Virus record (IMG/VR): IMGVR_UViG_3300049825_001003
Span: 6,133-70,132 of that record
DNA length: 64,000 bases
Reading direction: 5' to 3' (one strand)
Source of the DNA: a virus
The notes beneath the pieces are model-generated. The model did not search any database. It saw nothing but the letters and a program-made list of their open reading frames with translations, and was not told the DNA's origin. This document shows, piece by piece, positions 1-64,000 of the stretch (its first letter is position 1; each line of letters opens with the position of its first letter). The position numbers and the translations under genes are program-made.

Positions 1-361
1 AATGCTCGAAGCTTACAGGTCGCGCAAAAACTTTGCATTGAAGCATGGGGTGATTGGTTTTGACTTTATTCAGCCTAACCGAGACGGAACGAAAAAAGAA
101 AATGATGATGGAATATTGAGGGCTACCGATATTGCTGGAGGTTTTGATATTGTTCGGGTATTTGATAACCTGATGTCCATTAACCGAGGCAAGAATGATA
201 TTGAGAAGAAAGAGGCCAGAATATACTTTGACAAGTCCCGTACAGGTGATTTGAAAGGCAGATACTGGTACGTTGATACTGAGTTCGACAAAGGACGTTT
301 CGATATGACCAATGCGAAATTAGGTAATGGAGGAGCGCTCGAAAATGTCTCAAGCAAATAA
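1..361 (+). CDS. dnaB: Replicative DnaB-like (SF4) helicase, C-terminal fragment; 5' end outside window
   Basis: QPNR, DIAGGFDIVRVFDNLMSINR and KSRTG correspond to DnaB/gp41 motifs H3/H4 and the arginine finger. Confidence 0.7.
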   Translation, partial: MLEAYRSRKNFALKHGVIGFDFIQPNRDGTKKENDDGILRATDIAGGFDIVRVFDNLMSINRGKNDIEKKEARIYFDKSRTGDLKGRYWYVDTEFDKGRFDMTNAKLGNGGALENVSSK

Positions 362-512
362 TCTAGAAGAGAAACTTCCTTTAACAAAAGAACAAAAAGA
401 AGCACTTGAGGAGTCAATTGCAAAAAAAATAAACTCTTTATTCGAAGAACAGCAGAAAAAACATCATCAACTTATGGACCTTCTGGCCAAAACTAAGAAA
501 GAATTCAGATGA
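345..512 (+). CDS. Small hypothetical coiled-coil protein
   Basis: GGAGGAG RBS at 329-335; TGA overlaps the next ATG (ATGA). Confidence 0.6.
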   Translation: MSQANNLEEKLPLTKEQKEALEESIAKKINSLFEEQQKKHHQLMDLLAKTKKEFR

Positions 513-2107
513 TCAGTAAAACAATTCCCGTAGTTGCTGCTCCGAAGGCTTTAAAAACAAAAGCCTATTTGATTGTTTCGTGTGCGCACTTAGGCATGGC
601 TCCTAGAATTGTCTCTTTACTGAAGAACATTCGAGAGCATTATAAAGCGACTTCTTTTCACCTAGGGCCCGTGGTCACTGCAGAAGAAAAGAAGATGTAT
701 GAAAATCGAGAACGTAAAGTAAGAACATGGGAAAAGCAAACTGCTGAGACTTATAAACAGAGCCAGAAGCTCGGAGAAGACGCTCCAAATAGCTATTTCA
801 ATACAATTGACAAAATCGGTTCTGTACAGAAAGAGCTCGCTCAGCTTTTAAAAGTACAACAATCTCGAATCGACTTCCTCAAGACCTCTCTAGATCCAAA
901 GATTCAGTTCATTATCAATGATGAGCAGTGCCTTCCTAACGTTCTCCTAGAAGACGCAAGGCCGGAAGCTACACTCACTAAGCACCTTCTCCTCTCTTCG
1001 ATTTCTGCCAATGGCGACAAGATTGCTCACAAGCCAATCTCTCCTCGCTCGTTCAACTACTTCAGGAACCGAGGCCACAGCTTCATCATTCCTCACCCTA
1101 CTCCCTGTCTTTCTTCTTTCAACAAAGAAGGAATTAATCAGGCATTTGTTATGTGCACTACAGGGTCATTGAACGACATTGGCACTGTGAAACGTCCTAG
1201 TGAATATTACAAAATCAATAATATGCCTGGGGCTATTCTTGTCCTAGTGGATGAGACCAATGGCGAATACCACATCAAGCGCTTGCGTCTCGAACCTATC
1301 AATGGCAGGAATTATTCCTGCTCTGACGACGGTTTAGTTTTCTTGAGCAATGGAACAATTATTGAATCCACTAGCCCTGATAAAGCTCTTGTCTCTAGTG
1401 ATGACCACGCTCCTCATCAGCATCCCGGAGTATTAGGCGCAGTTGTTGCCCTAGGCGTCCTGCACGAACCTGAACTGATGTTCAATAATGGTGACGCTGC
1501 AGATTTCGAAAGCGTTTGTCGCCATAATAAAGGAAGGCCTCTGTATCAAGAAAACAAAAGAATTATTGATGACGTGATGGCACTCAGAAGACTCTTGACT
1601 GTCCAAGGAAGCATCAAGTCAGTCAAGCGCAGAGTGATGGGAGATTCTAACCATGGTGGATGGGTGGATGGGTTTGTTGCAGAAAATTCTGCACTGCAAG
1701 GTCTATTGGATTGGCCCAGTCTCCAAAGAAACTACTTCCCTGACTGGGAGTTTATTATCCGTGGAGATCAGACTGTATTTAAATTTGGTGACTTGAGCAT
1801 TCGCCATGGTGACCAGGAAAAAGGAGGAATCGCTGCAGGGTCGAGACTGTTCAGTAAGTACCTGTGCGGCCACTGGCACTCTCACAATGAGTATCTCTGG
1901 GCTGGCAGTATGGGCGCTGGATGTAAGTTAGGGCCAAAGTACTTAGAAGGAAGCTTGACTTCTTGGACCAGTACAGTAACTTCCTTGACAAAGTACAAGG
2001 ACAAGACCTCTTTCAACATTAAAACAGTGCTTCATGACTCTATTGCAAAAGTTTCTCGAGTAGCTTACCGAGGCCAAGTGTACCAATTCCCTCAAGTTTT
2101 CGTCTAA
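509..2107 (+). CDS. Calcineurin-like metallophosphoesterase with an apparently degenerate N-terminal second copy
   Basis: C-half has SDDH, NGDAAD, SNH, RHGD, GHWH motifs; N-half has SCAH, LGP, INDE, PHP at equivalent spacing. Confidence 0.7.
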   Translation: MISKTIPVVAAPKALKTKAYLIVSCAHLGMAPRIVSLLKNIREHYKATSFHLGPVVTAEEKKMYENRERKVRTWEKQTAETYKQSQKLGEDAPNSYFNTIDKIGSVQKELAQLLKVQQSRIDFLKTSLDPKIQFIINDEQCLPNVLLEDARPEATLTKHLLLSSISANGDKIAHKPISPRSFNYFRNRGHSFIIPHPTPCLSSFNKEGINQAFVMCTTGSLNDIGTVKRPSEYYKINNMPGAILVLVDETNGEYHIKRLRLEPINGRNYSCSDDGLVFLSNGTIIESTSPDKALVSSDDHAPHQHPGVLGAVVALGVLHEPELMFNNGDAADFESVCRHNKGRPLYQENKRIIDDVMALRRLLTVQGSIKSVKRRVMGDSNHGGWVDGFVAENSALQGLLDWPSLQRNYFPDWEFIIRGDQTVFKFGDLSIRHGDQEKGGIAAGSRLFSKYLCGHWHSHNEYLWAGSMGAGCKLGPKYLEGSLTSWTSTVTSLTKYKDKTSFNIKTVLHDSIAKVSRVAYRGQVYQFPQVFV

Positions 2108-2119
2108 AGAAAGTTTTTT

Positions 2120-3094
2120 ATGACAATTTTAGCTATTGGCGATTTGCACTATAAATCGACAAATACTCCCATCATGCCTCAGGTAGAACAATCTCTGATT
2201 GATTTAGCAAAAGAACATTCTCCGGACAAAATAGTTCTGTTAGGGGATATTCTAGATCGACACGAAACTGTTCACACTGACCATCTAAATGCTGCAATGG
2301 ATTTCATTATCCGGCTGTCGGCCATTGCTGTAGTTTATGTGCTGATTGGGAACCACGACTTGTCTTCTAATCGGGTATTCCTTGAAGATCGCCACGCTCT
2401 GAATGGACTCAAGGGGCGGGCGAATATTAAAATTATAGACAAACCTTTGCTGGAAGATGGCTATCTGTTTGTTCCTTATGTGCCAAATGGCAGGTTCCTC
2501 GAGGCTATAGGAAATCTTCATGAGAGTGCTTCTGTGGTGTTTTGCCATCAAGAGTTCAAAGGCGCAGCATTTGGCAACATGAGAAGTGAGAGTCCTGATG
2601 AGTGGGCACTCGACGCGCCTCTAGTAATCTCGGGCCACATCCACGAACGTCAGGAGCTTCAGCCTAATTTGATTTATGCAGGCACTCCTTTCCAGCAAGC
2701 TTTTGGTGAATCAGTTGACAAAACTGTTTGCCTATTGGACGTTTCAAAGTCCGGCGTCCAGTTACAACACATTCGGACAAACGTGCCGAAAAGAATCACT
2801 CTGGAAATAACCATTGATGAAATTAGTGAGTTAGAAATTAATCCAAATGACCTTTATCGTATTCAGGTGAAATGTCCTACAGCCTCCAGCTGGCAAGCAT
2901 TTAGGAAAACAAAAGAATACAAGAAGCTTCTTGCTATGAATATTAAAGTAATGCCAGTGACTGACAAACCTTCAGCTGAAAAACATGCTCTCACGTCTCG
3001 AAAAAGCTATTTACAAGTACTCCAGGAGCTGGTAAATCAAGAACCTAGTGGAGCCAAGATGTTGAATTCTGTACTGCAGGAATTAGTTTCTTGA
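2120..3094 (+). CDS. sbcD: Mre11/SbcD-like recombination nuclease (gp47-like)
   Basis: GDLH, LGDILD, GNHD, CHQE, SGHIH motifs; adjacent to a Rad50-like gene. Confidence 0.9.
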   Translation: MTILAIGDLHYKSTNTPIMPQVEQSLIDLAKEHSPDKIVLLGDILDRHETVHTDHLNAAMDFIIRLSAIAVVYVLIGNHDLSSNRVFLEDRHALNGLKGRANIKIIDKPLLEDGYLFVPYVPNGRFLEAIGNLHESASVVFCHQEFKGAAFGNMRSESPDEWALDAPLVISGHIHERQELQPNLIYAGTPFQQAFGESVDKTVCLLDVSKSGVQLQHIRTNVPKRITLEITIDEISELEINPNDLYRIQVKCPTASSWQAFRKTKEYKKLLAMNIKVMPVTDKPSAEKHALTSRKSYLQVLQELVNQEPSGAKMLNSVLQELVS

Positions 3095-3103
3095 GTGGAG
3101 AGT

Positions 3104-3130
3104 TAAAGTTCCTAGGCAGAATGCCGATAA
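3104..3130 (+). promoter_or_regulatory. sigma28/FliA-type promoter upstream of the Rad50-like gene
   Basis: TAAA-N15-GCCGATAA, perfect consensus, intergenic. Confidence 0.85.
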
Positions 3131-3192
3131 GGTTATTGAGTTCCTTAGTCCTCCTGTCCAGTTAATCAATGTTTTTACTTCTGGAGACTTTA

Positions 3193-5652
3193 ATGAGACT
3201 TACTCTTGATCGCTTCAAAGCTCATTACTCCAAAACCCTAGACCTGCCAGATACTGGACTTATTCTCCTAGATGGAAACTCTGGAGCAGGAAAAAGCACA
3301 GTATTGAAAGCATTCCTCTATGCAGCCTATGGAGCAGTGTCCAAGCCAGTGAGCTGGAATGAAACTTCCTGCTCTGTCTCTTGGGAGCTCAAAGGCCAGA
3401 CTATTACCCGAGGAAAAGGAAAGAACAATATTACCTTTGGCTCGGCCACTGGAGACACTGCTCAGTCAGCCATTCAAGCATTCCTTGGCATGTCCGAGTC
3501 TGAGTTCATGGCTAGCTCTTACATTGCCCAGAAAAACGTAAATTCCTTGCTTACGTTGACACCTGCAGAACAGCTTAGATTTATCGAAAGTCTGGCTTTT
3601 GGAGACCAGTCTCCAGATCTCTTCAAGAAGAAAATACAAGAAAAGAACTTACTCCTCTCTGGACAAATATCGAGCATCGAATCAAAAATCTCAGGTCTCC
3701 GTGAGTCCATGGAAGACCTAGAAGAGAATGATTTCTCCTGGCTAGATGTTTTCTCGCAAGAGCTTTCAGAGGCCAAGTGGCAAATCGCGCAAAAGAAAGC
3801 GAAGAAGGAAGCTCTCCAGAAAACCTTAGACGCCTTGAAAACGGAACACTCGAAGCACATGTCCATCCTTCAAGAGATGAGCCGGATTAAGCAAAAGGCT
3901 AGAGACCTGAAAGAGATGGAATCTCATTTTGCTGGGCGTGCAGGAACAGAGCAAATTGAATCCCCGGAAGAAATAGCGCGAGCTATTAAAACTCTTGAAA
4001 ACGCCCAAGGCTTAGTAAAAATTAATAGCGCTTTAGCTTCTTTGGATGAATCGCACAAGACCTTAGCTACAGAGATAGTCGAGTCCAAGGCCCAGTCCAG
4101 CATTGTAGAAGCCTCAATGGCTCTCCTTATAGATGAGCTGAGTAATTCAGATCATCTTGCCCAAAAGCTCAAAGAACTTAACCAGATCAATACTGACCTG
4201 CAGCCCCTCATCGAGCTATACGCAGGACGTACTCTGGTCTTCTCGGAAATAGAAACATTCAGCCTCAAGATTAAAGAAAAGATCAGTGCTTCTGAAAATA
4301 AACTGGCAGACCTTTACAGTAAAAAGTCAGACCTGGAGGCGTCCTCTAGGCTCCAGGATTTAAGCTGCCCTGCGTGTCATGAGCCATTAATAGTCCATAA
4401 AGGGGCTTTATGCTCTGTTAATGAATCAGAGCCTGAATCTTTCAATGTTCAGGCGATTGAAGTCAAGATTTCAGAAGAGAAACCTAAGCTATCGAAGTTT
4501 CAGTCCATGGAAGTAATTGTTACAAACGTTATGAAGCGGGTAGATTTAGGAGTACTCGTTGATTTTCAGGATTTAGAAGTACTTCGTGTAGAAATCGACA
4601 ATTTGAGCACGCTTACAGCTGCCCTCTCTCTGAAAGAAAAAGAACTCTCAAAACTCGCTTACAGCTTTGAACAGTTAGTTGTTGAAACAAAAAAGAAAGC
4701 TGAAGGTTTATCGACAATTAAGTCGCAGATTACCGCGCTTTTGCCAAAAGTGAATACAGTTCAGTTAAGCGCTGAAGTGCTGGACGCTGCCAAGCATACA
4801 TCTGAAGAACTGGTGCAAAAAATAGCGGATCAGAAAGCTAGGCACATAAATGCTCTCGGCCTTCAGGATGAGCTGGAAAAAGAGAGAGCATTTCGGGAGA
4901 AGGTTGGTGCTCAAAAATCCGAACTAGCTTCCTCCTTCCAAGCCCTCCAGATCTCTGCCAATGAATGGAATAGAAGTGAAAAAGAAGTTGAGATAGACGA
5001 AATTGAGAGCAATCTCAGAGACGCCCAGAACTCAATCGCTTCCCTAGAAGGCACAATAGAAAGCCTTGTGAGTTCCATTAGCTCAGGTGAAAAAGAAAAG
5101 GCAAAACATGAGGAGAGAGAGCGGGCTGCTAAAAAGACTGAAGAGAAGATTCTGCAGTATGGCGATGAGGCTATGCCCTTAATCTGCAAAAGAGCAGCCA
5201 CCTTAAGGCTTAAAGAGCTTTCTGATGCTGCTCAAATGAAAGCTGTAGCCGTGACTCTGGACGCTCTTAACTTAGGAGCAAAAGAATACTTGGACGTTCT
5301 ATTTCAAGATCCTCCAATTTCAGTTGAACTTCGCCCCTTTAAAGAAAACAAAGACAGCTCGGTTAAAGCAAAGCTAAGTTTGGCTGTGTCCTACAGAGGT
5401 ATGGAATTAGACAATATTACTGATGATGTGTCAGGAGGAGAGAACGATCGTATTATTCTGGCTTATCAATTAGCAATGAACAGTATGTATAACTCGCCAA
5501 TTCTGCTATTAGACGAGCCATTTACAGGCCTCAATCAAGAACTTATTGACACTTGTCTAGATGCATTAAAAATATTAAGTCAAAATAAGTTGATTCTGGT
5601 TGTGGCACATGGTATCAATAAAGGCGCTTTCGATGACGTGATTGATATTTAA
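3193..5652 (+). CDS. sbcC: Rad50/SbcC-like SMC ATPase (gp46-like)
   Basis: Walker A GNSGAGKS, long coiled coils, CPAC zinc hook, VSGGE signature, LLLDEP Walker B, VAH; GGAG RBS before ATG 3193. Confidence 0.93.
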   Translation: MRLTLDRFKAHYSKTLDLPDTGLILLDGNSGAGKSTVLKAFLYAAYGAVSKPVSWNETSCSVSWELKGQTITRGKGKNNITFGSATGDTAQSAIQAFLGMSESEFMASSYIAQKNVNSLLTLTPAEQLRFIESLAFGDQSPDLFKKKIQEKNLLLSGQISSIESKISGLRESMEDLEENDFSWLDVFSQELSEAKWQIAQKKAKKEALQKTLDALKTEHSKHMSILQEMSRIKQKARDLKEMESHFAGRAGTEQIESPEEIARAIKTLENAQGLVKINSALASLDESHKTLATEIVESKAQSSIVEASMALLIDELSNSDHLAQKLKELNQINTDLQPLIELYAGRTLVFSEIETFSLKIKEKISASENKLADLYSKKSDLEASSRLQDLSCPACHEPLIVHKGALCSVNESEPESFNVQAIEVKISEEKPKLSKFQSMEVIVTNVMKRVDLGVLVDFQDLEVLRVEIDNLSTLTAALSLKEKELSKLAYSFEQLVVETKKKAEGLSTIKSQITALLPKVNTVQLSAEVLDAAKHTSEELVQKIADQKARHINALGLQDELEKERAFREKVGAQKSELASSFQALQISANEWNRSEKEVEIDEIESNLRDAQNSIASLEGTIESLVSSISSGEKEKAKHEERERAAKKTEEKILQYGDEAMPLICKRAATLRLKELSDAAQMKAVAVTLDALNLGAKEYLDVLFQDPPISVELRPFKENKDSSVKAKLSLAVSYRGMELDNITDDVSGGENDRIILAYQLAMNSMYNSPILLLDEPFTGLNQELIDTCLDALKILSQNKLILVVAHGINKGAFDDVIDI

Positions 5653-5666
5653 TTTTAAGGAGCTTT

Positions 5667-6746
5667 ATGGACAGCTTTTTTGCAACAGTTTCGGAGAATA
5701 TCCCTCTGATATTTCTCGACGTTCCTTTTTTAGTAGGGGCATTTTCTTCTTTTTTGACTGGAGTGGCAGTCACTTCCATAATCATCTTCTCCCGACAAAA
5801 CAGAGAACCTAAGAAAAAGAAACCTGCTCCTCAGCCAGAGACAGATCTCTTGCCTGACAGGACTATTGAGGACTACACGCTCAGCCTAGGAAAATGGGAC
5901 GCTGATTATGACTGCAGGAATCAGCATCCTGTTTGGCACAGAGACCCTGTCAGTCGCCGATCGGGTTCTCCAATCACCGGGCCATTGACCGAGACACGAA
6001 CTAAATTAATCCCGTTCTCGACTCCAATTCTAGATACTGACCATATCGAAGTTCAGCTTAAAGTGAAAGGTGTGAAAGGTGGATGGGTAACTTCCGGATG
6101 CACATTTTTCAATGGTCAGGGATATGGCACTCTAGTCGACACTCTTGATGAAGAGAACAAGAAGAATAAAATTGTACGTGTGAATTTTTTTAAGAATAAT
6201 TTTGACCTTGAAACTAAACGCATAGTTTCTTGGACAGATGGCTGGTGGAGAGTTGTAAAAAAAGCAAAACCGGCGTTGCCAGAGAAACGGGAATACGACA
6301 TCAGCCCAGACATTCAGGAAGAACTACTTGCCACGCATCGCGAAGCCCTTTCAAAAAAACAGAAGGATGGCGAGTTGAAGGATGTAACTTCCTCCGCCCC
6401 ACTGACAAAAGAGCCAAAAAAAACTGAGCCTTTAGAACTTACTCTCAGACAATCTCTGATGTTCTGGAACTATACTTGGTCAGAATCGGACCCTCTAGTT
6501 GAAGTGACTCTGGATGAAGCTATTGATGATTTTAAAACAGCTTTGGAATTCTACAAATCAGTTATGGTCTGTACCCAAACTATATCCAGACCTACAGTGG
6601 CCAAATGGTTTAAAGAGATGGAGCTCTATTCTCGACGCCTAGATGAGAATGGGAAGATTAAAACTTTTGTCCAGATTAAACAGTTTGTATCTGCAGGTCC
6701 TGAGATAGACGCTTTTCCTTTTGTCATGCACTGGCCATTTTTCTAA
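5667..6746 (+). CDS. Hypothetical membrane-anchored protein
   Basis: 359-aa ORF, AAGGAG RBS, N-terminal hydrophobic helix followed by a basic stretch. Confidence 0.7.
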   Translation: MDSFFATVSENIPLIFLDVPFLVGAFSSFLTGVAVTSIIIFSRQNREPKKKKPAPQPETDLLPDRTIEDYTLSLGKWDADYDCRNQHPVWHRDPVSRRSGSPITGPLTETRTKLIPFSTPILDTDHIEVQLKVKGVKGGWVTSGCTFFNGQGYGTLVDTLDEENKKNKIVRVNFFKNNFDLETKRIVSWTDGWWRVVKKAKPALPEKREYDISPDIQEELLATHREALSKKQKDGELKDVTSSAPLTKEPKKTEPLELTLRQSLMFWNYTWSESDPLVEVTLDEAIDDFKTALEFYKSVMVCTQTISRPTVAKWFKEMELYSRRLDENGKIKTFVQIKQFVSAGPEIDAFPFVMHWPFF

Positions 6747-6768
6747 CACTATTTGAGGGGGATTTTTC

Positions 6769-7440
6769 ATGAGCAAAGTTACTGTTTTGTTAGTAGGCCA
6801 CAAAGGTTCAGGTAAGACCACTGTTTTCAACACAATCAAGTCATTTCGTCCTGAAGCAACTGAAGTTCAGTTTGCAGGGAAGCTTAAGGAAGTTTGCGCT
6901 CATGCCTTTAACCTTCCTTTGGAATATTTTGAAGACCAGAGTTTGAAAGAGAAATCGTTTGAGTCAGGGCTGCCTGAGCTAAAATATGCTCAACTGAATA
7001 CTATTTACACTCGATTTGGAATACCAACTGTGAGTATCAGCCAGAACACAATCGAGCAACATTATGGCCGAGTGTTTCAAACTCCCCGCCAAATCGCGCA
7101 ATACGTAGGCACTGAAGTTCTCAGGGCAGTCAAGGACACGATTCACTCAGACTTGGCCCTTCAGAAAGCCAGTGAGTTGGACTTCTCAGTTATCACTGAC
7201 TGTAGGTTCCCTAATGAGTTTCAAAGTACTGTAGAAACCTTCCAAGGAAGTAACCGGAAAGTACTCACAGTGGCAATTCACAGAATGACTGCCGAGGCTA
7301 CTGCTGCCAAGGATCCTCACCCTTCTGAAGCTTATGTGCAAAAAATCCAACAATCTTGTGAATATCATTTATCCAACAATGGCACTTTTGAGGACTTGCA
7401 GCAGCAAATCAAGGGGCTCTTGTCTTGTACAGGGAACTGA
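6769..7440 (+). CDS. Deoxynucleoside monophosphate kinase
   Basis: GHKGSGKTT P-loop, FAGKLKE, TPRQIAQYVGTE, ITDCRFPNE, NNGT motifs as in T4 gp1/T5 dNMP kinases. Confidence 0.9.
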   Translation: MSKVTVLLVGHKGSGKTTVFNTIKSFRPEATEVQFAGKLKEVCAHAFNLPLEYFEDQSLKEKSFESGLPELKYAQLNTIYTRFGIPTVSISQNTIEQHYGRVFQTPRQIAQYVGTEVLRAVKDTIHSDLALQKASELDFSVITDCRFPNEFQSTVETFQGSNRKVLTVAIHRMTAEATAAKDPHPSEAYVQKIQQSCEYHLSNNGTFEDLQQQIKGLLSCTGN

Positions 7441-7443
7441 GAA

Positions 7444-7863
7444 ATGTCGAAAAATCACGCACTTCAAGATTCCAAGTTTTTCCAGGATTACAAAGTAGTC
7501 GATATTCTGAACTACTATGACGGTCCTAAAATATTTACATTCTTGACAAAAACAAACGACCTATTCCTTGCCTACTATGTGGATGATTCTGATGATTTCA
7601 CGGGAGAAGAGTTTCTGTTCGTTCCTACTTCTCAGGAATCCCTAGATCGGCTCACTGAAGGCAAGCTTTCTATTAAAGGTTTCTTCAGAGAAGCTGGATT
7701 TCTCTACAAGGTCACGATGACCAGCACAGAAATATTGGAGATTGAAAACCGATGGTTCTATCAAATCGAAGACGATATTCCTGAAGAGGGGGTTTTCTTG
7801 AAGTATTCTGCCAACTTCGACAGCACCTTGTCAGAAAAAAAGAACTGCCTTAAAAACTCCTAA
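7444..7863 (+). CDS. Hypothetical protein (YYDGP motif; DUF6575-like)
   Basis: 139-aa ORF with YYDGPxxF motif; family name recalled, not searched. Confidence 0.6.
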   Translation: MSKNHALQDSKFFQDYKVVDILNYYDGPKIFTFLTKTNDLFLAYYVDDSDDFTGEEFLFVPTSQESLDRLTEGKLSIKGFFREAGFLYKVTMTSTEILEIENRWFYQIEDDIPEEGVFLKYSANFDSTLSEKKNCLKNS

Positions 7864-7887
7864 AGCTTCCTTAAAATCTGCCGATAA
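7861..7887 (+). promoter_or_regulatory. sigma28/FliA-type promoter heading the oxygenase-dnaE unit
   Basis: TAAA-N15-GCCGATAA, perfect consensus. Confidence 0.85.
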
Positions 7888-7931
7888 GTCTTCTAGGTTC
7901 TGAGAAATCCTCAAATCTAGGAGACTTTTCC

Positions 7932-8108
7932 ATGATTAAAAATACCTACGCTGTTTATGCTTACGATACTCTTGATGAATCTCTCATGACTCTTACGCTC
8001 ACAGACAAAGAACATTCTAAAATGCTGGCTAATGGCTGGATTCTTAAACCACTTCCTTGCACAAAAGATGTTCAAACAGAATCATCCGAACAAGGAGAAG
8101 CAGAATGA
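7932..8108 (+). CDS. Small hypothetical protein (58 aa, not in ORF track)
   Basis: AGGAG RBS, ATG 7932, TGA overlaps the next ATG (ATGA at 8105-8108). Confidence 0.6.
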   Translation: MIKNTYAVYAYDTLDESLMTLTLTDKEHSKMLANGWILKPLPCTKDVQTESSEQGEAE

Positions 8109-8644
8109 GACCGATCTTTAATCTATTCAATGGGCTCTTCCAGGCTTTTGCGTTCGACACAGAATGGGTGTCTGGTCGGCAAGTCGGTGGCTACAAAATC
8201 AAGCAAGTCTTCAGTTGCTGGTTCTTGCGTTATTTAGTTTTTGATATTTTGCTTATTAAGTATACCGAAGGGACTGAGATCCCCCCTCACAGAGATCCGG
8301 AAGTAGGCTTACGATTTAACTTTGTTTGGAAGAACTCTGCAAAAGGGGGAGAGTTTCATGTGCGGGGGAAGAAATTAAAGATAGGGCCTTTAATAATTTT
8401 CAACCCTAGGAATACTCACTACGTGACAAAAGTCACTTCGGGATCTCGCCACGTGTTCTCTATAGGGTTTGGAAGTGGAGTGGCTCAGAGTTTTGATTTT
8501 GGTTTTTCCGAGAAACTGACACTCTCTCCTGAAGCAGAAGAAAGATTCAACCAGCTCTATGTTGAATCACTGAAAAAGCTCGACAAGCCTCAGGATTCGA
8601 TCTACATTTCTCCTACCTCTCAGCAAAACAGTCAGCTCCATTAA
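8105..8644 (+). CDS. 2OG-Fe(II) oxygenase
   Basis: IPPHRDP (HxD), GGEF, distal H (THYVTKV) and R (GSRHVFS); start moved to ATG 8105 after AAGGAG. Confidence 0.8.
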   Translation: MRPIFNLFNGLFQAFAFDTEWVSGRQVGGYKIKQVFSCWFLRYLVFDILLIKYTEGTEIPPHRDPEVGLRFNFVWKNSAKGGEFHVRGKKLKIGPLIIFNPRNTHYVTKVTSGSRHVFSIGFGSGVAQSFDFGFSEKLTLSPEAEERFNQLYVESLKKLDKPQDSIYISPTSQQNSQLH

Positions 8645-8656
8645 ACAGGAATAGAA

Positions 8657-11551
8657 ATGTCACAAAATCTACCCAACCAGAGAACAAAATACCGGCCTAT
8701 GGCGTGCGGTTTCCATGCTCACTCTGATATGTCTTTGGATGGTGGAGTAACAATTGAACAGAAAATTAATAGAGCAATAGAACTAGGCAGGCCTGCAGAT
8801 TGCCTCACAGACCATGGCAACATGAATGGGCTAGCTCTGCACCACATGTGTTGTTCAAAGAAGAAGATTCTGGCTATTATGGGCATCGAAGCCTATGTTA
8901 TCGACCCTTATGAGCCGACCAAAGTAGTAATGCGCAGAGGCAAAGAAACTACTATTCCTAATTTCGCCCACATGACAATTCACTTTAAGACTCAAGAAGC
9001 TTATCAATACTTTTGCAAGCTCACTCCCATTATGGAATCCAGGGCAGTCACCATTTTCGGTGAGCGTAAACCTCTTATGATTTGGGAAGAGCTCGAAGGC
9101 ATTGCAGGGCAGATAGTAATCGGCTCCGGCTGTTTAGTTTCCTTCATACAGAAACACGTCCTGAATGGCAGAATTGACCGAGCTACTCACATGTACGAAA
9201 AGATTCGCTCACTGGCAGGCCCAGAGAACTTCTACGTGGAAGTGTTTGGTCACGAAGTGACTCACAATTGGAAAAGCCCTGGCAAAGACACTGCTGGCGA
9301 TTGGCTTCCGAAGATGTTTGTTCCGAATGAATGTGACGCTGCAGGGATGATAAAAGACATCCAGAAGGACCCGAATGATTTTGTCATTATGATGGCAAGA
9401 AAGTATGGGGATAAAATCCTCTGCTCGGAAGATTCTCATCTAAGTACTGAAGATAACAAGCAAATTCAAGATTGTAAATTAAGTAATGGAGAATCTGCCT
9501 GGAAGTTCTATAACGCTTATTCTATGGAATCTACAGACTTTTGGGCAGAAAAAATCCAACACCGGCATGGGCTTTCTGATAAGAATATCGAAGAAATGGT
9601 AGACAATTCTTACCACTTCATCGAACACTTCAAAGATTATAAATTTCACACAGCTAAAGACGGCTGGTTCTTGCCTAGTGTAAAGACTATCTTCGGTGAT
9701 AAATATGAGGGGAAATCTAATAAAGAAATCCTCAAAGAACTTATTCGCAAATCAGACAGGATGCCCCCTAGGGACCACCCGCGCTATCAGGAATACTTAG
9801 AGCGTCTGAAGTACGAAGTTTCGGTGATTGCTGACAATGGAAAAATTGACCTACTCCCTTACTTCTTCACAGTTGCTGACATCGCAGACTGGTGTCGAGA
9901 CAATGACGTTCTGATGAACCTAAGAGGATCTGGAGGAGGATGCTTGTTGGCATACCTCCTAGGACTTTCGGTTACGGATTCAGTCAAGTGGGAATTGCCA
10001 TTCGAAAGATGTTTGACCCTAGGGCGCGTCAAGTCTGGAATTTTGCCGGATCTCGATTGCGATTTCTCCAGTAAATCCAAAGTGTTAGAGTACTTAAAGG
10101 CAAAATACAACAACAACACAGCTCCAATATCCATCAACTCACTCATTAAAGTGAAGGCCGCGATTCGTGACGTGGAGCGCATGGAGAAGGGCGAAGTTAT
10201 TATAGAAACTGAGATGATGTGCCGAGCTTTGCCAAATATCCCCCAGGGAGTAGAAAGCCTCAAGTGGCTCAACGGTTATATGGACAAAGAAACTGAGACT
10301 TGGGTACAAGGTTTCCTCGAAGATCCTTCTGACGCTGCAAAGAAGCTAAAAGAATATTCACAAAATGAACCGGTAATATGGCAGACAGTAACAAAATGTT
10401 TAGGAATAATGAGACAGAAAAGCCAACACGCTTGTGCGTCGATTATAACCGACCAAGAAGTATCATCTATTGTCCCCCTAACAATGATTGGCGATGAGCT
10501 AATTACTGGATTCTGTCCTAAATCCTGTGAATATGTCGGCCTAGTGAAGTTCGACTTCCTGGGAGTGCAGACCTTAGAGTCCATCCGGCTCTCTCTTGCA
10601 GAGATTAAAAAAGACACCGGAGAGGACTTTCCTTGGGGCGAGTTTCCTGCCGAGCCTAAAGATTATGAAAATATAATTCGCCCTATGCAGACTGCAGGAT
10701 TGTTCCAGATTAAGACTCACACTATGCGCCCCTTTGTTCAGAACACTCAGCCTAGAAGTACAGGAGACCTCTCGAACTTAGTTGCTCTTGTGCGCCCTGG
10801 TGCTATGGACGCTCCTGCTCCTGATGGCAGTGACATGTCTGCTGCTGAGTACTTTGTTGCAGTGAGACAAGGTAGAGCAAAACCTTATTATATTCACTCG
10901 GATCTAGCTCCAATATTATCAGAGTCTTACGGCGTGGTGCTCTTTCAAGAGCAAACTTTGAGAGTATTCCGCGACTTAGCTGGATATTCCTATGAGACTG
11001 CAGAAGGGGTGAGAAGGGCTATCGGTAAGAAGGTTAAAGAAGAGATGGAATTGCACTTAGGAGTGCTAAAAACAAAGCTCTTGGAAAGAGAGTGGAGCTC
11101 TAATCAAATCAATGCCTTAGTTGAATCAATTCTTGCAAGTGCCCGCTACAGCTTCAACAAAAGCCACAGCACATCCTGCGGGATCGTAACAAATAACGGT
11201 ATTTTCCTGAAATCCAGATACCCTCTTTATTTTTACCTTGGAGAGCTTCAGTCAAATATCGACGACAGGGATAAGGCGCGAGAAATTATGTCTGAGTGCC
11301 GAAGCTTTATTCTGCCTCCAGATATTCTCACTTCCCACCCTACCGAGTGGCGCATTGAGCAAGCAGAGAAACTGAGAGCTCCTCTGTCAATTGTTAAAGG
11401 GGTAGGAGGAAAAGCTGCCTCCAGCATTTCCCTGATTATGCAAAATGGGATTACAGGCCTGGCTCTCAAACCTGCTCCTGTCAAGAAAGAGAAAGCTCCT
11501 CCGAAGCCAACTAAGAAATCGCTTAAAGTCAAAGAGCTTTCTTTAGATTGA
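8657..11551 (+). CDS. dnaE: DNA polymerase III alpha subunit (family C), N-terminal part: PHP, palm, fingers, start of HhH
   Basis: HAHSDMSLDG, TDHG, GIEAY, RGSGGG, PDLDCDF, HAC, KFDFLG, RPG, YSFNKSH, KGVG motifs. Confidence 0.95.
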   Translation: MSQNLPNQRTKYRPMACGFHAHSDMSLDGGVTIEQKINRAIELGRPADCLTDHGNMNGLALHHMCCSKKKILAIMGIEAYVIDPYEPTKVVMRRGKETTIPNFAHMTIHFKTQEAYQYFCKLTPIMESRAVTIFGERKPLMIWEELEGIAGQIVIGSGCLVSFIQKHVLNGRIDRATHMYEKIRSLAGPENFYVEVFGHEVTHNWKSPGKDTAGDWLPKMFVPNECDAAGMIKDIQKDPNDFVIMMARKYGDKILCSEDSHLSTEDNKQIQDCKLSNGESAWKFYNAYSMESTDFWAEKIQHRHGLSDKNIEEMVDNSYHFIEHFKDYKFHTAKDGWFLPSVKTIFGDKYEGKSNKEILKELIRKSDRMPPRDHPRYQEYLERLKYEVSVIADNGKIDLLPYFFTVADIADWCRDNDVLMNLRGSGGGCLLAYLLGLSVTDSVKWELPFERCLTLGRVKSGILPDLDCDFSSKSKVLEYLKAKYNNNTAPISINSLIKVKAAIRDVERMEKGEVIIETEMMCRALPNIPQGVESLKWLNGYMDKETETWVQGFLEDPSDAAKKLKEYSQNEPVIWQTVTKCLGIMRQKSQHACASIITDQEVSSIVPLTMIGDELITGFCPKSCEYVGLVKFDFLGVQTLESIRLSLAEIKKDTGEDFPWGEFPAEPKDYENIIRPMQTAGLFQIKTHTMRPFVQNTQPRSTGDLSNLVALVRPGAMDAPAPDGSDMSAAEYFVAVRQGRAKPYYIHSDLAPILSESYGVVLFQEQTLRVFRDLAGYSYETAEGVRRAIGKKVKEEMELHLGVLKTKLLEREWSSNQINALVESILASARYSFNKSHSTSCGIVTNNGIFLKSRYPLYFYLGELQSNIDDRDKAREIMSECRSFILPPDILTSHPTEWRIEQAEKLRAPLSIVKGVGGKAASSISLIMQNGITGLALKPAPVKKEKAPPKPTKKSLKVKELSLD

Positions 11552-11576
11552 CAAAAAATAGCAACCTCTCTACTAT
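11548..11576 (+). promoter_or_regulatory. sigma70-type promoter for the DnaE C-terminal gene
   Basis: TTGACA-N17-TACTAT; the -35 box contains the TGA stop of dnaE-N. Confidence 0.75.
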
Positions 11577-11604
11577 CCCCGAACATTCTCAACAGGTGAC
11601 TTAA

Positions 11605-12387
11605 ATGCTTTGGCAAGAATTCCTTCAATTACTAAAAACAGCCAAAACAACAGTAGAGACTGGCGTGCTGAACTTAGACGCAGGCTCACTAACGACTTTG
11701 CTTTACTCAGGAGCAATGGATTCACTCCTGCCTCCAGCTCCTACAGTTCAGGACTATTCTGATTATGCTCAGCAGATTAAAGACGCTCTAGGCTCCAAAG
11801 CAGCTCCCAAGAAAGCTTCGAAAACAGAAGACTATGGCATTGAAGATATTTCTCATGAAATTATTTTACATCTCTGGAGAAACCAAGCCGATCCTACTTA
11901 TCAGTTCGACTGGTCTCACATGCTGGGAGAGAAAATCGAAAGTGAAGGATTCCAGAGATTCCTTAAAAAACCAGCACTCCTTTATATTAAGCGCACTGAC
12001 AAAGGAATGAGGCAGGACGTGTGGGCAAGCTGGGGCCACATGATGAACGAACCTCGGGCGATCACTTGCTACCTATACCCAAAAGCTGGAGAAACTCCAG
12101 CCTTCATTGGCTCTATTGTTGAGTCAAAAACCTTCAAATACAGTGGTAATACGAAAGAAGCGGTGAAAGTGAGGGTGTTCACAGGGGCTGACACTACCGA
12201 GTCAATTACTGTCTGGCCTTCCAGAGGCAAAGATGCTCTCACTGCTCACCAGAAGGCATGCCTGAAAGAAGGTGCTGTAGGCATTGCAGTAGTGTCCTTG
12301 AAGATGTGGAATGACCGACTGTCTCCATCTCTTGTTGAGTGGGTACTCTTAGAACCAAGCTTTAAATTGAAAAAGGCAGGATTATGA
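11605..12387 (+). CDS. DnaE C-terminal part (end of HhH region plus OB fold) encoded as a separate gene
   Basis: EFLQ...LTTLLYSGAMDSL matches DnaE DFxxR...LExLIxAGAFDSL; OB-like C-terminal strands (FIGSIVESKT...ITVWP); own AGGTGA RBS. Confidence 0.7.
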   Translation: MLWQEFLQLLKTAKTTVETGVLNLDAGSLTTLLYSGAMDSLLPPAPTVQDYSDYAQQIKDALGSKAAPKKASKTEDYGIEDISHEIILHLWRNQADPTYQFDWSHMLGEKIESEGFQRFLKKPALLYIKRTDKGMRQDVWASWGHMMNEPRAITCYLYPKAGETPAFIGSIVESKTFKYSGNTKEAVKVRVFTGADTTESITVWPSRGKDALTAHQKACLKEGAVGIAVVSLKMWNDRLSPSLVEWVLLEPSFKLKKAGL

Positions 12388-12917
12388 AGAAGGTTTTGAA
12401 GAAAGACAAGGATGTTGAGAAAAAAGAGAAGAAGTGGGTACTCCGGCCTTTGATGATTAGTGCCCTGAAGAAATTGTTCGTCCGAAGTCCTATGTTCAGG
12501 ATTATCAAGAAAATGAACAGAAGGCCTAGGACAGTAATCAATAAAGATGGGAGTGACAGTATTGCCTTGAGATGGGAATACCAATGCAACATTTGCAAAA
12601 ACTGGTTTCCTGAGAAAATAAAGAAAGAAGCTCAAATCCAAATTGATCATATCGATCCTGTTATAAATCCAGAAACTGGGTTTATAAACATCGATGACTG
12701 GAGCCAGAGAGAATTTATTGGAGTGGAGTGTTATGACCCTAAGACAGAGAGTGAAGAAATGTTCTATACGCGCATCAAGGACAAGCTGCAAATTGCGTGC
12801 CTAAAATGCCATGTAGCTAAAAGTATTGAAGAAAATGCTCGCCGAAGAGAAGTAAAGAAACTAAAAGCTCCTCCAAAAAACACCTTGACTTTGCCAAAGA
12901 AAAAGCCTAAGAACTAA
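12384..12917 (+). CDS. HNH endonuclease
   Basis: CNIC...QIDHIDPV...LQIACLKCH zinc-binding HNH pattern. Confidence 0.8.
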   Translation: MKKVLKKDKDVEKKEKKWVLRPLMISALKKLFVRSPMFRIIKKMNRRPRTVINKDGSDSIALRWEYQCNICKNWFPEKIKKEAQIQIDHIDPVINPETGFINIDDWSQREFIGVECYDPKTESEEMFYTRIKDKLQIACLKCHVAKSIEENARRREVKKLKAPPKNTLTLPKKKPKN

Positions 12918-12944
12918 TATCTCCATTAACTAGAAGGATATTTA

Positions 12945-13502
12945 ATGTACTACGATCGCTGTATCAAGGTCCCCGTGTACGTAATCTTGAAGAATCTTTC
13001 AGTTAAAGAACTGAAAACTGCTTCTGAGAAATTAAAGAAGTTATTCCCGAGGCGTGTTGATTGGCCAGGAAGTACATTTTTCGAGACTGCAAATAAATTC
13101 AAAAGTCGTGGATATGAGCATATTCTAGGTGCGTTCCCCCAGACAATCGACAATGACCTTCTCTTGAGAATGGCCAATGCTCACTTGGCTGGAGATGGAG
13201 GCTCTGCTTCCTTGCAGCCCCAGAATCATTTAGTGCGCAATCTGAACAGGAACGTACCTACTCAGTTTGACTACCAGGCAATATTCGACCGATTCTTGGA
13301 GTGCTGTACTGATGAGAGTATTTGCTTTTCTATGAAGACAGGAGGATGCACTGGCTTCTGGGGCATTGGAGAACCTACTCATTTCGACATTTATCGAATT
13401 GCTGAACAAGTAATCACAATTGGCCATGGTGAAGATTGCAGTGTGAATCTAGATGGTAAAGATATTAGCAAAGTGTTAGATGTTGTTTTCCCCCAAGCCT
13501 AA
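12945..13502 (+). CDS. Hypothetical protein
   Basis: 185-aa ORF with AAGGA RBS, in operon context. Confidence 0.65.
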   Translation: MYYDRCIKVPVYVILKNLSVKELKTASEKLKKLFPRRVDWPGSTFFETANKFKSRGYEHILGAFPQTIDNDLLLRMANAHLAGDGGSASLQPQNHLVRNLNRNVPTQFDYQAIFDRFLECCTDESICFSMKTGGCTGFWGIGEPTHFDIYRIAEQVITIGHGEDCSVNLDGKDISKVLDVVFPQA

Positions 13503-13511
13503 GGACTCCAC

Positions 13512-14306
13512 ATGACAGATAATAATTTTTCTCACATAACTATGACGCCTAAAGCCACTCCTCTTAAGGAGATTCAGGCTGCAAATCCTAGAGTAAAATT
13601 CACTTCTTCTAATGTAGTTACTGAAGAATGGGAAGGATTCCTCTGGAACGAAGGAGAAGCTCCTCTCTGTTTAGAAAAAATAGCAGAATCTCATGAGAAG
13701 TGGGTTAATAAAAAAACGCCGCACTTCACAGAACTTCGACTGCCTGAGGATGTAGTTCTAACAACCGGCATTACGCTCCAAGAAGCTCTGGATGCTCACA
13801 AGAGATGGTTATCTAACCCTCGAACTGGCGCTCGGTTTGTATATGGGGGCGACTTATCAGGAATCAACTTGCGCAACTTGAATCTGTCAAAATCAGTACT
13901 GGCCGGTGCTGTCCTGTCAGAATCCGATCTCTCTTATACTGACTTTTCTAATGCGACAATGACAGATTCAGACTTAGTCAGAGCAGTCATTCGCAATACT
14001 AATTTTCAGGCAGCTAGCTTACGTTTTGCAAATATGGCTGGAGCAGATGCTTCCTATGCAATTTTCTCATTTGCTAAATTAGACCATGCAAATATGTTTA
14101 AGGTAAATCTAGGCAGTGCTATTTTCGGAGGCACCTCAATGGAAGGCACTGACCTCCTAGAAGCTTCTCTCTCAAGCACTCAGTTTAACTACGTAGATTT
14201 GAGACTAACTTGCATTTCCGGAGCTGAAATCTTCACCACTACGTCATTTACAGGCTCTCTTATGAGGGATTCTTTATTCATAGTTCTTCAGAAATTAAAC
14301 AGCTAA
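13512..14306 (+). CDS. Pentapeptide-repeat protein
   Basis: LDAHKRWL followed by about 25 A(D/N)Lxx-type pentapeptides. Confidence 0.9.
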   Translation: MTDNNFSHITMTPKATPLKEIQAANPRVKFTSSNVVTEEWEGFLWNEGEAPLCLEKIAESHEKWVNKKTPHFTELRLPEDVVLTTGITLQEALDAHKRWLSNPRTGARFVYGGDLSGINLRNLNLSKSVLAGAVLSESDLSYTDFSNATMTDSDLVRAVIRNTNFQAASLRFANMAGADASYAIFSFAKLDHANMFKVNLGSAIFGGTSMEGTDLLEASLSSTQFNYVDLRLTCISGAEIFTTTSFTGSLMRDSLFIVLQKLNS

Positions 14307-14326
14307 AAAAAGAATCGCAAATCCCC

Positions 14327-14353
14327 TAAAGTTCTTCTTTTTTCTTCCGATAA
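14327..14353 (+). promoter_or_regulatory. sigma28/FliA-type promoter
   Basis: TAAA-N15-TCCGATAA, intergenic. Confidence 0.8.
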
Positions 14354-14389
14354 GTCAAATAGGCACTAACAATTCGCCGGGAGGCATTC

Positions 14390-15259
14390 ATGTCAGAGAA
14401 GTCGATTCATAAGTTTGTTCATGAGGGTTACGGGACTAAAGTAAAAATTACTACTAATGATGTAAGTCTGAGTAGTATTTTGGAAACATTCACTCATTAC
14501 CTCAAGGCCTGTGGCTTCGGGATGGATGGACGTTCTGTTGAGGCCGTCTTAGATGAGCCTGAACAAGTCCCCTATTCAACTCCTTCAGTAAGAGATGCTA
14601 TTTCTCTTCTTGAGGACGTAGAAACTCCTGACAGTCTTTCTGACTATCACCAAGAAATGCTTCTTGATGAAGTTACTAGATTATTTAACGGCAGTGGTGA
14701 AAATGACACTCACCGATTATTGGCAGCATTACTGAATCACAGAAGCGCTTCTTTAGAAGCGGTGGTTAAGTTACGTGACGACCTTGGAGTCATAATCAAC
14801 AGCTGGCCTGGTGATGAGAATGAAAAGGTGCAGCAAGAAGAACGCCCTATCGATCAAGTGCGCAACGCTCTAACCGAGGAAGAACTTGAAGAGTTAATTG
14901 AAAAAGCTAGAAGTAAGCATGTACCAGTAAGACTTGGAGGAGTAACTGCCTCCGACAAACATTCATTCTCCTGGAATGGTGAAAAAGCCCCAACTACTGA
15001 ACAGCTTAATTTAATTGTCAAAGGGTGGCTTGTTGAAAATCGTACAAAAACTACAGAGAATGATTTTCTTTCAGGGGCATACAGTATAGAACCAGTGGAA
15101 AGTTTCACTATTCCTAAAACTGCTTTTTCGACGAAAAGTGAGCCTAGCGATGAGTGTCCATTGACTTGGAACGAATTTAGGTTGACAGAAGAAGAAATAG
15201 AAGCTAAAAAAGCAAAGTCTGATTCGGACAATTTTTTCAGCCCACAATGTAAGTTGTGA
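14390..15259 (+). CDS. Hypothetical acidic protein
   Basis: 289-aa ORF with GGAGG RBS downstream of a promoter. Confidence 0.7.
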   Translation: MSEKSIHKFVHEGYGTKVKITTNDVSLSSILETFTHYLKACGFGMDGRSVEAVLDEPEQVPYSTPSVRDAISLLEDVETPDSLSDYHQEMLLDEVTRLFNGSGENDTHRLLAALLNHRSASLEAVVKLRDDLGVIINSWPGDENEKVQQEERPIDQVRNALTEEELEELIEKARSKHVPVRLGGVTASDKHSFSWNGEKAPTTEQLNLIVKGWLVENRTKTTENDFLSGAYSIEPVESFTIPKTAFSTKSEPSDECPLTWNEFRLTEEEIEAKKAKSDSDNFFSPQCKL

Positions 15260-15309
15260 TTTTACAAAGGAGTTCTTGTGAGTAGTAATCTGATGAGCGG
15301 TTCTCCAAA

Positions 15310-17316
15310 ATGACCAACAGTTCAAAGGCTAAACGCTTATCAGAAATGCTGGATAGGATGGAGGAGAAGGTTAGGAAGATTAACCCAGATATCTCTCTAG
15401 ATAGAAGTACTTACATAAAACAGAAAGATCTGTGCCGCTGGATAGATTCTAAAGTAGGTGAATTTTATCGCACTCCTAATTCAGTTATCAACGGGTCTGC
15501 ATTCCATCCCGACACTTTACAAGACAGAAAAAAAGCAACTTCTCTGGCAAAGTTTGGCACTGAAAACCCCGCACAAAGCGAAGAGATTATTCGCAAGATA
15601 AAAGAAACTATCTGTAAAAAGTATGGAGAGGGTGGCCATATGAAAAATAGTGACGTCGTGAACAGATATAAAGATACAATGAACGAACGGTATGGTGTTG
15701 ATTATCCTGCACAAAACCAAACCATTCTTAAAAAACAATGGTCCACAAATCTAGAGCGATACGGCCACAGGAGCTCCTTAGGGAATTCCGATGTTGTGCA
15801 AAAGGTGCGTGACACAAATCTCGAGCGGCACGGTTTTAGTTTTCCTGTCCAGAACATCGAGATTAAGGAAAAAATGCAGAAAACTAATCTAGAGAAATAC
15901 GGGACTAGATACCCAATTCTGAATCCAGATGTCATGAAGAAGATAAAGGAGACAAATATAGAAAGGTTCGGGATGGAATACGCCGTAGCCTCCCCCCCAG
16001 TGAGAGCCAAGATAGAAAAATCTCACATTGAGAGAACAGGCTTCAAAAACTCCCTCCAGAATCCTGCTATAAGGGAAGCTATAAAGAAAACGATGCTCAG
16101 CAGGTATGGATCCGAGCATCCGGGTGGAAGCCACGCAATCCAACAGAAGATTCATCAAAAACAAAAAAACACCGGGCCTGAAGTCTACGTAAAGAAGTTT
16201 CTTGTTAATGCCGGAATTGATGTGCGAGACCAGGTTTTCTTGAATGGAAAAATGTGGGATTTAGGAATTTTCAAAAACAATCAGCTCGATCTTATAATTG
16301 AAATAGACGGTGAGTTCCACCACTCGCTTATTTCCGATCCTTACTCTCTCAAGAATCAATTCGTCCCTGATGATACTCGATATTCACGACTTCCTGAGAA
16401 TGTAAAATTCTTGGCAATAGACTCACAGAAAGTGAAGAAGTCGTTTCCAGAAATATCTCGTTTGTTGAATATGGACTGCTCCGATCAGGTGAATGAGATA
16501 GTCACATCCTTAACAGGCAGCCCCTTCCCATTTCCTGCTTATGATTCAAAAAGGATGGCCAAGGACTGGACAAACCTGTGCAAAATGAAACCAATAGATA
16601 AATTCAATAACAAGCTTATGCCTGCTAATTCATTAGTCACTAATTTTCATAAGTCCATTTATTTTTCCAAGGTAGGTAAAAACCCCAGCCCCGCTGAAGC
16701 GTGGAGCGATAAAAAACTACTGAAGAAATGTATTGAGAATAGATTTCTATATGCATCCTCGCTTTCAAGCCAAACTATAGCCAGAGGTTTCGAAAGGAGC
16801 AAGATTGCTCCTAGAGTTACAGTGTTTCAGCCATATCTAGCTAGATGGCTATTGCAAACTTACACACCTGAAGCAAAAATAGTCACAGATCCGTTTTCTG
16901 GATTCTCAGGAAGAATGCTGGGAGCTGCCAGTCTGGGCATGCACTATTACGGTTCTGATATTAGATGTGAAGTAATTGAAGAAAGCCAAAAGATTTCTGA
17001 TTTTCTAAAATTAGAGAATATTTTTCTCTCACAGGTGTCCAGTGAGGCGGCGGTGTTGCCTGATGCCGACACTCTGCTGACTTGCCCACCTTATGGGAAT
17101 AAGGAAGTTTGGTTTCATGGTCAAGATTGCATGTCTGCAGACGATTACATAGACCAATGTTTGTCTAGGTTCAAGGCTAAAACTTATATTTTTGTTATTG
17201 ACAAGACTGTGAAGTACAACGATTTTATAAGACTGTCAATTGACAGAACAAGTCATATAAGTTCAAGTTCTAAAGAATTAGTTGTTGTGATTGAACCTTG
17301 TGAGAAAAAAAATTAA
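15310..17316 (+). mobile_element. Free-standing endonuclease-like gene: 9 x 23-aa KYG repeats + PD-(D/E)xK (Vsr/DUF559-like) nuclease + DNA methyltransferase-like domain
   Basis: Repeats aa 74-280; WDLGI...IEIDGEFHH nuclease motif; DPFSGFSGRMLGA (SAM-binding motif I) and TCPPY (catalytic motif IV-like). Confidence 0.75.
15529..16149 (+). repeat. Nine tandem 69-bp (23-aa) KYG repeats (DUF7487-like)
   Basis: e.g. MQKTNLEKYGTRYPILNPDVMKK / IKETNIERFGMEYAVASPPVRAK; exact 23-aa period. Confidence 0.9.
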
Positions 17317-17325
17317 AAAAAAGAC

Positions 17326-17353
17326 TTGACTTTTGATAATAAAAAGCCGAAAA
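17326..17353 (+). promoter_or_regulatory. Variant promoter upstream of ssb (TTGAC -35, sigma28-like -10)
   Basis: TTGAC-N15-GCCGAAAA, followed by the G-N5-TAGG seen after the sigma28 sites. Confidence 0.5.
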
Positions 17354-17445
17354 GAGCTATAGGAGAGGAACTGATTAATAACAGAGGACTGTTGAGAATT
17401 AAGAAATATTTTTTTACAAACGCATAATAGCAAAGGAAATAGATT

Positions 17446-18450
17446 ATGCAAAGCCCTTTAGATTTGATAGATGGTGATGTGGATTATGACAGAGCTGGCC
17501 AATCGGCAGGCAGCTTCAGGTCGGCAATATTGCGCCTACCGAAAGCCGGTGAAGTATTAATCGGGAAGTTTGTTGTTATACCTGATGGCTCTAGACGTCC
17601 GTACCTTCCGGCACCCTATTACGATTTTATGGTTGGGGATGACCCTACAAAAGATGGTCGTTCTCACTTCTCTCTCAAAATGGTCCAGGCAGATTGTCCG
17701 AAAGACGCTGTCTACTGGGCTCAGATGAAAGCTCGTAAAAAGCTTAAAGAAGAAGGAAAGCAAGACACACGTGAATATAAACGCGCCGAGGCGTTGATTG
17801 CCGCGAATCGTCCTAAGACAGGGGCCCTTCTCTTGTTTGTCGAGAAAGGACAGAAGACTGTAAAACCTCTCTTCATAAAAGAGCAAATGATTCAAGAACT
17901 TTTCGGTGTTAAAGACCACTGGCAAAAACCTGACTCTCCTGGTCTTTTCCGGAAGCTGAAAGAAGAAGGTCATTCTCCTTATGACATGCGCAGCTCCACC
18001 GGATGGATCAAGCTCTATAAGTCGGGCAGTGGCAAAGACACTAAGTTTAATGCAGAGCTTGATCAGCACTCTACCGAAGCAGTGATCAATGGCAAAACTG
18101 TGAAAGTTCGTGCTCCTACTGAACATGAAGTTGACCCTGCAATTATCGAAATGATAAAAGGAGGCAAACTTCCTGACCTCATCACTTTAGCCTCAGACCC
18201 TAAAGAAATGTGGACAAATGATGAGTGTGAAGATTATGCAAAAAATCTCACTATTCCTGACAGGTTCAAGAAGAACAGTAAAGCTGCTGCAGTTGTGCGT
18301 TCATCTCCTGTAGCTGAAGAGAATGACTTGCTCTCTGGTGACTATGCAGATGCTGCTGACGAGGTTACTCAGGCTGTAGTTGCCCCTAAAGCAAAGGCAG
18401 CTCCTGTACAGAAAGTCTCGAGCAGTGATGATTTCGACGATTTATTTTAA
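17446..18450 (+). CDS. Single-stranded DNA-binding protein (gp32-like)
   Basis: KSGSGKDTKF motif, flexible Ala/Pro linker, acidic tail SSDDFDDLF; next to a UvsY-like gene. Confidence 0.75.
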   Translation: MQSPLDLIDGDVDYDRAGQSAGSFRSAILRLPKAGEVLIGKFVVIPDGSRRPYLPAPYYDFMVGDDPTKDGRSHFSLKMVQADCPKDAVYWAQMKARKKLKEEGKQDTREYKRAEALIAANRPKTGALLLFVEKGQKTVKPLFIKEQMIQELFGVKDHWQKPDSPGLFRKLKEEGHSPYDMRSSTGWIKLYKSGSGKDTKFNAELDQHSTEAVINGKTVKVRAPTEHEVDPAIIEMIKGGKLPDLITLASDPKEMWTNDECEDYAKNLTIPDRFKKNSKAAAVVRSSPVAEENDLLSGDYADAADEVTQAVVAPKAKAAPVQKVSSSDDFDDLF

Positions 18451-18460
18451 GGAAAACTAA

Positions 18461-19012
18461 ATGACTGACGTGTTGGAATCTATCTTGTCGGGAAATTTCG
18501 AGGACTCTGGGAAGCCAGTAGGACGCAGCAATTTCTTTGACATTACAAAGTCACCAGTCACCCCACAGCACATTCAGATGCTAGCCCCTTACCTTGCAGC
18601 TATTTCCGACATGGAAACTGCCAATGAGGGGAATGCACCTGGGCTACTTGTCAAGCTTTCCAAGGGCTTGGAATTAGCATCTTCTGCTTGCGCTTCGGCC
18701 ACTTTTCATTACAATAAGGCCAAGTCGAAGCTGAAGAAAATTCAAGGCATCTTCTTTCTCGAGCGATTTTATGAGTATGTTAAAGAACAGGAGGCTTTAG
18801 GAATCAAAATCAAGGAGACTGATTCGTCTCGAGAGCATTACGTTAACACCAGGGATGAAGTAATTACTGCATCTGCTGAGGTTGCCTACTACGAAGCTGT
18901 ACAAGAGCAACTGTCCGGAATGAAAATGACGCTCACCATGGCGATCTCCGGTACAAAAGCAATTGTTTATAGCGCCCGTCATTCTGACAGTCTCTCATCT
19001 TTTTCAAGCTAA
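18461..19012 (+). CDS. Putative recombination mediator (UvsY-like helical protein)
   Basis: All-helical with KETDSSREHYV motif; position after ssb. Confidence 0.5.
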   Translation: MTDVLESILSGNFEDSGKPVGRSNFFDITKSPVTPQHIQMLAPYLAAISDMETANEGNAPGLLVKLSKGLELASSACASATFHYNKAKSKLKKIQGIFFLERFYEYVKEQEALGIKIKETDSSREHYVNTRDEVITASAEVAYYEAVQEQLSGMKMTLTMAISGTKAIVYSARHSDSLSSFSS

Positions 19013-19023
19013 GGAACTTTTCA

Positions 19024-19908
19024 ATGAACTTTAAGAAACTCGCTTTAGGTTTGGTTACTGTTGTCCTCTCTTTGACTTCAGCAGTTGGCTTTGCAGTGCC
19101 TATGAAAGCACAGTATGCAAAATCTAAGCCTACGACATCAGTCGAATATGATGTGAACAACACAGTCACATTGCGTGGCGTCATCAACTCTGCAAGCGTG
19201 TCTAAGGCTGTAGAAGGCATTGCTTTGTCTAAAAGTGATGAAGTCTACTTGTTCATCCAGAGCCCAGGAGGATCGATTATTGATGGAATGACTTTGGTCA
19301 ATTTCATTCGCTCTACAGACAAGAAAGTTATCTGCGTTGCTGACATTGCAATCTCGATGGCATTCGTGATTTTACAATCGTGCGACGAGCGATTGAGTAC
19401 AGCAAACTCCATCACTATGCAGCACCACGCAAGCTTTGGGGCTCAACGTGGTGAGTCTCCTAACGTTGTGAACTTTGTAAACTTCTTGTTAAAGATGGAC
19501 AAAGAGTTAGACATCGCTCAAGCTGCGCGCATTGGCATCACAGTCGAGAAATTCCAGAAGAACATTGACCGTGACTGGTGGTTGTTTGGCTCAGACGTTT
19601 CTAAAGAAAATGTTACTGACCGGACCGTAACTGCTGTTTGTAGCCGAAAACTCCTTGAGTCCACAGTTACCGAGAAGATCTCTGTGATGGGAGGCTTGTT
19701 TGAGGTGACCTTGACTTGGAGTGGATGTCCTGAAATCTTGGACCCTAAGAGTATTGAAATTACTAAGGAATTTACTAATCAGTTCGGGTACCGTGAGCGA
19801 GTGGCTGTAACTGGTGAAACACGTGTGAATATCGAACAAGAGTTATTGGCACGTCGATTCGTAAGCGCGAAGCTTGGCTTCGGTGAGCAACTCACAGTAG
19901 CTCCTTAA
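19024..19908 (+). CDS. clpP: ClpP/crotonase-fold serine protease with N-terminal signal peptide
   Basis: IQSPGGS, AISMAF (catalytic Ser), MQHHAS (His), DRDWWL; Sec-type leader MNFKKLALGL...AVGFA. Confidence 0.85.
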   Translation: MNFKKLALGLVTVVLSLTSAVGFAVPMKAQYAKSKPTTSVEYDVNNTVTLRGVINSASVSKAVEGIALSKSDEVYLFIQSPGGSIIDGMTLVNFIRSTDKKVICVADIAISMAFVILQSCDERLSTANSITMQHHASFGAQRGESPNVVNFVNFLLKMDKELDIAQAARIGITVEKFQKNIDRDWWLFGSDVSKENVTDRTVTAVCSRKLLESTVTEKISVMGGLFEVTLTWSGCPEILDPKSIEITKEFTNQFGYRERVAVTGETRVNIEQELLARRFVSAKLGFGEQLTVAP

Positions 19909-19933
19909 GGGAATCTGGACTAGAATTTGACTT

Positions 19934-19961
19934 AAAGGCCTTCAGGGCCTTTTTTCTTTTT
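19934..19961 (+). terminator. Rho-independent terminator
   Basis: AAAGGCC-TTCAG-GGCCTTT stem followed by T-run. Confidence 0.8.
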
Positions 19962-19973
19962 AAGGAGCTTTTC

Positions 19974-20630
19974 ATGTTTGAAATAACATTGATGCCAAGT
20001 GGAATTGTCTGTGTTAGGTCAGATGCGGACGACCGAGTTTCTAGAGCTTTTAAGAGGGTTCAGGAGTACTACGAAAATCCTGTCATGGCTGGAAGGCTGG
20101 ACATTACTAGAAAGGACATTGATGCCTGGTGGGCTGATATTTCGGAAACTCCATATGAAGAGTACTGGGGAGGCTTTAACATTCCTGGCTCTGTGTGGAA
20201 ATCCTTTCAGGAAAACTACCCAGAGAAGAACATGAGCTTAATAGAAAAAGTACTGTTCTTGGAAGTTAGAATCCGCTGTCTCGAACCTTCCTACGTCATA
20301 GGCGTAAATGGACTGGGACTGAACGATGGGCAGGTTGAGGAACTTCTGAACCACGAACTTTCCCACGCTCTTTTTTCTGTCAATAGTGATTATCGGGAAG
20401 CAGCTCTGGCATTAATCGCTTCAAGCGAGCCTGAAGTTCTGGATGTTTTAGTCCCAGTCCGGTCAGATTTAATCGCAATGGGGTATGGTTCTGAAGTTCT
20501 GGATGATGAGATCGTTGCCTATCTAGCTACAGGTGGTATAGAGATGGTCTCGAACAATGAAGAGTATCGACATATACTAGAACCTTTATCTGCTCAACTA
20601 GCTGAATTATTTCAGAAAACTATTTCTTAG
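19974..20630 (+). CDS. Hypothetical protein with HExxH zinc-peptidase motif
   Basis: NHELSHA plus downstream DDEIVAY; AAGGAG RBS. Confidence 0.65.
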   Translation: MFEITLMPSGIVCVRSDADDRVSRAFKRVQEYYENPVMAGRLDITRKDIDAWWADISETPYEEYWGGFNIPGSVWKSFQENYPEKNMSLIEKVLFLEVRIRCLEPSYVIGVNGLGLNDGQVEELLNHELSHALFSVNSDYREAALALIASSEPEVLDVLVPVRSDLIAMGYGSEVLDDEIVAYLATGGIEMVSNNEEYRHILEPLSAQLAELFQKTIS

Positions 20631-20650
20631 AAAAACCTGCCAAGAACCTC

Positions 20651-20677
20651 TTAAGTTTTCTCAAAACACTCCGATAA
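20651..20677 (+). promoter_or_regulatory. sigma28/FliA-type promoter
   Basis: TTAA-N15-TCCGATAA (TTAAGTTT -35), intergenic. Confidence 0.75.
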
Positions 20678-20721
20678 GTAAAATAGGCTTTTCAGTAATA
20701 GACCTAACAAGGAGATTGATT

Positions 20722-20877
20722 ATGGCTGCGTTAACGTTATTTTTTGTTGCTCTTGTAACTCTAGGGCTCGGGATTGTCTTCGGGATTGTAGTTTGTGTTA
20801 TTGAGGCAGTACTGGAACAGAAAAACGTCGAGCAAGAAAGAACCTGTAATAAGCTAATTAATTCACATCATGACTAG
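20722..20877 (+). CDS. Small membrane protein (51 aa, not in ORF track)
   Basis: AAGGAG RBS; MAALTLFFVALVTLGLGIVFGIVVCVI hydrophobic segment. Confidence 0.6.
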   Translation: MAALTLFFVALVTLGLGIVFGIVVCVIEAVLEQKNVEQERTCNKLINSHHD

Positions 20878-20903
20878 AACAAATATAAAACAAGGAGACA
20901 TGT

Positions 20904-21236
20904 ATCAAAACAATCATAGACAAAAGAAACACTGTCTGTAAGATCTACAACTCAGAAGAGATTTCTCGAATTGCAATTATTGAGTTCAATAGGAACATTG
21001 CTGAAATAACAGGCAAAATCATTATTGAATTTAAAGATGGGACTCTTGCGGTCCCTGAGGCCATAAACTCAGAAGAGACTCGCTTCCTGTATCTAAAAAC
21101 CATCAATGGTAGACAAGTCGTTGGTGAAGAAGAAGATGGATGTTTTATAGAAGAGTACTATTCAGAGCACCGGGATAAATATCCTGACGACTTCGAAAGA
21201 TTGCTTAAAGAGTTCAGGATTCCTGACGATGAGTAG
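20904..21236 (+). CDS. 110-codon open frame with no canonical start (ATC start or 1-nt frameshift after ATG 20900)
   Basis: AAGGAG at 20892-20897; frame IKTIIDKRN...RIPDDE* fills the gap to the next RBS. Confidence 0.45.
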   Translation: MKTIIDKRNTVCKIYNSEEISRIAIIEFNRNIAEITGKIIIEFKDGTLAVPEAINSEETRFLYLKTINGRQVVGEEEDGCFIEEYYSEHRDKYPDDFERLLKEFRIPDDE

Positions 21237-21251
21237 AAAAGGAGGATCTTC

Positions 21252-21512
21252 ATGACTTCATCTCTAGAACTGCCGACCATTTACCACGTTATAGATATTC
21301 GCAAAAAGAGGCACCTCATGACAACTCTGTCTCTTGATTATGCCAGAGACTGCCTGCAACGCCTTGGGAATCCTGCTGATATGGCGATTTATCGCAACGA
21401 TGAGACTGTCAAGTCCATTCTAAAACCTGATGCACACTTTTTCATGTTCTGCCACAGCCTTGCAGAATTTAAGCATAAATTATCAAAAATAGAATATGAG
21501 TTAATAAAATGA
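21252..21512 (+). CDS. Hypothetical protein
   Basis: GGAGG RBS; ATGA overlap with next gene. Confidence 0.65.
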   Translation: MTSSLELPTIYHVIDIRKKRHLMTTLSLDYARDCLQRLGNPADMAIYRNDETVKSILKPDAHFFMFCHSLAEFKHKLSKIEYELIK

Positions 21513-21730
21513 CACAAGATGAAGTTGATAATATAGTCAAAGAAGAGTGCAGTGTACTTAATAACGTCATCTCTCTATCGGCTGTGAAGCACGAGAGGCA
21601 GCGCAAGGCTGCTGTAAAGGATCCTGAAAGCCTTCCTGTCGACAATCTGTCTTTCCGAATTGAGAGAATAAAGAAGTCAGTCGATCGAATAAATGATCTA
21701 ATGGCAGAACTCAGAGGAGCGGGAAAATGA
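21509..21730 (+). CDS. Hypothetical coiled-coil protein
   Basis: Coupled by ATGA overlaps on both sides. Confidence 0.65.
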   Translation: MTQDEVDNIVKEECSVLNNVISLSAVKHERQRKAAVKDPESLPVDNLSFRIERIKKSVDRINDLMAELRGAGK

Positions 21731-22191
21731 TATTCCTAGGTCTTGGTGTGTTTGATGCAGGGTATTATGCCCAAATCCAGGCAAAGTTGCTCACAGCAAC
21801 TCATCAGTCTGTCAGGTATCAGTCCGAAACTTACACCAGAGACCTGGTCGGCCTCCGGTACAATCTCAAGCTCAATCACTTTGTTTCAGTAGCCAGTGAG
21901 TTGAACGTAGGCTATGAGCACCACTACGACTCCAAGCTCTACGCCAGGTCCTACGCTGTCACCATTCCCGAGTTCGGGATTCAGACAAACCAGGACTATA
22001 TAAATGTAAAAATGTTATGGACTCCAGCAAAATACTTTGTTAAGCTCTCGCGCGAACCAAAGTTCACTACTCATTTGTTCCGGGCAGAACCTAGTGTGTC
22101 TATAGGCATATTCATAAACCTAGAACATACTCTTTGGATTCCGAAACCAGTAAATGTGAACTATCTGAACAAAAAGAAAAAACTTCCTTAA
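21727..22191 (+). CDS. Hypothetical beta-rich protein
   Basis: 154-aa ORF, alternating aromatic/hydrophobic strands. Confidence 0.6.
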   Translation: MIFLGLGVFDAGYYAQIQAKLLTATHQSVRYQSETYTRDLVGLRYNLKLNHFVSVASELNVGYEHHYDSKLYARSYAVTIPEFGIQTNQDYINVKMLWTPAKYFVKLSREPKFTTHLFRAEPSVSIGIFINLEHTLWIPKPVNVNYLNKKKKLP

Positions 22192-22214
22192 GGTTTTTAC
22201 GATTATTCCGATAA
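22188..22214 (+). promoter_or_regulatory. sigma28/FliA-type promoter
   Basis: TTAA-N15-TCCGATAA. Confidence 0.7.
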
Positions 22215-22262
22215 GTCTTTTGAGCTTCTAAACTGTCTTCTTTTCAAGAAAGTGAGATTCCT

Positions 22263-23462
22263 ATGAAAAAGTTACTAGTAATTGCATCCTTATTGTCTGT
22301 TGCTTGCGGTCGTCAGGAAATTCCTGCTGCATCTCCTCACGTTGACGAGATTGACGAGGTTGAGAAGTTACGCCAGCAAGTTTTAGATTTGAGCGGTTCA
22401 GTATCTCAAATCAACAGTCTGGTTCTTTCGGACTGGTCTACTTGTACAGCAGCCGGAGCTGACGCTCTTTCTACACTCCAACAGAACATTTGCCGGATTG
22501 CCCAAGCAGCAACAATTGAAGCAAAGACCCAGCTCAAGGGCGAACTTGCTTCATACGTGACTGAGCAAGAAAGAGAAATCACAGCTTTGTCGAACCGTCT
22601 AGACTCTGTTGCCAGTGCTTCGGATGTTGTTCAGCTCAAGACAGACCTCTACGGAAATGCCACTGGAGCTACTTGTGCAGTTCCTTTGGCAGGTTCTGTG
22701 TGTGCGCGTTTGAACTCCATTGAAGGTCGAGTTACTACTCTCGAGTCCACAGTGAATAATCCGAGTACCGGTGTAGGCGCTTTGAACACAGCAGTTGCAA
22801 ACATTAATGCGCAACTGGTGCAAGTGATTAATGGAGCAATGATAGAGATTACCATTGGACGTGAGAACTTATTAGCTAGCCCTTTATATGAAAGCGTTTT
22901 AAGAAATCCAGCGCGCTCTAGAATAACTGCGTACATTGACTCAAATGATGCAAACAAAACAGTATCGAGTGTCGCAACGACAAACGCCAGCAGCACAGTA
23001 GTAGTGACTTCCACAGCTCATGGATACTTAGTAGGCAACACAATCAAGCATAATGGTGTGTTGGCTGTTGGTGGGCTGAGCTCTGCTCAATTGAATGACC
23101 AAGTAATCATTACCGCAGTAACTGCAAACACTTATAGCTACGTAGCAAGCACTGCTGCAACATCTACAGCAACCGGAGGCGGTTCGAATGGATATGTGTT
23201 TCGGGTGAATGGACGTGGGCTGGGGATGGCTTGGCAAACTGTTGATGGAGAAGTGCTTTTACAAACAACTTTCAGCTACAAGCCTTATAAATTCCTAGTC
23301 ACTGGAGCGTCTACAGTATTTGCTGCAGCTCCTGGTGGCGCCTTGCCGAATGGCTGGGCTGGCTTGACGCCTGGCAGTGGATTTGTTTGCTACAGCATTA
23401 CATTGCAAAACACTACAGCTTCAGTTATTAAGGCCGGTGGCTCTGATATTCGCTGCTACTAA
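22263..23462 (+). CDS. Lipoprotein with coiled-coil stalk and beta-rich C-terminal domain
   Basis: Lipobox MKKLLVIASLLSVA-C; heptad region; Thr/Ala-rich TAHGYLVGNTI beta domain. Confidence 0.75.
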   Translation: MKKLLVIASLLSVACGRQEIPAASPHVDEIDEVEKLRQQVLDLSGSVSQINSLVLSDWSTCTAAGADALSTLQQNICRIAQAATIEAKTQLKGELASYVTEQEREITALSNRLDSVASASDVVQLKTDLYGNATGATCAVPLAGSVCARLNSIEGRVTTLESTVNNPSTGVGALNTAVANINAQLVQVINGAMIEITIGRENLLASPLYESVLRNPARSRITAYIDSNDANKTVSSVATTNASSTVVVTSTAHGYLVGNTIKHNGVLAVGGLSSAQLNDQVIITAVTANTYSYVASTAATSTATGGGSNGYVFRVNGRGLGMAWQTVDGEVLLQTTFSYKPYKFLVTGASTVFAAAPGGALPNGWAGLTPGSGFVCYSITLQNTTASVIKAGGSDIRCY

Positions 23463-23479
23463 AAACCAAGGAGATTCTC

Positions 23480-23881
23480 ATGGGCGTCGACATTCATGAC
23501 ATTTTACAAGTAAGAAAAGATGGTGTCTGGAAGACAGTCTGTCAGAATCTCTTCAATGGAAGAAGCTACAAGCTGTTTAGTGTCTTGGCTGGAGTGCGCA
23601 GTATTGACGATGATGAGCAGTTGAAGCCCTGTGCAGGACTTCCTAAGGATTATGACTTTTACATGTCAGGCCAGGACACTCTAGCCTTTGATGGTGAATA
23701 CTGGATGGGGTTCTTTAACTTCACTTATTACACTCTGGCCGAACTTACAGTCTATAAAGAAAGACTTGAGAGGGGAGAAGACGGAGAGGTGTCCTTGGAG
23801 TACATCTTCCTCACTGCCTATGAATATGCACCTGGCTGTAATCCTGAGGACATTCGATACGTGTGTGGATTCGACGCTTAA
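23480..23881 (+). CDS. Conserved phage hypothetical protein
   Basis: MGVDIH...RSYKLFSVLAGVR pattern; AAGGAG RBS. Confidence 0.7.
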   Translation: MGVDIHDILQVRKDGVWKTVCQNLFNGRSYKLFSVLAGVRSIDDDEQLKPCAGLPKDYDFYMSGQDTLAFDGEYWMGFFNFTYYTLAELTVYKERLERGEDGEVSLEYIFLTAYEYAPGCNPEDIRYVCGFDA

Positions 23882-23885
23882 TTGC

Positions 23886-23912
23886 TAAAGTCTTTCTGTG
23901 GTTTGCCGATAA
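23886..23912 (+). promoter_or_regulatory. sigma28/FliA-type promoter
   Basis: TAAA-N15-GCCGATAA, perfect consensus. Confidence 0.85.
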
Positions 23913-23954
23913 GAGAGATGTAGGCGGCAGTTAAGGAAAAAGGACTGATTATAA

Positions 23955-24185
23955 ATGAGAAAATTTCGCATTGTCCAGGTAAGTGCCTCTATGACCTACG
24001 TCGACAAGAAGAGAGAAGGAATATGTGTCCGAACTTTTCTACATCCTGACGGATCTTTTCAGATGGAGAGTAAGGATGCTGCTCTTTTTCATTTAGAAGA
24101 TGCAGCTATCTTGTTAAGAATTGACGAAGATTGGTATTGCCAGGACACGAGACATCCAAACTCCCCTCTTACAAAAGAGAATTAA
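23955..24185 (+). CDS. Hypothetical protein
   Basis: 76-aa ORF with AGGA RBS after a promoter. Confidence 0.6.
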   Translation: MRKFRIVQVSASMTYVDKKREGICVRTFLHPDGSFQMESKDAALFHLEDAAILLRIDEDWYCQDTRHPNSPLTKEN

Positions 24186-24204
24186 TTGGAAGGCAGGAAT
24201 CACT

Positions 24205-24414
24205 GTGACTAAAATTGAACACACGTACCAATCTGCAACACTTGCGCTTCGGGACATTGAAAAAATATTGAAATACATTACAGATAATATGATGTATGTT
24301 CCAAACGATGGACTCGCTCACGACGAACTCACAGCTATCTACAAGAGTCTTATTAGATGGCAAAAAGAATTAGTTAAAATATCCACACAGCGTGCATTTG
24401 AGGTGACAAAATGA
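24205..24414 (+). CDS. Hypothetical protein
   Basis: GTG start after AGGA; ATGA overlap with next gene. Confidence 0.5.
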   Translation: MTKIEHTYQSATLALRDIEKILKYITDNMMYVPNDGLAHDELTAIYKSLIRWQKELVKISTQRAFEVTK

Positions 24415-24794
24415 CTGAGAAATTTAAAGTTGGCGACAGGGTTTACGATATTTTAAAAGGTATTGGCACTATCAAGCGAAATCCTGACTGTGGTGTATAT
24501 ACCTGGGTGGTAATATTTCCTCTCGCGTCTGCCCGGACGTACACTGAGCAGGGGTTTTTAACCGAATATGATGTCAATCCCGCTCTCCTGACACTCACAG
24601 AAGCGAGGGCTAAAGGGTATGACGTGCCGAAGGAGAAGGTTACACATAAAGATGTTGGGTACAGAAAAATATTAGAAGACGGAACTCTCTCCAGGTGCTG
24701 GAGAAGTGCAGAGAATCTAGTAGCTCTCGGGATAGATCCGACGGATAGAACTAATTACGCTGAAGTGGTCACGACATGGGAAGAGGAGATTTAA
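24411..24794 (+). CDS. Hypothetical protein (SH3-like FKVGDRV N-terminus)
   Basis: GAGGTG RBS; FKVGDRVYD motif. Confidence 0.65.
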   Translation: MTEKFKVGDRVYDILKGIGTIKRNPDCGVYTWVVIFPLASARTYTEQGFLTEYDVNPALLTLTEARAKGYDVPKEKVTHKDVGYRKILEDGTLSRCWRSAENLVALGIDPTDRTNYAEVVTTWEEEI

Positions 24795-24795
24795 A

Positions 24796-25677
24796 ATGAA
24801 ACACGTTCTCATGTCCGCTTGCTTACTTTTTATGTCCGCCTGTGGAAAACCTGACACGAAATCAACACCTTCCGATATGGAAGTATTGTCCGAACGTGTC
24901 CGGAATTTAGAATTGTCTTACTGCAAGACCGGTGAAGTTCAATGGGTATGCCAGCGCGAGGCTGACGGTGACGCTGCTCTCTGGAATGGACTCACTTGTC
25001 TAGGCACTGGAGATTCAGTCGCTTGCTCAAACATGAAGTCATTTATAGAAGAAGATGGCAGACCTCGCCGCACTCCAGCCAGGCGTGGTACTTATGAGGA
25101 AGATTCATACTCACGGGATATGTTCCTAGGCTTCCTTGCCGGCACCCTTAAGACCCGCGATGTAAATACTTTCAATAGAGTATTGAATTACCTAGAAGCT
25201 AACAATGAAAAACTTTGCCCAATCAGTGAAGATGGTAGGTGCAATATGACTTATGCCACTAGAACTTTAGCGGTTAAAGTCGGTAAGGAAATAAAATCAC
25301 TGCATCCATTGCTTGCAAAATGGGGTGATGGGGATTTAAACATTCAATTCTTTGCCCAGTCAAAAGTAGTGCGCCCTGGATATGAATCGCATTTGGTTGG
25401 AGTAAGCCTTTGGCTCCTTAAAGAAATGCGTCAAATGGACGCCAGAGGTGAATCCGCAGCAGAAGCCCTGCACAAATCTCAGTCTAGGAACGCCTTCTTT
25501 GCGTGGTTGTCTGGGGATAATGCTTCTGCTGCAAACTTAGCTGCAGGTCAAGTCCCTAATGTGAAGACCGAAGCTCATAACCGGTGGACCTTTAATACTC
25601 GAGACGATGAAGAGCCTTGGACTGGCTCTATCGGGTGGGAATTTAAAGTACTACTTAATTTGCTGGAGAGAAAATGA
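24796..25677 (+). CDS. Lipoprotein, Cys-containing helical domain of unknown function
   Basis: Lipobox LLFMSA-C; GAGGAG RBS. Confidence 0.7.
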   Translation: MKHVLMSACLLFMSACGKPDTKSTPSDMEVLSERVRNLELSYCKTGEVQWVCQREADGDAALWNGLTCLGTGDSVACSNMKSFIEEDGRPRRTPARRGTYEEDSYSRDMFLGFLAGTLKTRDVNTFNRVLNYLEANNEKLCPISEDGRCNMTYATRTLAVKVGKEIKSLHPLLAKWGDGDLNIQFFAQSKVVRPGYESHLVGVSLWLLKEMRQMDARGESAAEALHKSQSRNAFFAWLSGDNASAANLAAGQVPNVKTEAHNRWTFNTRDDEEPWTGSIGWEFKVLLNLLERK

Positions 25678-25916
25678 CCAGACGAGTAAATAAAAGTGAC
25701 AAGGTTGTAGGTGCAGGACTTCTCAGAGATGACATAGATTTGCTCCAGCGCATCCAAATTCGCTTAAAAACCATGGAGAGTCTGTCGGTATTCAACAGCA
25801 CCGGAACTTCTCATTCTCTGGCTGAGGCCAATAAATATCTTGCAAAAGCGCATGCGCTTTTGTTATGGGCTGAAGTATCACTACTGGAGGGCTTAGGCAA
25901 TGAACAATCTCTATAA
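25674..25916 (+). CDS. Hypothetical protein
   Basis: ATGA-coupled 80-aa ORF. Confidence 0.55.
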   Translation: MTRRVNKSDKVVGAGLLRDDIDLLQRIQIRLKTMESLSVFNSTGTSHSLAEANKYLAKAHALLLWAEVSLLEGLGNEQSL

Positions 25917-26481
25917 AACAGGATTTCTCTTCCTGTCTCTTGTTGGGTGCCAGAACATCACGCAGCAGCAATATGACTGGGCCGTGCAGGCCAATGTAAA
26001 GCTTCGGGAGGAAGTTGCAACTCTGAAAAAACAATCGGGAAAATGTGAAGTTCCTGAAAAAGAAACCGTTAAGAACCTCACTATTCCTTCAAAAGTACCT
26101 TCCAAGCAAGGAGAAAAGTCTATTCAGTCGGAAGGTCCTGAGGAAGTTGCTGCTCATCTAGGAACTAACGCCACTTCTGCAGAAGCTAAACTGGACGCTG
26201 CTGTGGAATATTTTAAAGCATCCAAAAAAGACATTGATGAAAAAACAGCAGAGTGTCTGAAATGGATCGTTGCCGAGACTTTCGATCCTCCACTTAATGA
26301 ACGTGCCGCATCAAAATTGTGTAGCGAGTCTGCTGATTTCATGCTAGAAAAGAAAGACCTGAATTACATCGCGTGCGTAAATCGATTTATAGCGTCTCCA
26401 GCTCATTTTTACTGGGGAGACATCGAGACAGACTGCCTTAAAGATTCGAGTAAGATTCCTCCAACGCCTTCTCCTAAATAA
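25900..26481 (+). CDS. Putative lipoprotein
   Basis: Lipobox FLSLVG-C; GGAGG RBS. Confidence 0.65.
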   Translation: MNNLYKTGFLFLSLVGCQNITQQQYDWAVQANVKLREEVATLKKQSGKCEVPEKETVKNLTIPSKVPSKQGEKSIQSEGPEEVAAHLGTNATSAEAKLDAAVEYFKASKKDIDEKTAECLKWIVAETFDPPLNERAASKLCSESADFMLEKKDLNYIACVNRFIASPAHFYWGDIETDCLKDSSKIPPTPSPK

Positions 26482-26492
26482 AGGGTTTTATT

Positions 26493-26951
26493 ATGAAATT
26501 GCCAGTACGTCCCGCACATCCGCTTTCCTATTGCGAGCTGCCGGAGGGCTGGGAAGGCACCGCTCTTGACCTCCTAAATCTTAAAGACGAGCCTCTTGAT
26601 TATATTCTTGAAGATGTTCTTTATCCGGGGTTTTTAGAAGATGAGGTATGTCATCAGTTTACTCTTAAGTGTAAAGAGCGTCTCATGTCGAGGCTTGCTA
26701 TCTTGGAATACAGCACTCAACCGTTCATGGATGAGGGGGAACAGGAATGCTCCTATGAAGAGTTTCTGGCCGGGTATACACGAGACATAGACGCTGCCAT
26801 CCTTGAAAGGAACGCCCAGAAGGCTTTCTGGTTGGCCGCAGGTACCTTTATGGACCCTGACGAGGAGTCATATTATGATTTTGACACATTAGAAGCGCTT
26901 GTTAAGGATCTGAAAGAGTTAATTTCTAAACATTATGAGGTTTCATTATGA
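26493..26951 (+). CDS. Hypothetical acidic protein
   Basis: 152-aa ORF in operon. Confidence 0.65.
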   Translation: MKLPVRPAHPLSYCELPEGWEGTALDLLNLKDEPLDYILEDVLYPGFLEDEVCHQFTLKCKERLMSRLAILEYSTQPFMDEGEQECSYEEFLAGYTRDIDAAILERNAQKAFWLAAGTFMDPDEESYYDFDTLEALVKDLKELISKHYEVSL

Positions 26952-27175
26952 AAAGTTTTCAAATCATCTGCATCTATTTGGCTACAATTCCCTGCATAGC
27001 TTTTGCTAAAGACAAGGAAACTCCGAACACCAAGCCTCCTACGACTTGTGCTGTGATTGCCAAGCCTAAAGGCAAGCAGAAATCGCCTGACCAGGACACT
27101 ACAGCCACAAAGCCAGGCGTCTGCTCAGAGAAGCCTCAAAAGCCAAAAGGCAAAGTGAAAGCTAACAATAACTGA
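26948..27175 (+). CDS. Small secreted basic protein
   Basis: Signal peptide ending AFA; Lys/Pro-rich mature part. Confidence 0.6.
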   Translation: MKSFQIICIYLATIPCIAFAKDKETPNTKPPTTCAVIAKPKGKQKSPDQDTTATKPGVCSEKPQKPKGKVKANNN

Positions 27176-27186
27176 GGATTCTAAAA

Positions 27187-27786
27187 ATGCAAACCTTCTT
27201 CTCTTCAGATCATCATTTTGGGCACGCAAACATTATCAAGTACTGCAATCGCCCTTTCAAAGACGTTGAAGAAATGAATGAGGAGATGGTTGCCAGGTGG
27301 AATTCAAGAGTAGGAGTAGACGACTGTGTAATGTACTTAGGAGATTTCTCCCTGTCTGAAGCTGCAGTCATCCAATACTCACATCGCCTAAATGGCAAGA
27401 AAGTACTGATTCCTGGAAATCATGACCAATGTTTTCCCCACAAGCGCTCACCTGCAAAAATAGAAAGAGCGACAGCTCTTTATGAGAAGAACGGCTGGAC
27501 TGTTTATCCTCTGGACTGTCACATGACAAACACTCAAGGAACTTTCCGGCTCTGCCATTTCCCTTACCTCACTCAGAAAGAGAATGAGGAATACGATGTC
27601 CGGTATAAGCAGTATCGGCCTGAAAGAACAGATGAGAGAGAGCTTCTTTTTCATGGTCACGTTCATGGAACTTGGAAAACACTGACAGGAATGGTCAATG
27701 TAGGAGTGGATGTCTGGGACTTCTACCCTGTGACTATTCAAGAGATTCTGGATTTTAAATTCTCTGAGCACTCCAAATACTACTAA
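27187..27786 (+). CDS. Calcineurin-like phosphoesterase
   Basis: SDHHFGH, LGDFS, GNHD, CHFP, HGHVH, NVGVD motifs. Confidence 0.9.
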   Translation: MQTFFSSDHHFGHANIIKYCNRPFKDVEEMNEEMVARWNSRVGVDDCVMYLGDFSLSEAAVIQYSHRLNGKKVLIPGNHDQCFPHKRSPAKIERATALYEKNGWTVYPLDCHMTNTQGTFRLCHFPYLTQKENEEYDVRYKQYRPERTDERELLFHGHVHGTWKTLTGMVNVGVDVWDFYPVTIQEILDFKFSEHSKYY

Positions 27787-27810
27787 AGAGTTTCTTCTAA
27801 ACACCGATAA
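27784..27810 (+). promoter_or_regulatory. sigma28/FliA-type promoter
   Basis: TAAA-N15-ACCGATAA. Confidence 0.8.
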
Positions 27811-27856
27811 GCAAAATAGAAGAACATTTCTCTTCTAACAGCAAAAAGGAACAGTC

Positions 27857-28285
27857 ATGCCTAAAGACAACAGGAAGATACTAGACGCAGTTATTCGTGC
27901 ATTCACAGTCACTAAGAAAGACGTGATTTTGTTTGTGGTGAGTATGGTTGTTATATTTGGGAGCATCATCGCGATTGACAAGATCTATCAGCCTGTCGAC
28001 AACAAGACATTAGAATGCACTGATTTTATTCAGAGCTTTGCTTTATCGAAGGCAGCTGATGAGGCTATAGTTCCGGTGCAGTCTACTCCCGATGGTGGAG
28101 TCATGGTTGGAATCACAAGCACTACCAAACTAAGAATGCTCGTTATTGTGAATGACAAAATTGCCGAAGATTTACGCAGTCGACTGACTTTAAAACAGAA
28201 AGGCATTTGCATCCACAGCGCCACTGGATGGAAATACAATGTTTTTAATGCTGAAGTGGAAATCAATAATAATCAAACGTTGTAA
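27857..28285 (+). CDS. Membrane-anchored hypothetical protein
   Basis: One transmembrane helix (VILFVVSMVVIFGSIIAI). Confidence 0.65.
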   Translation: MPKDNRKILDAVIRAFTVTKKDVILFVVSMVVIFGSIIAIDKIYQPVDNKTLECTDFIQSFALSKAADEAIVPVQSTPDGGVMVGITSTTKLRMLVIVNDKIAEDLRSRLTLKQKGICIHSATGWKYNVFNAEVEINNNQTL

Positions 28286-28290
28286 ATAAG

Positions 28291-28308
28291 CAGTTCCATA
28301 TGGAACTG
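28291..28308. repeat. Perfect 18-bp palindrome, possible protein-binding site
   Basis: CAGTTCCATATGGAACTG; right arm repeated imperfectly at 28328-28343. Confidence 0.7.
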
Positions 28309-28342
28309 AAAACTTTCAAGTGCCGATTGGAACTAAAACTTC

Positions 28343-28594
28343 ATGAGCTACCAGAAACGCAAAAAAGCAAAATGGTATTTAAGACCAGCGTATATCGATA
28401 AGTCGCCAAAGCAGGTTAAAAAATTGACCTTCTGGCGGCGAATCGGCGTTGTCATTGACAGGGCTAAGTGTTCATTAGGCTTTCACAATGAGAGGACTGT
28501 TGCTCAATACAGTGGTAGGATTTTCTCCTATTGCCTTTGCTGTGGCAAAAAAGGCTCTCGAAAAGCTGCGAAAAAACTTGTTGACAACAATTAG
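28343..28594 (+). CDS. Small basic Cys/His protein
   Basis: CSLGFH...CLCCG motif. Confidence 0.55.
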   Translation: MSYQKRKKAKWYLRPAYIDKSPKQVKKLTFWRRIGVVIDRAKCSLGFHNERTVAQYSGRIFSYCLCCGKKGSRKAAKKLVDNN

Positions 28595-28608
28595 AAAAAC
28601 AATAGTCT
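28581..28608 (+). promoter_or_regulatory. sigma70-type promoter
   Basis: TTGACA-N16-TAGTCT with upstream A-tract. Confidence 0.55.
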
Positions 28609-28706
28609 GTCAAAGCAATCAACTTTCTTCTCTCTCTTCCTTAAAGGAGTTTTTTAATGAGTATTGACGGGGGTACAAAGTTCATGTTCTCCAGGGTTGG
28701 TATTCA

Positions 28707-30356
28707 ATGAAAGCACAAAAATGGACAAAAGAATCTTTCCAGGCATGGTTAGATGAAAATATGTTAAAGATTCAAGTCATTGAGTTTAATGGATATCAAG
28801 AAAAATCCCTGCTTAGACATGATCAGTATGGGAATTGGTACAAATCAGTAAAACAGGCACTGTCAGACATGAAAAGAAGGGGACATGTGTCTCATCCATC
28901 ATCAGGAACATTACGTCTCAAACAAACCATGCTGGCCAAGTATGGGGTAGAAAGCCCATCTCAATTACCTGACTATAAAGAAAAAACAAAAAAAACCAGC
29001 CTAAAAAGATATGGCGTTGATAATCCTGCCAAAAGTCCTGAAATTCAAAAAAAAATTAAACAAACTAATTTAGAAAAATATGGAACTGAGTGCGTTTTTG
29101 AAAATAAAAACATAAAACAGCAAATCCGTGCAACAAACTTAGAAAAATATGGACACGAGCACGCTCTGTCATCCCCAGACATTAAACAGAAAGCTAAAGA
29201 TGCCTATTTTTCGAAATACGGCGTTGAGCATGTAAAGGACATTCCGGGAAGTACAGAAAAGGCAAAAAAAACTAATTTGGAAAAATACGGCACTGAGTGC
29301 ACTCTTAATAGACCTGGCATTAGAGAAAAAATCAAGCAAGATTGTTTAGAAAAACATGGGGTGGAGTATTTTTATCAAACATCAGAATTCAAAGAAAAGT
29401 CTGCAAAAACTAACATGCAGAAATATGGAGTAGAGAACATCTTTCATTCCAAGGATTTTCAGGATGCTGCTTTTTTAATCAAGCAAAATAACGGGCAGAC
29501 AAGAAAGTCCAAGGCTGAGATTGAGATACTGGAGTTCTGTAAAGCTACAATTGACCCGGATACGTCATCCACTATCGTGAAAAACAAAGAAAGGAATTTT
29601 CAGATTGACGTTAAAATCCCAAGTAAAAACATATGCATAGAATTCAATGGATCTTATTGGCATTCTGAGGCAAATTCAAAAATCTACCCAAGGTATCATT
29701 TAGAAAAAACTTTGGCTTGTCAAAGCCAAGGACTGAGACTTGTTCACATATGGGAGCATGAATGGAAAGAAAAGAAACCTCAAATATTGTCTTATATAAA
29801 ATCAATATCTGGAATTTTCGAAAGGAGAATCTTTGCCAGAAAAACTACGTGCAAGCTGGTAGATGCAATTACTGCCAATGAATTCTTGGAAGGGAACCAT
29901 CTTTTGGGCAAAGTGACCCACTTGCATGCTCATGGGCTGTTCTTCAATGAAGAGTTGGTAGGCCTGGCTACTTTAGGAAGACATCACAGGAAAACAGACA
30001 TACTTGTACTTTCCAGAATGTCCTTTAAAAGTGGGGTGCAGATAATCGGAGGAATGTCAAAGCTATCTCAGGTTGTATTAATCAACTCTTCCTCTGATCA
30101 GATCATTACTTGGGCAGACAGGCGACTTGGGGCACTAGAGGGGTATCTGCAATCTGGGTGGTCAGTTGAAGAGGAGATGCCTCCTGATTATTTTTACTGG
30201 GATGACAAGAACAAGAAGGCTGTTTCTAAGCAATCAAGACGTAAATCTGCAGTTGGCACCCCAGAAGGAATGACCGAGCACGAACATGCTTTACAAGACA
30301 GACTTTACCGGATCTATGATTGTGGGAAAATTCGTCTGGTATTAAAAAAACCTTGA
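28707..30356 (+). mobile_element. Free-standing endonuclease-like gene: 8 x 23-aa KYG repeats + PD-(D/E)xK nuclease + Hef-like/GNAT (Mom-like) C-terminal domain
   Basis: Repeats aa 71-254; IDVKIP...IEFNGSYWH...HIWEHEW nuclease; FLEGNHLLG, LSRM, GGMSKL, TWADRR, IYDCG C-terminal domain. Confidence 0.8.
28917..29468 (+). repeat. Eight tandem 69-bp (23-aa) KYG repeats (DUF7487-like)
   Basis: e.g. IKQTNLEKYGTECVFENKNIKQQ / IRATNLEKYGHEHALSSPDIKQK. Confidence 0.9.
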
Positions 30357-30407
30357 TTTTATTTTTTAATATGATAACACTGAACCTGTTAAATAAGGAG
30401 AATCTGA

Positions 30408-31580
30408 ATGAGTATCAGTATACTGTCGAAGCTTTTTAAAGATGAAATGTCTACAGTAGCTTCTGTAGGAGCGGCGGCTCAAATAGTCAACAAGCTTGAA
30501 TGTGGGGACCCTGCTCTTTCTTGGTGTTTGGGAAGTTGGACCCTAAACCGTCCAAATTTAATATACGGACCTTCGGGAAGCGGAAAGAGCGCCCTGGCTA
30601 GTATTGGAGCAGGAAAGGCTCAAAAGAAACGCCCAGGTTCTTTAGTAATTTTTAATGATACTGAATTTTACTACCATGAGCAGCCAGATCGTATTAAGCG
30701 TCTTGAGAAATACGGAATAGACATTGACAATACAATGATTATTCCAGGGAACACGCTTGACGATGCTTTTGGTAAATTAGCTCAAATTGAAAATTTATTA
30801 AAGGAAGGGAAGATAGATGTTTCGGCCTGGGTTATTGACTCATGGCAGGGTATCGAAAATATATCTGCTGCAAAAAAACTTGATGAAAACAAAAATGGAG
30901 AAGGCGCTTCCGATGCTGGGAATGCCCATCGTGGTAACGCGAAATCAATGAACCCGATTCTAACTCGAATCCTCGGACTCTGTGCTAAATACAAAATTAC
31001 CCTCTTCATCGTTCAGCACGTGATGGTGTCTCAGGACCAATACGGGCCTAAGTTCCAAATGCTTGGTGGCGAGAAGCTTCGTCACTTGTGCGACTCCATT
31101 CTTTATGTGGAATCCATTTCGGCTAAAGACTCGAAACTCAATGCAGATGGAGAGGTCGCCGGTCAGGATGATATTGTTGTAGGCAAAAAAATCCGTGGCA
31201 GAGGTGAGAAAACTCGCAACACTGTAGAAGGTAAAAAAGTCGAGTTCTGGATGGACTTCGAGAATTGTTCTTTTGCCAAAGCAGAAGAGAGTTTACTTTC
31301 CCTAGCCGAGAATCTTGGTGTGGTTTATACGCCATTTGAATTAGAAGTCGATGCCAATGGTAAGCCTGTGATTGACAAGAAAACTGGCAAACAGAAAAAG
31401 AAAGAAGAACGTGGTTATTACGAAGCTAATTTGGAAAATGGAGTGTTCAAGGTGTTTGGACGCCCTAAGATGCTTGAGAAACTGAAAGATCCTTCTGTGT
31501 TTGCTCAAGTACAGAAAGCCTGTATGCAGTCCAACAGTATGAATGCTAGTAAAGGAACTGACGAAGATGCAGCTGATTAA
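30408..31580 (+). CDS. recA: RecA/UvsX-like recombinase
   Basis: IYGPSGSGKS Walker A, DTE, VIDSW Walker B, GGEKLRH, KTRN. Confidence 0.9.
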   Translation: MSISILSKLFKDEMSTVASVGAAAQIVNKLECGDPALSWCLGSWTLNRPNLIYGPSGSGKSALASIGAGKAQKKRPGSLVIFNDTEFYYHEQPDRIKRLEKYGIDIDNTMIIPGNTLDDAFGKLAQIENLLKEGKIDVSAWVIDSWQGIENISAAKKLDENKNGEGASDAGNAHRGNAKSMNPILTRILGLCAKYKITLFIVQHVMVSQDQYGPKFQMLGGEKLRHLCDSILYVESISAKDSKLNADGEVAGQDDIVVGKKIRGRGEKTRNTVEGKKVEFWMDFENCSFAKAEESLLSLAENLGVVYTPFELEVDANGKPVIDKKTGKQKKKEERGYYEANLENGVFKVFGRPKMLEKLKDPSVFAQVQKACMQSNSMNASKGTDEDAAD

Positions 31581-32064
31581 GCTTTTTCTCGTTCTCATTT
31601 CTTTGACTTTCTTTAAGGGGAGTGGAGCTTTTGTCTACTCTAGGCTCATTGTAGTTTCAGACCTTGAGCCTTTAGCCGTGCGCTACATGGAAGCTTGTAC
31701 TTCTGCAGGTAGAAAATGTGCAGAGCGCTTAGATTCCCAATTCCTTTACTTGAAAGTCACTTGGGCAAGCTCCTTGCCGAATGGATTCATTGGCCTCTGT
31801 GAAGGATGGAAGAAAAAAACTGGAGATTTCTATGGGACAGTTTATATTTCCACTTCTCTAAGAAAGGCAGATCCCGAGTTCTTGTATTTGGTTTTGGCGC
31901 ACGAAATGGAACACTGCTTGCGTCGTGTCGATCATTCTCCTGAGGGGCAAGACACTTTGATGTCAGTTCGGATGATGACTCTTGATCAGGTCAATAAGAA
32001 ATTCGGCTCAGCTGACGGTGCAGTTTCCAGTTCTCTCATTTCTAACAACCCTGACCAGTGGTGA
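31567..32064 (+). CDS. Exported or membrane-anchored zinc metallopeptidase (matrixin-like)
   Basis: N-terminal hydrophobic leader; IGLC; HEMEHCLRRVDH...LM (HExxH..H plus Met-turn). Confidence 0.7.
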   Translation: MQLIKLFLVLISLTFFKGSGAFVYSRLIVVSDLEPLAVRYMEACTSAGRKCAERLDSQFLYLKVTWASSLPNGFIGLCEGWKKKTGDFYGTVYISTSLRKADPEFLYLVLAHEMEHCLRRVDHSPEGQDTLMSVRMMTLDQVNKKFGSADGAVSSSLISNNPDQW

Positions 32065-32068
32065 TTCA

Positions 32069-32608
32069 ATGGAACTCGAAGAAGCTGAACAGCCAGAACC
32101 GACTTCCTACTCTGCTGTCTTTGTCGGGCCTCTAAAGGGCGACGTTGGAGCAATATCCCTTCTTCTGGCAACAGTGATTGAAGGATGTTTTCGTCGAGCC
32201 TACGAACTAGACGACATCTGGAAATGGAACACAAAGAGTGAAGTTGCACTGCTGGAAGAAAGAAGGGCTTTTATTTTTGAGAAAATCGAAACTCTCCTAA
32301 AGGATAAAAAACTTCGCCACGTGCCAAGTTTCCTAAGTAAGTCCGGTCTCCCTATGGAAGGCAAAATCAGAATACCTTCAGGAGTGAGTTTTTTCTCTGA
32401 CAGTAGTCTTTCTCCTGATTTTTTCGGCAATGGAAAAAAAGCAAAAAAAAGACTTGCGTTCTTCAAAATTTTAATAAAGAATGAGCTCACGAAACTAACA
32501 AAAGGCTTAGAAAATGACAAAAAAGAGAAGCTCAGGAACCTTATCTCCAGAAAACCTAGAGCAAAGTCCATTAGAAAAACAGGAACCACCAACAGTGCAA
32601 GCACCTAG
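32069..32608 (+). CDS. Hypothetical protein
   Basis: GGTGA RBS before ATG 32069; 3' end overlaps the next gene. Confidence 0.5.
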   Translation: MELEEAEQPEPTSYSAVFVGPLKGDVGAISLLLATVIEGCFRRAYELDDIWKWNTKSEVALLEERRAFIFEKIETLLKDKKLRHVPSFLSKSGLPMEGKIRIPSGVSFFSDSSLSPDFFGNGKKAKKRLAFFKILIKNELTKLTKGLENDKKEKLRNLISRKPRAKSIRKTGTTNSAST

Positions 32609-33062
32609 TCCTGTCGGCATGACCTCATTACAAAAGATGAGACTTGTGAGTGCTCTTACTGGAGCGTGCAGGAACGATGCTCTCCTCAAGGCTTTCTCTT
32701 CTATGGAAGAAGGAAATGTTTTGCTCGAAATATTTGCAGAAGCTGTGAATAGAAAGATGGAGGAAATGTTTACAAAAGCCGATAAGAGTGATGGGGCTGG
32801 AGTAGTTCCTTTGGCTGAAAAGATTGACGAGCTTTACGCGAAGGTTTCGGCAATTAGTCAGTCTGGAGCCATTCAGGCAATTGAAGTGTTAGCTCGGAAC
32901 ATAGGAGGAGGTGGAGTGGCTCCTCAGCGTGCACCTCAACCGCAGGCGCATTCACAAGACCAGCTAATTGCTCAGGCGCACATGGCTCAGTCTAGGGCTT
33001 TAGCTCAACAACCTCAGATCAATACCGGCGGTCTAGAAATGCTCGGTGGATTTAATTTTTAA
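32514..33062 (+). CDS. Hypothetical protein
   Basis: 182-aa ORF, Gln/Pro-rich C-terminus. Confidence 0.65.
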   Translation: MTKKRSSGTLSPENLEQSPLEKQEPPTVQAPSPVGMTSLQKMRLVSALTGACRNDALLKAFSSMEEGNVLLEIFAEAVNRKMEEMFTKADKSDGAGVVPLAEKIDELYAKVSAISQSGAIQAIEVLARNIGGGGVAPQRAPQPQAHSQDQLIAQAHMAQSRALAQQPQINTGGLEMLGGFNF

Positions 33063-33114
33063 TCAGTTTTAGCCAATGTGGCTAATTGTTTCCTTAACTT
33101 AGACAGGAGTTTTT

Positions 33115-33519
33115 ATGACAAAGTTTAGTGGTTCTGGCGAACATACACTTGTTATGGATGAAAAAGTTTCAAAAAAGCTTAAGTCTCTTAGCGAAAAGCT
33201 TTCTGGTGGCCGAGAAGATGACGACACTCCTATCGAAGACCGAAAGGCTTATAAAGCTTTTGCCAAAAAATTCGGAACAGAAGGTGCTGAAATTTTCTTG
33301 AACAAAACCCGCCAAGAACTTGAAGACGTAATTTCTTACAATGTTCTTGAAATCTCGAAAGCTAAGGATGAAGTCGAGACAACTCCTTCTTATATTAGTG
33401 CTGCTCAGGCATTGAAGGATTTAAAAGGTGGACTGAAGGAAGTCACTGACCCTATGAAGAGTGCAATCAGCCTTGCGACTCTAATCATCAACCAAAAATA
33501 CCCTGACAAAGAAGCTTAA
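33115..33519 (+). CDS. Hypothetical helical protein
   Basis: AGGAG RBS, 134 aa. Confidence 0.7.
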   Translation: MTKFSGSGEHTLVMDEKVSKKLKSLSEKLSGGREDDDTPIEDRKAYKAFAKKFGTEGAEIFLNKTRQELEDVISYNVLEISKAKDEVETTPSYISAAQALKDLKGGLKEVTDPMKSAISLATLIINQKYPDKEA

Positions 33520-33575
33520 AATTCCACTTGCAGCAATTATCTGCAAATCTATTTGCACTTACAGGATTTAAAAAA

Positions 33576-33965
33576 ATGACACTAATCTCTAAAATTAATG
33601 ACGTAGTCGAGAAGCTTAAACCTGTATTGAAAGTTTCACGAGTAGAAATATATAGGCTACTGGCTATCAATGAGCACGAAGCTCCTTTGAAAGTAGAGTC
33701 AATCGCCAAGATTATGCGCCTGGCCGAGGTAGTTGATTATATTAGCAGTTCCGATCCTGAAGTACATCTCATGACAGCTCTAGCAGATGGAGAGATTCCT
33801 ACAATGATTGGTGGAGATCCTGGCTACATGTACTTGCTCGATTACATTATTGATTATCCAGTTGACTTTGGTTGGGTAGCAAATGTTGGGTTTGCCCTGT
33901 CAGCAGATCTAGAATCAGCAGAGATCTCTTCTGCCTTGTCTGAAGGATTTGACGTTTTAAACTAA
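33576..33965 (+). CDS. Hypothetical protein
   Basis: AGGA RBS before ATG 33576. Confidence 0.65.
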   Translation: MTLISKINDVVEKLKPVLKVSRVEIYRLLAINEHEAPLKVESIAKIMRLAEVVDYISSSDPEVHLMTALADGEIPTMIGGDPGYMYLLDYIIDYPVDFGWVANVGFALSADLESAEISSALSEGFDVLN

Positions 33966-33989
33966 AGATTCTCTAAAAACCTCCGATAA
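33963..33989 (+). promoter_or_regulatory. sigma28/FliA-type promoter heading the exonuclease-primase unit
   Basis: TAAA-N15-TCCGATAA. Confidence 0.8.
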
Positions 33990-34025
33990 GTAAAATAGGT
34001 TCTCAAACTTACTTCGGAGGTTTTT

Positions 34026-34289
34026 ATGAAATTAGCATTAATTTGCGTTTTTGGAGTAGTTGCTCTGGCTGATATGGTCAACTTCTACTTGTCTATCCAA
34101 GATCGAGAAATTGCCTCTCACCAATCTGCCATCGTAAAAGCCAATAATGATTACAAAATTGAAATATTATGTAAAAGCCTATTGCCAGATCGTGCATCTG
34201 CATGCCTAAAACTCTCTGTCCATGAGCGTTACAAATACGACGCATTTATCAATTCGCGTCCTGGTGAAGATTTCAACTGGACACGCTAA
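34026..34289 (+). CDS. Small secreted or membrane protein
   Basis: GGAGG RBS; hydrophobic N-terminus. Confidence 0.6.
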   Translation: MKLALICVFGVVALADMVNFYLSIQDREIASHQSAIVKANNDYKIEILCKSLLPDRASACLKLSVHERYKYDAFINSRPGEDFNWTR

Positions 34290-34337
34290 CAAAATCATGC
34301 TTAATGTTAGGCATCATTCTTTATAGAAAGAGACCTT

Positions 34338-34976
34338 ATGAAATATTTATCCATTGACCTGGAAACATCCAGACTGAATCCTAAAGCTCCTGATGGCATC
34401 CTCATGGCTTCTTTTGTGGTCGAGGATACTGAGAATCAATTGCCTATCAGTGAACTGCCTCACCTGACCCTATTAGTGGATCAAGGAGAAGGTTCTACAG
34501 CTCCTTGGAGCCGAGTGGCTATTTCCATGAATGCGTGGATTTTAATGGCTATAGAAATCAACTCAAAAACAAACAAAAAACAGACAATTGAGCGTCTCCG
34601 ATCAATAATCGCAGCTGAAACCTTAGACCGGGCAATTGCAGCTTCAGAAAACTATCAAGTAGTTTTAGGCGCTGCTGGTCTTGAACAAGCGGTTCTCCCC
34701 TGGTTCGATGAACATTTTGGTCCTAAGTCAAGAATCAATGTAGCTGGGAAAAATGCTGCAGGATTTGACATTCCTTTTCTTCCTACACGAATCTCCAGCA
34801 GGTTCAGAGCTCGGGTTATTGACCCTGGCAGTCTTTTCGTTAATTTCAAGACAGACTCTGAACTTCCTGCAATGGACCAGTGCCTTGCGCGCAGTGGTGT
34901 CGAGATGACTGGTACTGCTCATGACGCTTTGGCCGATGCCAGAGCGACTATTGCGATACTCAGAACAAAATATTGA
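34338..34976 (+). CDS. DEDDh 3'-5' exonuclease (DnaQ/oligoribonuclease-like)
   Basis: IDLETS, GKNAAGFDIPFL, AHDALADA motifs. Confidence 0.88.
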   Translation: MKYLSIDLETSRLNPKAPDGILMASFVVEDTENQLPISELPHLTLLVDQGEGSTAPWSRVAISMNAWILMAIEINSKTNKKQTIERLRSIIAAETLDRAIAASENYQVVLGAAGLEQAVLPWFDEHFGPKSRINVAGKNAAGFDIPFLPTRISSRFRARVIDPGSLFVNFKTDSELPAMDQCLARSGVEMTGTAHDALADARATIAILRTKY

Positions 34977-34985
34977 GGTTGAACT

Positions 34986-35933
34986 GTGCAAGACATTTCA
35001 CGTAACGCTCAAAAGTTCATAGACGTGTGTGAGACATCCGGAATTGCTTTTAAGCTTTCGGGCTCAAATGGAATGCGCATTAAAGAGTGTCCTCATTGTG
35101 GGGACAAGCAATGGAAAGCTTGGGTCTACACGATGGAAGACGCTCGAGGCGGAGCTTGTGCAAAGTGTGGAGTGAAGTACAGTTTCAGAGGCTTTTTGCT
35201 GGCCTGTGGAGTAGACAAGGACGTAGTTGATGCTCACCTGCAGCCTCACAGCACTTCACTAATTCTGGAAGAAGAGGAAGAGTCGGATGATGAGGAAAAG
35301 CCTGAACCTGTAGTTGTAGTAATTCCTCCTCTCTGGGCATACATAAGTGAAATGCCTAATCACCCGGCTTCACTTTACGCCAAGCAGCGGGGAGTTCCTG
35401 AATCTCTCTATGACAAAATCATGATCTCTCCTGCCAGCAACTCAGTGGCCTTTCTCTGTCATGACTTCGAAGGGAATTTAGTCGGATACCAGGTGCGTTT
35501 TGTAGATACTCCAATCAAAGGCCCGAAAGTTTCCACCATGAAAGATTTCAAAACTCATGAAAATATTCTGCTCTACGTGAAGGAAGGCAAGCCTTTGGTA
35601 GTGTGCGAAGGACCTTTCGATGCGGTCAGTGCTTACGTCCTTGGCTACTCAGCAGCGTGCTGCTTTGGCTCTTCTATGGGACGTGGGCAAATGGACTTAA
35701 TAAATCGCGCAATAGGAATGTGCAAAGCTCCTTTTGTTATTGCTGGACTGGACCTGGACGATGCAGGTAAGAAGGCTAAGAATAAATTACTTGGCTATTG
35801 TGAAGACAGAGGCCTTCCTGTAAAAGTAGGGTATCCGGAAACCGGCAAGGATTTGAATGAGAGTCTCATGGCAGGAAAAGGTATTTTTCTTGCAGATGAA
35901 AAACCTGAAATGTTTTTAGGCAGTTTGTTCTAA
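34986..35933 (+). CDS. dnaG: DNA primase (zinc ribbon + TOPRIM)
   Basis: CPHC...CAKC, GYQVR, CEGPFDA, DLDDAG, KDLNE. Confidence 0.88.
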   Translation: MQDISRNAQKFIDVCETSGIAFKLSGSNGMRIKECPHCGDKQWKAWVYTMEDARGGACAKCGVKYSFRGFLLACGVDKDVVDAHLQPHSTSLILEEEEESDDEEKPEPVVVVIPPLWAYISEMPNHPASLYAKQRGVPESLYDKIMISPASNSVAFLCHDFEGNLVGYQVRFVDTPIKGPKVSTMKDFKTHENILLYVKEGKPLVVCEGPFDAVSAYVLGYSAACCFGSSMGRGQMDLINRAIGMCKAPFVIAGLDLDDAGKKAKNKLLGYCEDRGLPVKVGYPETGKDLNESLMAGKGIFLADEKPEMFLGSLF

Positions 35934-35943
35934 GGAGAAGAGA

Positions 35944-36375
35944 ATGCGTCTTACTAGGAAAGTAATTACTCAAATAGAAGAAGAAGTTGTCTTTGCAATA
36001 TTGTGCAATGGCTGTGGGAAGTCGATGGTTACACACAGTTATGACCCGGACAAAGCAAACAGAGTCACGGAAAGAGTTTGCTATAACGGCCTAGATGCTT
36101 CTGTCGAAGGGAATATGAAATCTTCTGTTTTAGAAGACACGATTAAATATGAATTTAGCTTGTGCGAGCCTTGCTGTGTCAAGTTGTTCGACGGCTTTAA
36201 AATCCAGCCCACTACAAGCTGCTACATGGGTGACTGTATTGACGAGCGCTATGCAACTGATGAGCAAAAGAAGGAATATGCAGCTTTTGTTAAGGAGATG
36301 GAAGAGTTAGAACTCGAAATGCGCGGTTACTCCGATGGCGCTGGTTCCGAACTGGTAGGAGACCCCAACCCATAA
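35944..36375 (+). CDS. Hypothetical zinc-binding protein
   Basis: CNGCGK...LCEPC; AAGGAG RBS; 3' end overlaps a convergent gene. Confidence 0.65.
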   Translation: MRLTRKVITQIEEEVVFAILCNGCGKSMVTHSYDPDKANRVTERVCYNGLDASVEGNMKSSVLEDTIKYEFSLCEPCCVKLFDGFKIQPTTSCYMGDCIDERYATDEQKKEYAAFVKEMEELELEMRGYSDGAGSELVGDPNP

Positions 36376-36954
36376 AGGCAAACTGCCTACTCGAGAAGCT
36401 GCTTTTACTGAATAAAGAATCTCTGCTTGAGGCAAAACAGTAATCCATTTCTTGGCAGGTTTTGCTACTTCAAGTCCTAAGGAGAACCGAGGCTGAGAAG
36501 TTTTCGAGACTATGGAAGAAACTATCTTTTTCTCGACAACAGTTTCTTTACTTGCAGACTCTTTCTCCTTCACCTCTTCTTTTGCAACTTTCTTCTCTTC
36601 TTCCTGTTTGACTACTTTTGTCTCAGAAGCTACAGCTTCCTTTTTCTCTTCAATCTTGGTCTCTTTGGTAGAACCATCCTTCTTTCTCTCGGTGATGGTT
36701 ATCACCTTTTCACTCTTCTCAGCTTTGTACTTCTGCAGCTCTTCGGAAAGTTTCTTCTTGTAGTCTTCGGTGAAGACCAGAATCATCTTTTCCTTTTCAG
36801 AGGCAATAATCTCACTCATCTTAGCTTCATCTACTGTCTTAACTTCGACAATGTCCTTATTATTGACAAAAGTACCGGCAACGAATGCCGATATTATAGC
36901 AACAACTACAGCTATTTCTTTCCAAAATCTCTTTAACAATTCTACGAATAACAT
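36307..36954 (-). CDS. Lysis accessory protein candidate (N-terminal TM, coiled coil, C-terminal amphipathic beta strands)
   Basis: Directly downstream of the endolysin; IAVVVAIISAFVAG TM; Lys/Glu-rich stalk; ends GVTAHFEF. Confidence 0.6.
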   Translation of the reverse strand: MLFVELLKRFWKEIAVVVAIISAFVAGTFVNNKDIVEVKTVDEAKMSEIIASEKEKMILVFTEDYKKKLSEELQKYKAEKSEKVITITERKKDGSTKETKIEEKKEAVASETKVVKQEEEKKVAKEEVKEKESASKETVVEKKIVSSIVSKTSQPRFSLGLEVAKPAKKWITVLPQAEILYSVKAASRVGSLPLWVGVSYQFGTSAIGVTAHFEF

Positions 36955-36971
36955 GATGTTTTCTTTCTTCT

Positions 36972-37499
36972 TTAAGGGACTGTACAAATTGAACCGGTGT
37001 TGAAAAGTGCCATCTCGGCAGTACGCCTTCTGGTCAATCCTGCCATTACCTGTCCACCAGCCTTGTTCCATTTCAAGAATTCTAATGCAGCGCCAGGAAA
37101 ATCACCAGAGTTCATCTTCTTGAGGAGTGTGGATTTTTGTAAGGCAGAAAGGCCTACGTTAAAAGCGAAACAGATGAGGGCTGCTAATTGGGTGTCAGTG
37201 CACTTTATTTGGACCATTTTTATTACGCTGTCAGCATAGTGCTGGACTTCTGCCTGAAGACGATCTTCAGCTTGCTTTTGAGTCCACACTAGACCAGGAA
37301 CTACATCTTTACCTGTCTGGCCATATCCGATCGTGATCGGGGCGCCTGAGAGCGATTCCCAGCCAGCTTTTCTAGCTGCAGGCTTCTTGCGTTTCTCTAT
37401 TCCCTGGGGACTGGCAGGATCTGGATATGCTGTGAGAACACACCCTTCGAATTCTTTTATCAGTTTAATGGCAGGAGCTAGGTATCCAGGTGTGTTCAT
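36972..37499 (-). CDS. Endolysin, GH24 lysozyme
   Basis: EFEG...AYPDP...TIGYGQT (E-D-T catalytic residues), FNVG, WNKAGG, GLTRRR. Confidence 0.93.
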   Translation of the reverse strand: MNTPGYLAPAIKLIKEFEGCVLTAYPDPASPQGIEKRKKPAARKAGWESLSGAPITIGYGQTGKDVVPGLVWTQKQAEDRLQAEVQHYADSVIKMVQIKCTDTQLAALICFAFNVGLSALQKSTLLKKMNSGDFPGAALEFLKWNKAGGQVMAGLTRRRTAEMALFNTGSICTVP

Positions 37500-40400
37500 T
37501 TTTTTGCCCTTCTTTTAGCAAGTGATTTTGTCAATTTCTGCGCCCATGTAGGTTCATTGTTGTGTTCAGGATTTGTCTGAGTTACTAAATCGCCATATTT
37601 TGCAGGCTTATATCCCATCTTCTTTGGAATGTCTCCATAGCCTTCTCTAATATGCACAGGGAGTTTTGGCTTTTTCAGAGTAACCGGATGGCCTAATGCA
37701 GTTAGTTCGGAAGTTTCTGGATTTACTCTTATTTGAGAAAAGAAAGGAGTTTGATCTCCTGGCACTGACACGTAAGGAATAGGATCGCGCAGCTGAGCTT
37801 CTGCACGCTCATCTCTATCTATAGCTTCAGCTGCGTGCTCTTTGGTAAAGTGAGGATTGTTATGCAAAAAACTAGCAGCTGCCACAGGAGCGCGCTCAAC
37901 AATCCTACTGATATGCTCTGCATTAAGATGAGGATTACTATGTAGATGTCTAGCGGCTGACTCAGCAGCGTATGTAATAATATCGTCAATGTGCTCTGCA
38001 TTAAGATGAGAATTATTAGCCAAATATTCTGCTGCAGAAGCAGGTTTTCTTTCTACAATGCTATCGACATGTTCTTTAGTGAGATTAGGATGGCTGTGAA
38101 GATATTTTGCTGCTGTATTTGGGGATTGCTCTACAATCCTATCAATATGTTCTTTAGACAGTAACGGACTGTCCTTAAAATTCAGAGCCGCAGTAGTAGG
38201 ATCCGCATTCACATAATCATCAATATGCTCTTTGGTAAAATAAGGACTGTCCGCGAGATATTTCTTCAGGTGAGGGCGATTCTTAATAATACTGTCAAAA
38301 TGCTCCTTCGTGAAATAAGGATTATTAGTCATGCCGTCTGCCGTTGCAACAATTTCCGGAGAATTAGCCACCATCTCATTCATATGTTCTTTGGTAAAAT
38401 AAGGGGTGTTGTGTAAAATACCAAGCGCCTCATCTACTCCCAAACCTACTATTGTATGATTGAAATGCTCTTGATTAAAATTAGGATTATTCCTAAGGTA
38501 TCTGACAGTGCTGCCTGCATCATGTCCAAGGATCTTACTAATGTGCTCTGCATTAAGATGAGGATTATTAGCCAAGTATTTAGCTGCAATAAGAGGCCTA
38601 TCATCAACAATTTTATCCACATGTTCTTTAGAGAAATGTGGATTATCCCCTAAATGTTTTGCAGCCAGAGCAGGATTATCCTTAACAATTTTATCTACAT
38701 TTTCTTTACTCAAATGAGGATTCATTTTAGAAAAAATATCTGTAGATGTCTCAAAAGGCATTGCTGAATTCGTCAGCATTTTGAAGTAATCTTCAGGAGG
38801 CTGGCCATTAGGATATTTAGAAAGGTCAGCGTATATCGAAAGATCTCCTGCTTTTTTCCAGTCCATATCGGGGGTTGTTTTCAGCCCTGAAAGCTCTGCC
38901 CGAGGTTCAGATTGCCAGATATGAACATTCTTTCCTACATTCCCTGAATTTCTCAAAGACTGTAAGAACCCCTCATGGATAACCTGTGAAGGATGAACTC
39001 CTTGAAACAGCACATCGTTCATTTTATGAATAGAATCTAAAGTCAGTCCTTGTTTTGCAAACTGATCTGCAGATTCAGGATCTTTCTTTATTGCATCTTC
39101 TATGTGGCGAGATAAGGTTTGTCCGAAGTCAGACTGAATCTCATCAATATGAACATCGGAAGGAGTGTTGGTATATCTCACCCAGCCAAGAGTGTCATCG
39201 GTTGTAGGGTGTCCAGACTTTTTCGATATTTCCTGAATTTTTTCATATATGGGCATAAGACCAGATTCATTTAATTTGTTTTTGGTCTCTGGAGAGATCT
39301 CTAGGCGGAACACTTTAGAAGGTTGCTTCAGATCATGCCTTTGAACATCATTCGTGTACTTACCTCTTGACACTCCAAATTTCATCTTAGGAGTGTTGTC
39401 AATAGCTTCCTGGATTTTACTTGCAGCAATATGGCCTTTATTGTCCTTCAGGTGCTCTATTTTTAAACCTGCAGGATCTAGTCCGGCATTTCTAAAAGCA
39501 GACACATGAGCAGCTCCTCCATTGTGCTCAGCTAGGTCTCTAGCCTGGCGCAGCTTGCCAGTGCCTATAGCAACATCAACTGAATTATTCTGTTCATGCC
39601 TTAGGTCATGCTTGAGGTTGATTGTGGGGTCATCAGTTTTAGATTTCCTGATTGTAGACAAAAGAAGTTTTTCATAGGCTTTTTGGTTAGCAGGATTGCC
39701 TCTGAGCATTGCCAGTGAAGCTGCAGAAGGCGCAAAGGGAGAGCCTGAGCTTCCTATTGTTTTTATAGCAGATGCAATGTCCTTCTTTTTACTGGAAGGA
39801 TTTGTAATCACATTATTCAAATTCTCATTCATCTGTTTGAATTCATTGCCATGGAATGCTTTAAAATGATGAGCAATTTGGTGATTTGAAGGATCTTCAG
39901 CTAATTGTCTTGAGTACCAATCTGCAGGTAAATGCCTAGCTATACTGGCAGGTAGATTCTCTTTGTGTGAAGTTAAAATCTCAGGAGTATTACTAACCTT
40001 CTCGGCAATTGCTTGCATGTGGGCGGGATGAGTATTGCCATGGTCCATCAAATCTGCCATTTTTTCTGCTTGCTCAGGATTCTGAGAATGAGTGTGTGCG
40101 AAATGACCTGCAAGTTCTTCAGGCCCAATCTTTCCTTCCTTGGCAGCATTCACAATACTATAAGTAAGCCACATGTTAGGAGGAACTGCCCTTACTAATT
40201 GATTTCTGACATCATCGCTAGGCGCAAAAGGCATTGCTTCTGCAGCAAGAAGAGGGTTGTGATATTTATGCGCATAGTCGGCAAATATTCTAGGAGAAGC
40301 TCCATGTTCACCCACAAGTGTCTTGGCTACAGATTTTTGAGTCACCTGGTCATCCGGACTCAAGTTGTCCAGAATCGTATGAAGGTCTAACTTAGAAAGA

Positions 40401-40792
40401 GGGTGGTCGGTGTGAAGCCAACCTGGTTTTGGCAAAGTAGGAATTTCGGCAAGTTTCTTTGAAGTCGTTTCGGGTATTGTGCTATGCGACAGTTCTGTGG
40501 AAATTATTTTTGCCTTAGGGTGGTCCTTATGAGTGTCCAGAAAATGGTTCAACACTGCTGCTGTGTCTGAAGGTTGAGCACCACTTGTACTTTCAGCTCT
40601 TCTGATGATTGGCATCATTGCTGCTCCAACTCCTCCAGGAGAGTATTCAGATATCAGAGCAGCGCCTCTGTCCAGAACATTTTTATCTTTTGGACGTTTC
40701 TTGTAATCAGCAAACCATTTTTGCCAAGCTTCCACTGTGAAGCTATCGCTTTTCATTAAACGCTCTATTTTCTGTGCCCAAATCGGTTTCAT
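37496..40792 (-). CDS. Large putative virion (head-packaged) protein with DEIQSD domain and helical repeat array
   Basis: 1098 aa, His-rich; GWVRY...VHIDEIQSD motif; twelve ~26-aa repeats; LxKS motifs at both termini. Confidence 0.65.
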   Translation of the reverse strand: MKPIWAQKIERLMKSDSFTVEAWQKWFADYKKRPKDKNVLDRGAALISEYSPGGVGAAMMPIIRRAESTSGAQPSDTAAVLNHFLDTHKDHPKAKIISTELSHSTIPETTSKKLAEIPTLPKPGWLHTDHPLSKLDLHTILDNLSPDDQVTQKSVAKTLVGEHGASPRIFADYAHKYHNPLLAAEAMPFAPSDDVRNQLVRAVPPNMWLTYSIVNAAKEGKIGPEELAGHFAHTHSQNPEQAEKMADLMDHGNTHPAHMQAIAEKVSNTPEILTSHKENLPASIARHLPADWYSRQLAEDPSNHQIAHHFKAFHGNEFKQMNENLNNVITNPSSKKKDIASAIKTIGSSGSPFAPSAASLAMLRGNPANQKAYEKLLLSTIRKSKTDDPTINLKHDLRHEQNNSVDVAIGTGKLRQARDLAEHNGGAAHVSAFRNAGLDPAGLKIEHLKDNKGHIAASKIQEAIDNTPKMKFGVSRGKYTNDVQRHDLKQPSKVFRLEISPETKNKLNESGLMPIYEKIQEISKKSGHPTTDDTLGWVRYTNTPSDVHIDEIQSDFGQTLSRHIEDAIKKDPESADQFAKQGLTLDSIHKMNDVLFQGVHPSQVIHEGFLQSLRNSGNVGKNVHIWQSEPRAELSGLKTTPDMDWKKAGDLSIYADLSKYPNGQPPEDYFKMLTNSAMPFETSTDIFSKMNPHLSKENVDKIVKDNPALAAKHLGDNPHFSKEHVDKIVDDRPLIAAKYLANNPHLNAEHISKILGHDAGSTVRYLRNNPNFNQEHFNHTIVGLGVDEALGILHNTPYFTKEHMNEMVANSPEIVATADGMTNNPYFTKEHFDSIIKNRPHLKKYLADSPYFTKEHIDDYVNADPTTAALNFKDSPLLSKEHIDRIVEQSPNTAAKYLHSHPNLTKEHVDSIVERKPASAAEYLANNSHLNAEHIDDIITYAAESAARHLHSNPHLNAEHISRIVERAPVAAASFLHNNPHFTKEHAAEAIDRDERAEAQLRDPIPYVSVPGDQTPFFSQIRVNPETSELTALGHPVTLKKPKLPVHIREGYGDIPKKMGYKPAKYGDLVTQTNPEHNNEPTWAQKLTKSLAKRRAKK
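37812..38725 (-). repeat. About twelve ~26-aa tandem repeats (NPH[L/F]xKEHIDxIVxxxPxxAAxYL)
   Basis: Visible in protein and DNA (tgctctgcattaagatgag recurs). Confidence 0.85.
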
Positions 40793-40801
40793 TTTTTGTC
40801 C

Positions 40802-41800
40802 TTAAAAGATAGCTAATGCGTTGATTGTAGGGGGCATTGAATTGTCTAAACTGTTGTCACCATTCTGAGCAAGGTCATTGATTGCTAAACGAAGACCTTG
40901 GCGGTCCTGTTCGTAATCTGCAGCTTCCTGGGGGGTGATTTTTACTTTCATCGAATTATCATCACTGATTAGAAGATGCCACCACTTCTGCCGGAACTTG
41001 CGGAGAATCCCAGTTGCTCTGAAATCTTCTAGAGGTGCTCCAGGTGCCTGAGCATCTGCCAGGATTTTCTTTAAATTTCTGAGCCAAGTAAGTTGTTTCA
41101 AAGTGTAGCGTGTTGGGAATTCTGCCATGGACTTCTCCAAAGCGTCTGCCTTCTGGTCAGCTTCTCTCAGAAAGCTAGATTCGTCTATGGAGTAATATCT
41201 CTCCAAAGCTCTCAGGACTTTCATGAAAGCTTTCTTGGAGAGTTTCGGTGCATAAACAGACATGCTTCCTGAGTCCTGGGGGAAGAGATGCACAGGAGAA
41301 AGACTGTTGCCTGCAGCGTCGAAGAATTGCCAAGACTCGGAGGCCTTGTCAGTGGCAGGAATTTTCTTGAGATATTCTCCAGTCCGGAGAGTTATCTTTT
41401 TCAGTAAGTGAGAGAACTTGAGAGTCTGGGGGACTATAGGACTTCGGTATTGTGCAACTACAGGTCTGACTTGCTCTCCTGCTTTTTTTATACAAATGTC
41501 TTTAAAGATTGAAGTCAGAGTTCTTAGGATTTCCAAATCCAGACCAATTCCTTTGCCATGGAGATAAAGGTCTTCTATGGAGTGTGTGACTTTAGGAGCT
41601 GAAGTAGATTTGTGGAGAACTGTATGGTCCAGTTTTTCAGCCACAGAGGCAGGAGCGGATTTGATTTTGACACTTCCTGAGCGTCCTGAGCTTTTATGAA
41701 GCAGTTTGAAATAGGAAACGGATGAGCCGTCTTCATTTCTACAAGACTTTTTCTCATCTTTTTTTAGAATCATGTCGGAATTGACCTGGAGAATAGTCAT
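40802..41800 (-). CDS. Hypothetical protein, probably virion-associated
   Basis: 332 aa in late operon; LHKS x2 and LEKS motifs. Confidence 0.6.
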   Translation of the reverse strand: MTILQVNSDMILKKDEKKSCRNEDGSSVSYFKLLHKSSGRSGSVKIKSAPASVAEKLDHTVLHKSTSAPKVTHSIEDLYLHGKGIGLDLEILRTLTSIFKDICIKKAGEQVRPVVAQYRSPIVPQTLKFSHLLKKITLRTGEYLKKIPATDKASESWQFFDAAGNSLSPVHLFPQDSGSMSVYAPKLSKKAFMKVLRALERYYSIDESSFLREADQKADALEKSMAEFPTRYTLKQLTWLRNLKKILADAQAPGAPLEDFRATGILRKFRQKWWHLLISDDNSMKVKITPQEAADYEQDRQGLRLAINDLAQNGDNSLDNSMPPTINALAIF

Positions 41801-41802
41801 AA

Positions 41803-42117
41803 TTATTCTTCCAGTTTTATGATTTTATTAGGATTTTCTGATTTAGAATTATAAAAACCTTTATACCCTTGAGTCTTTATTAAATCCCTGAGGGCGGACT
41901 TCACGTCCTTAGGAGAAGCTGACTTTGCCAAAGGAATGAGACCTTTCTCATCCTGCCCAATGTCATAAGCATCTTGCTTCTTGGACTCGAAAGAGCGCAC
42001 AGTTTCTAGTGACTGAGACAGAGACATGTTCTTCTTTTTTGCATCTAGAGATTCTGAAGATTTTTTCAAGACTTCAATATAAGCACTTGCAACAGCACTG
42101 AGTTTTCTATTTTCCAT
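41803..42117 (-). CDS. Hypothetical protein, probably virion-associated
   Basis: AAGGA RBS; LKKS and LAKS motifs. Confidence 0.6.
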   Translation of the reverse strand: MENRKLSAVASAYIEVLKKSSESLDAKKKNMSLSQSLETVRSFESKKQDAYDIGQDEKGLIPLAKSASPKDVKSALRDLIKTQGYKGFYNSKSENPNKIIKLEE

Positions 42118-42186
42118 GAAAAAGTCCTTTGATAATGCAATAGCAACATAATATCATGGAGGTTGGAGTGAGGCAAACGGCCGGCG

Positions 42187-42564
42187 TTAAAAGAAAACTT
42201 GCCAAACAGTGGTGACGATGGTTGCTGCCACTGTAATGATGCTGGCTGCTAGCTTGAGCGTCTTCATATTATTTGCAGAAATAGCTTCACTTGCGATTTT
42301 GTCGGTGTGAAGTTGGGAAGTGATCACTTCAAATGCGTCTAGGCGTTTCTGAGCTGTTCGTACTCCATCGATATGAACCTCAAGCTCTTGATTATACTTA
42401 TCTAATCGTGAACAAATTTCTAAATGGCGAACTTCTGCTCTCTTGTCATGGTCGGCAAATGTAGCTTTGAGCTCTTCTTGCTCTCCACGCAAATCGCGCA
42501 TATCGTCAAGCTGACGTTTTGCATTGTCATGGAGTATTTCGATAATCTTACCTTGGGTATCCAT
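42187..42564 (-). CDS. Coiled-coil protein with C-terminal TM (holin/XhlA-like candidate)
   Basis: Heptads then LAASIITVAATIVTTVWQVFF; GGAG RBS. Confidence 0.5.
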   Translation of the reverse strand: MDTQGKIIEILHDNAKRQLDDMRDLRGEQEELKATFADHDKRAEVRHLEICSRLDKYNQELEVHIDGVRTAQKRLDAFEVITSQLHTDKIASEAISANNMKTLKLAASIITVAATIVTTVWQVFF

Positions 42565-42615
42565 AGCAAAAACCACTCCATTGACCAACTAGCCACTGGC
42601 TAATAATAGCACTTT

Positions 42616-43071
42616 TTAAGAATTCTGATCGCGCAACTCCCAAACCTTGTCAACCAGCTCTTCCGGCAAGATAGTTTCAGTATTACCGAAAATGATATAG
42701 TTTGCGTATTCACTGCACACTGTCCATTTTGGATTCACTACAATCTTAGGGACAATGATGGAAAATGTCTTCATCAGGAGTGTGAAGCCAAACCAGAGAA
42801 TGGCGGGGAAATCATACTTAGCTCCAACCTTGGATTGGGCTCTCTCAAGCATTGCTTTGTAGTTGCCATCATTAGGAATAGAATAGGAACCAGCTTCAGC
42901 TCCATGGCAGAACTTCTCCAAAGTGTCTTTGTGTGCCCCTTTAGAATCCGCATGATAAACGAACCCGTCTTCGCAAATGACTCCCACGTGTGACCAGTGG
43001 TATTGGGTTGCCCAACTGATGATTCGTGAACCTATCTTGTTGCTTCTGCGAACTATTAGTGAGGTGGTCAT
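42616..43071 (-). CDS. Permuted papain-like NlpC/P60 (YiiX/YaeF-type) amidase
   Basis: WSHVG precedes KYDF and CSE (His before Cys, circular permutation). Confidence 0.8.
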   Translation of the reverse strand: MTTSLIVRRSNKIGSRIISWATQYHWSHVGVICEDGFVYHADSKGAHKDTLEKFCHGAEAGSYSIPNDGNYKAMLERAQSKVGAKYDFPAILWFGFTLLMKTFSIIVPKIVVNPKWTVCSEYANYIIFGNTETILPEELVDKVWELRDQNS

Positions 43072-43116
43072 TTTGTTGCCTATAATGTGAGAACTCAATT
43101 GATATTAAATTGTATC

Positions 43117-43791
43117 TTAGGTTGCGTCCATGTGACGGAATAAGTTAACTACAAGATTCACGTCGACGCTTCCTGTGGAAGTATACTTGAGCCGGACATG
43201 AAGTCCAGGAACAAGCAATGCTCTGTAAAGAGAAATCTGGTTTTGTTCATTTGGCATCATTGCCCAGTCCTTCCCAAACTCTTCCACCACATAGCAATTC
43301 CCCATGGCGTCAAAAGTGGCTTGGCTGTACCAGCCTGCCAATACTCCAAATCCAGTCTTATCAACAACTTGAAACTGAGCCCTATCCCCCACCTTGGCAT
43401 TTTCAGCAAAATATTCTATTCCATCAAAAATTGAAGGCTTGTTGACTCCTTTGTATGTGAGCTGAGGAACAAGCCAATCACAGTTCACAGTCTGTCCTGC
43501 TGTGATGGTTTGGTTGATGGCCCCGACAAGCCTAGCTCTCATGCCATTCGGCTCTTTTACTCCAGAGAGTGAAGTTGCTGAGGACATCTTAACTTCCTGA
43601 GCAGCTCCACTGAGAGAGTAGTAATAGGAAAGGATTGCATTTTCCTGTTCTCCATTTAGAGGAGAATTAGTGTTGATATAAAGATAACCGCCATCGTCCA
43701 CCAGCCCGTCTAGTTGGCTTCCTATTAGCGTCTGCAGGTAGGTATGGAATTCGCCCAGTGTTATTTTAGGATTTCCCCAATTCAGTCTCAT
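43117..43791 (-). CDS. Tail-fibre-associated hypothetical protein
   Basis: 224 aa, directly after the fibre gene. Confidence 0.6.
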   Translation of the reverse strand: MRLNWGNPKITLGEFHTYLQTLIGSQLDGLVDDGGYLYINTNSPLNGEQENAILSYYYSLSGAAQEVKMSSATSLSGVKEPNGMRARLVGAINQTITAGQTVNCDWLVPQLTYKGVNKPSIFDGIEYFAENAKVGDRAQFQVVDKTGFGVLAGWYSQATFDAMGNCYVVEEFGKDWAMMPNEQNQISLYRALLVPGLHVRLKYTSTGSVDVNLVVNLFRHMDAT

Positions 43792-43815
43792 AAAAATTCC
43801 TTTAATTCTAAATAA

Positions 43816-46800
43816 TTATCTTGCGTATGCCACAAGAAGCATTTGGCGTTCTGTTGTGGTTACTGTTCCGGTTCCAGAAACCCGACGGAATTGAACATCC
43901 ACTGCTTGCGATCCATTCACAGTGACTGTTGTGGAAATAGAAACTGGCACTTGGATTGTAGTTGTGCTTACTGAAGCAACTCTTCTGTTCGTGACTGTCT
44001 GTTGCACTCCGCCTACAAATACAGCCCATTCACCAACCGCAACGTTTGCTGATATTTGAGCTGATGCAGAGAAGTTGAGAACATAAGAGCCTGCAGCGGG
44101 GGTAGTCGTGATTCCACTGAGTGATGCAAATGTCGCACTTGTAGAGTTCACTGCAGCTGATGATGAAGTGCTTATTGGGGTGTTTGTAATAGGTTTCCAA
44201 GTTGCGCTTTCACGAACTTGGAACTCACCCCCCACAAACTTCACTCGACCATTGGTAGTGTCGGAAGTATTCCCTATTAAAAGTCCATTGACTAAATCCA
44301 CATCACCGCTGTTTCGGACATAAAGTCTCTCAACGCCAGAAGCGGTTCCGTTGGGTGTTGTGGTGATTCTGATTTCCCCACCCTGTGCTGTAGATGTGTG
44401 ATTTTCTGTGGCATATACAACAAATTCCCCAGAAGGAAGAACGTCAGGTCCTGTGGAGTTCCATCCGTAATAACCATTGCCGCCAAGGCGATCTGTGGAA
44501 AGTACTGCAGTAGGAGATGCAATTGTCCCTCTGGATCGGTATTGGCGAATGTACGCGCTGCCTGCTGAATTATTCTGAACTACAGCTAAATCTTCACCTG
44601 TCTGATCTGTCCAGGTCAACAGGCCGCCTGCGTCGATATTTGTGGCATTAACCCAATCAGATGAAAATGTTGTGGGAGTGATGTTAGTAACTCGGCCTTG
44701 AGCATCAGTAGTAATGACAGGGATTTGAGTTCCAGATCCATAAGTTCCGGCTGTGCCTGTGTTAGGCATAGAAATTGTTCTTGTGGCAGTAATATCTCCG
44801 CCACCAGTTAAACCTGTTCCTGCTGTTATTGAAACTGTCGAATGATCGGTGTGTTTATTTGCTACAAAGTTTAGAAGGGAATTGTGATCTATGCCTGCAG
44901 GGAGAGCGACTGCAGTAATTGAACCGCCAGCATCGTTATAAGTAAAGTCGATTGAGGATGAGTCGGTGAGTATTCCACCGACTGCATCTTGAGCTGCTTC
45001 TGCAAAATCAAAAACTCCTGCCGATGTAATAGAGATTGCAGTATTCGTGACTGCAGTTACCTGGCCCTGGGCATTTGTGGTTAATACAGGGATTTGCGAA
45101 GACGATCCGTAAGTTCCGGCTGTGCCTGTATTTGAAATCAAGACTGTAGGGTTTCCGCTAATCCCATCTCCATTATTGATCGTGATTCCAGTTCCGGCAG
45201 TTATCGTTCGTAATGTCCAAGTGTCAGTTGCAGTTCTAGCTAAAAGTCCTGTTCCTGTAAGAGCAGCAACTGCTGTCAAGTCTGCATCTAAAGGTTGAGC
45301 TCCAATCGATACTGGGGTGATAGTGACATTCGCTGCAGAGGTTAATTGTCCCTGAGCGTTGACTGTGAATGTTCCTACTTGAGATGAAGAACCATAGCTG
45401 GCAGCTGTGACAGTAGTGTTTGCCAAGTTCAAAGTTCTTGTGGCAGTAATATCTCCGCCACCAGTTAAGCCTGTTCCTGCTGTTATTGAAACTGTTGAGT
45501 GATCTATGTGTTTATTTGCGGCGAAATTAAGAAGGGAGTTGTGGTCTACTCCTCCAGGTAAAACAACTGCAGTAATCGAATTCCCTGCATCGTTATAAGT
45601 GAAGTCGATCGAGGATGAGTCAGTGAGTATTCCTCCTACTGCGTCTTGAGCTGCTTCTGTGAAGTCTGTAACCGCTGCTGATGTAATTGCAATTGCAGTA
45701 CTGACTGCTGCCGTGAGTCTGCCTTGGGCATCTACCGTGAATGTCCCTACTTGAGATGAAGAACCGTAAGATCCAGCTGTGACAGAAGTAGGCGTCAAAA
45801 CTGCAGTGATGGAATTTCCAGCGTCGTTATAGGTGAAGTCAATTGAAGATGAATCCACCAGAGCATTGCCTACAGCATCCTGAGCGTCTTCATTTGTATA
45901 TTGGGTAATTGTCGAGGCAATAGTGAGCGTATTTGCCGGGTCATTGTAGGTTGCAGTAATCCCAGTTCCTGGAATTATCAATGCAGCAACTCTGTCATCT
46001 ACGGCTTCACTGAAATCAGAGACAGCTGATGAAGTGACCGAAATAGCAGCGTTTGCCGCAGAGGTTAATTGTCCTTGAGCATTAACTGTGAATGTTCCTA
46101 CTTGAGATGAAGAGCCGTAAGAAGCCCCCGTGACTCCAGTTGCAGTGATACTCAGAGTTCTTGTGGCAGTAATATCTCCGCCACCAGTTAAACCCGTCCC
46201 CGCAGTAATTGAAACTGTCGAATGATCGATGTGTTTATTTGCTACAAAGTTTTGCAAGGCGTCATGATTAACACCCCCAGGCAAGACAATTGCAGTAATT
46301 GAGTTTCCGGCGTCATTGTATGTGAAATCTACTGAGGATGAGTCTATTAATGAACCTCCTACTGCGTCCTGAGCAGCTTCAGTGAAATCAGAAATAGACG
46401 AGGAGGTTATAGCAATCGCAGTATTCGTGACTGCAGTTACTTGGCCCTGGGCATTGGTAGTGATGACGGGAATTTGAGTTCCTGATCCATAAGTTCCAGC
46501 TGTGCCTGTATTCGAGATGGCAACTGTAGGATTGCCGCTAATTCCATCTCCATTGCTTACAGAAAGTCCAGTTCCTGCAGTTATTGTGCGCAATGTCCAA
46601 GTATCAGTTGCAGTTCTCGCAAGAATGCCAGTGCCTGCCTGAGCTGCAATTGCAGTAAGGTCAGCGTCTAAAGGCTGCGCTCCGATTGCAGCTGGAGTAA
46701 TCGTAACGTTTGCCGCTGCCGTGAGTCTGCCTTGGGCATCTACTGTGAATGTCCCTACTTGAGAAGCTGAGCCATAGCTGGCAGGAGTAACTGCCGTATT

Positions 46801-47526
46801 GGCAAGATTGAGAGTTCTTGTAGCAGTAATATCTCCACCGCCAGTTAAACCTGTTCCTGCTGTCATTGAAACTGTGGAGTGATCAATGTGCTTATTTGCT
46901 ACAAAGTTTTGCAAAGAGTTATGGTCTACTCCTCCAGGTAAAACAACTGCAGTAATTGAGTTACCTGCGTCATTATATGTGAAATCTACTGAGGATGAGT
47001 CAGTGATAATAGAGCCAATAATATCCTGAGTTGCCTCAGTAAGGTCAGAAATTTGAGTTGAAGTTATCGATATCTTTGATTGGTCGAATTGGAAATTTAA
47101 TTTTTCATCAGCAGCTGGAGAGGTTATTGTTTTTTCTAAAGCGCTAGTCGGATTCGTTCCATTACTTACAGTGATTTCAGTATTCAAATATCCTGCAGTT
47201 GTGTCTGCTGAAGATACTTTTACTTTTTCGTCAGTGGTAGAACCAGGAGCTGAAATAGAAATAGATTCATTTGCTCCAGGGTTGAGAATTGTCAGTGCAA
47301 TTCCTGCTCCAGCAGCGAGTTTATTATTGAGATAGTTGGCTGTAGTGTCAGATGCAGTAATTTTGACTGTGGGCGAGTCACCTGTCAAAATCCAATCACC
47401 AACCGTGGCTGTGCCAACTGAAAGCCAGGTCTGTTTAGTAACTTCATTTACCCAGTGTTGCCCAGATCGTGTAGGGGCTGAATTGGGGCTTACTTGTGCT
47501 CTTATTACGTGAACAATATCAGTCAT
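43816..47526 (-). CDS. Long tail fibre/adhesin with internal repeats
   Basis: 1236 aa, Thr/Gly/Ala/Ser-rich; repeated AGTGLTGGGDI, YGSSSQVGTFTVDAQGRLT and DFTEAAQDAVG modules. Confidence 0.85.
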   Translation of the reverse strand: MTDIVHVIRAQVSPNSAPTRSGQHWVNEVTKQTWLSVGTATVGDWILTGDSPTVKITASDTTANYLNNKLAAGAGIALTILNPGANESISISAPGSTTDEKVKVSSADTTAGYLNTEITVSNGTNPTSALEKTITSPAADEKLNFQFDQSKISITSTQISDLTEATQDIIGSIITDSSSVDFTYNDAGNSITAVVLPGGVDHNSLQNFVANKHIDHSTVSMTAGTGLTGGGDITATRTLNLANTAVTPASYGSASQVGTFTVDAQGRLTAAANVTITPAAIGAQPLDADLTAIAAQAGTGILARTATDTWTLRTITAGTGLSVSNGDGISGNPTVAISNTGTAGTYGSGTQIPVITTNAQGQVTAVTNTAIAITSSSISDFTEAAQDAVGGSLIDSSSVDFTYNDAGNSITAIVLPGGVNHDALQNFVANKHIDHSTVSITAGTGLTGGGDITATRTLSITATGVTGASYGSSSQVGTFTVNAQGQLTSAANAAISVTSSAVSDFSEAVDDRVAALIIPGTGITATYNDPANTLTIASTITQYTNEDAQDAVGNALVDSSSIDFTYNDAGNSITAVLTPTSVTAGSYGSSSQVGTFTVDAQGRLTAAVSTAIAITSAAVTDFTEAAQDAVGGILTDSSSIDFTYNDAGNSITAVVLPGGVDHNSLLNFAANKHIDHSTVSITAGTGLTGGGDITATRTLNLANTTVTAASYGSSSQVGTFTVNAQGQLTSAANVTITPVSIGAQPLDADLTAVAALTGTGLLARTATDTWTLRTITAGTGITINNGDGISGNPTVLISNTGTAGTYGSSSQIPVLTTNAQGQVTAVTNTAISITSAGVFDFAEAAQDAVGGILTDSSSIDFTYNDAGGSITAVALPAGIDHNSLLNFVANKHTDHSTVSITAGTGLTGGGDITATRTISMPNTGTAGTYGSGTQIPVITTDAQGRVTNITPTTFSSDWVNATNIDAGGLLTWTDQTGEDLAVVQNNSAGSAYIRQYRSRGTIASPTAVLSTDRLGGNGYYGWNSTGPDVLPSGEFVVYATENHTSTAQGGEIRITTTPNGTASGVERLYVRNSGDVDLVNGLLIGNTSDTTNGRVKFVGGEFQVRESATWKPITNTPISTSSSAAVNSTSATFASLSGITTTPAAGSYVLNFSASAQISANVAVGEWAVFVGGVQQTVTNRRVASVSTTTIQVPVSISTTVTVNGSQAVDVQFRRVSGTGTVTTTERQMLLVAYAR
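44660..47050 (-). repeat. Modular internal repeats of the tail fibre gene
   Basis: Four near-identical DNA copies of the NFVANKHIDHSTVSITAGTGLTGGGDITATRT block, five of DSSSxDFTYNDAGxSITA. Confidence 0.85.
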
Positions 47527-48008
47527 TGAATTAGCTCCGAAAGGAAAAGAATTGTGTCGTTTATAGGATCAGGTTCAAACAAAAGAACCGATTCTATGTT
47601 CAGGGGAATAGTTCCTCCAAGCAGAACATAAGTTACTTCTCGGAGTCGGGGCGTTCCAGACCCAGTAGCAACATCGACAGTCGCCTTCCCATTCCCATTA
47701 TCAGTGACCGTGACCGCCCCAGTAAAGTTCAATGTAGTTGCGACTTGAGTTATGTCCACTCCACTGCCCTGAATCTTGGCCCTGTCTGCATACTCGATAT
47801 AACGGATTCCGTCAGCCGGCGCAAGATCTATTGTTCCATTATTTACAATTAATGTGCCTGCAGTCACGAGAGGTTGATAGTCGAGTGAAGATGCCCAAAG
47901 CATGTACTCTTGCGTTGTGAGCTGATAATTTCCGCTTGCTGGTATAGAAACACCAACATCAGTTATGAAAACAATAGAAGCTGTGGTGTTTTTAAGGAGT
48001 TTAATCAT
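47523..48008 (-). CDS. Structural hypothetical protein (fibre-associated)
   Basis: TLNFTGAVTVTDNGNG fibre-like motif; ATGA overlaps on both sides. Confidence 0.65.
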   Translation of the reverse strand: MIKLLKNTTASIVFITDVGVSIPASGNYQLTTQEYMLWASSLDYQPLVTAGTLIVNNGTIDLAPADGIRYIEYADRAKIQGSGVDITQVATTLNFTGAVTVTDNGNGKATVDVATGSGTPRLREVTYVLLGGTIPLNIESVLLFEPDPINDTILFLSELIQ

Positions 48009-48499
48009 AGAGTGCCTGAAAGCTGTAAACCACAAACAATATTCTTTGGTGAATTCGCTGTAGATGTCCCTATCCGGATCGCTATCTGTCGTCCTGTAGG
48101 CACTGGCCAATTAACGCTAAATGCTCCTCCATAGGCTGCAGTCACGGTCACTGAACCTAAAGAAGTGAGCCCTGTTCCGTTCCCATTATGATACATTGCC
48201 TCTATGGTATATGTAGTCGAAAGCTCGTTACTGACAAAAACTTTCTTAACCGCAGCGCTATTAATGTACACCCAACGGCCTGAAATATTGCTAGGAACTG
48301 TTTCATTTTGCATGAAAATACCTGCAGAACATACCCCCGTACGTCCATATGAAAAACCTGGGGATGCCGAAGTAGAAATTACTGTACCTAATTCCTCAAT
48401 AGCTGTTTGAACATCTGTAGCAATAAATCCATTAATTGCATTATCAAACGGAATACTCTCCGCGACTTCTTCATAATTGTCTCTACCTGTGCCTGCCAT
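48005..48499 (-). CDS. Structural hypothetical protein
   Basis: ATDVQTAIEEL motif typical of phage fibre/decoration proteins. Confidence 0.65.
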   Translation of the reverse strand: MAGTGRDNYEEVAESIPFDNAINGFIATDVQTAIEELGTVISTSASPGFSYGRTGVCSAGIFMQNETVPSNISGRWVYINSAAVKKVFVSNELSTTYTIEAMYHNGNGTGLTSLGSVTVTAAYGGAFSVNWPVPTGRQIAIRIGTSTANSPKNIVCGLQLSGTL

Positions 48500-48501
48500 A
48501 C

Positions 48502-48810
48502 TTAGGCCCTCTCAGCAATCACAACATTTACCGTGCCGGTTTCTGCAACGATATAAACTACCTGCTGGTCTGAAGCTTCATAAGATCGCATTGCAGTCTT
48601 TGGATGCTTAAACCCTTTCGTCAGTACATCAGAAAGTGTAGGAGTAACTCCTTCATTTGCAAAAAACACTCTGATCTTTCCATCTAGAGGCTGCAAAGTA
48701 AGCACCTTCCTTTCCGGAAAAGCAGAAGCCCCGGCTTTAGCAATAATTGCCGTAGTCGAGGTAACTGACAGAAGGGTTTGGCTGGATGGACCATCTAAAG
48801 GAGAAAGCAT
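48502..48810 (-). CDS. Small beta-sandwich structural protein
   Basis: In operon; resembles the C-terminal domain of 49142-50239. Confidence 0.6.
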   Translation of the reverse strand: MLSPLDGPSSQTLLSVTSTTAIIAKAGASAFPERKVLTLQPLDGKIRVFFANEGVTPTLSDVLTKGFKHPKTAMRSYEASDQQVVYIVAETGTVNVVIAERA

Positions 48811-48816
48811 GAGCAA

Positions 48817-49080
48817 TTATTTCCTTTTAGGTATTTTCTGAACTGGCTTTTCAGCAGGAACGGGTGCTTCTGGTTTTGCAACAGAAACAACTTTCTTCAC
48901 TTCCATAATATGATCTTCAACCTTTTTCAAGAAAACTTGTTGGACGAAGGCTAGAGACTTGAAATAAGCAATCACTTCTTTCTGGGTCATGTTGCCAAAA
49001 ACTGCATGTTTATCAACCATGTTTAAATAATTTACAAGGCTCTTATGATCTTCTTCAGTAAAATGCTGTTGCAGGTCCAT
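48817..49080 (-). CDS. Hypothetical protein
   Basis: GGAGG RBS before ATG 49080. Confidence 0.65.
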   Translation of the reverse strand: MDLQQHFTEEDHKSLVNYLNMVDKHAVFGNMTQKEVIAYFKSLAFVQQVFLKKVEDHIMEVKKVVSVAKPEAPVPAEKPVQKIPKRK

Positions 49081-49116
49081 AAAAAAATCCTCCATGCCTA
49101 TAACAGCATAGAGGAT
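49081..49116 (-). terminator. Hairpin + U-run (terminator) that also contains the next RBS
   Basis: ATCCTCTATGC-TGTTATAG-GCATGGAGGAT-TTTTTT on the minus strand, 11-bp stem with one G-U pair. Confidence 0.6.
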
Positions 49117-49141
49117 ATGGTCGAAAAGTCAAACGCTTAGA

Positions 49142-50239
49142 TTAAGCGAGTTGCAAAGTACGGATTTCTTTACCAGCGTCAGGTCCTACGAATTGAACTC
49201 CAACTGCAGCGCCTACGCGAAGCTCGATGTAAGTATTTGTAGGAAGAGGGAATCCGTTTGCTACAGTTACGCCAGTAGCGCCAATGTACTGCTCTTTGTT
49301 GCTTTTGTTGTATACATACAACATCTTACGGTTTGCAAGTACAGATGCTACAACATTTTGCGCTGTATTTGCAACTGAGAGAGTCGAGGAGGCATTGGAG
49401 ATAGCTGTGTTAGCCACTGAAGGATCGTTGATTTGGAAAACGTCTAATCCTAAGTCAGCTCCCACAGTAGTGGAAGTAAAGAGTCCTGTTCCGTCACCAA
49501 GGCGAATCGAATCTTGAGTATGAACCAAGTCGCGAATATCAAGGTTCGTTGCAGTTATAGTTACGCCAGCTGTCAATTGTGCCAAAACTGCAGAGTCAGC
49601 TACTTTAAGAGCGCCTGTGCTGTTTGTAACAAAAGGAGCGTAGTCATAGTTTGCGTTTGTGAAAATAGTATTAGCAGAGCCACCGGTCAAAGTTACTGTC
49701 TGAGCTGAAGGAACTGTTGCTCCAGAGCCAGTGAATGCAACGGTATTTGCGGGGTTGGCACTGTTCCAGGCAGTAACAACTGTCGACACACTGTTAGCGC
49801 CAGTAAAGACCAAAGAGATGGAGTTGCCGATTGTCCCAGGAACAACTGCAGTGAACACGTTAGGTCCAACAGTTGCAGATGCATAAGAGCCATCATCACG
49901 AACAGTCAGGACAAAGTTACCAATGTCACCAGTAGTGTGAGCTGAGTCTTCTGCACGTTCAGCATTTACCTGAACGTCAATGTTCATAGGACCAGAAACG
50001 TTAACATCAAGGCCGCCATTCGTAATACGAAGACGGTCCCAGTTGCCACCAACTGCGTCATAGCCAAACATGAAGCTTCGAACGTCGAGACCTTCGAATG
50101 TGTTAGCCACATCGTCAGAAGCTCCGCTACCGGAAGAAATTAAAGCACCTGTACCGGACAGGGTGTGAGCACCAACGTGGTGGCTGTCCGCAATGGTGCC
50201 AGCGTCGGTGGTGTCAAAAGATAAACGTCCAAAACTCAT
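49142..50239 (-). CDS. Structural protein (head or tail fibre/decoration-like)
   Basis: GAGGAG RBS; Gly/Thr/Ala-rich, ATNLDIRDL motif, C-terminal beta domain. Confidence 0.7.
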   Translation of the reverse strand: MSFGRLSFDTTDAGTIADSHHVGAHTLSGTGALISSGSGASDDVANTFEGLDVRSFMFGYDAVGGNWDRLRITNGGLDVNVSGPMNIDVQVNAERAEDSAHTTGDIGNFVLTVRDDGSYASATVGPNVFTAVVPGTIGNSISLVFTGANSVSTVVTAWNSANPANTVAFTGSGATVPSAQTVTLTGGSANTIFTNANYDYAPFVTNSTGALKVADSAVLAQLTAGVTITATNLDIRDLVHTQDSIRLGDGTGLFTSTTVGADLGLDVFQINDPSVANTAISNASSTLSVANTAQNVVASVLANRKMLYVYNKSNKEQYIGATGVTVANGFPLPTNTYIELRVGAAVGVQFVGPDAGKEIRTLQLA

Positions 50240-50258
50240 AATAAATCTCCTCTAAAGA

Positions 50259-50795
50259 TTAAATCGAAATTGTTAGTATTTCTATCGTGGTATTTGGCTT
50301 ATTTACCTGGAAATACAATGTCTTGCCAGTTAAAATCGCACCAGATATGTCTTCTACAATTCCAGGGTCTAGAGTGAAGTATATACTATTTGAAGCGCCA
50401 GACGTAAAAGTGTATTGCAATTTGGCATTATTCCTGCATCTGAAGCGTATGGTACCAGTGTCTGCTGGGACTACAAATGCGTATTCTGTTGCTGCCAGTA
50501 ATGCAATTGGGTTAAAAATCTGAACATTTGTAAAGGGAGTAGGTGAAGCAGCGACAGGAAGCGGGTTGCTGATAGAGAAAGGATTTCCATTTGCATCTCG
50601 AATCGAAACGTCAGCGGGAAAAACTGTGGGATTGGCTGAACTCTGAACTCCTGTCTGCCTTATGGTCTCATTCGCAGGAGCCTGAGGAAGAACTCGTTCA
50701 TGCAAAATAACGCCTGTAGACGAAGGGGTCTGATTTTGACCACCATCGTACACTCCGGAATTCGCATTACCATCTCCCCAACCTTGCTGTGACAT
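50259..50795 (-). CDS. Structural hypothetical protein
   Basis: DANGNPFSISNPLPV motif and C-terminal beta domain. Confidence 0.65.
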   Translation of the reverse strand: MSQQGWGDGNANSGVYDGGQNQTPSSTGVILHERVLPQAPANETIRQTGVQSSANPTVFPADVSIRDANGNPFSISNPLPVAASPTPFTNVQIFNPIALLAATEYAFVVPADTGTIRFRCRNNAKLQYTFTSGASNSIYFTLDPGIVEDISGAILTGKTLYFQVNKPNTTIEILTISI

Positions 50796-50801
50796 TAGCT
50801 A

Positions 50802-51176
50802 TTAGCCCCATGAAGTGAAGCGTAATCTGCCTGCTGATGCAGTTGCTGCCGCACCTGCCAAAGTTATTCCAGAGATGTAGATTTTTGTTTGAGGAGGAAG
50901 ATTGAACTGTTGAGCTGAGGATGACATGTCCCATCCAAAGGTTTCTCCAGGGTCAATCTCAGTCCATCCAACAACCTCATCTAAAGGGTTGTCGGGGTTA
51001 GCCACAAATAATTTAATAATTACATCAGTGGTGTTCTTGAAAGCAAATGCACGACCGTCTCTTTGCATCGTATGGAAATGCTTAGGAGCTGCTGGAGTTG
51101 CTCCAGTCATATCTGCAGCCAAAACTGCCTTGTATTCCATTCGCAGAGATTTTAGTCCTAGAAATAAACTTGTCAT
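50802..51176 (-). CDS. Small structural hypothetical protein
   Basis: 124 aa directly after the prohead protease. Confidence 0.6.
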   Translation of the reverse strand: MTSLFLGLKSLRMEYKAVLAADMTGATPAAPKHFHTMQRDGRAFAFKNTTDVIIKLFVANPDNPLDEVVGWTEIDPGETFGWDMSSSAQQFNLPPQTKIYISGITLAGAAATASAGRLRFTSWG

Positions 51177-51181
51177 TTTCG

Positions 51182-51949
51182 TTATCCTTTCAAAGCCTTA
51201 TATATGTCTTTCATCTTATATCCATTGCCACACTTATGACAAGCATTTGGCCACTCATGGCTTGATTTGAACAGTCTAGTGCTCTGACCGCACTTTTTGC
51301 AACTAATGTGAGTAATGCCGTCGACAAACTGCTCCATTGATTTTTTCAATTTTTCTAATTTAGGTAATAATTGCGTATACTTAGTTTCTTTAAAAGAAGG
51401 TGTATACCCAGACTTCTTTAGAGCTTCTATGTACTTAGGAGGCATGTCGATCGGCACAAGGGACTTCATCAAGTCGTTTTGTAGAAAGAGCTGAACGTCT
51501 GGGTGGCAAGGTTTCACAGTGAGGGAAACTCCCTCTCCTTGAGTCTTTTCCAGAGTAGAATGTTGTTTGCCTTCTCCTCTTTGTAGAATTCCACCCTCAA
51601 TTGAGAATCCTACTTTTAAGGGAAGCTCTGGATGTTGATGGGTGAATTTCAAAAGGGCAGCAGCTGCCTGAGCGTTTGGATGGTCATGTTCGTCTGCAAG
51701 CTCTCCCTCTACATAGAGGAAAGGTTTTTGTACTTTGTCCCAGCACTTGATGTGACGAGGGCTTACGCAGTCATTGCGCGAGAGGATTTTCTTGTGAGCA
51801 GTAATTGCACCAAGCATGGAGAACATGTCTCCAGAGTGCTCATCGTTGATATAGCGCAAAGCGTCAGTGTTGATGTCTTTGATAATAATCGTTTCACCGA
51901 CCCTGTCTGGCGACTGAACTGCTGCGACTCCGTATATTTTCAATCCCAT
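51182..51949 (-). CDS. Prohead (capsid maturation) serine protease, HK97/herpes fold
   Basis: IYGVA...DRVGETI, NDEH (His), LYVEGEL, GFSIEG (Ser), VSLTVKPCH. Confidence 0.88.
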   Translation of the reverse strand: MGLKIYGVAAVQSPDRVGETIIIKDINTDALRYINDEHSGDMFSMLGAITAHKKILSRNDCVSPRHIKCWDKVQKPFLYVEGELADEHDHPNAQAAAALLKFTHQHPELPLKVGFSIEGGILQRGEGKQHSTLEKTQGEGVSLTVKPCHPDVQLFLQNDLMKSLVPIDMPPKYIEALKKSGYTPSFKETKYTQLLPKLEKLKKSMEQFVDGITHISCKKCGQSTRLFKSSHEWPNACHKCGNGYKMKDIYKALKG

Positions 51950-52009
51950 GTTTTCGGCTTTCCTGAAGTGTAATCAACAATAGCATTCTAGCGCTTTTGA
52001 GCGCTTAAC

Positions 52010-52276
52010 TTAAATGACAGCAAGAATCTGATGCTGTGTTACTAGAGAGAGCAGTCCATCTCTGATTACTACCGCTCTTTGTTCATCCCTGATGTGAGGG
52101 TCGGAGGAGGCTAGGACGTTCAAGGTGCATTTCAAACTCTGGGTATTGTCGTGGGCAAAGATTCCGTCTTTATGGAGAACAGTATTCCCGTCCCTTTTTA
52201 CCAGGTCGATTACTGCCTGGGGGATCTGAGACCTATAGAGAAAGGAGATTGCTTTGATGACAGGCTGAGTGAGCAT
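52010..52276 (-). CDS. Hypothetical protein
   Basis: 88-aa ORF filling the gap before the divergent region. Confidence 0.5.
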   Translation of the reverse strand: MLTQPVIKAISFLYRSQIPQAVIDLVKRDGNTVLHKDGIFAHDNTQSLKCTLNVLASSDPHIRDEQRAVVIRDGLLSLVTQHQILAVI

Positions 52277-52312
52277 TGAGGAAGTCTTTCTGTTCTAACT
52301 TCTTCATTTTAG

Positions 52313-52373
52313 CCCGATCGGGAAAAATCTGCAATGATTTGTTCTATGAAGTCAGTTTGTTCCCGATCGGGAA
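52313..52373. repeat. Two copies of the palindrome CCCGATCGGG in a divergent intergenic region
   Basis: 52313-52322 and TTCCCGATCGGGAA at 52360-52373. Confidence 0.75.
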
Positions 52374-52396
52374 GGGAAAATTGTTAAAAATAGTTC

Positions 52397-52424
52397 TTGA
52401 TTTTAAAGTCGGAAACGTCGATAA
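52397..52424 (+). promoter_or_regulatory. Variant promoter for the helicase island
   Basis: TTGAT-N15-GTCGATAA, same geometry as the site at 17326. Confidence 0.45.
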
Positions 52425-52455
52425 GTAGGAAGAACCATTAAACAGGAGGCTTTTT

Positions 52456-52842
52456 GTGAAAAAAAATAGCAGGAATCGAACCGGTGGTTACATTTTCTTT
52501 GTTTTGCACTGGATAGATTCTGCCTACAGCATCATAAAACCTACTTGCATGTCTCAGGACGAACTAAAACGCGCTCTTGAGTATCACTACAATTATAAAA
52601 ATGACGCTCCTTATATGTCCATCAACCAAGATGAAACTATCGACATGTGGGAGAACTGGACGGATGGAAAGCTATACCAGACTGCCTCTGAAGCTCTAGG
52701 CGCGATGAGCCGGGAATTGAAGCAATGGAAGGCATCTAGAAAACGTGTAGAAATTGCTGAACGTTCAGGAACGAAACGAAAAATGATTACAACTGGGCAG
52801 CGCAATAGAAATAGCCACAAGAGCAGGTTAGTAAATGTTTGA
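52456..52842 (+). CDS. Hypothetical protein
   Basis: AGGAGG RBS, GTG start. Confidence 0.65.
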   Translation: MKKNSRNRTGGYIFFVLHWIDSAYSIIKPTCMSQDELKRALEYHYNYKNDAPYMSINQDETIDMWENWTDGKLYQTASEALGAMSRELKQWKASRKRVEIAERSGTKRKMITTGQRNRNSHKSRLVNV

Positions 52843-54223
52843 CCCCATTCCTGGCACTTCAGGCACATATGTGAACTTCCGAGTTATCGAGGTAACTGGC
52901 TTTGGGTCAGATGCCTTGAAGAAAAAACTTTCTGTGACAAATGTGGCAGTGAAATGGGAAATAGAGAAAAAGAAAAAAGGCCTAGGCATCTCCGAAAAGA
53001 GAGATGAGATGCTCAGGGCAGAAATTGCCGAGCTGATGCCTAAGCTGCAAATGGAATATTTCATTGTTGAAGACGGAAGACTTCTTATTCCTGCAGGGTA
53101 TTGGTATCTGGTCGAGAAGCTGTCGGGGAATCTAAATACTGATGTCGCTCCAATCTACTCAGAGAGAGCGCGAGATTATCAGCGCTTGGCTGTCGGCAAT
53201 GCCATGAAGTACAAAAGGGCAACGATCGTTGCTGCTACAGGCACTGGCAAGTCCCAGATGATATATGACCTTTGCAAGTCGTTTGTGGTTGCCGGAAAAC
53301 GTGTGTGCATTATTGTTCCTACAGTGGACCTTATAAGCCAGATGTACAACCAGCTCAAGGAAGACTTCAATGTCTCTGGAGCTGGAGGAAAGTTCAAGTA
53401 CAAAGTAGGGAATGATGTTCTTGTTACTACTCCAATTACAGCAATGCAATACGTCGATAGATATCAGGCAGTTACTATCGATGAAGCCCACCATGCACCG
53501 GCAAGTACCTGGTTCCGTTTAGGTTTTGCTGCAAAAGAGGCGGAATATTTTTACGGGTTGACCGCTACTCCAGTTCGTTCAGACAACCTAGAAATCGGAA
53601 TTCACGCTTGGTGTGGGCCAGTTGTTATCAATCTAGACGCTGCGTGGGGCATTGAGAACAAATGGTTAGTTCCTACTGAAGTGACAATAGTCAAAATCGG
53701 AGGCCTGAGACCTATTCCTGACAGCGTCCAGTCAATTGTCGCTTATGGCATTGCCATGAAAACAGAAAAGGCTCAGGCAGCTATTTATAAAATAATTGCC
53801 TCTCTGCTGCGCAAAGGACATAAAGTGATGGTCCTAATGGCCACAGTAAAGGCTGGAGAAGCTCTAGCCGTTTATTGCAAAAAACAAGGTTTGGAATTCT
53901 CAGTTGCTCATGCAGGATTCCGCGCTCCTTTTTACGCCTTCAAGAAAGGCGACACAGATTTGCTTGTAGGGAACCACAAGCTCTTTGGAGAAGGAGTGGA
54001 CGTTCCAAACATCACTGCCGTCTTGAATTGTTGCAACATAAAAAGTGAAAGTTTAACTAGACAAATTGTGGGGAGGGCTGTAAGACTTTATCCAGGTAAA
54101 GAGAAGGCGATTGTCGTTGATGTAGTTCTTCCAAATTACCAGCAATTCAAAAGAAGTGCAGATTTCAGAAAAGCGATTTATAAAACAATAACTGAATCTA
54201 TTAAGGAGGTTACCGTCGAATGA
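52835..54223 (+). CDS. uvsW: SF2 DNA helicase (UvsW-like)
   Basis: RDYQ, ATGTGKS, DEAHH, GLTATP, EGVDVP, QIVGRAVR. Confidence 0.92.
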   Translation: MFDPIPGTSGTYVNFRVIEVTGFGSDALKKKLSVTNVAVKWEIEKKKKGLGISEKRDEMLRAEIAELMPKLQMEYFIVEDGRLLIPAGYWYLVEKLSGNLNTDVAPIYSERARDYQRLAVGNAMKYKRATIVAATGTGKSQMIYDLCKSFVVAGKRVCIIVPTVDLISQMYNQLKEDFNVSGAGGKFKYKVGNDVLVTTPITAMQYVDRYQAVTIDEAHHAPASTWFRLGFAAKEAEYFYGLTATPVRSDNLEIGIHAWCGPVVINLDAAWGIENKWLVPTEVTIVKIGGLRPIPDSVQSIVAYGIAMKTEKAQAAIYKIIASLLRKGHKVMVLMATVKAGEALAVYCKKQGLEFSVAHAGFRAPFYAFKKGDTDLLVGNHKLFGEGVDVPNITAVLNCCNIKSESLTRQIVGRAVRLYPGKEKAIVVDVVLPNYQQFKRSADFRKAIYKTITESIKEVTVE

Positions 54224-54528
54224 AAGCAGAAGAATTAAAGCTTGGTGAGATGATTTGGCATGTTGAAACTGGAGATTTATTAAGGCTTAAGGAGACTGTG
54301 GCTTATAACTCCACAGGAGACATAGAACTTGACGTCATTTTCTCCCTAGGGACAGACAAGTCATCCAAGTCAGTGTCAATTGAGGAACTGAACTCTCAAT
54401 ATGAGAATTTAAATGCCTTGATGGTTTCTATGGGACCTGTACAAAGAGCTGCTTTTGGCCTGCTTCTAGTAGATGTGAACAGTATCAAGATGGCGATGGT
54501 TTCAGCCTTTAATGGGGTGCAGAAATGA
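54220..54528 (+). CDS. Hypothetical protein
   Basis: AAGGAGGT RBS; ATGA coupling. Confidence 0.65.
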   Translation: MKAEELKLGEMIWHVETGDLLRLKETVAYNSTGDIELDVIFSLGTDKSSKSVSIEELNSQYENLNALMVSMGPVQRAAFGLLLVDVNSIKMAMVSAFNGVQK

Positions 54529-54704
54529 TCAAAGACAATAAAGAAGAGCTGGCTTTTAGTCAAGTCATGGACAATTTTTATAACAATTTTTATGCGTTAG
54601 TTCTTGCTACAAACGATACAGCGACTTTGGATAAACTCGAAATATTGTCAAAGTCTTTTAATGAACTGGTGGCTAAGTACGAAACTGTTTTGTTCGAAAA
54701 TTAA
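54525..54704 (+). CDS. Small hypothetical protein (59 aa, not in ORF track)
   Basis: ATGA overlap; MIKDNKEELAFSQ...LFEN*. Confidence 0.55.
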   Translation: MIKDNKEELAFSQVMDNFYNNFYALVLATNDTATLDKLEILSKSFNELVAKYETVLFEN

Positions 54705-54728
54705 TTCTTAACCTTAAGGAGACTTTCT

Positions 54729-55055
54729 ATGGAAGCTGAATCCAGCGGTTCTTATACTCACTTCGAAATGTGGTGCCAGGCTTGCGATGTTGAGCCAGGA
54801 GATACTTTGAACATTCTAATCAGGCCTACTCAAGACCCTGACGCAGAGTCTTTTATGTCCCGAGGCATCTTCAAGAACGTAGTGAAAAAGAAAGCGGTCA
54901 TTGTTTTAGAATCCGGTTCAACATTGTTTTTCAATACTGAAGAGCCTGATTGTGGAATCGTCACTGTCCGTGATGGAATTGAGTATGCCTGCAGAATCAG
55001 CTCTCCGAATCACAAAAACCCTCTTAGGTTAAAGGACATTGTAAGTGAAAAGTAA
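54729..55055 (+). CDS. Hypothetical protein
   Basis: AAGGAG RBS. Confidence 0.65.
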   Translation: MEAESSGSYTHFEMWCQACDVEPGDTLNILIRPTQDPDAESFMSRGIFKNVVKKKAVIVLESGSTLFFNTEEPDCGIVTVRDGIEYACRISSPNHKNPLRLKDIVSEK

Positions 55056-55383
55056 TATTCGAACTATGGTTTACAAAGTCATATCTGACGCAATATCTCC
55101 TGGCGGTTACTATTATAAAACCGTCCAGGACGCTATTGAAGACATCGCGCGCAGGGCTCTGGAAAAGACAGTCATTAAAATCGAGAAGTCTCTTGAGAAG
55201 AACGAACATTTCGTTAAGGTCATGGAGCAGAACAGAACAAACGCATTAAGACAGAACACTGAACTGTCCAGGTTGGATATTTACAATATTTTTAGCAAAG
55301 AAATGGCAAGGTATATTCGAGAAGAATTGACTGTAGATATTAAAGAAATTGAAATTAAAATGAAGAAGAAAAAGGCCGAATAA
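55045..55383 (+). CDS. Hypothetical protein
   Basis: AAGGA RBS, GTG start; ends head-to-head with 55385. Confidence 0.6.
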   Translation: MKSNIRTMVYKVISDAISPGGYYYKTVQDAIEDIARRALEKTVIKIEKSLEKNEHFVKVMEQNRTNALRQNTELSRLDIYNIFSKEMARYIREELTVDIKEIEIKMKKKKAE

Positions 55384-55384
55384 T

Positions 55385-55882
55385 TCAGTGAGACTCTTCA
55401 GAAATCTCCAAAGGCACGTAAACAACTTCCTGATCTTCACCCACCCTTACAAACCATCCAGCACTGTCTTTAATATTCTCAAGCTCTGCAAAAGCTAAAG
55501 AGCCAGGCGGAATCATATCTGTGTCGGCTATAACTATGTAAGGGCCAGTAGCGTGAGAGTAGACTGTGTTCTTTGTTGACATGATTCTGGAACTGGCCTC
55601 AATCAGTTTCTTCTCGACAGCATATCCAGCCCATCCATTCATCACACTGTCATAACGACTTCTGGCCATAAACAAAGAAGCTTTCTTTTCTTCCTCATTA
55701 AAATCCAAACCATTTTCCCAAATCAAACCTAGCCGGAAAACTCTCTCAGTGACGTAAACAATTTCATCTTTCTCTTTAAGCAGAGAACTCGCAGCATCCC
55801 AGTCTTGTCCCATAGCCATCAGCTCGATTACTTGTTGAAGTTTCTTCTCGTGCACAGCATTGAAAATCATTCGCATCCGCAT
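55385..55882 (-). CDS. Hypothetical protein
   Basis: GGAG RBS; last gene of the portal operon. Confidence 0.65.
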   Translation of the reverse strand: MRMRMIFNAVHEKKLQQVIELMAMGQDWDAASSLLKEKDEIVYVTERVFRLGLIWENGLDFNEEEKKASLFMARSRYDSVMNGWAGYAVEKKLIEASSRIMSTKNTVYSHATGPYIVIADTDMIPPGSLAFAELENIKDSAGWFVRVGEDQEVVYVPLEISEESH

Positions 55883-55905
55883 TCTACAATCTCCGCAACA
55901 AGGCT

Positions 55906-56226
55906 TTAGCGCAAAACTATCAATCCGCTCTCAGGGTTATTCAGTACAGGACCTAGGTTTGCTTGACGTGCTAAGTGCGACTTAATCACATCAACCACTT
56001 CTTTTCCTATGGCCGCTGAGTCAACTCTCATTATAGACAGCCCTTTCTCTGCTTGGCAAATCAAAGCGTAAAGAGCTCGTTCATATTGAGTTCCGTTAGG
56101 CATCTTGGCCCATTGTTCTTTCAGGGCGACTACAGCTTCAGCAGCCTTAATCTCTTCTTGAATAGCAAACCATTCGGCATCTAAAGCCTTGATATGTTTC
56201 GGTAATAAAGCAAAAACATTATCCAT
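55906..56226 (-). CDS. Hypothetical protein
   Basis: AAGGAG RBS before ATG 56226. Confidence 0.65.
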   Translation of the reverse strand: MDNVFALLPKHIKALDAEWFAIQEEIKAAEAVVALKEQWAKMPNGTQYERALYALICQAEKGLSIMRVDSAAIGKEVVDVIKSHLARQANLGPVLNNPESGLIVLR

Positions 56227-56236
56227 AAATTCTCCT

Positions 56237-57346
56237 TTAATCTCTTTGAACGATCTGGTCATCTTCATTTACAGTAAATCCAGGCGGAATGTAAATAGGC
56301 TCACATCTGCATCTAGGGTGCATCTTTAAAGCAGGCACCCATTGATTACGCTTCTTGCCGTAATTTGTTCCTGCAGAGGCCACTTCACTTAGCTTGTAGA
56401 TTTTGAGAGTTCCGTCTGGATTGCGCGTGATTCTCTCGCACTCGTCACAGCATCTGCTGTCTTTTATACTCACCAAGGCAATTCTTATCTCTGCATCTGC
56501 AGCTCCGAACACTTCCTGCAACGCTACGTGAGTTCCTGAGGATGCTGCAGCTGAGAGTTCATTAGAAAGAAGAGTTGCAGTCTTGTCGCTGAAGTCATCA
56601 GCCAATTCAGTTAAAGCTCTCTTGGCTTTGCTTATAGATATTCTCTTACTCGCAACATCCTCAATAATCCCTTCAAGCATTTCAGTCTTTTCTTTTGACG
56701 TAGAGACCTTTTCTTTCAAGTCTGAGAGAGCGGAGTGCATTGTGGAGTGAACGTCTTGCAGGTTCTTAAGGTTCTGTTGCGCGATTTGCTCCTGAATAGT
56801 GTCGACGATTCTGTTCTTGAATTGAGAAATGCCTTGGTCGACATATCTCGAAGTCTTGCTCTGCGTGAGCTTGAGAGCAAATTCCAGAAAGTCATTTGGC
56901 ACTGCAGGGGCAAGTTTGCCTGTGAGGTAGGAATAGTAATCACGCTGAGTGTCTACTGCATTCAGGAAAGAACCGTAGACAAGTCCAGCAGGAATCTTAT
57001 TCATGAGGCCGAGGGCTTCAACCAAGTCCTCAGTTTTCTTCCCAGCCCCTTTGCCAAGGAATATCCAGCGAATGCATTCCAGATAGTCGTCAATTACAGG
57101 AAGAACTTTGTTCAAATCTATCTCGATGCGAGGAACTTCTCCAGTGTAGCCTCTGGGGAGCTTAGTAGGAATGTCGTCTGATTTTGCTAACTTCTCTATT
57201 TTTAAAGCCTTGAGAACAGCAGCAATCATTTTGTCTGAGATAAGCTCGATTGCATCTAAAGCGTTGTCCACTGCGTCTTCTATGAATTCTACGTGCTGTT
57301 GATGAGGCAAGTTTTTAGTTGTGATTTTTTCAGGAATTATTTTCAT
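56237..57346 (-). CDS. Head morphogenesis protein (Mu gpF / SPP1 gp7-like)
   Basis: DSRCCDEC...MHPRCRC C-terminal motif; near the portal. Confidence 0.8.
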   Translation of the reverse strand: MKIIPEKITTKNLPHQQHVEFIEDAVDNALDAIELISDKMIAAVLKALKIEKLAKSDDIPTKLPRGYTGEVPRIEIDLNKVLPVIDDYLECIRWIFLGKGAGKKTEDLVEALGLMNKIPAGLVYGSFLNAVDTQRDYYSYLTGKLAPAVPNDFLEFALKLTQSKTSRYVDQGISQFKNRIVDTIQEQIAQQNLKNLQDVHSTMHSALSDLKEKVSTSKEKTEMLEGIIEDVASKRISISKAKRALTELADDFSDKTATLLSNELSAAASSGTHVALQEVFGAADAEIRIALVSIKDSRCCDECERITRNPDGTLKIYKLSEVASAGTNYGKKRNQWVPALKMHPRCRCEPIYIPPGFTVNEDDQIVQRD

Positions 57347-57912
57347 GAAGGTTTCTTTTTGTTTTTGTTCTGGCGCGCTTTAAGGATAAGAGAAAGGTCT
57401 TCTACAGAGAGATCGTCACTGGTGTGTGCGATAGCTCCAGACTCTTTAGCAATGCCCTCAATTTGTTCTACACCCCAAGCAGCAGTGACGTAGATAGAAT
57501 CATCGTGCTGGTTCATGTTCAGGTCGTGCATTTGCTCCAACATATTCTGGAGAACTTCTTTACTGTCTCTGTTTGATTTGATTTGAAGGAGAGCTTCTTG
57601 TTCTGTCTTTACTGCTTGAGCAGAAGAGAGTGAGAGAGCTTCTGAGATTTCTTTGGTAGACATGGGACTGAAATCATCTCGATTTGCCATAGACCAGAAG
57701 CAATAGGAATCTTGAGCCGAAGTGCAAGCCCATGCGCAGCCAGGGAGGTCAGTAGTTTCGCGCTTCCCAAGCCTTACCATCTCTAGACGTAGGAGTGCTA
57801 AAGGACAAGCCTTTGCCGGAAGGTTTTGCAGTTTTCTCGGGCACACTTCATGGAAGCGTGATTCCTTATTCTGGAATTGCATCTGCCACTGCCTGCGTTT
57901 CGGATGTTGCAT
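57343..57912 (-). CDS. Cys-rich protein with sigma region 4-like HTH, putative transcription regulator
   Basis: CPR..CPL..CAWAC..YCFW followed by MSTKEISEALSLSSAQAVKTEQEALLQIK. Confidence 0.5.
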   Translation of the reverse strand: MQHPKRRQWQMQFQNKESRFHEVCPRKLQNLPAKACPLALLRLEMVRLGKRETTDLPGCAWACTSAQDSYCFWSMANRDDFSPMSTKEISEALSLSSAQAVKTEQEALLQIKSNRDSKEVLQNMLEQMHDLNMNQHDDSIYVTAAWGVEQIEGIAKESGAIAHTSDDLSVEDLSLILKARQNKNKKKPS

Positions 57913-58126
57913 CCGATTTCGCCTTGTTCAGTATTTTCATATAGGCTTCGTTTTGGCTTAATAAGAAAGCTACATGAGACTCTAAGGTCTCGATGCGTGC
58001 GCCAGCTGCAATGAGCATTGTTGCTACATTGTTCAGTGACTCGAATAATATTTCTACAGAGTCTTTAGTTTCTTCTTTGGGAGCTGGCTTAAAGAGTGTC
58101 GATAGCAGAGGTTGATTTGCTTGCAT
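57866..58126 (-). CDS. Small coiled-coil protein
   Basis: 86 aa in operon. Confidence 0.55.
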   Translation of the reverse strand: MQANQPLLSTLFKPAPKEETKDSVEILFESLNNVATMLIAAGARIETLESHVAFLLSQNEAYMKILNKAKSDATSETQAVADAIPE

Positions 58127-58469
58127 GTTGAATCACTTCCATGGATTGAGCCACAGTCTTATTAAACCGCACTAGCAAGAATTTTGCAAACAACTCCCCG
58201 TGGTTCGCAGCAGCGAAAGTTAGAAGCTCTGCGGACACGTGAGCTAGAACGCCCATCATAGCGCCAATGTCTTCTTTTTCTGCCTGAGTGTTCTCAGTGA
58301 ACTCATTGAGCGCATAAGTGATTTGCTTCTGGAGATGGTGAGTTTCGAGAATTGCCTGAGCTTCTGCTTTCAGGAAAAACCTTTCCTCTGTAGGAACAGA
58401 AATCTCTGCCTTCTTGAGCTCTGCAAAATAGAGAGATTTTAGATAGCTCAGCCGAGAATTATTTTTCAT
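58089..58469 (-). CDS. Hypothetical protein
   Basis: 126 aa overlapping the portal stop. Confidence 0.6.
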   Translation of the reverse strand: MKNNSRLSYLKSLYFAELKKAEISVPTEERFFLKAEAQAILETHHLQKQITYALNEFTENTQAEKEDIGAMMGVLAHVSAELLTFAAANHGELFAKFLLVRFNKTVAQSMEVIQHASKSTSAIDTL

Positions 58470-60447
58470 GCAAATCCATCCATTCTTGGAAATAGGACTT
58501 AACCGACTTCTGCATCTTTTCCCTGTACTGGTCTTTCATTGATTTTTGCTGTTGCTCTTGAGGCTGCTCTTCTTGTGCAGGGTCTGAAGGTTGTTGCTGC
58601 CCTTCTTCCTGGGGGGGCTGCTGCGCCTGAGCTTCTGCTTGTTGAAGTTGCAAGTTGCCCATTTGATTCTGCACTTGAGCAGCTTGAGCCTGTTGCTCTA
58701 CAGGGGTTATCTTGAGCTGTTGATATGCTTGGTTAAGGTTAGGGTCTGTGAGGAATTGGAATTCCGGTCTCTTGGAAGCTTCTTTATCTCCAAAGAAATG
58801 TTCTCGGATTTCTCCAAAAAACATGAAACGCCCAGGTCCTGCCCAGAATGCTTGAGCTAAAGGAGCGTCTCCAGCAAAAGGGAAAGGATCTGTTCTTTCA
58901 GATGAAGCCCAGAGAGAGCTCATTGTTGCAGTGGTCTGAAGCTCTGAGATGTTTTGTTGGATGACGGATTCTTTAGTGTCGTTTCCGATTCCGGTATATT
59001 CCAAGCGGTAAAGAGTTTTAAGTTCGGGGAAGTTCGTCCCTACAATATCATTCAAGCCATCGAATATCACGTCGAGCAATATTCTCAAGCCGCGTTCTTG
59101 GGATGCAATGAGTTCAGTTTCTTTTCCTGCTCTGCTTAAAGAGCCTCCTCCACCTTCTCCGATCGTTGCCTGAAGAAGTTCTGTAGGGGCTATTTGGAAT
59201 GCAGAACAGATTGCTCTGACAATATGATCTTCTGTTGCTAGGAATTCCATGTCTTTAGGAGTGGCATTTAGAGGAATGAATTGTGCATTTATAGAGCCGC
59301 CAATAACAGGAATCGCTGCCGAGTTATCGTTTCTTGAAACGAAGTTGTGGAATTGCTGACGGAAATCTTCTAGGTCTTCTGCTGACAGGGTAGATGATTC
59401 TGATGTAGATGTTAGGACAATCATTCCTTTTGCAGCCATACCTTTGACGAAGGTGTTTCTAAGGTACTGGAGTGTTTGCTGGTGAACGAACACCATGAAC
59501 ATTGCTAGCTCTGTAGGGGCTAGGTTATAGCCATTCAGGTCTGTGAGAGCTTGGTCTTGGTAATTCCAGATGAGCATTTCATCATCGGTAAAGAAAGCCT
59601 CATCTCTATTCTCAAGTCTTTGGACGTAAGCAGCAGGCTTGTCTCTTTGAGGTATTGAGTTATACGCAGCAGCGTCATTGAGGGAAGCTTGGGTCACTGA
59701 CTGAGTGATTGATAGATTTACAGCTTCGCCGTCCTTGATTTTATAAATCGACTCAACAGGAACTGGGCGGAACAGGATGGGGTTTCCTGCAGCGTCTTTA
59801 ATCACGTGAGTTGCACAACGACCGAAGGTAAGAAGGTTTCTTACCTGGCAGGCAATAAAAGAGTGAAGCTTGCAGTGCTTGAAGGTCTTGTCAGCGTCTC
59901 TGTAAATCTCATCCAGCTGGTCTTCATCTTGAGTTCCGCAATGAAGAGCCCACTCTAGAAGCATTGAGGTTTGTTTTTTTCGAATAGCAGACTGATGTTT
60001 GAATTGCTCGGGACTCTGGAAGTCCTGAACTTTCAAAGGATTGGTTTCGATAATCCTTAAGCCTTTGTCAAACTTAGATTCAGAAGGGCGTCCCATTGGA
60101 ATTGATTGCGCCACGCGTGTAGAGATGATGGATGAAATATAAGGATCGAGAATAGAGAGGTCTCTCAGTTCTTGATCTGTGAGCCTACGGTTTCCCTTTT
60201 GCTCGATATTCCCAGCACTACTAGAAGTTGTAGTTTTAGAAACGAAAACTGTTTTTGCTTTACCACCATTAGGAGGCTGAACATTTAGGGATTTCTTTAA
60301 ATGGTCTATAACCATGGAATGGGCAGCTTCCTGCTCATAGAACTCTTGAGCTCCAGAGAGATCTATCTTTTGCTCTGGAGAGCCAAAGGACATAGACATG
60401 CTGCTAGTTTTCTTTGACTTCTTTAAAGGCTTAGGAGGTGTGGTCAT
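58459..60447 (-). CDS. Portal protein
   Basis: VRNLLTFG, GYNLAPTE, FVKGMAAKGMI, KDMEF, AFQIAPTEL, GLRILL motifs of HK97/Twort-type portals; Gln-rich tail. Confidence 0.88.
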   Translation of the reverse strand: MTTPPKPLKKSKKTSSMSMSFGSPEQKIDLSGAQEFYEQEAAHSMVIDHLKKSLNVQPPNGGKAKTVFVSKTTTSSSAGNIEQKGNRRLTDQELRDLSILDPYISSIISTRVAQSIPMGRPSESKFDKGLRIIETNPLKVQDFQSPEQFKHQSAIRKKQTSMLLEWALHCGTQDEDQLDEIYRDADKTFKHCKLHSFIACQVRNLLTFGRCATHVIKDAAGNPILFRPVPVESIYKIKDGEAVNLSITQSVTQASLNDAAAYNSIPQRDKPAAYVQRLENRDEAFFTDDEMLIWNYQDQALTDLNGYNLAPTELAMFMVFVHQQTLQYLRNTFVKGMAAKGMIVLTSTSESSTLSAEDLEDFRQQFHNFVSRNDNSAAIPVIGGSINAQFIPLNATPKDMEFLATEDHIVRAICSAFQIAPTELLQATIGEGGGGSLSRAGKETELIASQERGLRILLDVIFDGLNDIVGTNFPELKTLYRLEYTGIGNDTKESVIQQNISELQTTATMSSLWASSERTDPFPFAGDAPLAQAFWAGPGRFMFFGEIREHFFGDKEASKRPEFQFLTDPNLNQAYQQLKITPVEQQAQAAQVQNQMGNLQLQQAEAQAQQPPQEEGQQQPSDPAQEEQPQEQQQKSMKDQYREKMQKSVKSYFQEWMDLHEK

Positions 60448-60448
60448 A

Positions 60449-61444
60449 TTAGCAAGCTCCATCAACGCTAGCGTGTTGGATTCTTAAGGAAACTGGATAG
60501 TCTCCAGGGTTATAAATGTCTAGGCGAGAAGCTGATAGGCTTCCGAAGAAAAGCGCATTGTTCTGGTCGAGTTTTATCAAGGAAATGCCCGAAGGTTGTC
60601 CGTCAGGAATAAGAGTCACTTCACTAGACGCAACCAAATAAACAAACCCAATCAGTTTTTCGTAAATGAATAACCCGCCTGCAGTGTTTATTTTGGTTTC
60701 GAGGATGCCATAGGGGCTGTTCATCTCAACATAACTATCAGTGATTTTTGAAATAACAAAAATGCCTTTATTGTCTGCACTAAAGTTCGTCCCTGAGATT
60801 TTTATAGTATCTCCAGGGCGAGGGGTTGCCGGGCTAAGGCCTGCGAATACTTTTAATACTTTTGCAAAGTCTGGACCTAGGAGAACTGAAGGTTCTTCAA
60901 TCGCATGGCCTTCATCAGCAAAGTCAATATAGTTAGCGCCTTTTGACTGAACAGGATAAGAAACGCCTTGATTTGCAGCTGTAAAGGGGGGAACTAAAGC
61001 GTCATTTGCAGCTTCGAACATAATCTGGTCGCCCGCTACCACAGATGTAGTAACTAAGGCAGTTCCTGCAATGTGCTGAAGTCTGATCGTTCTAGGGCCT
61101 ACTCGAGTTAGAAGAATTTCAGTGTCAGCTGCTACTCCCAATGCTCTTGCTGTTCTGAACTGGGGGTTGCCTCCAACTCCTGTCCACTCCATGCGAATAA
61201 TGCCTGAGTCTGAGATGGGGCGAAAGATTTGGAATTCTGCAGTGTCGACTCCAACTCCTAAAGTTCTCTGGTTGTTCAGAACCGAGACTGAAGCTTTAGG
61301 GTCGATGACAATGTCTTGCGCTTTGAAGTTGGAAAGAGGAACTCCTGTGAAGGAGTCCACAATGTCGGAAAGTCTTACTTTAGGATTTTCGAGGTTATGG
61401 TCGGAGTAAACCATCATTTTGGATTCAAGATTCAAATATGGCAT
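60449..61444 (-). CDS. Beta-rich hypothetical structural protein between terminase and portal
   Basis: 331 aa, AGGA RBS. Confidence 0.65.
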   Translation of the reverse strand: MPYLNLESKMMVYSDHNLENPKVRLSDIVDSFTGVPLSNFKAQDIVIDPKASVSVLNNQRTLGVGVDTAEFQIFRPISDSGIIRMEWTGVGGNPQFRTARALGVAADTEILLTRVGPRTIRLQHIAGTALVTTSVVAGDQIMFEAANDALVPPFTAANQGVSYPVQSKGANYIDFADEGHAIEEPSVLLGPDFAKVLKVFAGLSPATPRPGDTIKISGTNFSADNKGIFVISKITDSYVEMNSPYGILETKINTAGGLFIYEKLIGFVYLVASSEVTLIPDGQPSGISLIKLDQNNALFFGSLSASRLDIYNPGDYPVSLRIQHASVDGAC

Positions 61445-61509
61445 AAAAATGTCCTAGAAATGAAATGGCCTAGCACAATCTTAGCTTATTTTACCAACTA
61501 AGCAAGTTC

Positions 61510-64000
61510 TTAAAATTTTATCGCCATTCCTCCGGACTGCCTAAGTCTCTTTTTAGCCTGGACAGGATCTTCCACATAGGCTGAGTTCAGAGAAACAGCT
61601 CTAGGTATTTCTTGCGCATTCACAAAAGGATTCTGAATTCCATGTTCCTGGGACAGCATCTTTGCATACTGTCTTTGCCACTCAGGAATTTCATCTGCTG
61701 CAGTTTTAGCGCGCCTAGCTGCGTCTTCTCTCTGTGAAATTTGAGAAGTAGCAAATGCGATATTATCTTTTTTCAGAAACATATCAATAGCATAACGGAC
61801 TGAGTCCGGGACGTGAGTAAACTCACTGTCTTCGAAAGAGTTAAAGTCCACTCCTCCAGTAACAGTCATGCTGTGTTTCCATTTTAGTAAATGTTTTATT
61901 GCCCACTCTGATTGGTCATCTTCATTCAGCACCATGAACTGGGATTTTTGAGTGTTAGGGTCGAACATAAGTCCTCTAAGCTGGGACACTCCGGTTTCAA
62001 TGCGCGCAGGTTTCTTGTCACGGCACGGGAGTTTGTGTTTCCTGAAGTAAGTAGGAGAGGCAGCGTCTGCCATGTCAGGGCAGATCATTGCAGGAGGAAA
62101 TCTCTTTGCCTCATATTCAACAATGGTTGTTGCCCAAGTACTGTTGGAGTTTCCTGTTGCACTTCTTACGTGAAGCAACACACACCTGTCATGTTTCCGA
62201 TGGTACAGAACTACTACAACAACCGCAGGGTCTTGGTATCCCCAGTCCACTCCGAAAGTGCAAGTCCATCCTTCGGCTACTGCTTTCGCATAGATCGTGT
62301 CTTTAGAAACTATCTCAGGAGCGTCTTCATTGAACATCCATTCATGGACTCCAGAAGCGTCGCTTGAGTGTAATGACCGGCTGAAGTTATCGAAAACGAT
62401 GCCTGTGGATTCAGGTCTCCAGTTTAAAATTTGCGCGATTATTTTCTTAGGATCTTTAACGTCTTGGATCTGACTAGCAACGAACTGCCTGGATTTTAAG
62501 AACCTGCTTGTAGATTGCTGTTTAGGTGAGCGCCCTTGGCACACGACTAAGGCTGGGCAGGTTCTGCAGCCTTCATATCCTGTGCGTTCAATGTAAGAAG
62601 CGGCTAGTTCTGTAGAAGGAAGCTTGTCAAAAACTACTTTCAGGCTGTCCTTATGAATCCAGAACTTCAACCCATGAGCCCCATGGACTTCTTCCGGGCA
62701 TTTCTGCATCCAGTCGACCATAGAGTATTTGTGCAGGCGTATAGAGGTAGAACCAGCTTCAGCTTCTTCGATGATGTCCTGAACAGGGCCGTCATTTGTT
62801 TTGCGCGATGAGAGGTAGATTGTGACAGGCTCAAAGCTATGACCGCAGAGAGTTGGCGTTTGCTGCATTGCTGCTTCAGAGATAACATCCCGTTTTACAA
62901 GGTCTAATTCGTCGAATACTAAGCAATTATGGACCAGAAATCTATTTACGAAAAAGTTATGATTATCTTCCAGTTGAAAATCATACACCCAACGCGCTCT
63001 GACGGTCGGCTTCTCCCGGAAGGTGTTAATTTTGGTAATCACTTCTTTTCCTACAGTATTTTGCTGGACAGAGACGTTAGCTTTACAAGCATGGCAAGTG
63101 TGGGTAACAGTGCTGAAATAAAAAGGTTTTTTACATACAGTGCAGTCTAGAGGCTTCCTGTGTATTTTATATCTGTATTCTTCTGGCAAGAACCTAGCAA
63201 TTTTTTCAAATTTATCCATATGCTGAATGCCAAACTTTAAAAGAATAGATGGATAAGTTTTTTGTTTTTGTGTTTTCTTGTCCACTCTAGAAGTAAATCT
63301 GACCGACGCGGCATCGTATCCAAGCAGTTCATTAATCTGGTCTCTGATTCTTTCGTTTTCTTCAACCGTAAAGCTATATGTAGCAATCGAACGCAAGTCA
63401 GTAGAGCCGTCGTCCGCTATTAATAATGCCAGCATTGGATATGTGATTTTTAAATCTAGAGGTAGTATTTTTTTCCTAGTTACAGGGCAATACCACTTTC
63501 TATAAAGCTCTGATGTCAGATCATTAGCTTTACAATCAAAAGAAGTCAGATCTTCCCCTGTATATCCCGATTTCGCTTTATTGATGTAAAATTTTTCAAT
63601 AATATTGCGGGATATCATTTCTTCGCCCAAAGCAATACAGTAAGACTCGACGCGCGGGGTTTTAGTCATTATAAATTTACCACGACGTGACTCGAAGGGA
63701 ATTACGAGGTCCGGACGTCCGGACTTGTGTTTTCGTGCAAAAATACACCCATCTCCTAACATATGGCCATAAACAATATCCATATCACTGAATTCGTTAA
63801 AACTGAACTTAGGAAGAGGAGAGTAAGGAAATTCGAGAGCTCCTGGCTTAATCTCTTTTGTGTTCTTACGATCTAGCAATGATGCGCCTAGGTTTTGGCA
63901 TAAAACTGAATCGCCTTCTTTCAGGAACTGGGCTTGCTTATATATAACTGCCCCATCATACTCAACAGCCACGGGATGTTCGGGAGTTACTATTAAAGGA
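61510..64000 (-). CDS. terL: Terminase large subunit with intein; 5' end outside window
   Basis: Walker B LVFDELD, YLSS coupling motif, nuclease FGVDWGYQDP, HVPDSVRY; frame open to the window edge. Confidence 0.9.
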   Translation of the reverse strand, partial: PLIVTPEHPVAVEYDGAVIYKQAQFLKEGDSVLCQNLGASLLDRKNTKEIKPGALEFPYSPLPKFSFNEFSDMDIVYGHMLGDGCIFARKHKSGRPDLVIPFESRRGKFIMTKTPRVESYCIALGEEMISRNIIEKFYINKAKSGYTGEDLTSFDCKANDLTSELYRKWYCPVTRKKILPLDLKITYPMLALLIADDGSTDLRSIATYSFTVEENERIRDQINELLGYDAASVRFTSRVDKKTQKQKTYPSILLKFGIQHMDKFEKIARFLPEEYRYKIHRKPLDCTVCKKPFYFSTVTHTCHACKANVSVQQNTVGKEVITKINTFREKPTVRARWVYDFQLEDNHNFFVNRFLVHNCLVFDELDLVKRDVISEAAMQQTPTLCGHSFEPVTIYLSSRKTNDGPVQDIIEEAEAGSTSIRLHKYSMVDWMQKCPEEVHGAHGLKFWIHKDSLKVVFDKLPSTELAASYIERTGYEGCRTCPALVVCQGRSPKQQSTSRFLKSRQFVASQIQDVKDPKKIIAQILNWRPESTGIVFDNFSRSLHSSDASGVHEWMFNEDAPEIVSKDTIYAKAVAEGWTCTFGVDWGYQDPAVVVVVLYHRKHDRCVLLHVRSATGNSNSTWATTIVEYEAKRFPPAMICPDMADAASPTYFRKHKLPCRDKKPARIETGVSQLRGLMFDPNTQKSQFMVLNEDDQSEWAIKHLLKWKHSMTVTGGVDFNSFEDSEFTHVPDSVRYAIDMFLKKDNIAFATSQISQREDAARRAKTAADEIPEWQRQYAKMLSQEHGIQNPFVNAQEIPRAVSLNSAYVEDPVQAKKRLRQSGGMAIKF
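62926..64000 (-). mobile_element. Intein with LAGLIDADG homing endonuclease in terminase (N-terminus outside window)
   Basis: Block B VTPEHP at the window edge, YGHMLGDG and LLIADDGS motifs, block F/G VYDFQLEDNHNFFVNRFLVHN followed by +1 Cys. Confidence 0.93.

Follow-up and report, generated by a model that had tools for sequence, protein, structure and literature searches.

Two viral genes share a four-part plan around a 23-residue repeat array

The window, the 64,000-nucleotide stretch of viral DNA analysed here as a whole, carries two genes, A and B, each consisting of an N-terminal module, a repeat array, a nuclease and a DNA-modifying domain (Table 1). A preliminary description of the sequence had proposed two open reading frames with one common plan, a PD-(D/E)xK nuclease behind each array and C-terminal enzymes that differ between the two. 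All three points are borne out: both frames are present with the same domain order, a Vsr-like core with conserved catalytic residues follows the array in A and B, and the C-termini are predicted to adopt an amino-methyltransferase fold (A) and a GNAT fold like that of phage Mu Mom (B). AlphaFold2 modelled both proteins with good confidence (mean pLDDT 85.0 for A and 89.3 for B), and catalytic residues are kept in 33-40 of 40 aligned relatives in all three types of enzymatic domain (nuclease, Mom-like and methyltransferase). GC content is 0.402 in gene A and 0.381 in gene B compared with 0.429 in the window.

Table 1. Features of genes A and B and their surroundings (positions in the window).
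Feature	Position	Strand	Protein	Basis or detail
Gene A: Hef-like/EDxHD-type endonuclease, DUF7487 array, C-terminal methyltransferase domain	15310..17316	+	668 aa	ORF, Pfam, PHROG
A, N-terminal module, helix and small beta-sheet	15310..15507	+	aa 1-66	AF2 secondary structure, Cys columns
A, array of nine 23-aa repeats (DUF7487)	15508..16167	+	aa 67-286	Net charge +15
A, PD-(D/E)xK (Vsr-like) nuclease core	16168..16425	+	aa 287-372	D317, E331, D333, H338
A, helical connector without family assignment	16426..16809	+	aa 373-500	Net charge +11
A, Rossmann SAM-methyltransferase domain	16810..17316	+	aa 501-668	Motif I DPFSGFSG, motif IV-like T-C-P-P-Y
Gene B: full-length Hef-like homing endonuclease, Mom-like C-terminus	28707..30356	+	549 aa	PHROG 3339, tblastn
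B, N-terminal alpha-beta3-alpha module without Cys ligands	28707..28895	+	aa 1-63	
B, array of eight 23-aa repeats (DUF7487)	28896..29492	+	aa 64-262	Net charge +12, GC 0.351
B, EDxHD/Vsr-like nuclease	29493..29810	+	aa 263-368	D301, E312, H319, H331 invariant
B, Mom-like GNAT domain	29811..30356	+	aa 369-549	Foldseek, hhalign, residue conservation
gp32-like ssDNA-binding protein gene (lead), downstream of A	17446..18450	+		Atlas feature score 0.91 to gp32-named clusters
UvsX/RecA-like recombinase gene, downstream of B	30408..31580	+		PHROG 97 E 1.5e-27; Pfam RecA E 1.7e-5, below cut-off
Cassette, gene A and flanks, missing in a related genome of another run	15290..17460	+		Joint 15289 to 17461

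Both genes are new members of a named homing nuclease family

The plan of the two genes is not new: A and B are additions to a named, very large family of mobile homing nucleases that has received little study. B matches the PHROG 3339 profile 'homing endonuclease' with an E-value of 4.1e-97, its residues 155-547 aligning to positions 134-534 of the 536 in the profile. The match of A to PHROG 3339 is partial and lies in the array region (E 3.8e-26), and PHROG 12131, likewise named 'homing endonuclease', is also matched in part. A tblastn search with B matched 431 phage records, 75 of them at a coverage of at least 80%, including F-LimVIII of phage LIMEstone1. The F-LimVIII gene stands by itself on the opposite strand, with the tail tube and tail sheath genes on either side, and is termed Hef-like in PMC3296691; the link between Hef and DUF7487 is drawn from annotation and from that same text. 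Coverage of at least 80% of A is reached by none of 84 phage records, and homologues of A at 88-99% coverage are found in metagenomes.

The predicted nuclease of both genes belongs to the EDxHD family (Vsr-like PD-(D/E)xK), typified by I-Bth0305I, where Hef-type enzymes were also placed by Taylor et al. (2011; PMC3239194). Residues D301, E312, H319 and H331 of B are present in 40 of 40 aligned relatives, and the B-family profile matches the I-Bth0305I nuclease domain (PDB 3r3p) with an E-value of 2e-4. For A, no nuclease was found in a PDB search with the family profile; its nuclease region forms an alpha/beta core in the AlphaFold2 model, with D317 kept in 39, E331 in 33, D333 in 38 and H338 in 39 of 40 relatives. 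The Pfam model MTES_1575 matches both genes weakly (E 0.012 for A) and is found in 13 of 40 relatives of A.

The DUF7487 array is regular in structure and diverged in sequence

Both arrays are matched by Pfam PF24308 (DUF7487), A at 129.1 bits (E 3e-37) and B at 132.9 bits (E 2.1e-38), the gathering score being 27 bits. The whole record contains six DUF7487 matches, every one of them within the two reading frames. Eight anchors of the form [LIMF]x[KRS][YHFT]G are present in B and all seven spacings between them are exactly 23 residues, while A contains seven such anchors with a spacing of 23 in five of six cases and of 69 (three times 23) in the other, yielding nine in-register units. In the AlphaFold2 models, the unit is made up of a 15-residue helix, a 4-residue loop and a 3-residue helical turn. 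The nine and eight 'exact' repeats of the preliminary description are thus in register as claimed, but their sequences have diverged and TRF detects no DNA-level tandem repeat in either array. Its fixed scaffold and variable patch hold in so far as positions 14-16 vary, but at least seven of the 23 positions are variable.

Statistics over 1811 repeats from 238 proteins show conservation at positions 1, 3, 5 and 9; positions 7, 10 and 11 are likewise conserved but belonged to the detection pattern. Entropy exceeds 2.7 bits at seven positions (2, 4, 14, 15, 16, 18 and 19). Positions 14-16 are variable within a restricted alphabet, with N (.33), Y (.21), H (.17), S (.10) and C (.06) at position 14, and position 17 is commonly Q (.58) or K (.14). 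The four commonest 14/17 residue pairs account for 923 of the 1811 repeats, 750 distinct tetrads are found at positions 14-17, and the number of repeats per protein ranges from 2 to 17. Among orthologues, the array and the N-terminus are the fastest-evolving parts: identity between A and orthologue P0002 is 60% in the array and 84% in the nuclease, and the corresponding values for B and orthologue P0123 are 70% and 86%. Patch positions 12-17 are 79-96% identical to B in three close orthologues and 6-25% identical in two distant ones.

At 50% identity, DUF7487 occurs in at least 17,484 protein clusters; the array is found in phages, with structural look-alikes in giant viruses. The Atlas also contains DUF7487 clusters with HNH in 85% of 59 members or with DUF559 in 69% of 377 members. 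Our literature search returned no description of a function for the nuclease-associated 23-residue repeat. A role in DNA targeting is plausible, since the array carries a net positive charge, changes faster than the catalytic domains and is also reported in fusion with HNH nucleases; the loop patch, retained in close but not in distant orthologues, is compatible with such a role. Most relatives additionally possess an N-terminal 4-Cys (zinc-ribbon) or HTH DNA-binding module beside the array, which suggests that recognition is shared with another domain. The 4-Cys motif is kept in 54-74 of 83 representatives per column and detected by pattern in 202 of 374 proteins; A retains one of the four family Cys columns and B none of the Cys ligands.

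Each 23-residue repeat could in principle read one base or short step through its loop patch, which would make the array a re-targetable modular code. The conserved scaffold, the limited alphabet of the patch, the few dominant 14/17 pairs and the wide range of repeat numbers are in line with such a code, as is the retention of the B patch in close orthologues and its loss in distant ones. However, retention in orthologues with loss in paralogues would agree with any constraint on function or structure, neither array shows a repeat at the DNA level, and high entropy extends over at least seven positions rather than two, with hundreds of different tetrads. The N-terminal modules of most relatives also speak against a code, as does I-Bth0305I, where specificity resides at the cleavage centre and not in distal contacts, although that enzyme lacks a DUF7487 array. 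We consider a modular code quite unlikely. The same low likelihood applies to its structural version, a DNA-reading solenoid in which a basic stripe (K1-T5-K/R9) would lie on the backbone while patch 14-17 specifies bases.

The C-terminal domains resemble DNA-modifying enzymes

The closest fold match in the PDB for the C-terminus of B is phage Mu Mom (8bv8; Foldseek E 2.1e-7, target TM 0.55), followed by GNATs, and hhalign aligns B with Mu Mom at an E-value of 0.0014 (probability 17.7%). B residues H398, R437, S451, D471, R473 and Y480 align to Mu Mom H58, R111, S124, D149, R151 and Y159, all reported as active-site or essential residues in PMC13219725, and the B residues have counterparts in 34-40 of 40 relatives. 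The Pfam Mom model (PF25680) does not match B at E<=0.1 and matches 16 of the 40 aligned relatives at E<=0.01.

The C-terminus of A most closely resembles SAM methyltransferases of the Trm11, MnmM, METTL5 and RsmD type (Foldseek E about 4e-6). It matches PDB 5e71 (E 6e-4), Pfam N6_N4_Mtase at 21.2 bits (E 3e-4), which is under the 26.7-bit cut-off, and, weakly, the PADLOC type II MTase models (MTase_II E 1.9e-6). Motif I is invariant or nearly so among 40 relatives. The canonical motif IV of exocyclic-amino SAM methyltransferases is (D/N/S)PP(Y/F); A carries Cys in place of the D, N or S, and this Cys is present in 36 of 40 relatives. Across 83 diverse representatives of the family, a Mom match is found in five and a DNA methylase match in one. 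Many family members consist of array and nuclease without a modifier domain.

The conservation of Mom active-site or essential residues and of methyltransferase motifs makes it plausible that the fused modifier would mark self. Alternatively, the C-terminal domains could be idle, serving as extra DNA-binding or base-flipping parts, or the array could bind a partner other than duplex DNA, for example RNA or protein. B misses the Pfam Mom model, A stays below the Pfam cut-off and has a non-canonical motif IV, and Mom needs charged tRNA (PMC13219725), which would fit an RNA-binding role for some part of the protein. The near-complete retention of Mom counterparts in B relatives and the near-invariant motif I of A argue against idle domains. 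Since the array accompanies a methyltransferase, a Mom domain, no modifier at all or HNH, the common factor is DNA cleavage, which argues against a non-DNA partner. Either alternative is very unlikely.

Gene A is absent from a related allele

The preliminary description had placed both genes upstream of recombination genes and had likened them to homing endonucleases. Gene B indeed ends 51 nt upstream of a recA/uvsX-like gene. The gene downstream of A gives a lead, not proof, for a gp32-like ssDNA-binding protein: its product has no Pfam or PHROG match, and the Atlas feature score is the sole basis of the assignment. The homing analogy is supported by the PHROG 3339 membership, the EDxHD nuclease and an allele free of the gene A cassette.

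This allele is found in run X2, an independent metagenome from another sample and study, where one contig joins the two flanks of the cassette directly, omitting 2171 nt. The junction contig has a low depth (4.41) and 83 letters on its shorter side, and it was aligned at an 80% likeness threshold, a setting prone to foreign matches. Six letters lie between the flanks and end in ATG, so that the gp32-like gene would start directly at the junction. X2 also holds near-identical pieces of the neighbouring genes (0-6 differences in 151 nt) and shows some depth inside gene A, in three of four bins. The cassette-free allele supports gene A as a mobile free-standing element. For gene B, no element-free joint was seen and no relatives close enough for comparison of the uvsX locus were found.

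The two proteins might instead be single-chain restriction-modification weapons, with the nuclease broadly attacking host or competitor DNA and the modifier guarding the entire phage genome. This is how Mom-nuclease fusions of jumbo phages, predicted to be single-chain restriction-modification units, are read by Iyer et al. (2021; PMC7824862). The same text lists five momylating enzymes in phage PA5oct, and the structural matches of B include a PA5oct protein named 'putative homing endonuclease' (E 1.4e-28). The conserved catalytic residues of the modifiers and the weak PADLOC matches of A point in the same direction. Yet the presence/absence polymorphism in X2 is bounded exactly by the gene A cassette, relatives occupy sites flanked by conserved genes, the usual setting of free-standing homing genes, and many members lack a modifier. 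A pure weapon is therefore unlikely, and the homing and restriction-modification readings are mutually compatible.

Proposed mechanism and significance

We favor the explanation that both are probably free-standing homing-endonuclease genes of the Hef-like EDxHD branch in a large uncultured phage. The protein would bind a long stretch of DNA via its N-terminal module and the positively charged helical array, and the nuclease would cut the element-free allele beside a conserved replication or recombination gene in a co-infecting relative. The target neighborhood would be gp32-like for A and uvsX-like for B, and recombinational repair would copy the cassette into the cut allele. The C-terminal domain, a putative amino-methyltransferase in A and a putative acyltransferase of the Mom type in B, most likely modifies DNA where the protein binds or close by. 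This would protect the carrier genome in the manner of single-chain (type IIG-like) restriction-modification enzymes. The array may best be viewed as a portable nuclease-associated module for DNA tracking and targeting rather than a proven base-by-base code.

The window thus adds two selfish nuclease genes to a named family, one of which (A) is seen as a presence/absence polymorphism. The fusion of DNA-modifying domains to the array may account for the way in which a homing nuclease leaves its own genome uncut. Should the array read sequence modularly, Hef-like enzymes would be naturally re-targetable nuclease-modifier fusions and, as a new scaffold made of protein only, of practical interest for programmable DNA targeting. 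An array that acts as a low-specificity DNA ruler would still explain the reach of these enzymes to long targets.

Comparison with known systems

Among known systems, B is comparable to the Hef-like F-LimVIII of Dickeya phage LIMEstone1, which combines array, nuclease and Mom-like C-terminus, is free-standing by conserved genes and shares ca. 30% identity over 85% of B by tblastn. B differs from Hef-like copies of isolated phages in this low identity of only ca. 30% and in its Cys-free N-terminus. In gene A, the Mom-like domain of Hef-like enzymes is replaced by the helical connector and methyltransferase.

I-Bth0305I is similar to B in its Vsr-like nuclease core, in which acidic and His residues are conserved, and it targets a phage recA gene, while B adjoins a recA/uvsX-like gene. 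Unlike A and B, it is intron-encoded and contains two NUMOD-like motifs and no modifier domain. DUF7487 has no match at E<=1 in the phage of I-Bth0305I, and the 60-bp footprint of this enzyme is consequently not attributable to the array.

The Mom-REase fusions of jumbo phages also join a Mom domain to a REase-fold nuclease; a repeat array is not mentioned in the available part of that account (PMC7824862), and activity of any fused Mom-nuclease form is not reported in the literature searched. Phage Mu Mom, in contrast to B, is a stand-alone enzyme and acts genome-wide.

TALE, PPR and PUF proteins, like the DUF7487 array, contain helical units of constant length arranged in tandem, in which a variable patch is set in a conserved scaffold. 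Their units are 33-36 residues long with two or three helices, whereas the DUF7487 unit has 23 residues and one long helix, is diverged at the DNA level and has no hypervariable residue pair. Near-identical repeats of the TALE type are ruled out by the TRF result, the seven high-entropy positions and the 750 patch tetrads.

The type IIG enzyme BpuSI (PDB 3s1s) has a PD-(D/E)xK nuclease, a helical connector and an amino-methyltransferase in one chain, and the same order of domains is predicted for A. Foldseek aligns the A model with BpuSI over 525 columns (E 4.7e-5) at an rmsd of 17 Å, indicating that the domains match and their arrangement does not. In contrast to type IIG enzymes, A has no C-terminal target-recognition domain, its chain ending with the Rossmann domain, and the array and a small module precede the nuclease.

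Two genes join a DUF7487 repeat array and a nuclease to different modifier domains

The window is part of an IMG/VR record of 70,132 bases with an estimated completeness of 43%. Its two ORFs of interest, genes A and B (Table), were recovered as first described, and the 23-residue repeats reported for both were confirmed with the anchor pattern [LIMF]x[KRS][YHFT]G. Gene B contains eight anchors with all seven spacings equal to 23 residues and eight units in register, while gene A contains seven anchors, spaced by 23 residues in five cases and by 69 in one, corresponding to nine units in register. Both arrays match the Pfam family DUF7487 (PF24308; E = 3e-37 for A and 2.1e-38 for B) and no further DUF7487 gene was found in the whole record. 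The N-terminus and array of the two proteins are 31% identical (BLASTP, E = 3e-30), and no BLASTP alignment is obtained between their later domains. Tandem Repeats Finder detected no DNA-level repeat in either array, indicating that the repeats are old and diverged. GC content is 0.402 in A, 0.381 in B and 0.351 in the B array, compared with 0.429 for the window. Promoter-like sites occur at chance level (31 versus 28.4 expected); terminator-like sites exceed expectation, with none being informative on A or B.

Table. Genes A and B, their annotated parts and neighbouring genes
Feature	Position	Strand	Product length	Assignment
Pentapeptide-repeat gene, two genes upstream of A	13512-14306		264 aa	Pfam Pentapeptide, E 2.7e-21
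ORF upstream of A	14390-15259
Variable segment in this ORF	14919-15149
Gene A	15310..17316	+	668 aa	N-terminal module, DUF7487 array, nuclease, methyltransferase
A, N-terminal module	15310-15507
A, motif IV position	17083-17097		aa 592-596	T-C-P-P-Y
gp32-like gene	17446-18450		334 aa	Atlas feature score 0.91 to gp32 ssDNA-binding protein clusters
ClpP-family protease homologue	19024-19908		294 aa	Pfam CLP_protease, E 2.8e-18; hydrophobic N-terminus
Phosphoesterase gene, upstream of B	27187-27786		199 aa	PHROG 547, E 4e-44; weak Pfam Metallophos_2
Gene B	28707..30356	+	549 aa	N-terminal module, DUF7487 array, nuclease, Mom-like GNAT domain
B, N-terminal module	28707-28895
UvsX/RecA-like gene	30408-31580

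The product of the gene downstream of A carries an acidic C-terminal tail and has no Pfam or PHROG match. Its probable identity is a highly divergent gp32.

Predicted structures point to a Mom-like domain in B and a methyltransferase in A

AlphaFold2 models were generated from alignments of 40 sequences each, picked manually out of the 120 best homologue matches, and reached a mean pLDDT of 89.3 for B and 85.0 for A. In each predicted repeat unit, a 15-residue helix leads into a 4-residue loop whose first residue is the invariant Gly; a helical turn of 3 residues and a single linker residue complete the unit. In both models, a small module of helix and beta-sheet precedes the array and an alpha/beta nuclease core follows it. 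The domain after the nuclease in B has phage Mu Mom as its top PDB match (8bv8, E = 2.1e-7), with many GNAT acetyltransferases ranking next. In gene A the overall plan is shared, but a methyltransferase takes the place of the Mom-like domain: its nuclease is followed by a helical connector and then by a predicted Rossmann domain with Trm11, MnmM, METTL5 and RsmD-type methyltransferases as top matches (E about 4e-6). Searching the A-family profile against the PDB returned methyltransferases only, and the entire A chain aligns with the type IIG enzyme BpuSI over 525 columns (E = 4.7e-5) at an rmsd of 17. Complex prediction with two copies of B residues 263-549 gave a score of 0.00 against a mark of 0.42, which is non-informative on dimerization.

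The putative nuclease residues are highly conserved in both families. D301, E312, H319 and H331 of B are each found in 40/40 aligned sequences, and in A the corresponding counts are 39/40 for D317, 33/40 for E331, 38/40 for D333 and 39/40 for H338. Motif I of the A methyltransferase, D-P-F-S-G-x-S-G, is almost invariant across the 40-sequence alignment. Canonical amino-methyltransferases normally possess D, N or S at the motif IV position, which is occupied by Cys in A and in 36/40 relatives. As judged from sequence, this Cys is a variant that may mark a distinct subfamily or chemistry. For the C-terminal block of the B family, hhalign against Mu Mom gave an E-value of 0.0014 at a probability of just 17.7% and paired Mom H58, R111, S124, D149, R151 and Y159, described as active-site or essential residues in PMC13219725, with B H398, R437, S451, D471, R473 and Y480. 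These residues are present in 40/40, 40/40, 34/40, 35/40, 35/40 and 35/40 relatives, respectively. Mom Y59 has no counterpart, the position being L, I or V in B and its relatives. The conserved catalytic residues fit an active modifier domain. According to PMC13219725, Mom modifies adenine N6 in duplex DNA using Gly-tRNA(Gly). The preliminary description proposed that the fused modifier marks self, an idea already in print: Iyer et al. predicted a restriction-modification logic for Mom-REase fusions (PMC7824862). Our literature search found no paper describing the methyltransferase variant or the repeat array, which may appear in the supplements of PMC3239194 and PMC7824862, and none on DUF7487 by name.

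A and B are divergent members of a very large family

B matches the PHROG family phrog_3339 'homing endonuclease' end to end (E = 4.1e-97) as well as phrog_559 'HNH endonuclease' (E = 7.3e-51). B-like genes were identified by tblastn in 431 phage records including Dickeya, Salmonella, Campylobacter, Klebsiella and Vibrio phages and jumbo coliphages; 75 of these cover at least 80% of B, all at less than 60% identity. One of the matches is F-LimVIII of phage LIMEstone1, described as one of four 'Hef-like' free-standing endonucleases (PMC3296691). Taylor et al. (2011) assigned Hef-type enzymes and a Corynebacterium glutamicum protein to the Vsr-like 'EDxHD' family (PMC3239194), with which our control genomes agree, as PF24308 was matched in C. 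glutamicum alone. Structural matches in BFVD comprise endonucleases of PA5oct and Campylobacter phage CP21 along with zinc-ribbon proteins of Marseillevirus, an iridovirus and Klosneuvirus. No full-length match to A was found in isolated phages, 0/84 records reaching 80% coverage. In metagenomes, 2372 of 8000 scored proteins match A at E ≤ 0.001, many over 88-99% of its length, and 5619 proteins match B. Pfam N6_N4_Mtase is detected in 29/40 aligned relatives of A, and Mom and GNAT in 16/40 and 8/40 aligned relatives of B.

An exhaustive search with the B array alone yielded 17,484 clusters (50% identity) at E ≤ 1e-3; tightening the cut-off to E ≤ 1e-10 left 9,456. We scanned 83 of 138 newly listed representatives with Pfam, taking three of every five. 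DUF7487 is present in all 83, a Pfam nuclease in ten (MTES_1575 in seven, DUF559 in two and DUF1064 in one), Mom in five, a DNA methylase in one and assorted HTH families once each. Across the alignment of these representatives, conservation reaches at least 90% at the D and E columns of the nuclease. Atlas clusters pair DUF7487 with HNH, carried by 85% of 59 members, or with DUF559, carried by 69% of 377. Overall, A and B add new, divergent members to a known, very large family, with gene A representing a less described methyltransferase variant.

A metagenomic contig looks like an element-free allele of gene A

Public contigs, among them those of metagenome runs X1 and X2, were placed on positions 13000-32500 at a likeness threshold of 80. 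X1 is a possible source run and non-independent; X2 stems from another sample and study. X2 pieces across the region show 0-6 differences per 151 nt, with more distant pieces also present. One X2 contig joins 15289, located 30 nt past the stop of the upstream ORF, to 17461, located 15 nt inside the gp32-like ORF. It skips 2171 nt and carries six other letters in between that end in ATG. The entire gene A cassette is consequently absent from the X2 relative, whose gp32-like gene would start at the joint and differ in its first five codons. The joint is represented by a single contig with a depth of 4.41 and 83 letters on its shorter side, and looks like the element-free allele of a free-standing homing gene. 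X2 also has some depth inside gene A itself. No comparable X2 joint was seen for gene B. Other X2 joints within or linking the arrays (28999 to 16987, 29086 to 29050 and 29086 to 29044), which appear in the between-letters table only, were set aside as evidence, other DUF7487 genes being their probable source. Low X1 depth over 22765-30576 is a placement gap and uninformative.

In a separate X2 contig of depth 3, whose shorter side spans 52 letters, the 229 nt of the variable segment within the ORF upstream of A are replaced by 34 other letters.

Close relatives sought via neighbouring genes and megablast were not found, and positions 14000-34000 have no megablast match among phage records. 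Searches for UvsX-like loci returned one viral contig (L001, 37% identical) and one metagenomic contig of 1953 nt (L003, 42% identical), and the gp32-like search for related loci gave no match. L001 has no 550-aa ORF upstream of uvsX but is too distant to count as an element-free allele.

The array is most simply read as DNA-targeting

We collected 1811 in-register repeats from 236 homologous proteins plus A and B; the strict pattern gave none in 15 of these 238 proteins. Anchor spacing is 23 in 1375 cases, followed by 46 (121), 19 (43) and 69 (21), with 0 to 17 copies per protein (median 8). Conserved positions are K1, K3, T5 and K/R9 together with L7, Y10 and G11, the last three lying within the search pattern. 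Helix geometry would place K1, T5 and K/R9 on one face. Variability peaks at positions 2, 16, 19, 15, 14, 18 and 4 (2.7-3.25 bits). In the loop and turn patch the alphabet is restricted but combinatorial, with N, Y, H, S or C at position 14 and Q or K at position 17. Positions 14-17 form 750 distinct tetrads, and 923 of the 1811 repeats carry one of four 14/17 pairs. In orthologues, array and N-terminus evolve faster than the enzyme domains: A and its orthologue P0002 share 60% identity in the array, 84% in the nuclease, 80% in the connector and 73% in the methyltransferase, and B and its orthologue P0123 share 70% in the array and 86% in the nuclease. Over patch positions 12-17, three close orthologues are 79-96% identical to B and two distant homologues 6-25%, figures based on small numbers of cells per position (24 and 16, respectively).

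The array carries a net charge of +15 in A and +12 in B. Based on this charge, the pairing with unrelated nuclease folds and the fast evolution, a DNA-targeting role is the simplest reading of the array. A TALE-like code, as initially proposed, does not follow from array charge, nuclease partnership and fast evolution. The repeat units fall short of near-identity, with no single position or pair of positions prominent. The parts and lifestyle assigned in the preliminary description hold, while the repeat code is unproven. What the 23-residue array recognises is a question for the whole family and not peculiar to this window. The EDxHD enzyme I-Bth0305I is described as a homodimer with a footprint of about 60 bp and highest specificity over the central 14 bp (PMC3239194). 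Its phage encodes no DUF7487 protein, which rules out its biochemistry as a model for the array.

Most relatives possess an N-terminal four-Cys motif, with Cys at the four columns in 54-74 of the 83 representatives and a CxxC...CxxxC pattern ahead of the first repeat in 202/374 proteins; others carry an HTH or C2H2 finger at this position. A keeps one of four Cys of the zinc-ribbon-like motif, and B has gaps at both Cys columns of its subfamily. The four-Cys residues are, on these alignments, lost from both proteins, with the predicted beta-sheet module retained in each. The prevalence of such N-terminal domains among relatives suggests that recognition is probably shared between the array and the N-terminal domain, as it likewise is in other modular phage homing enzymes.
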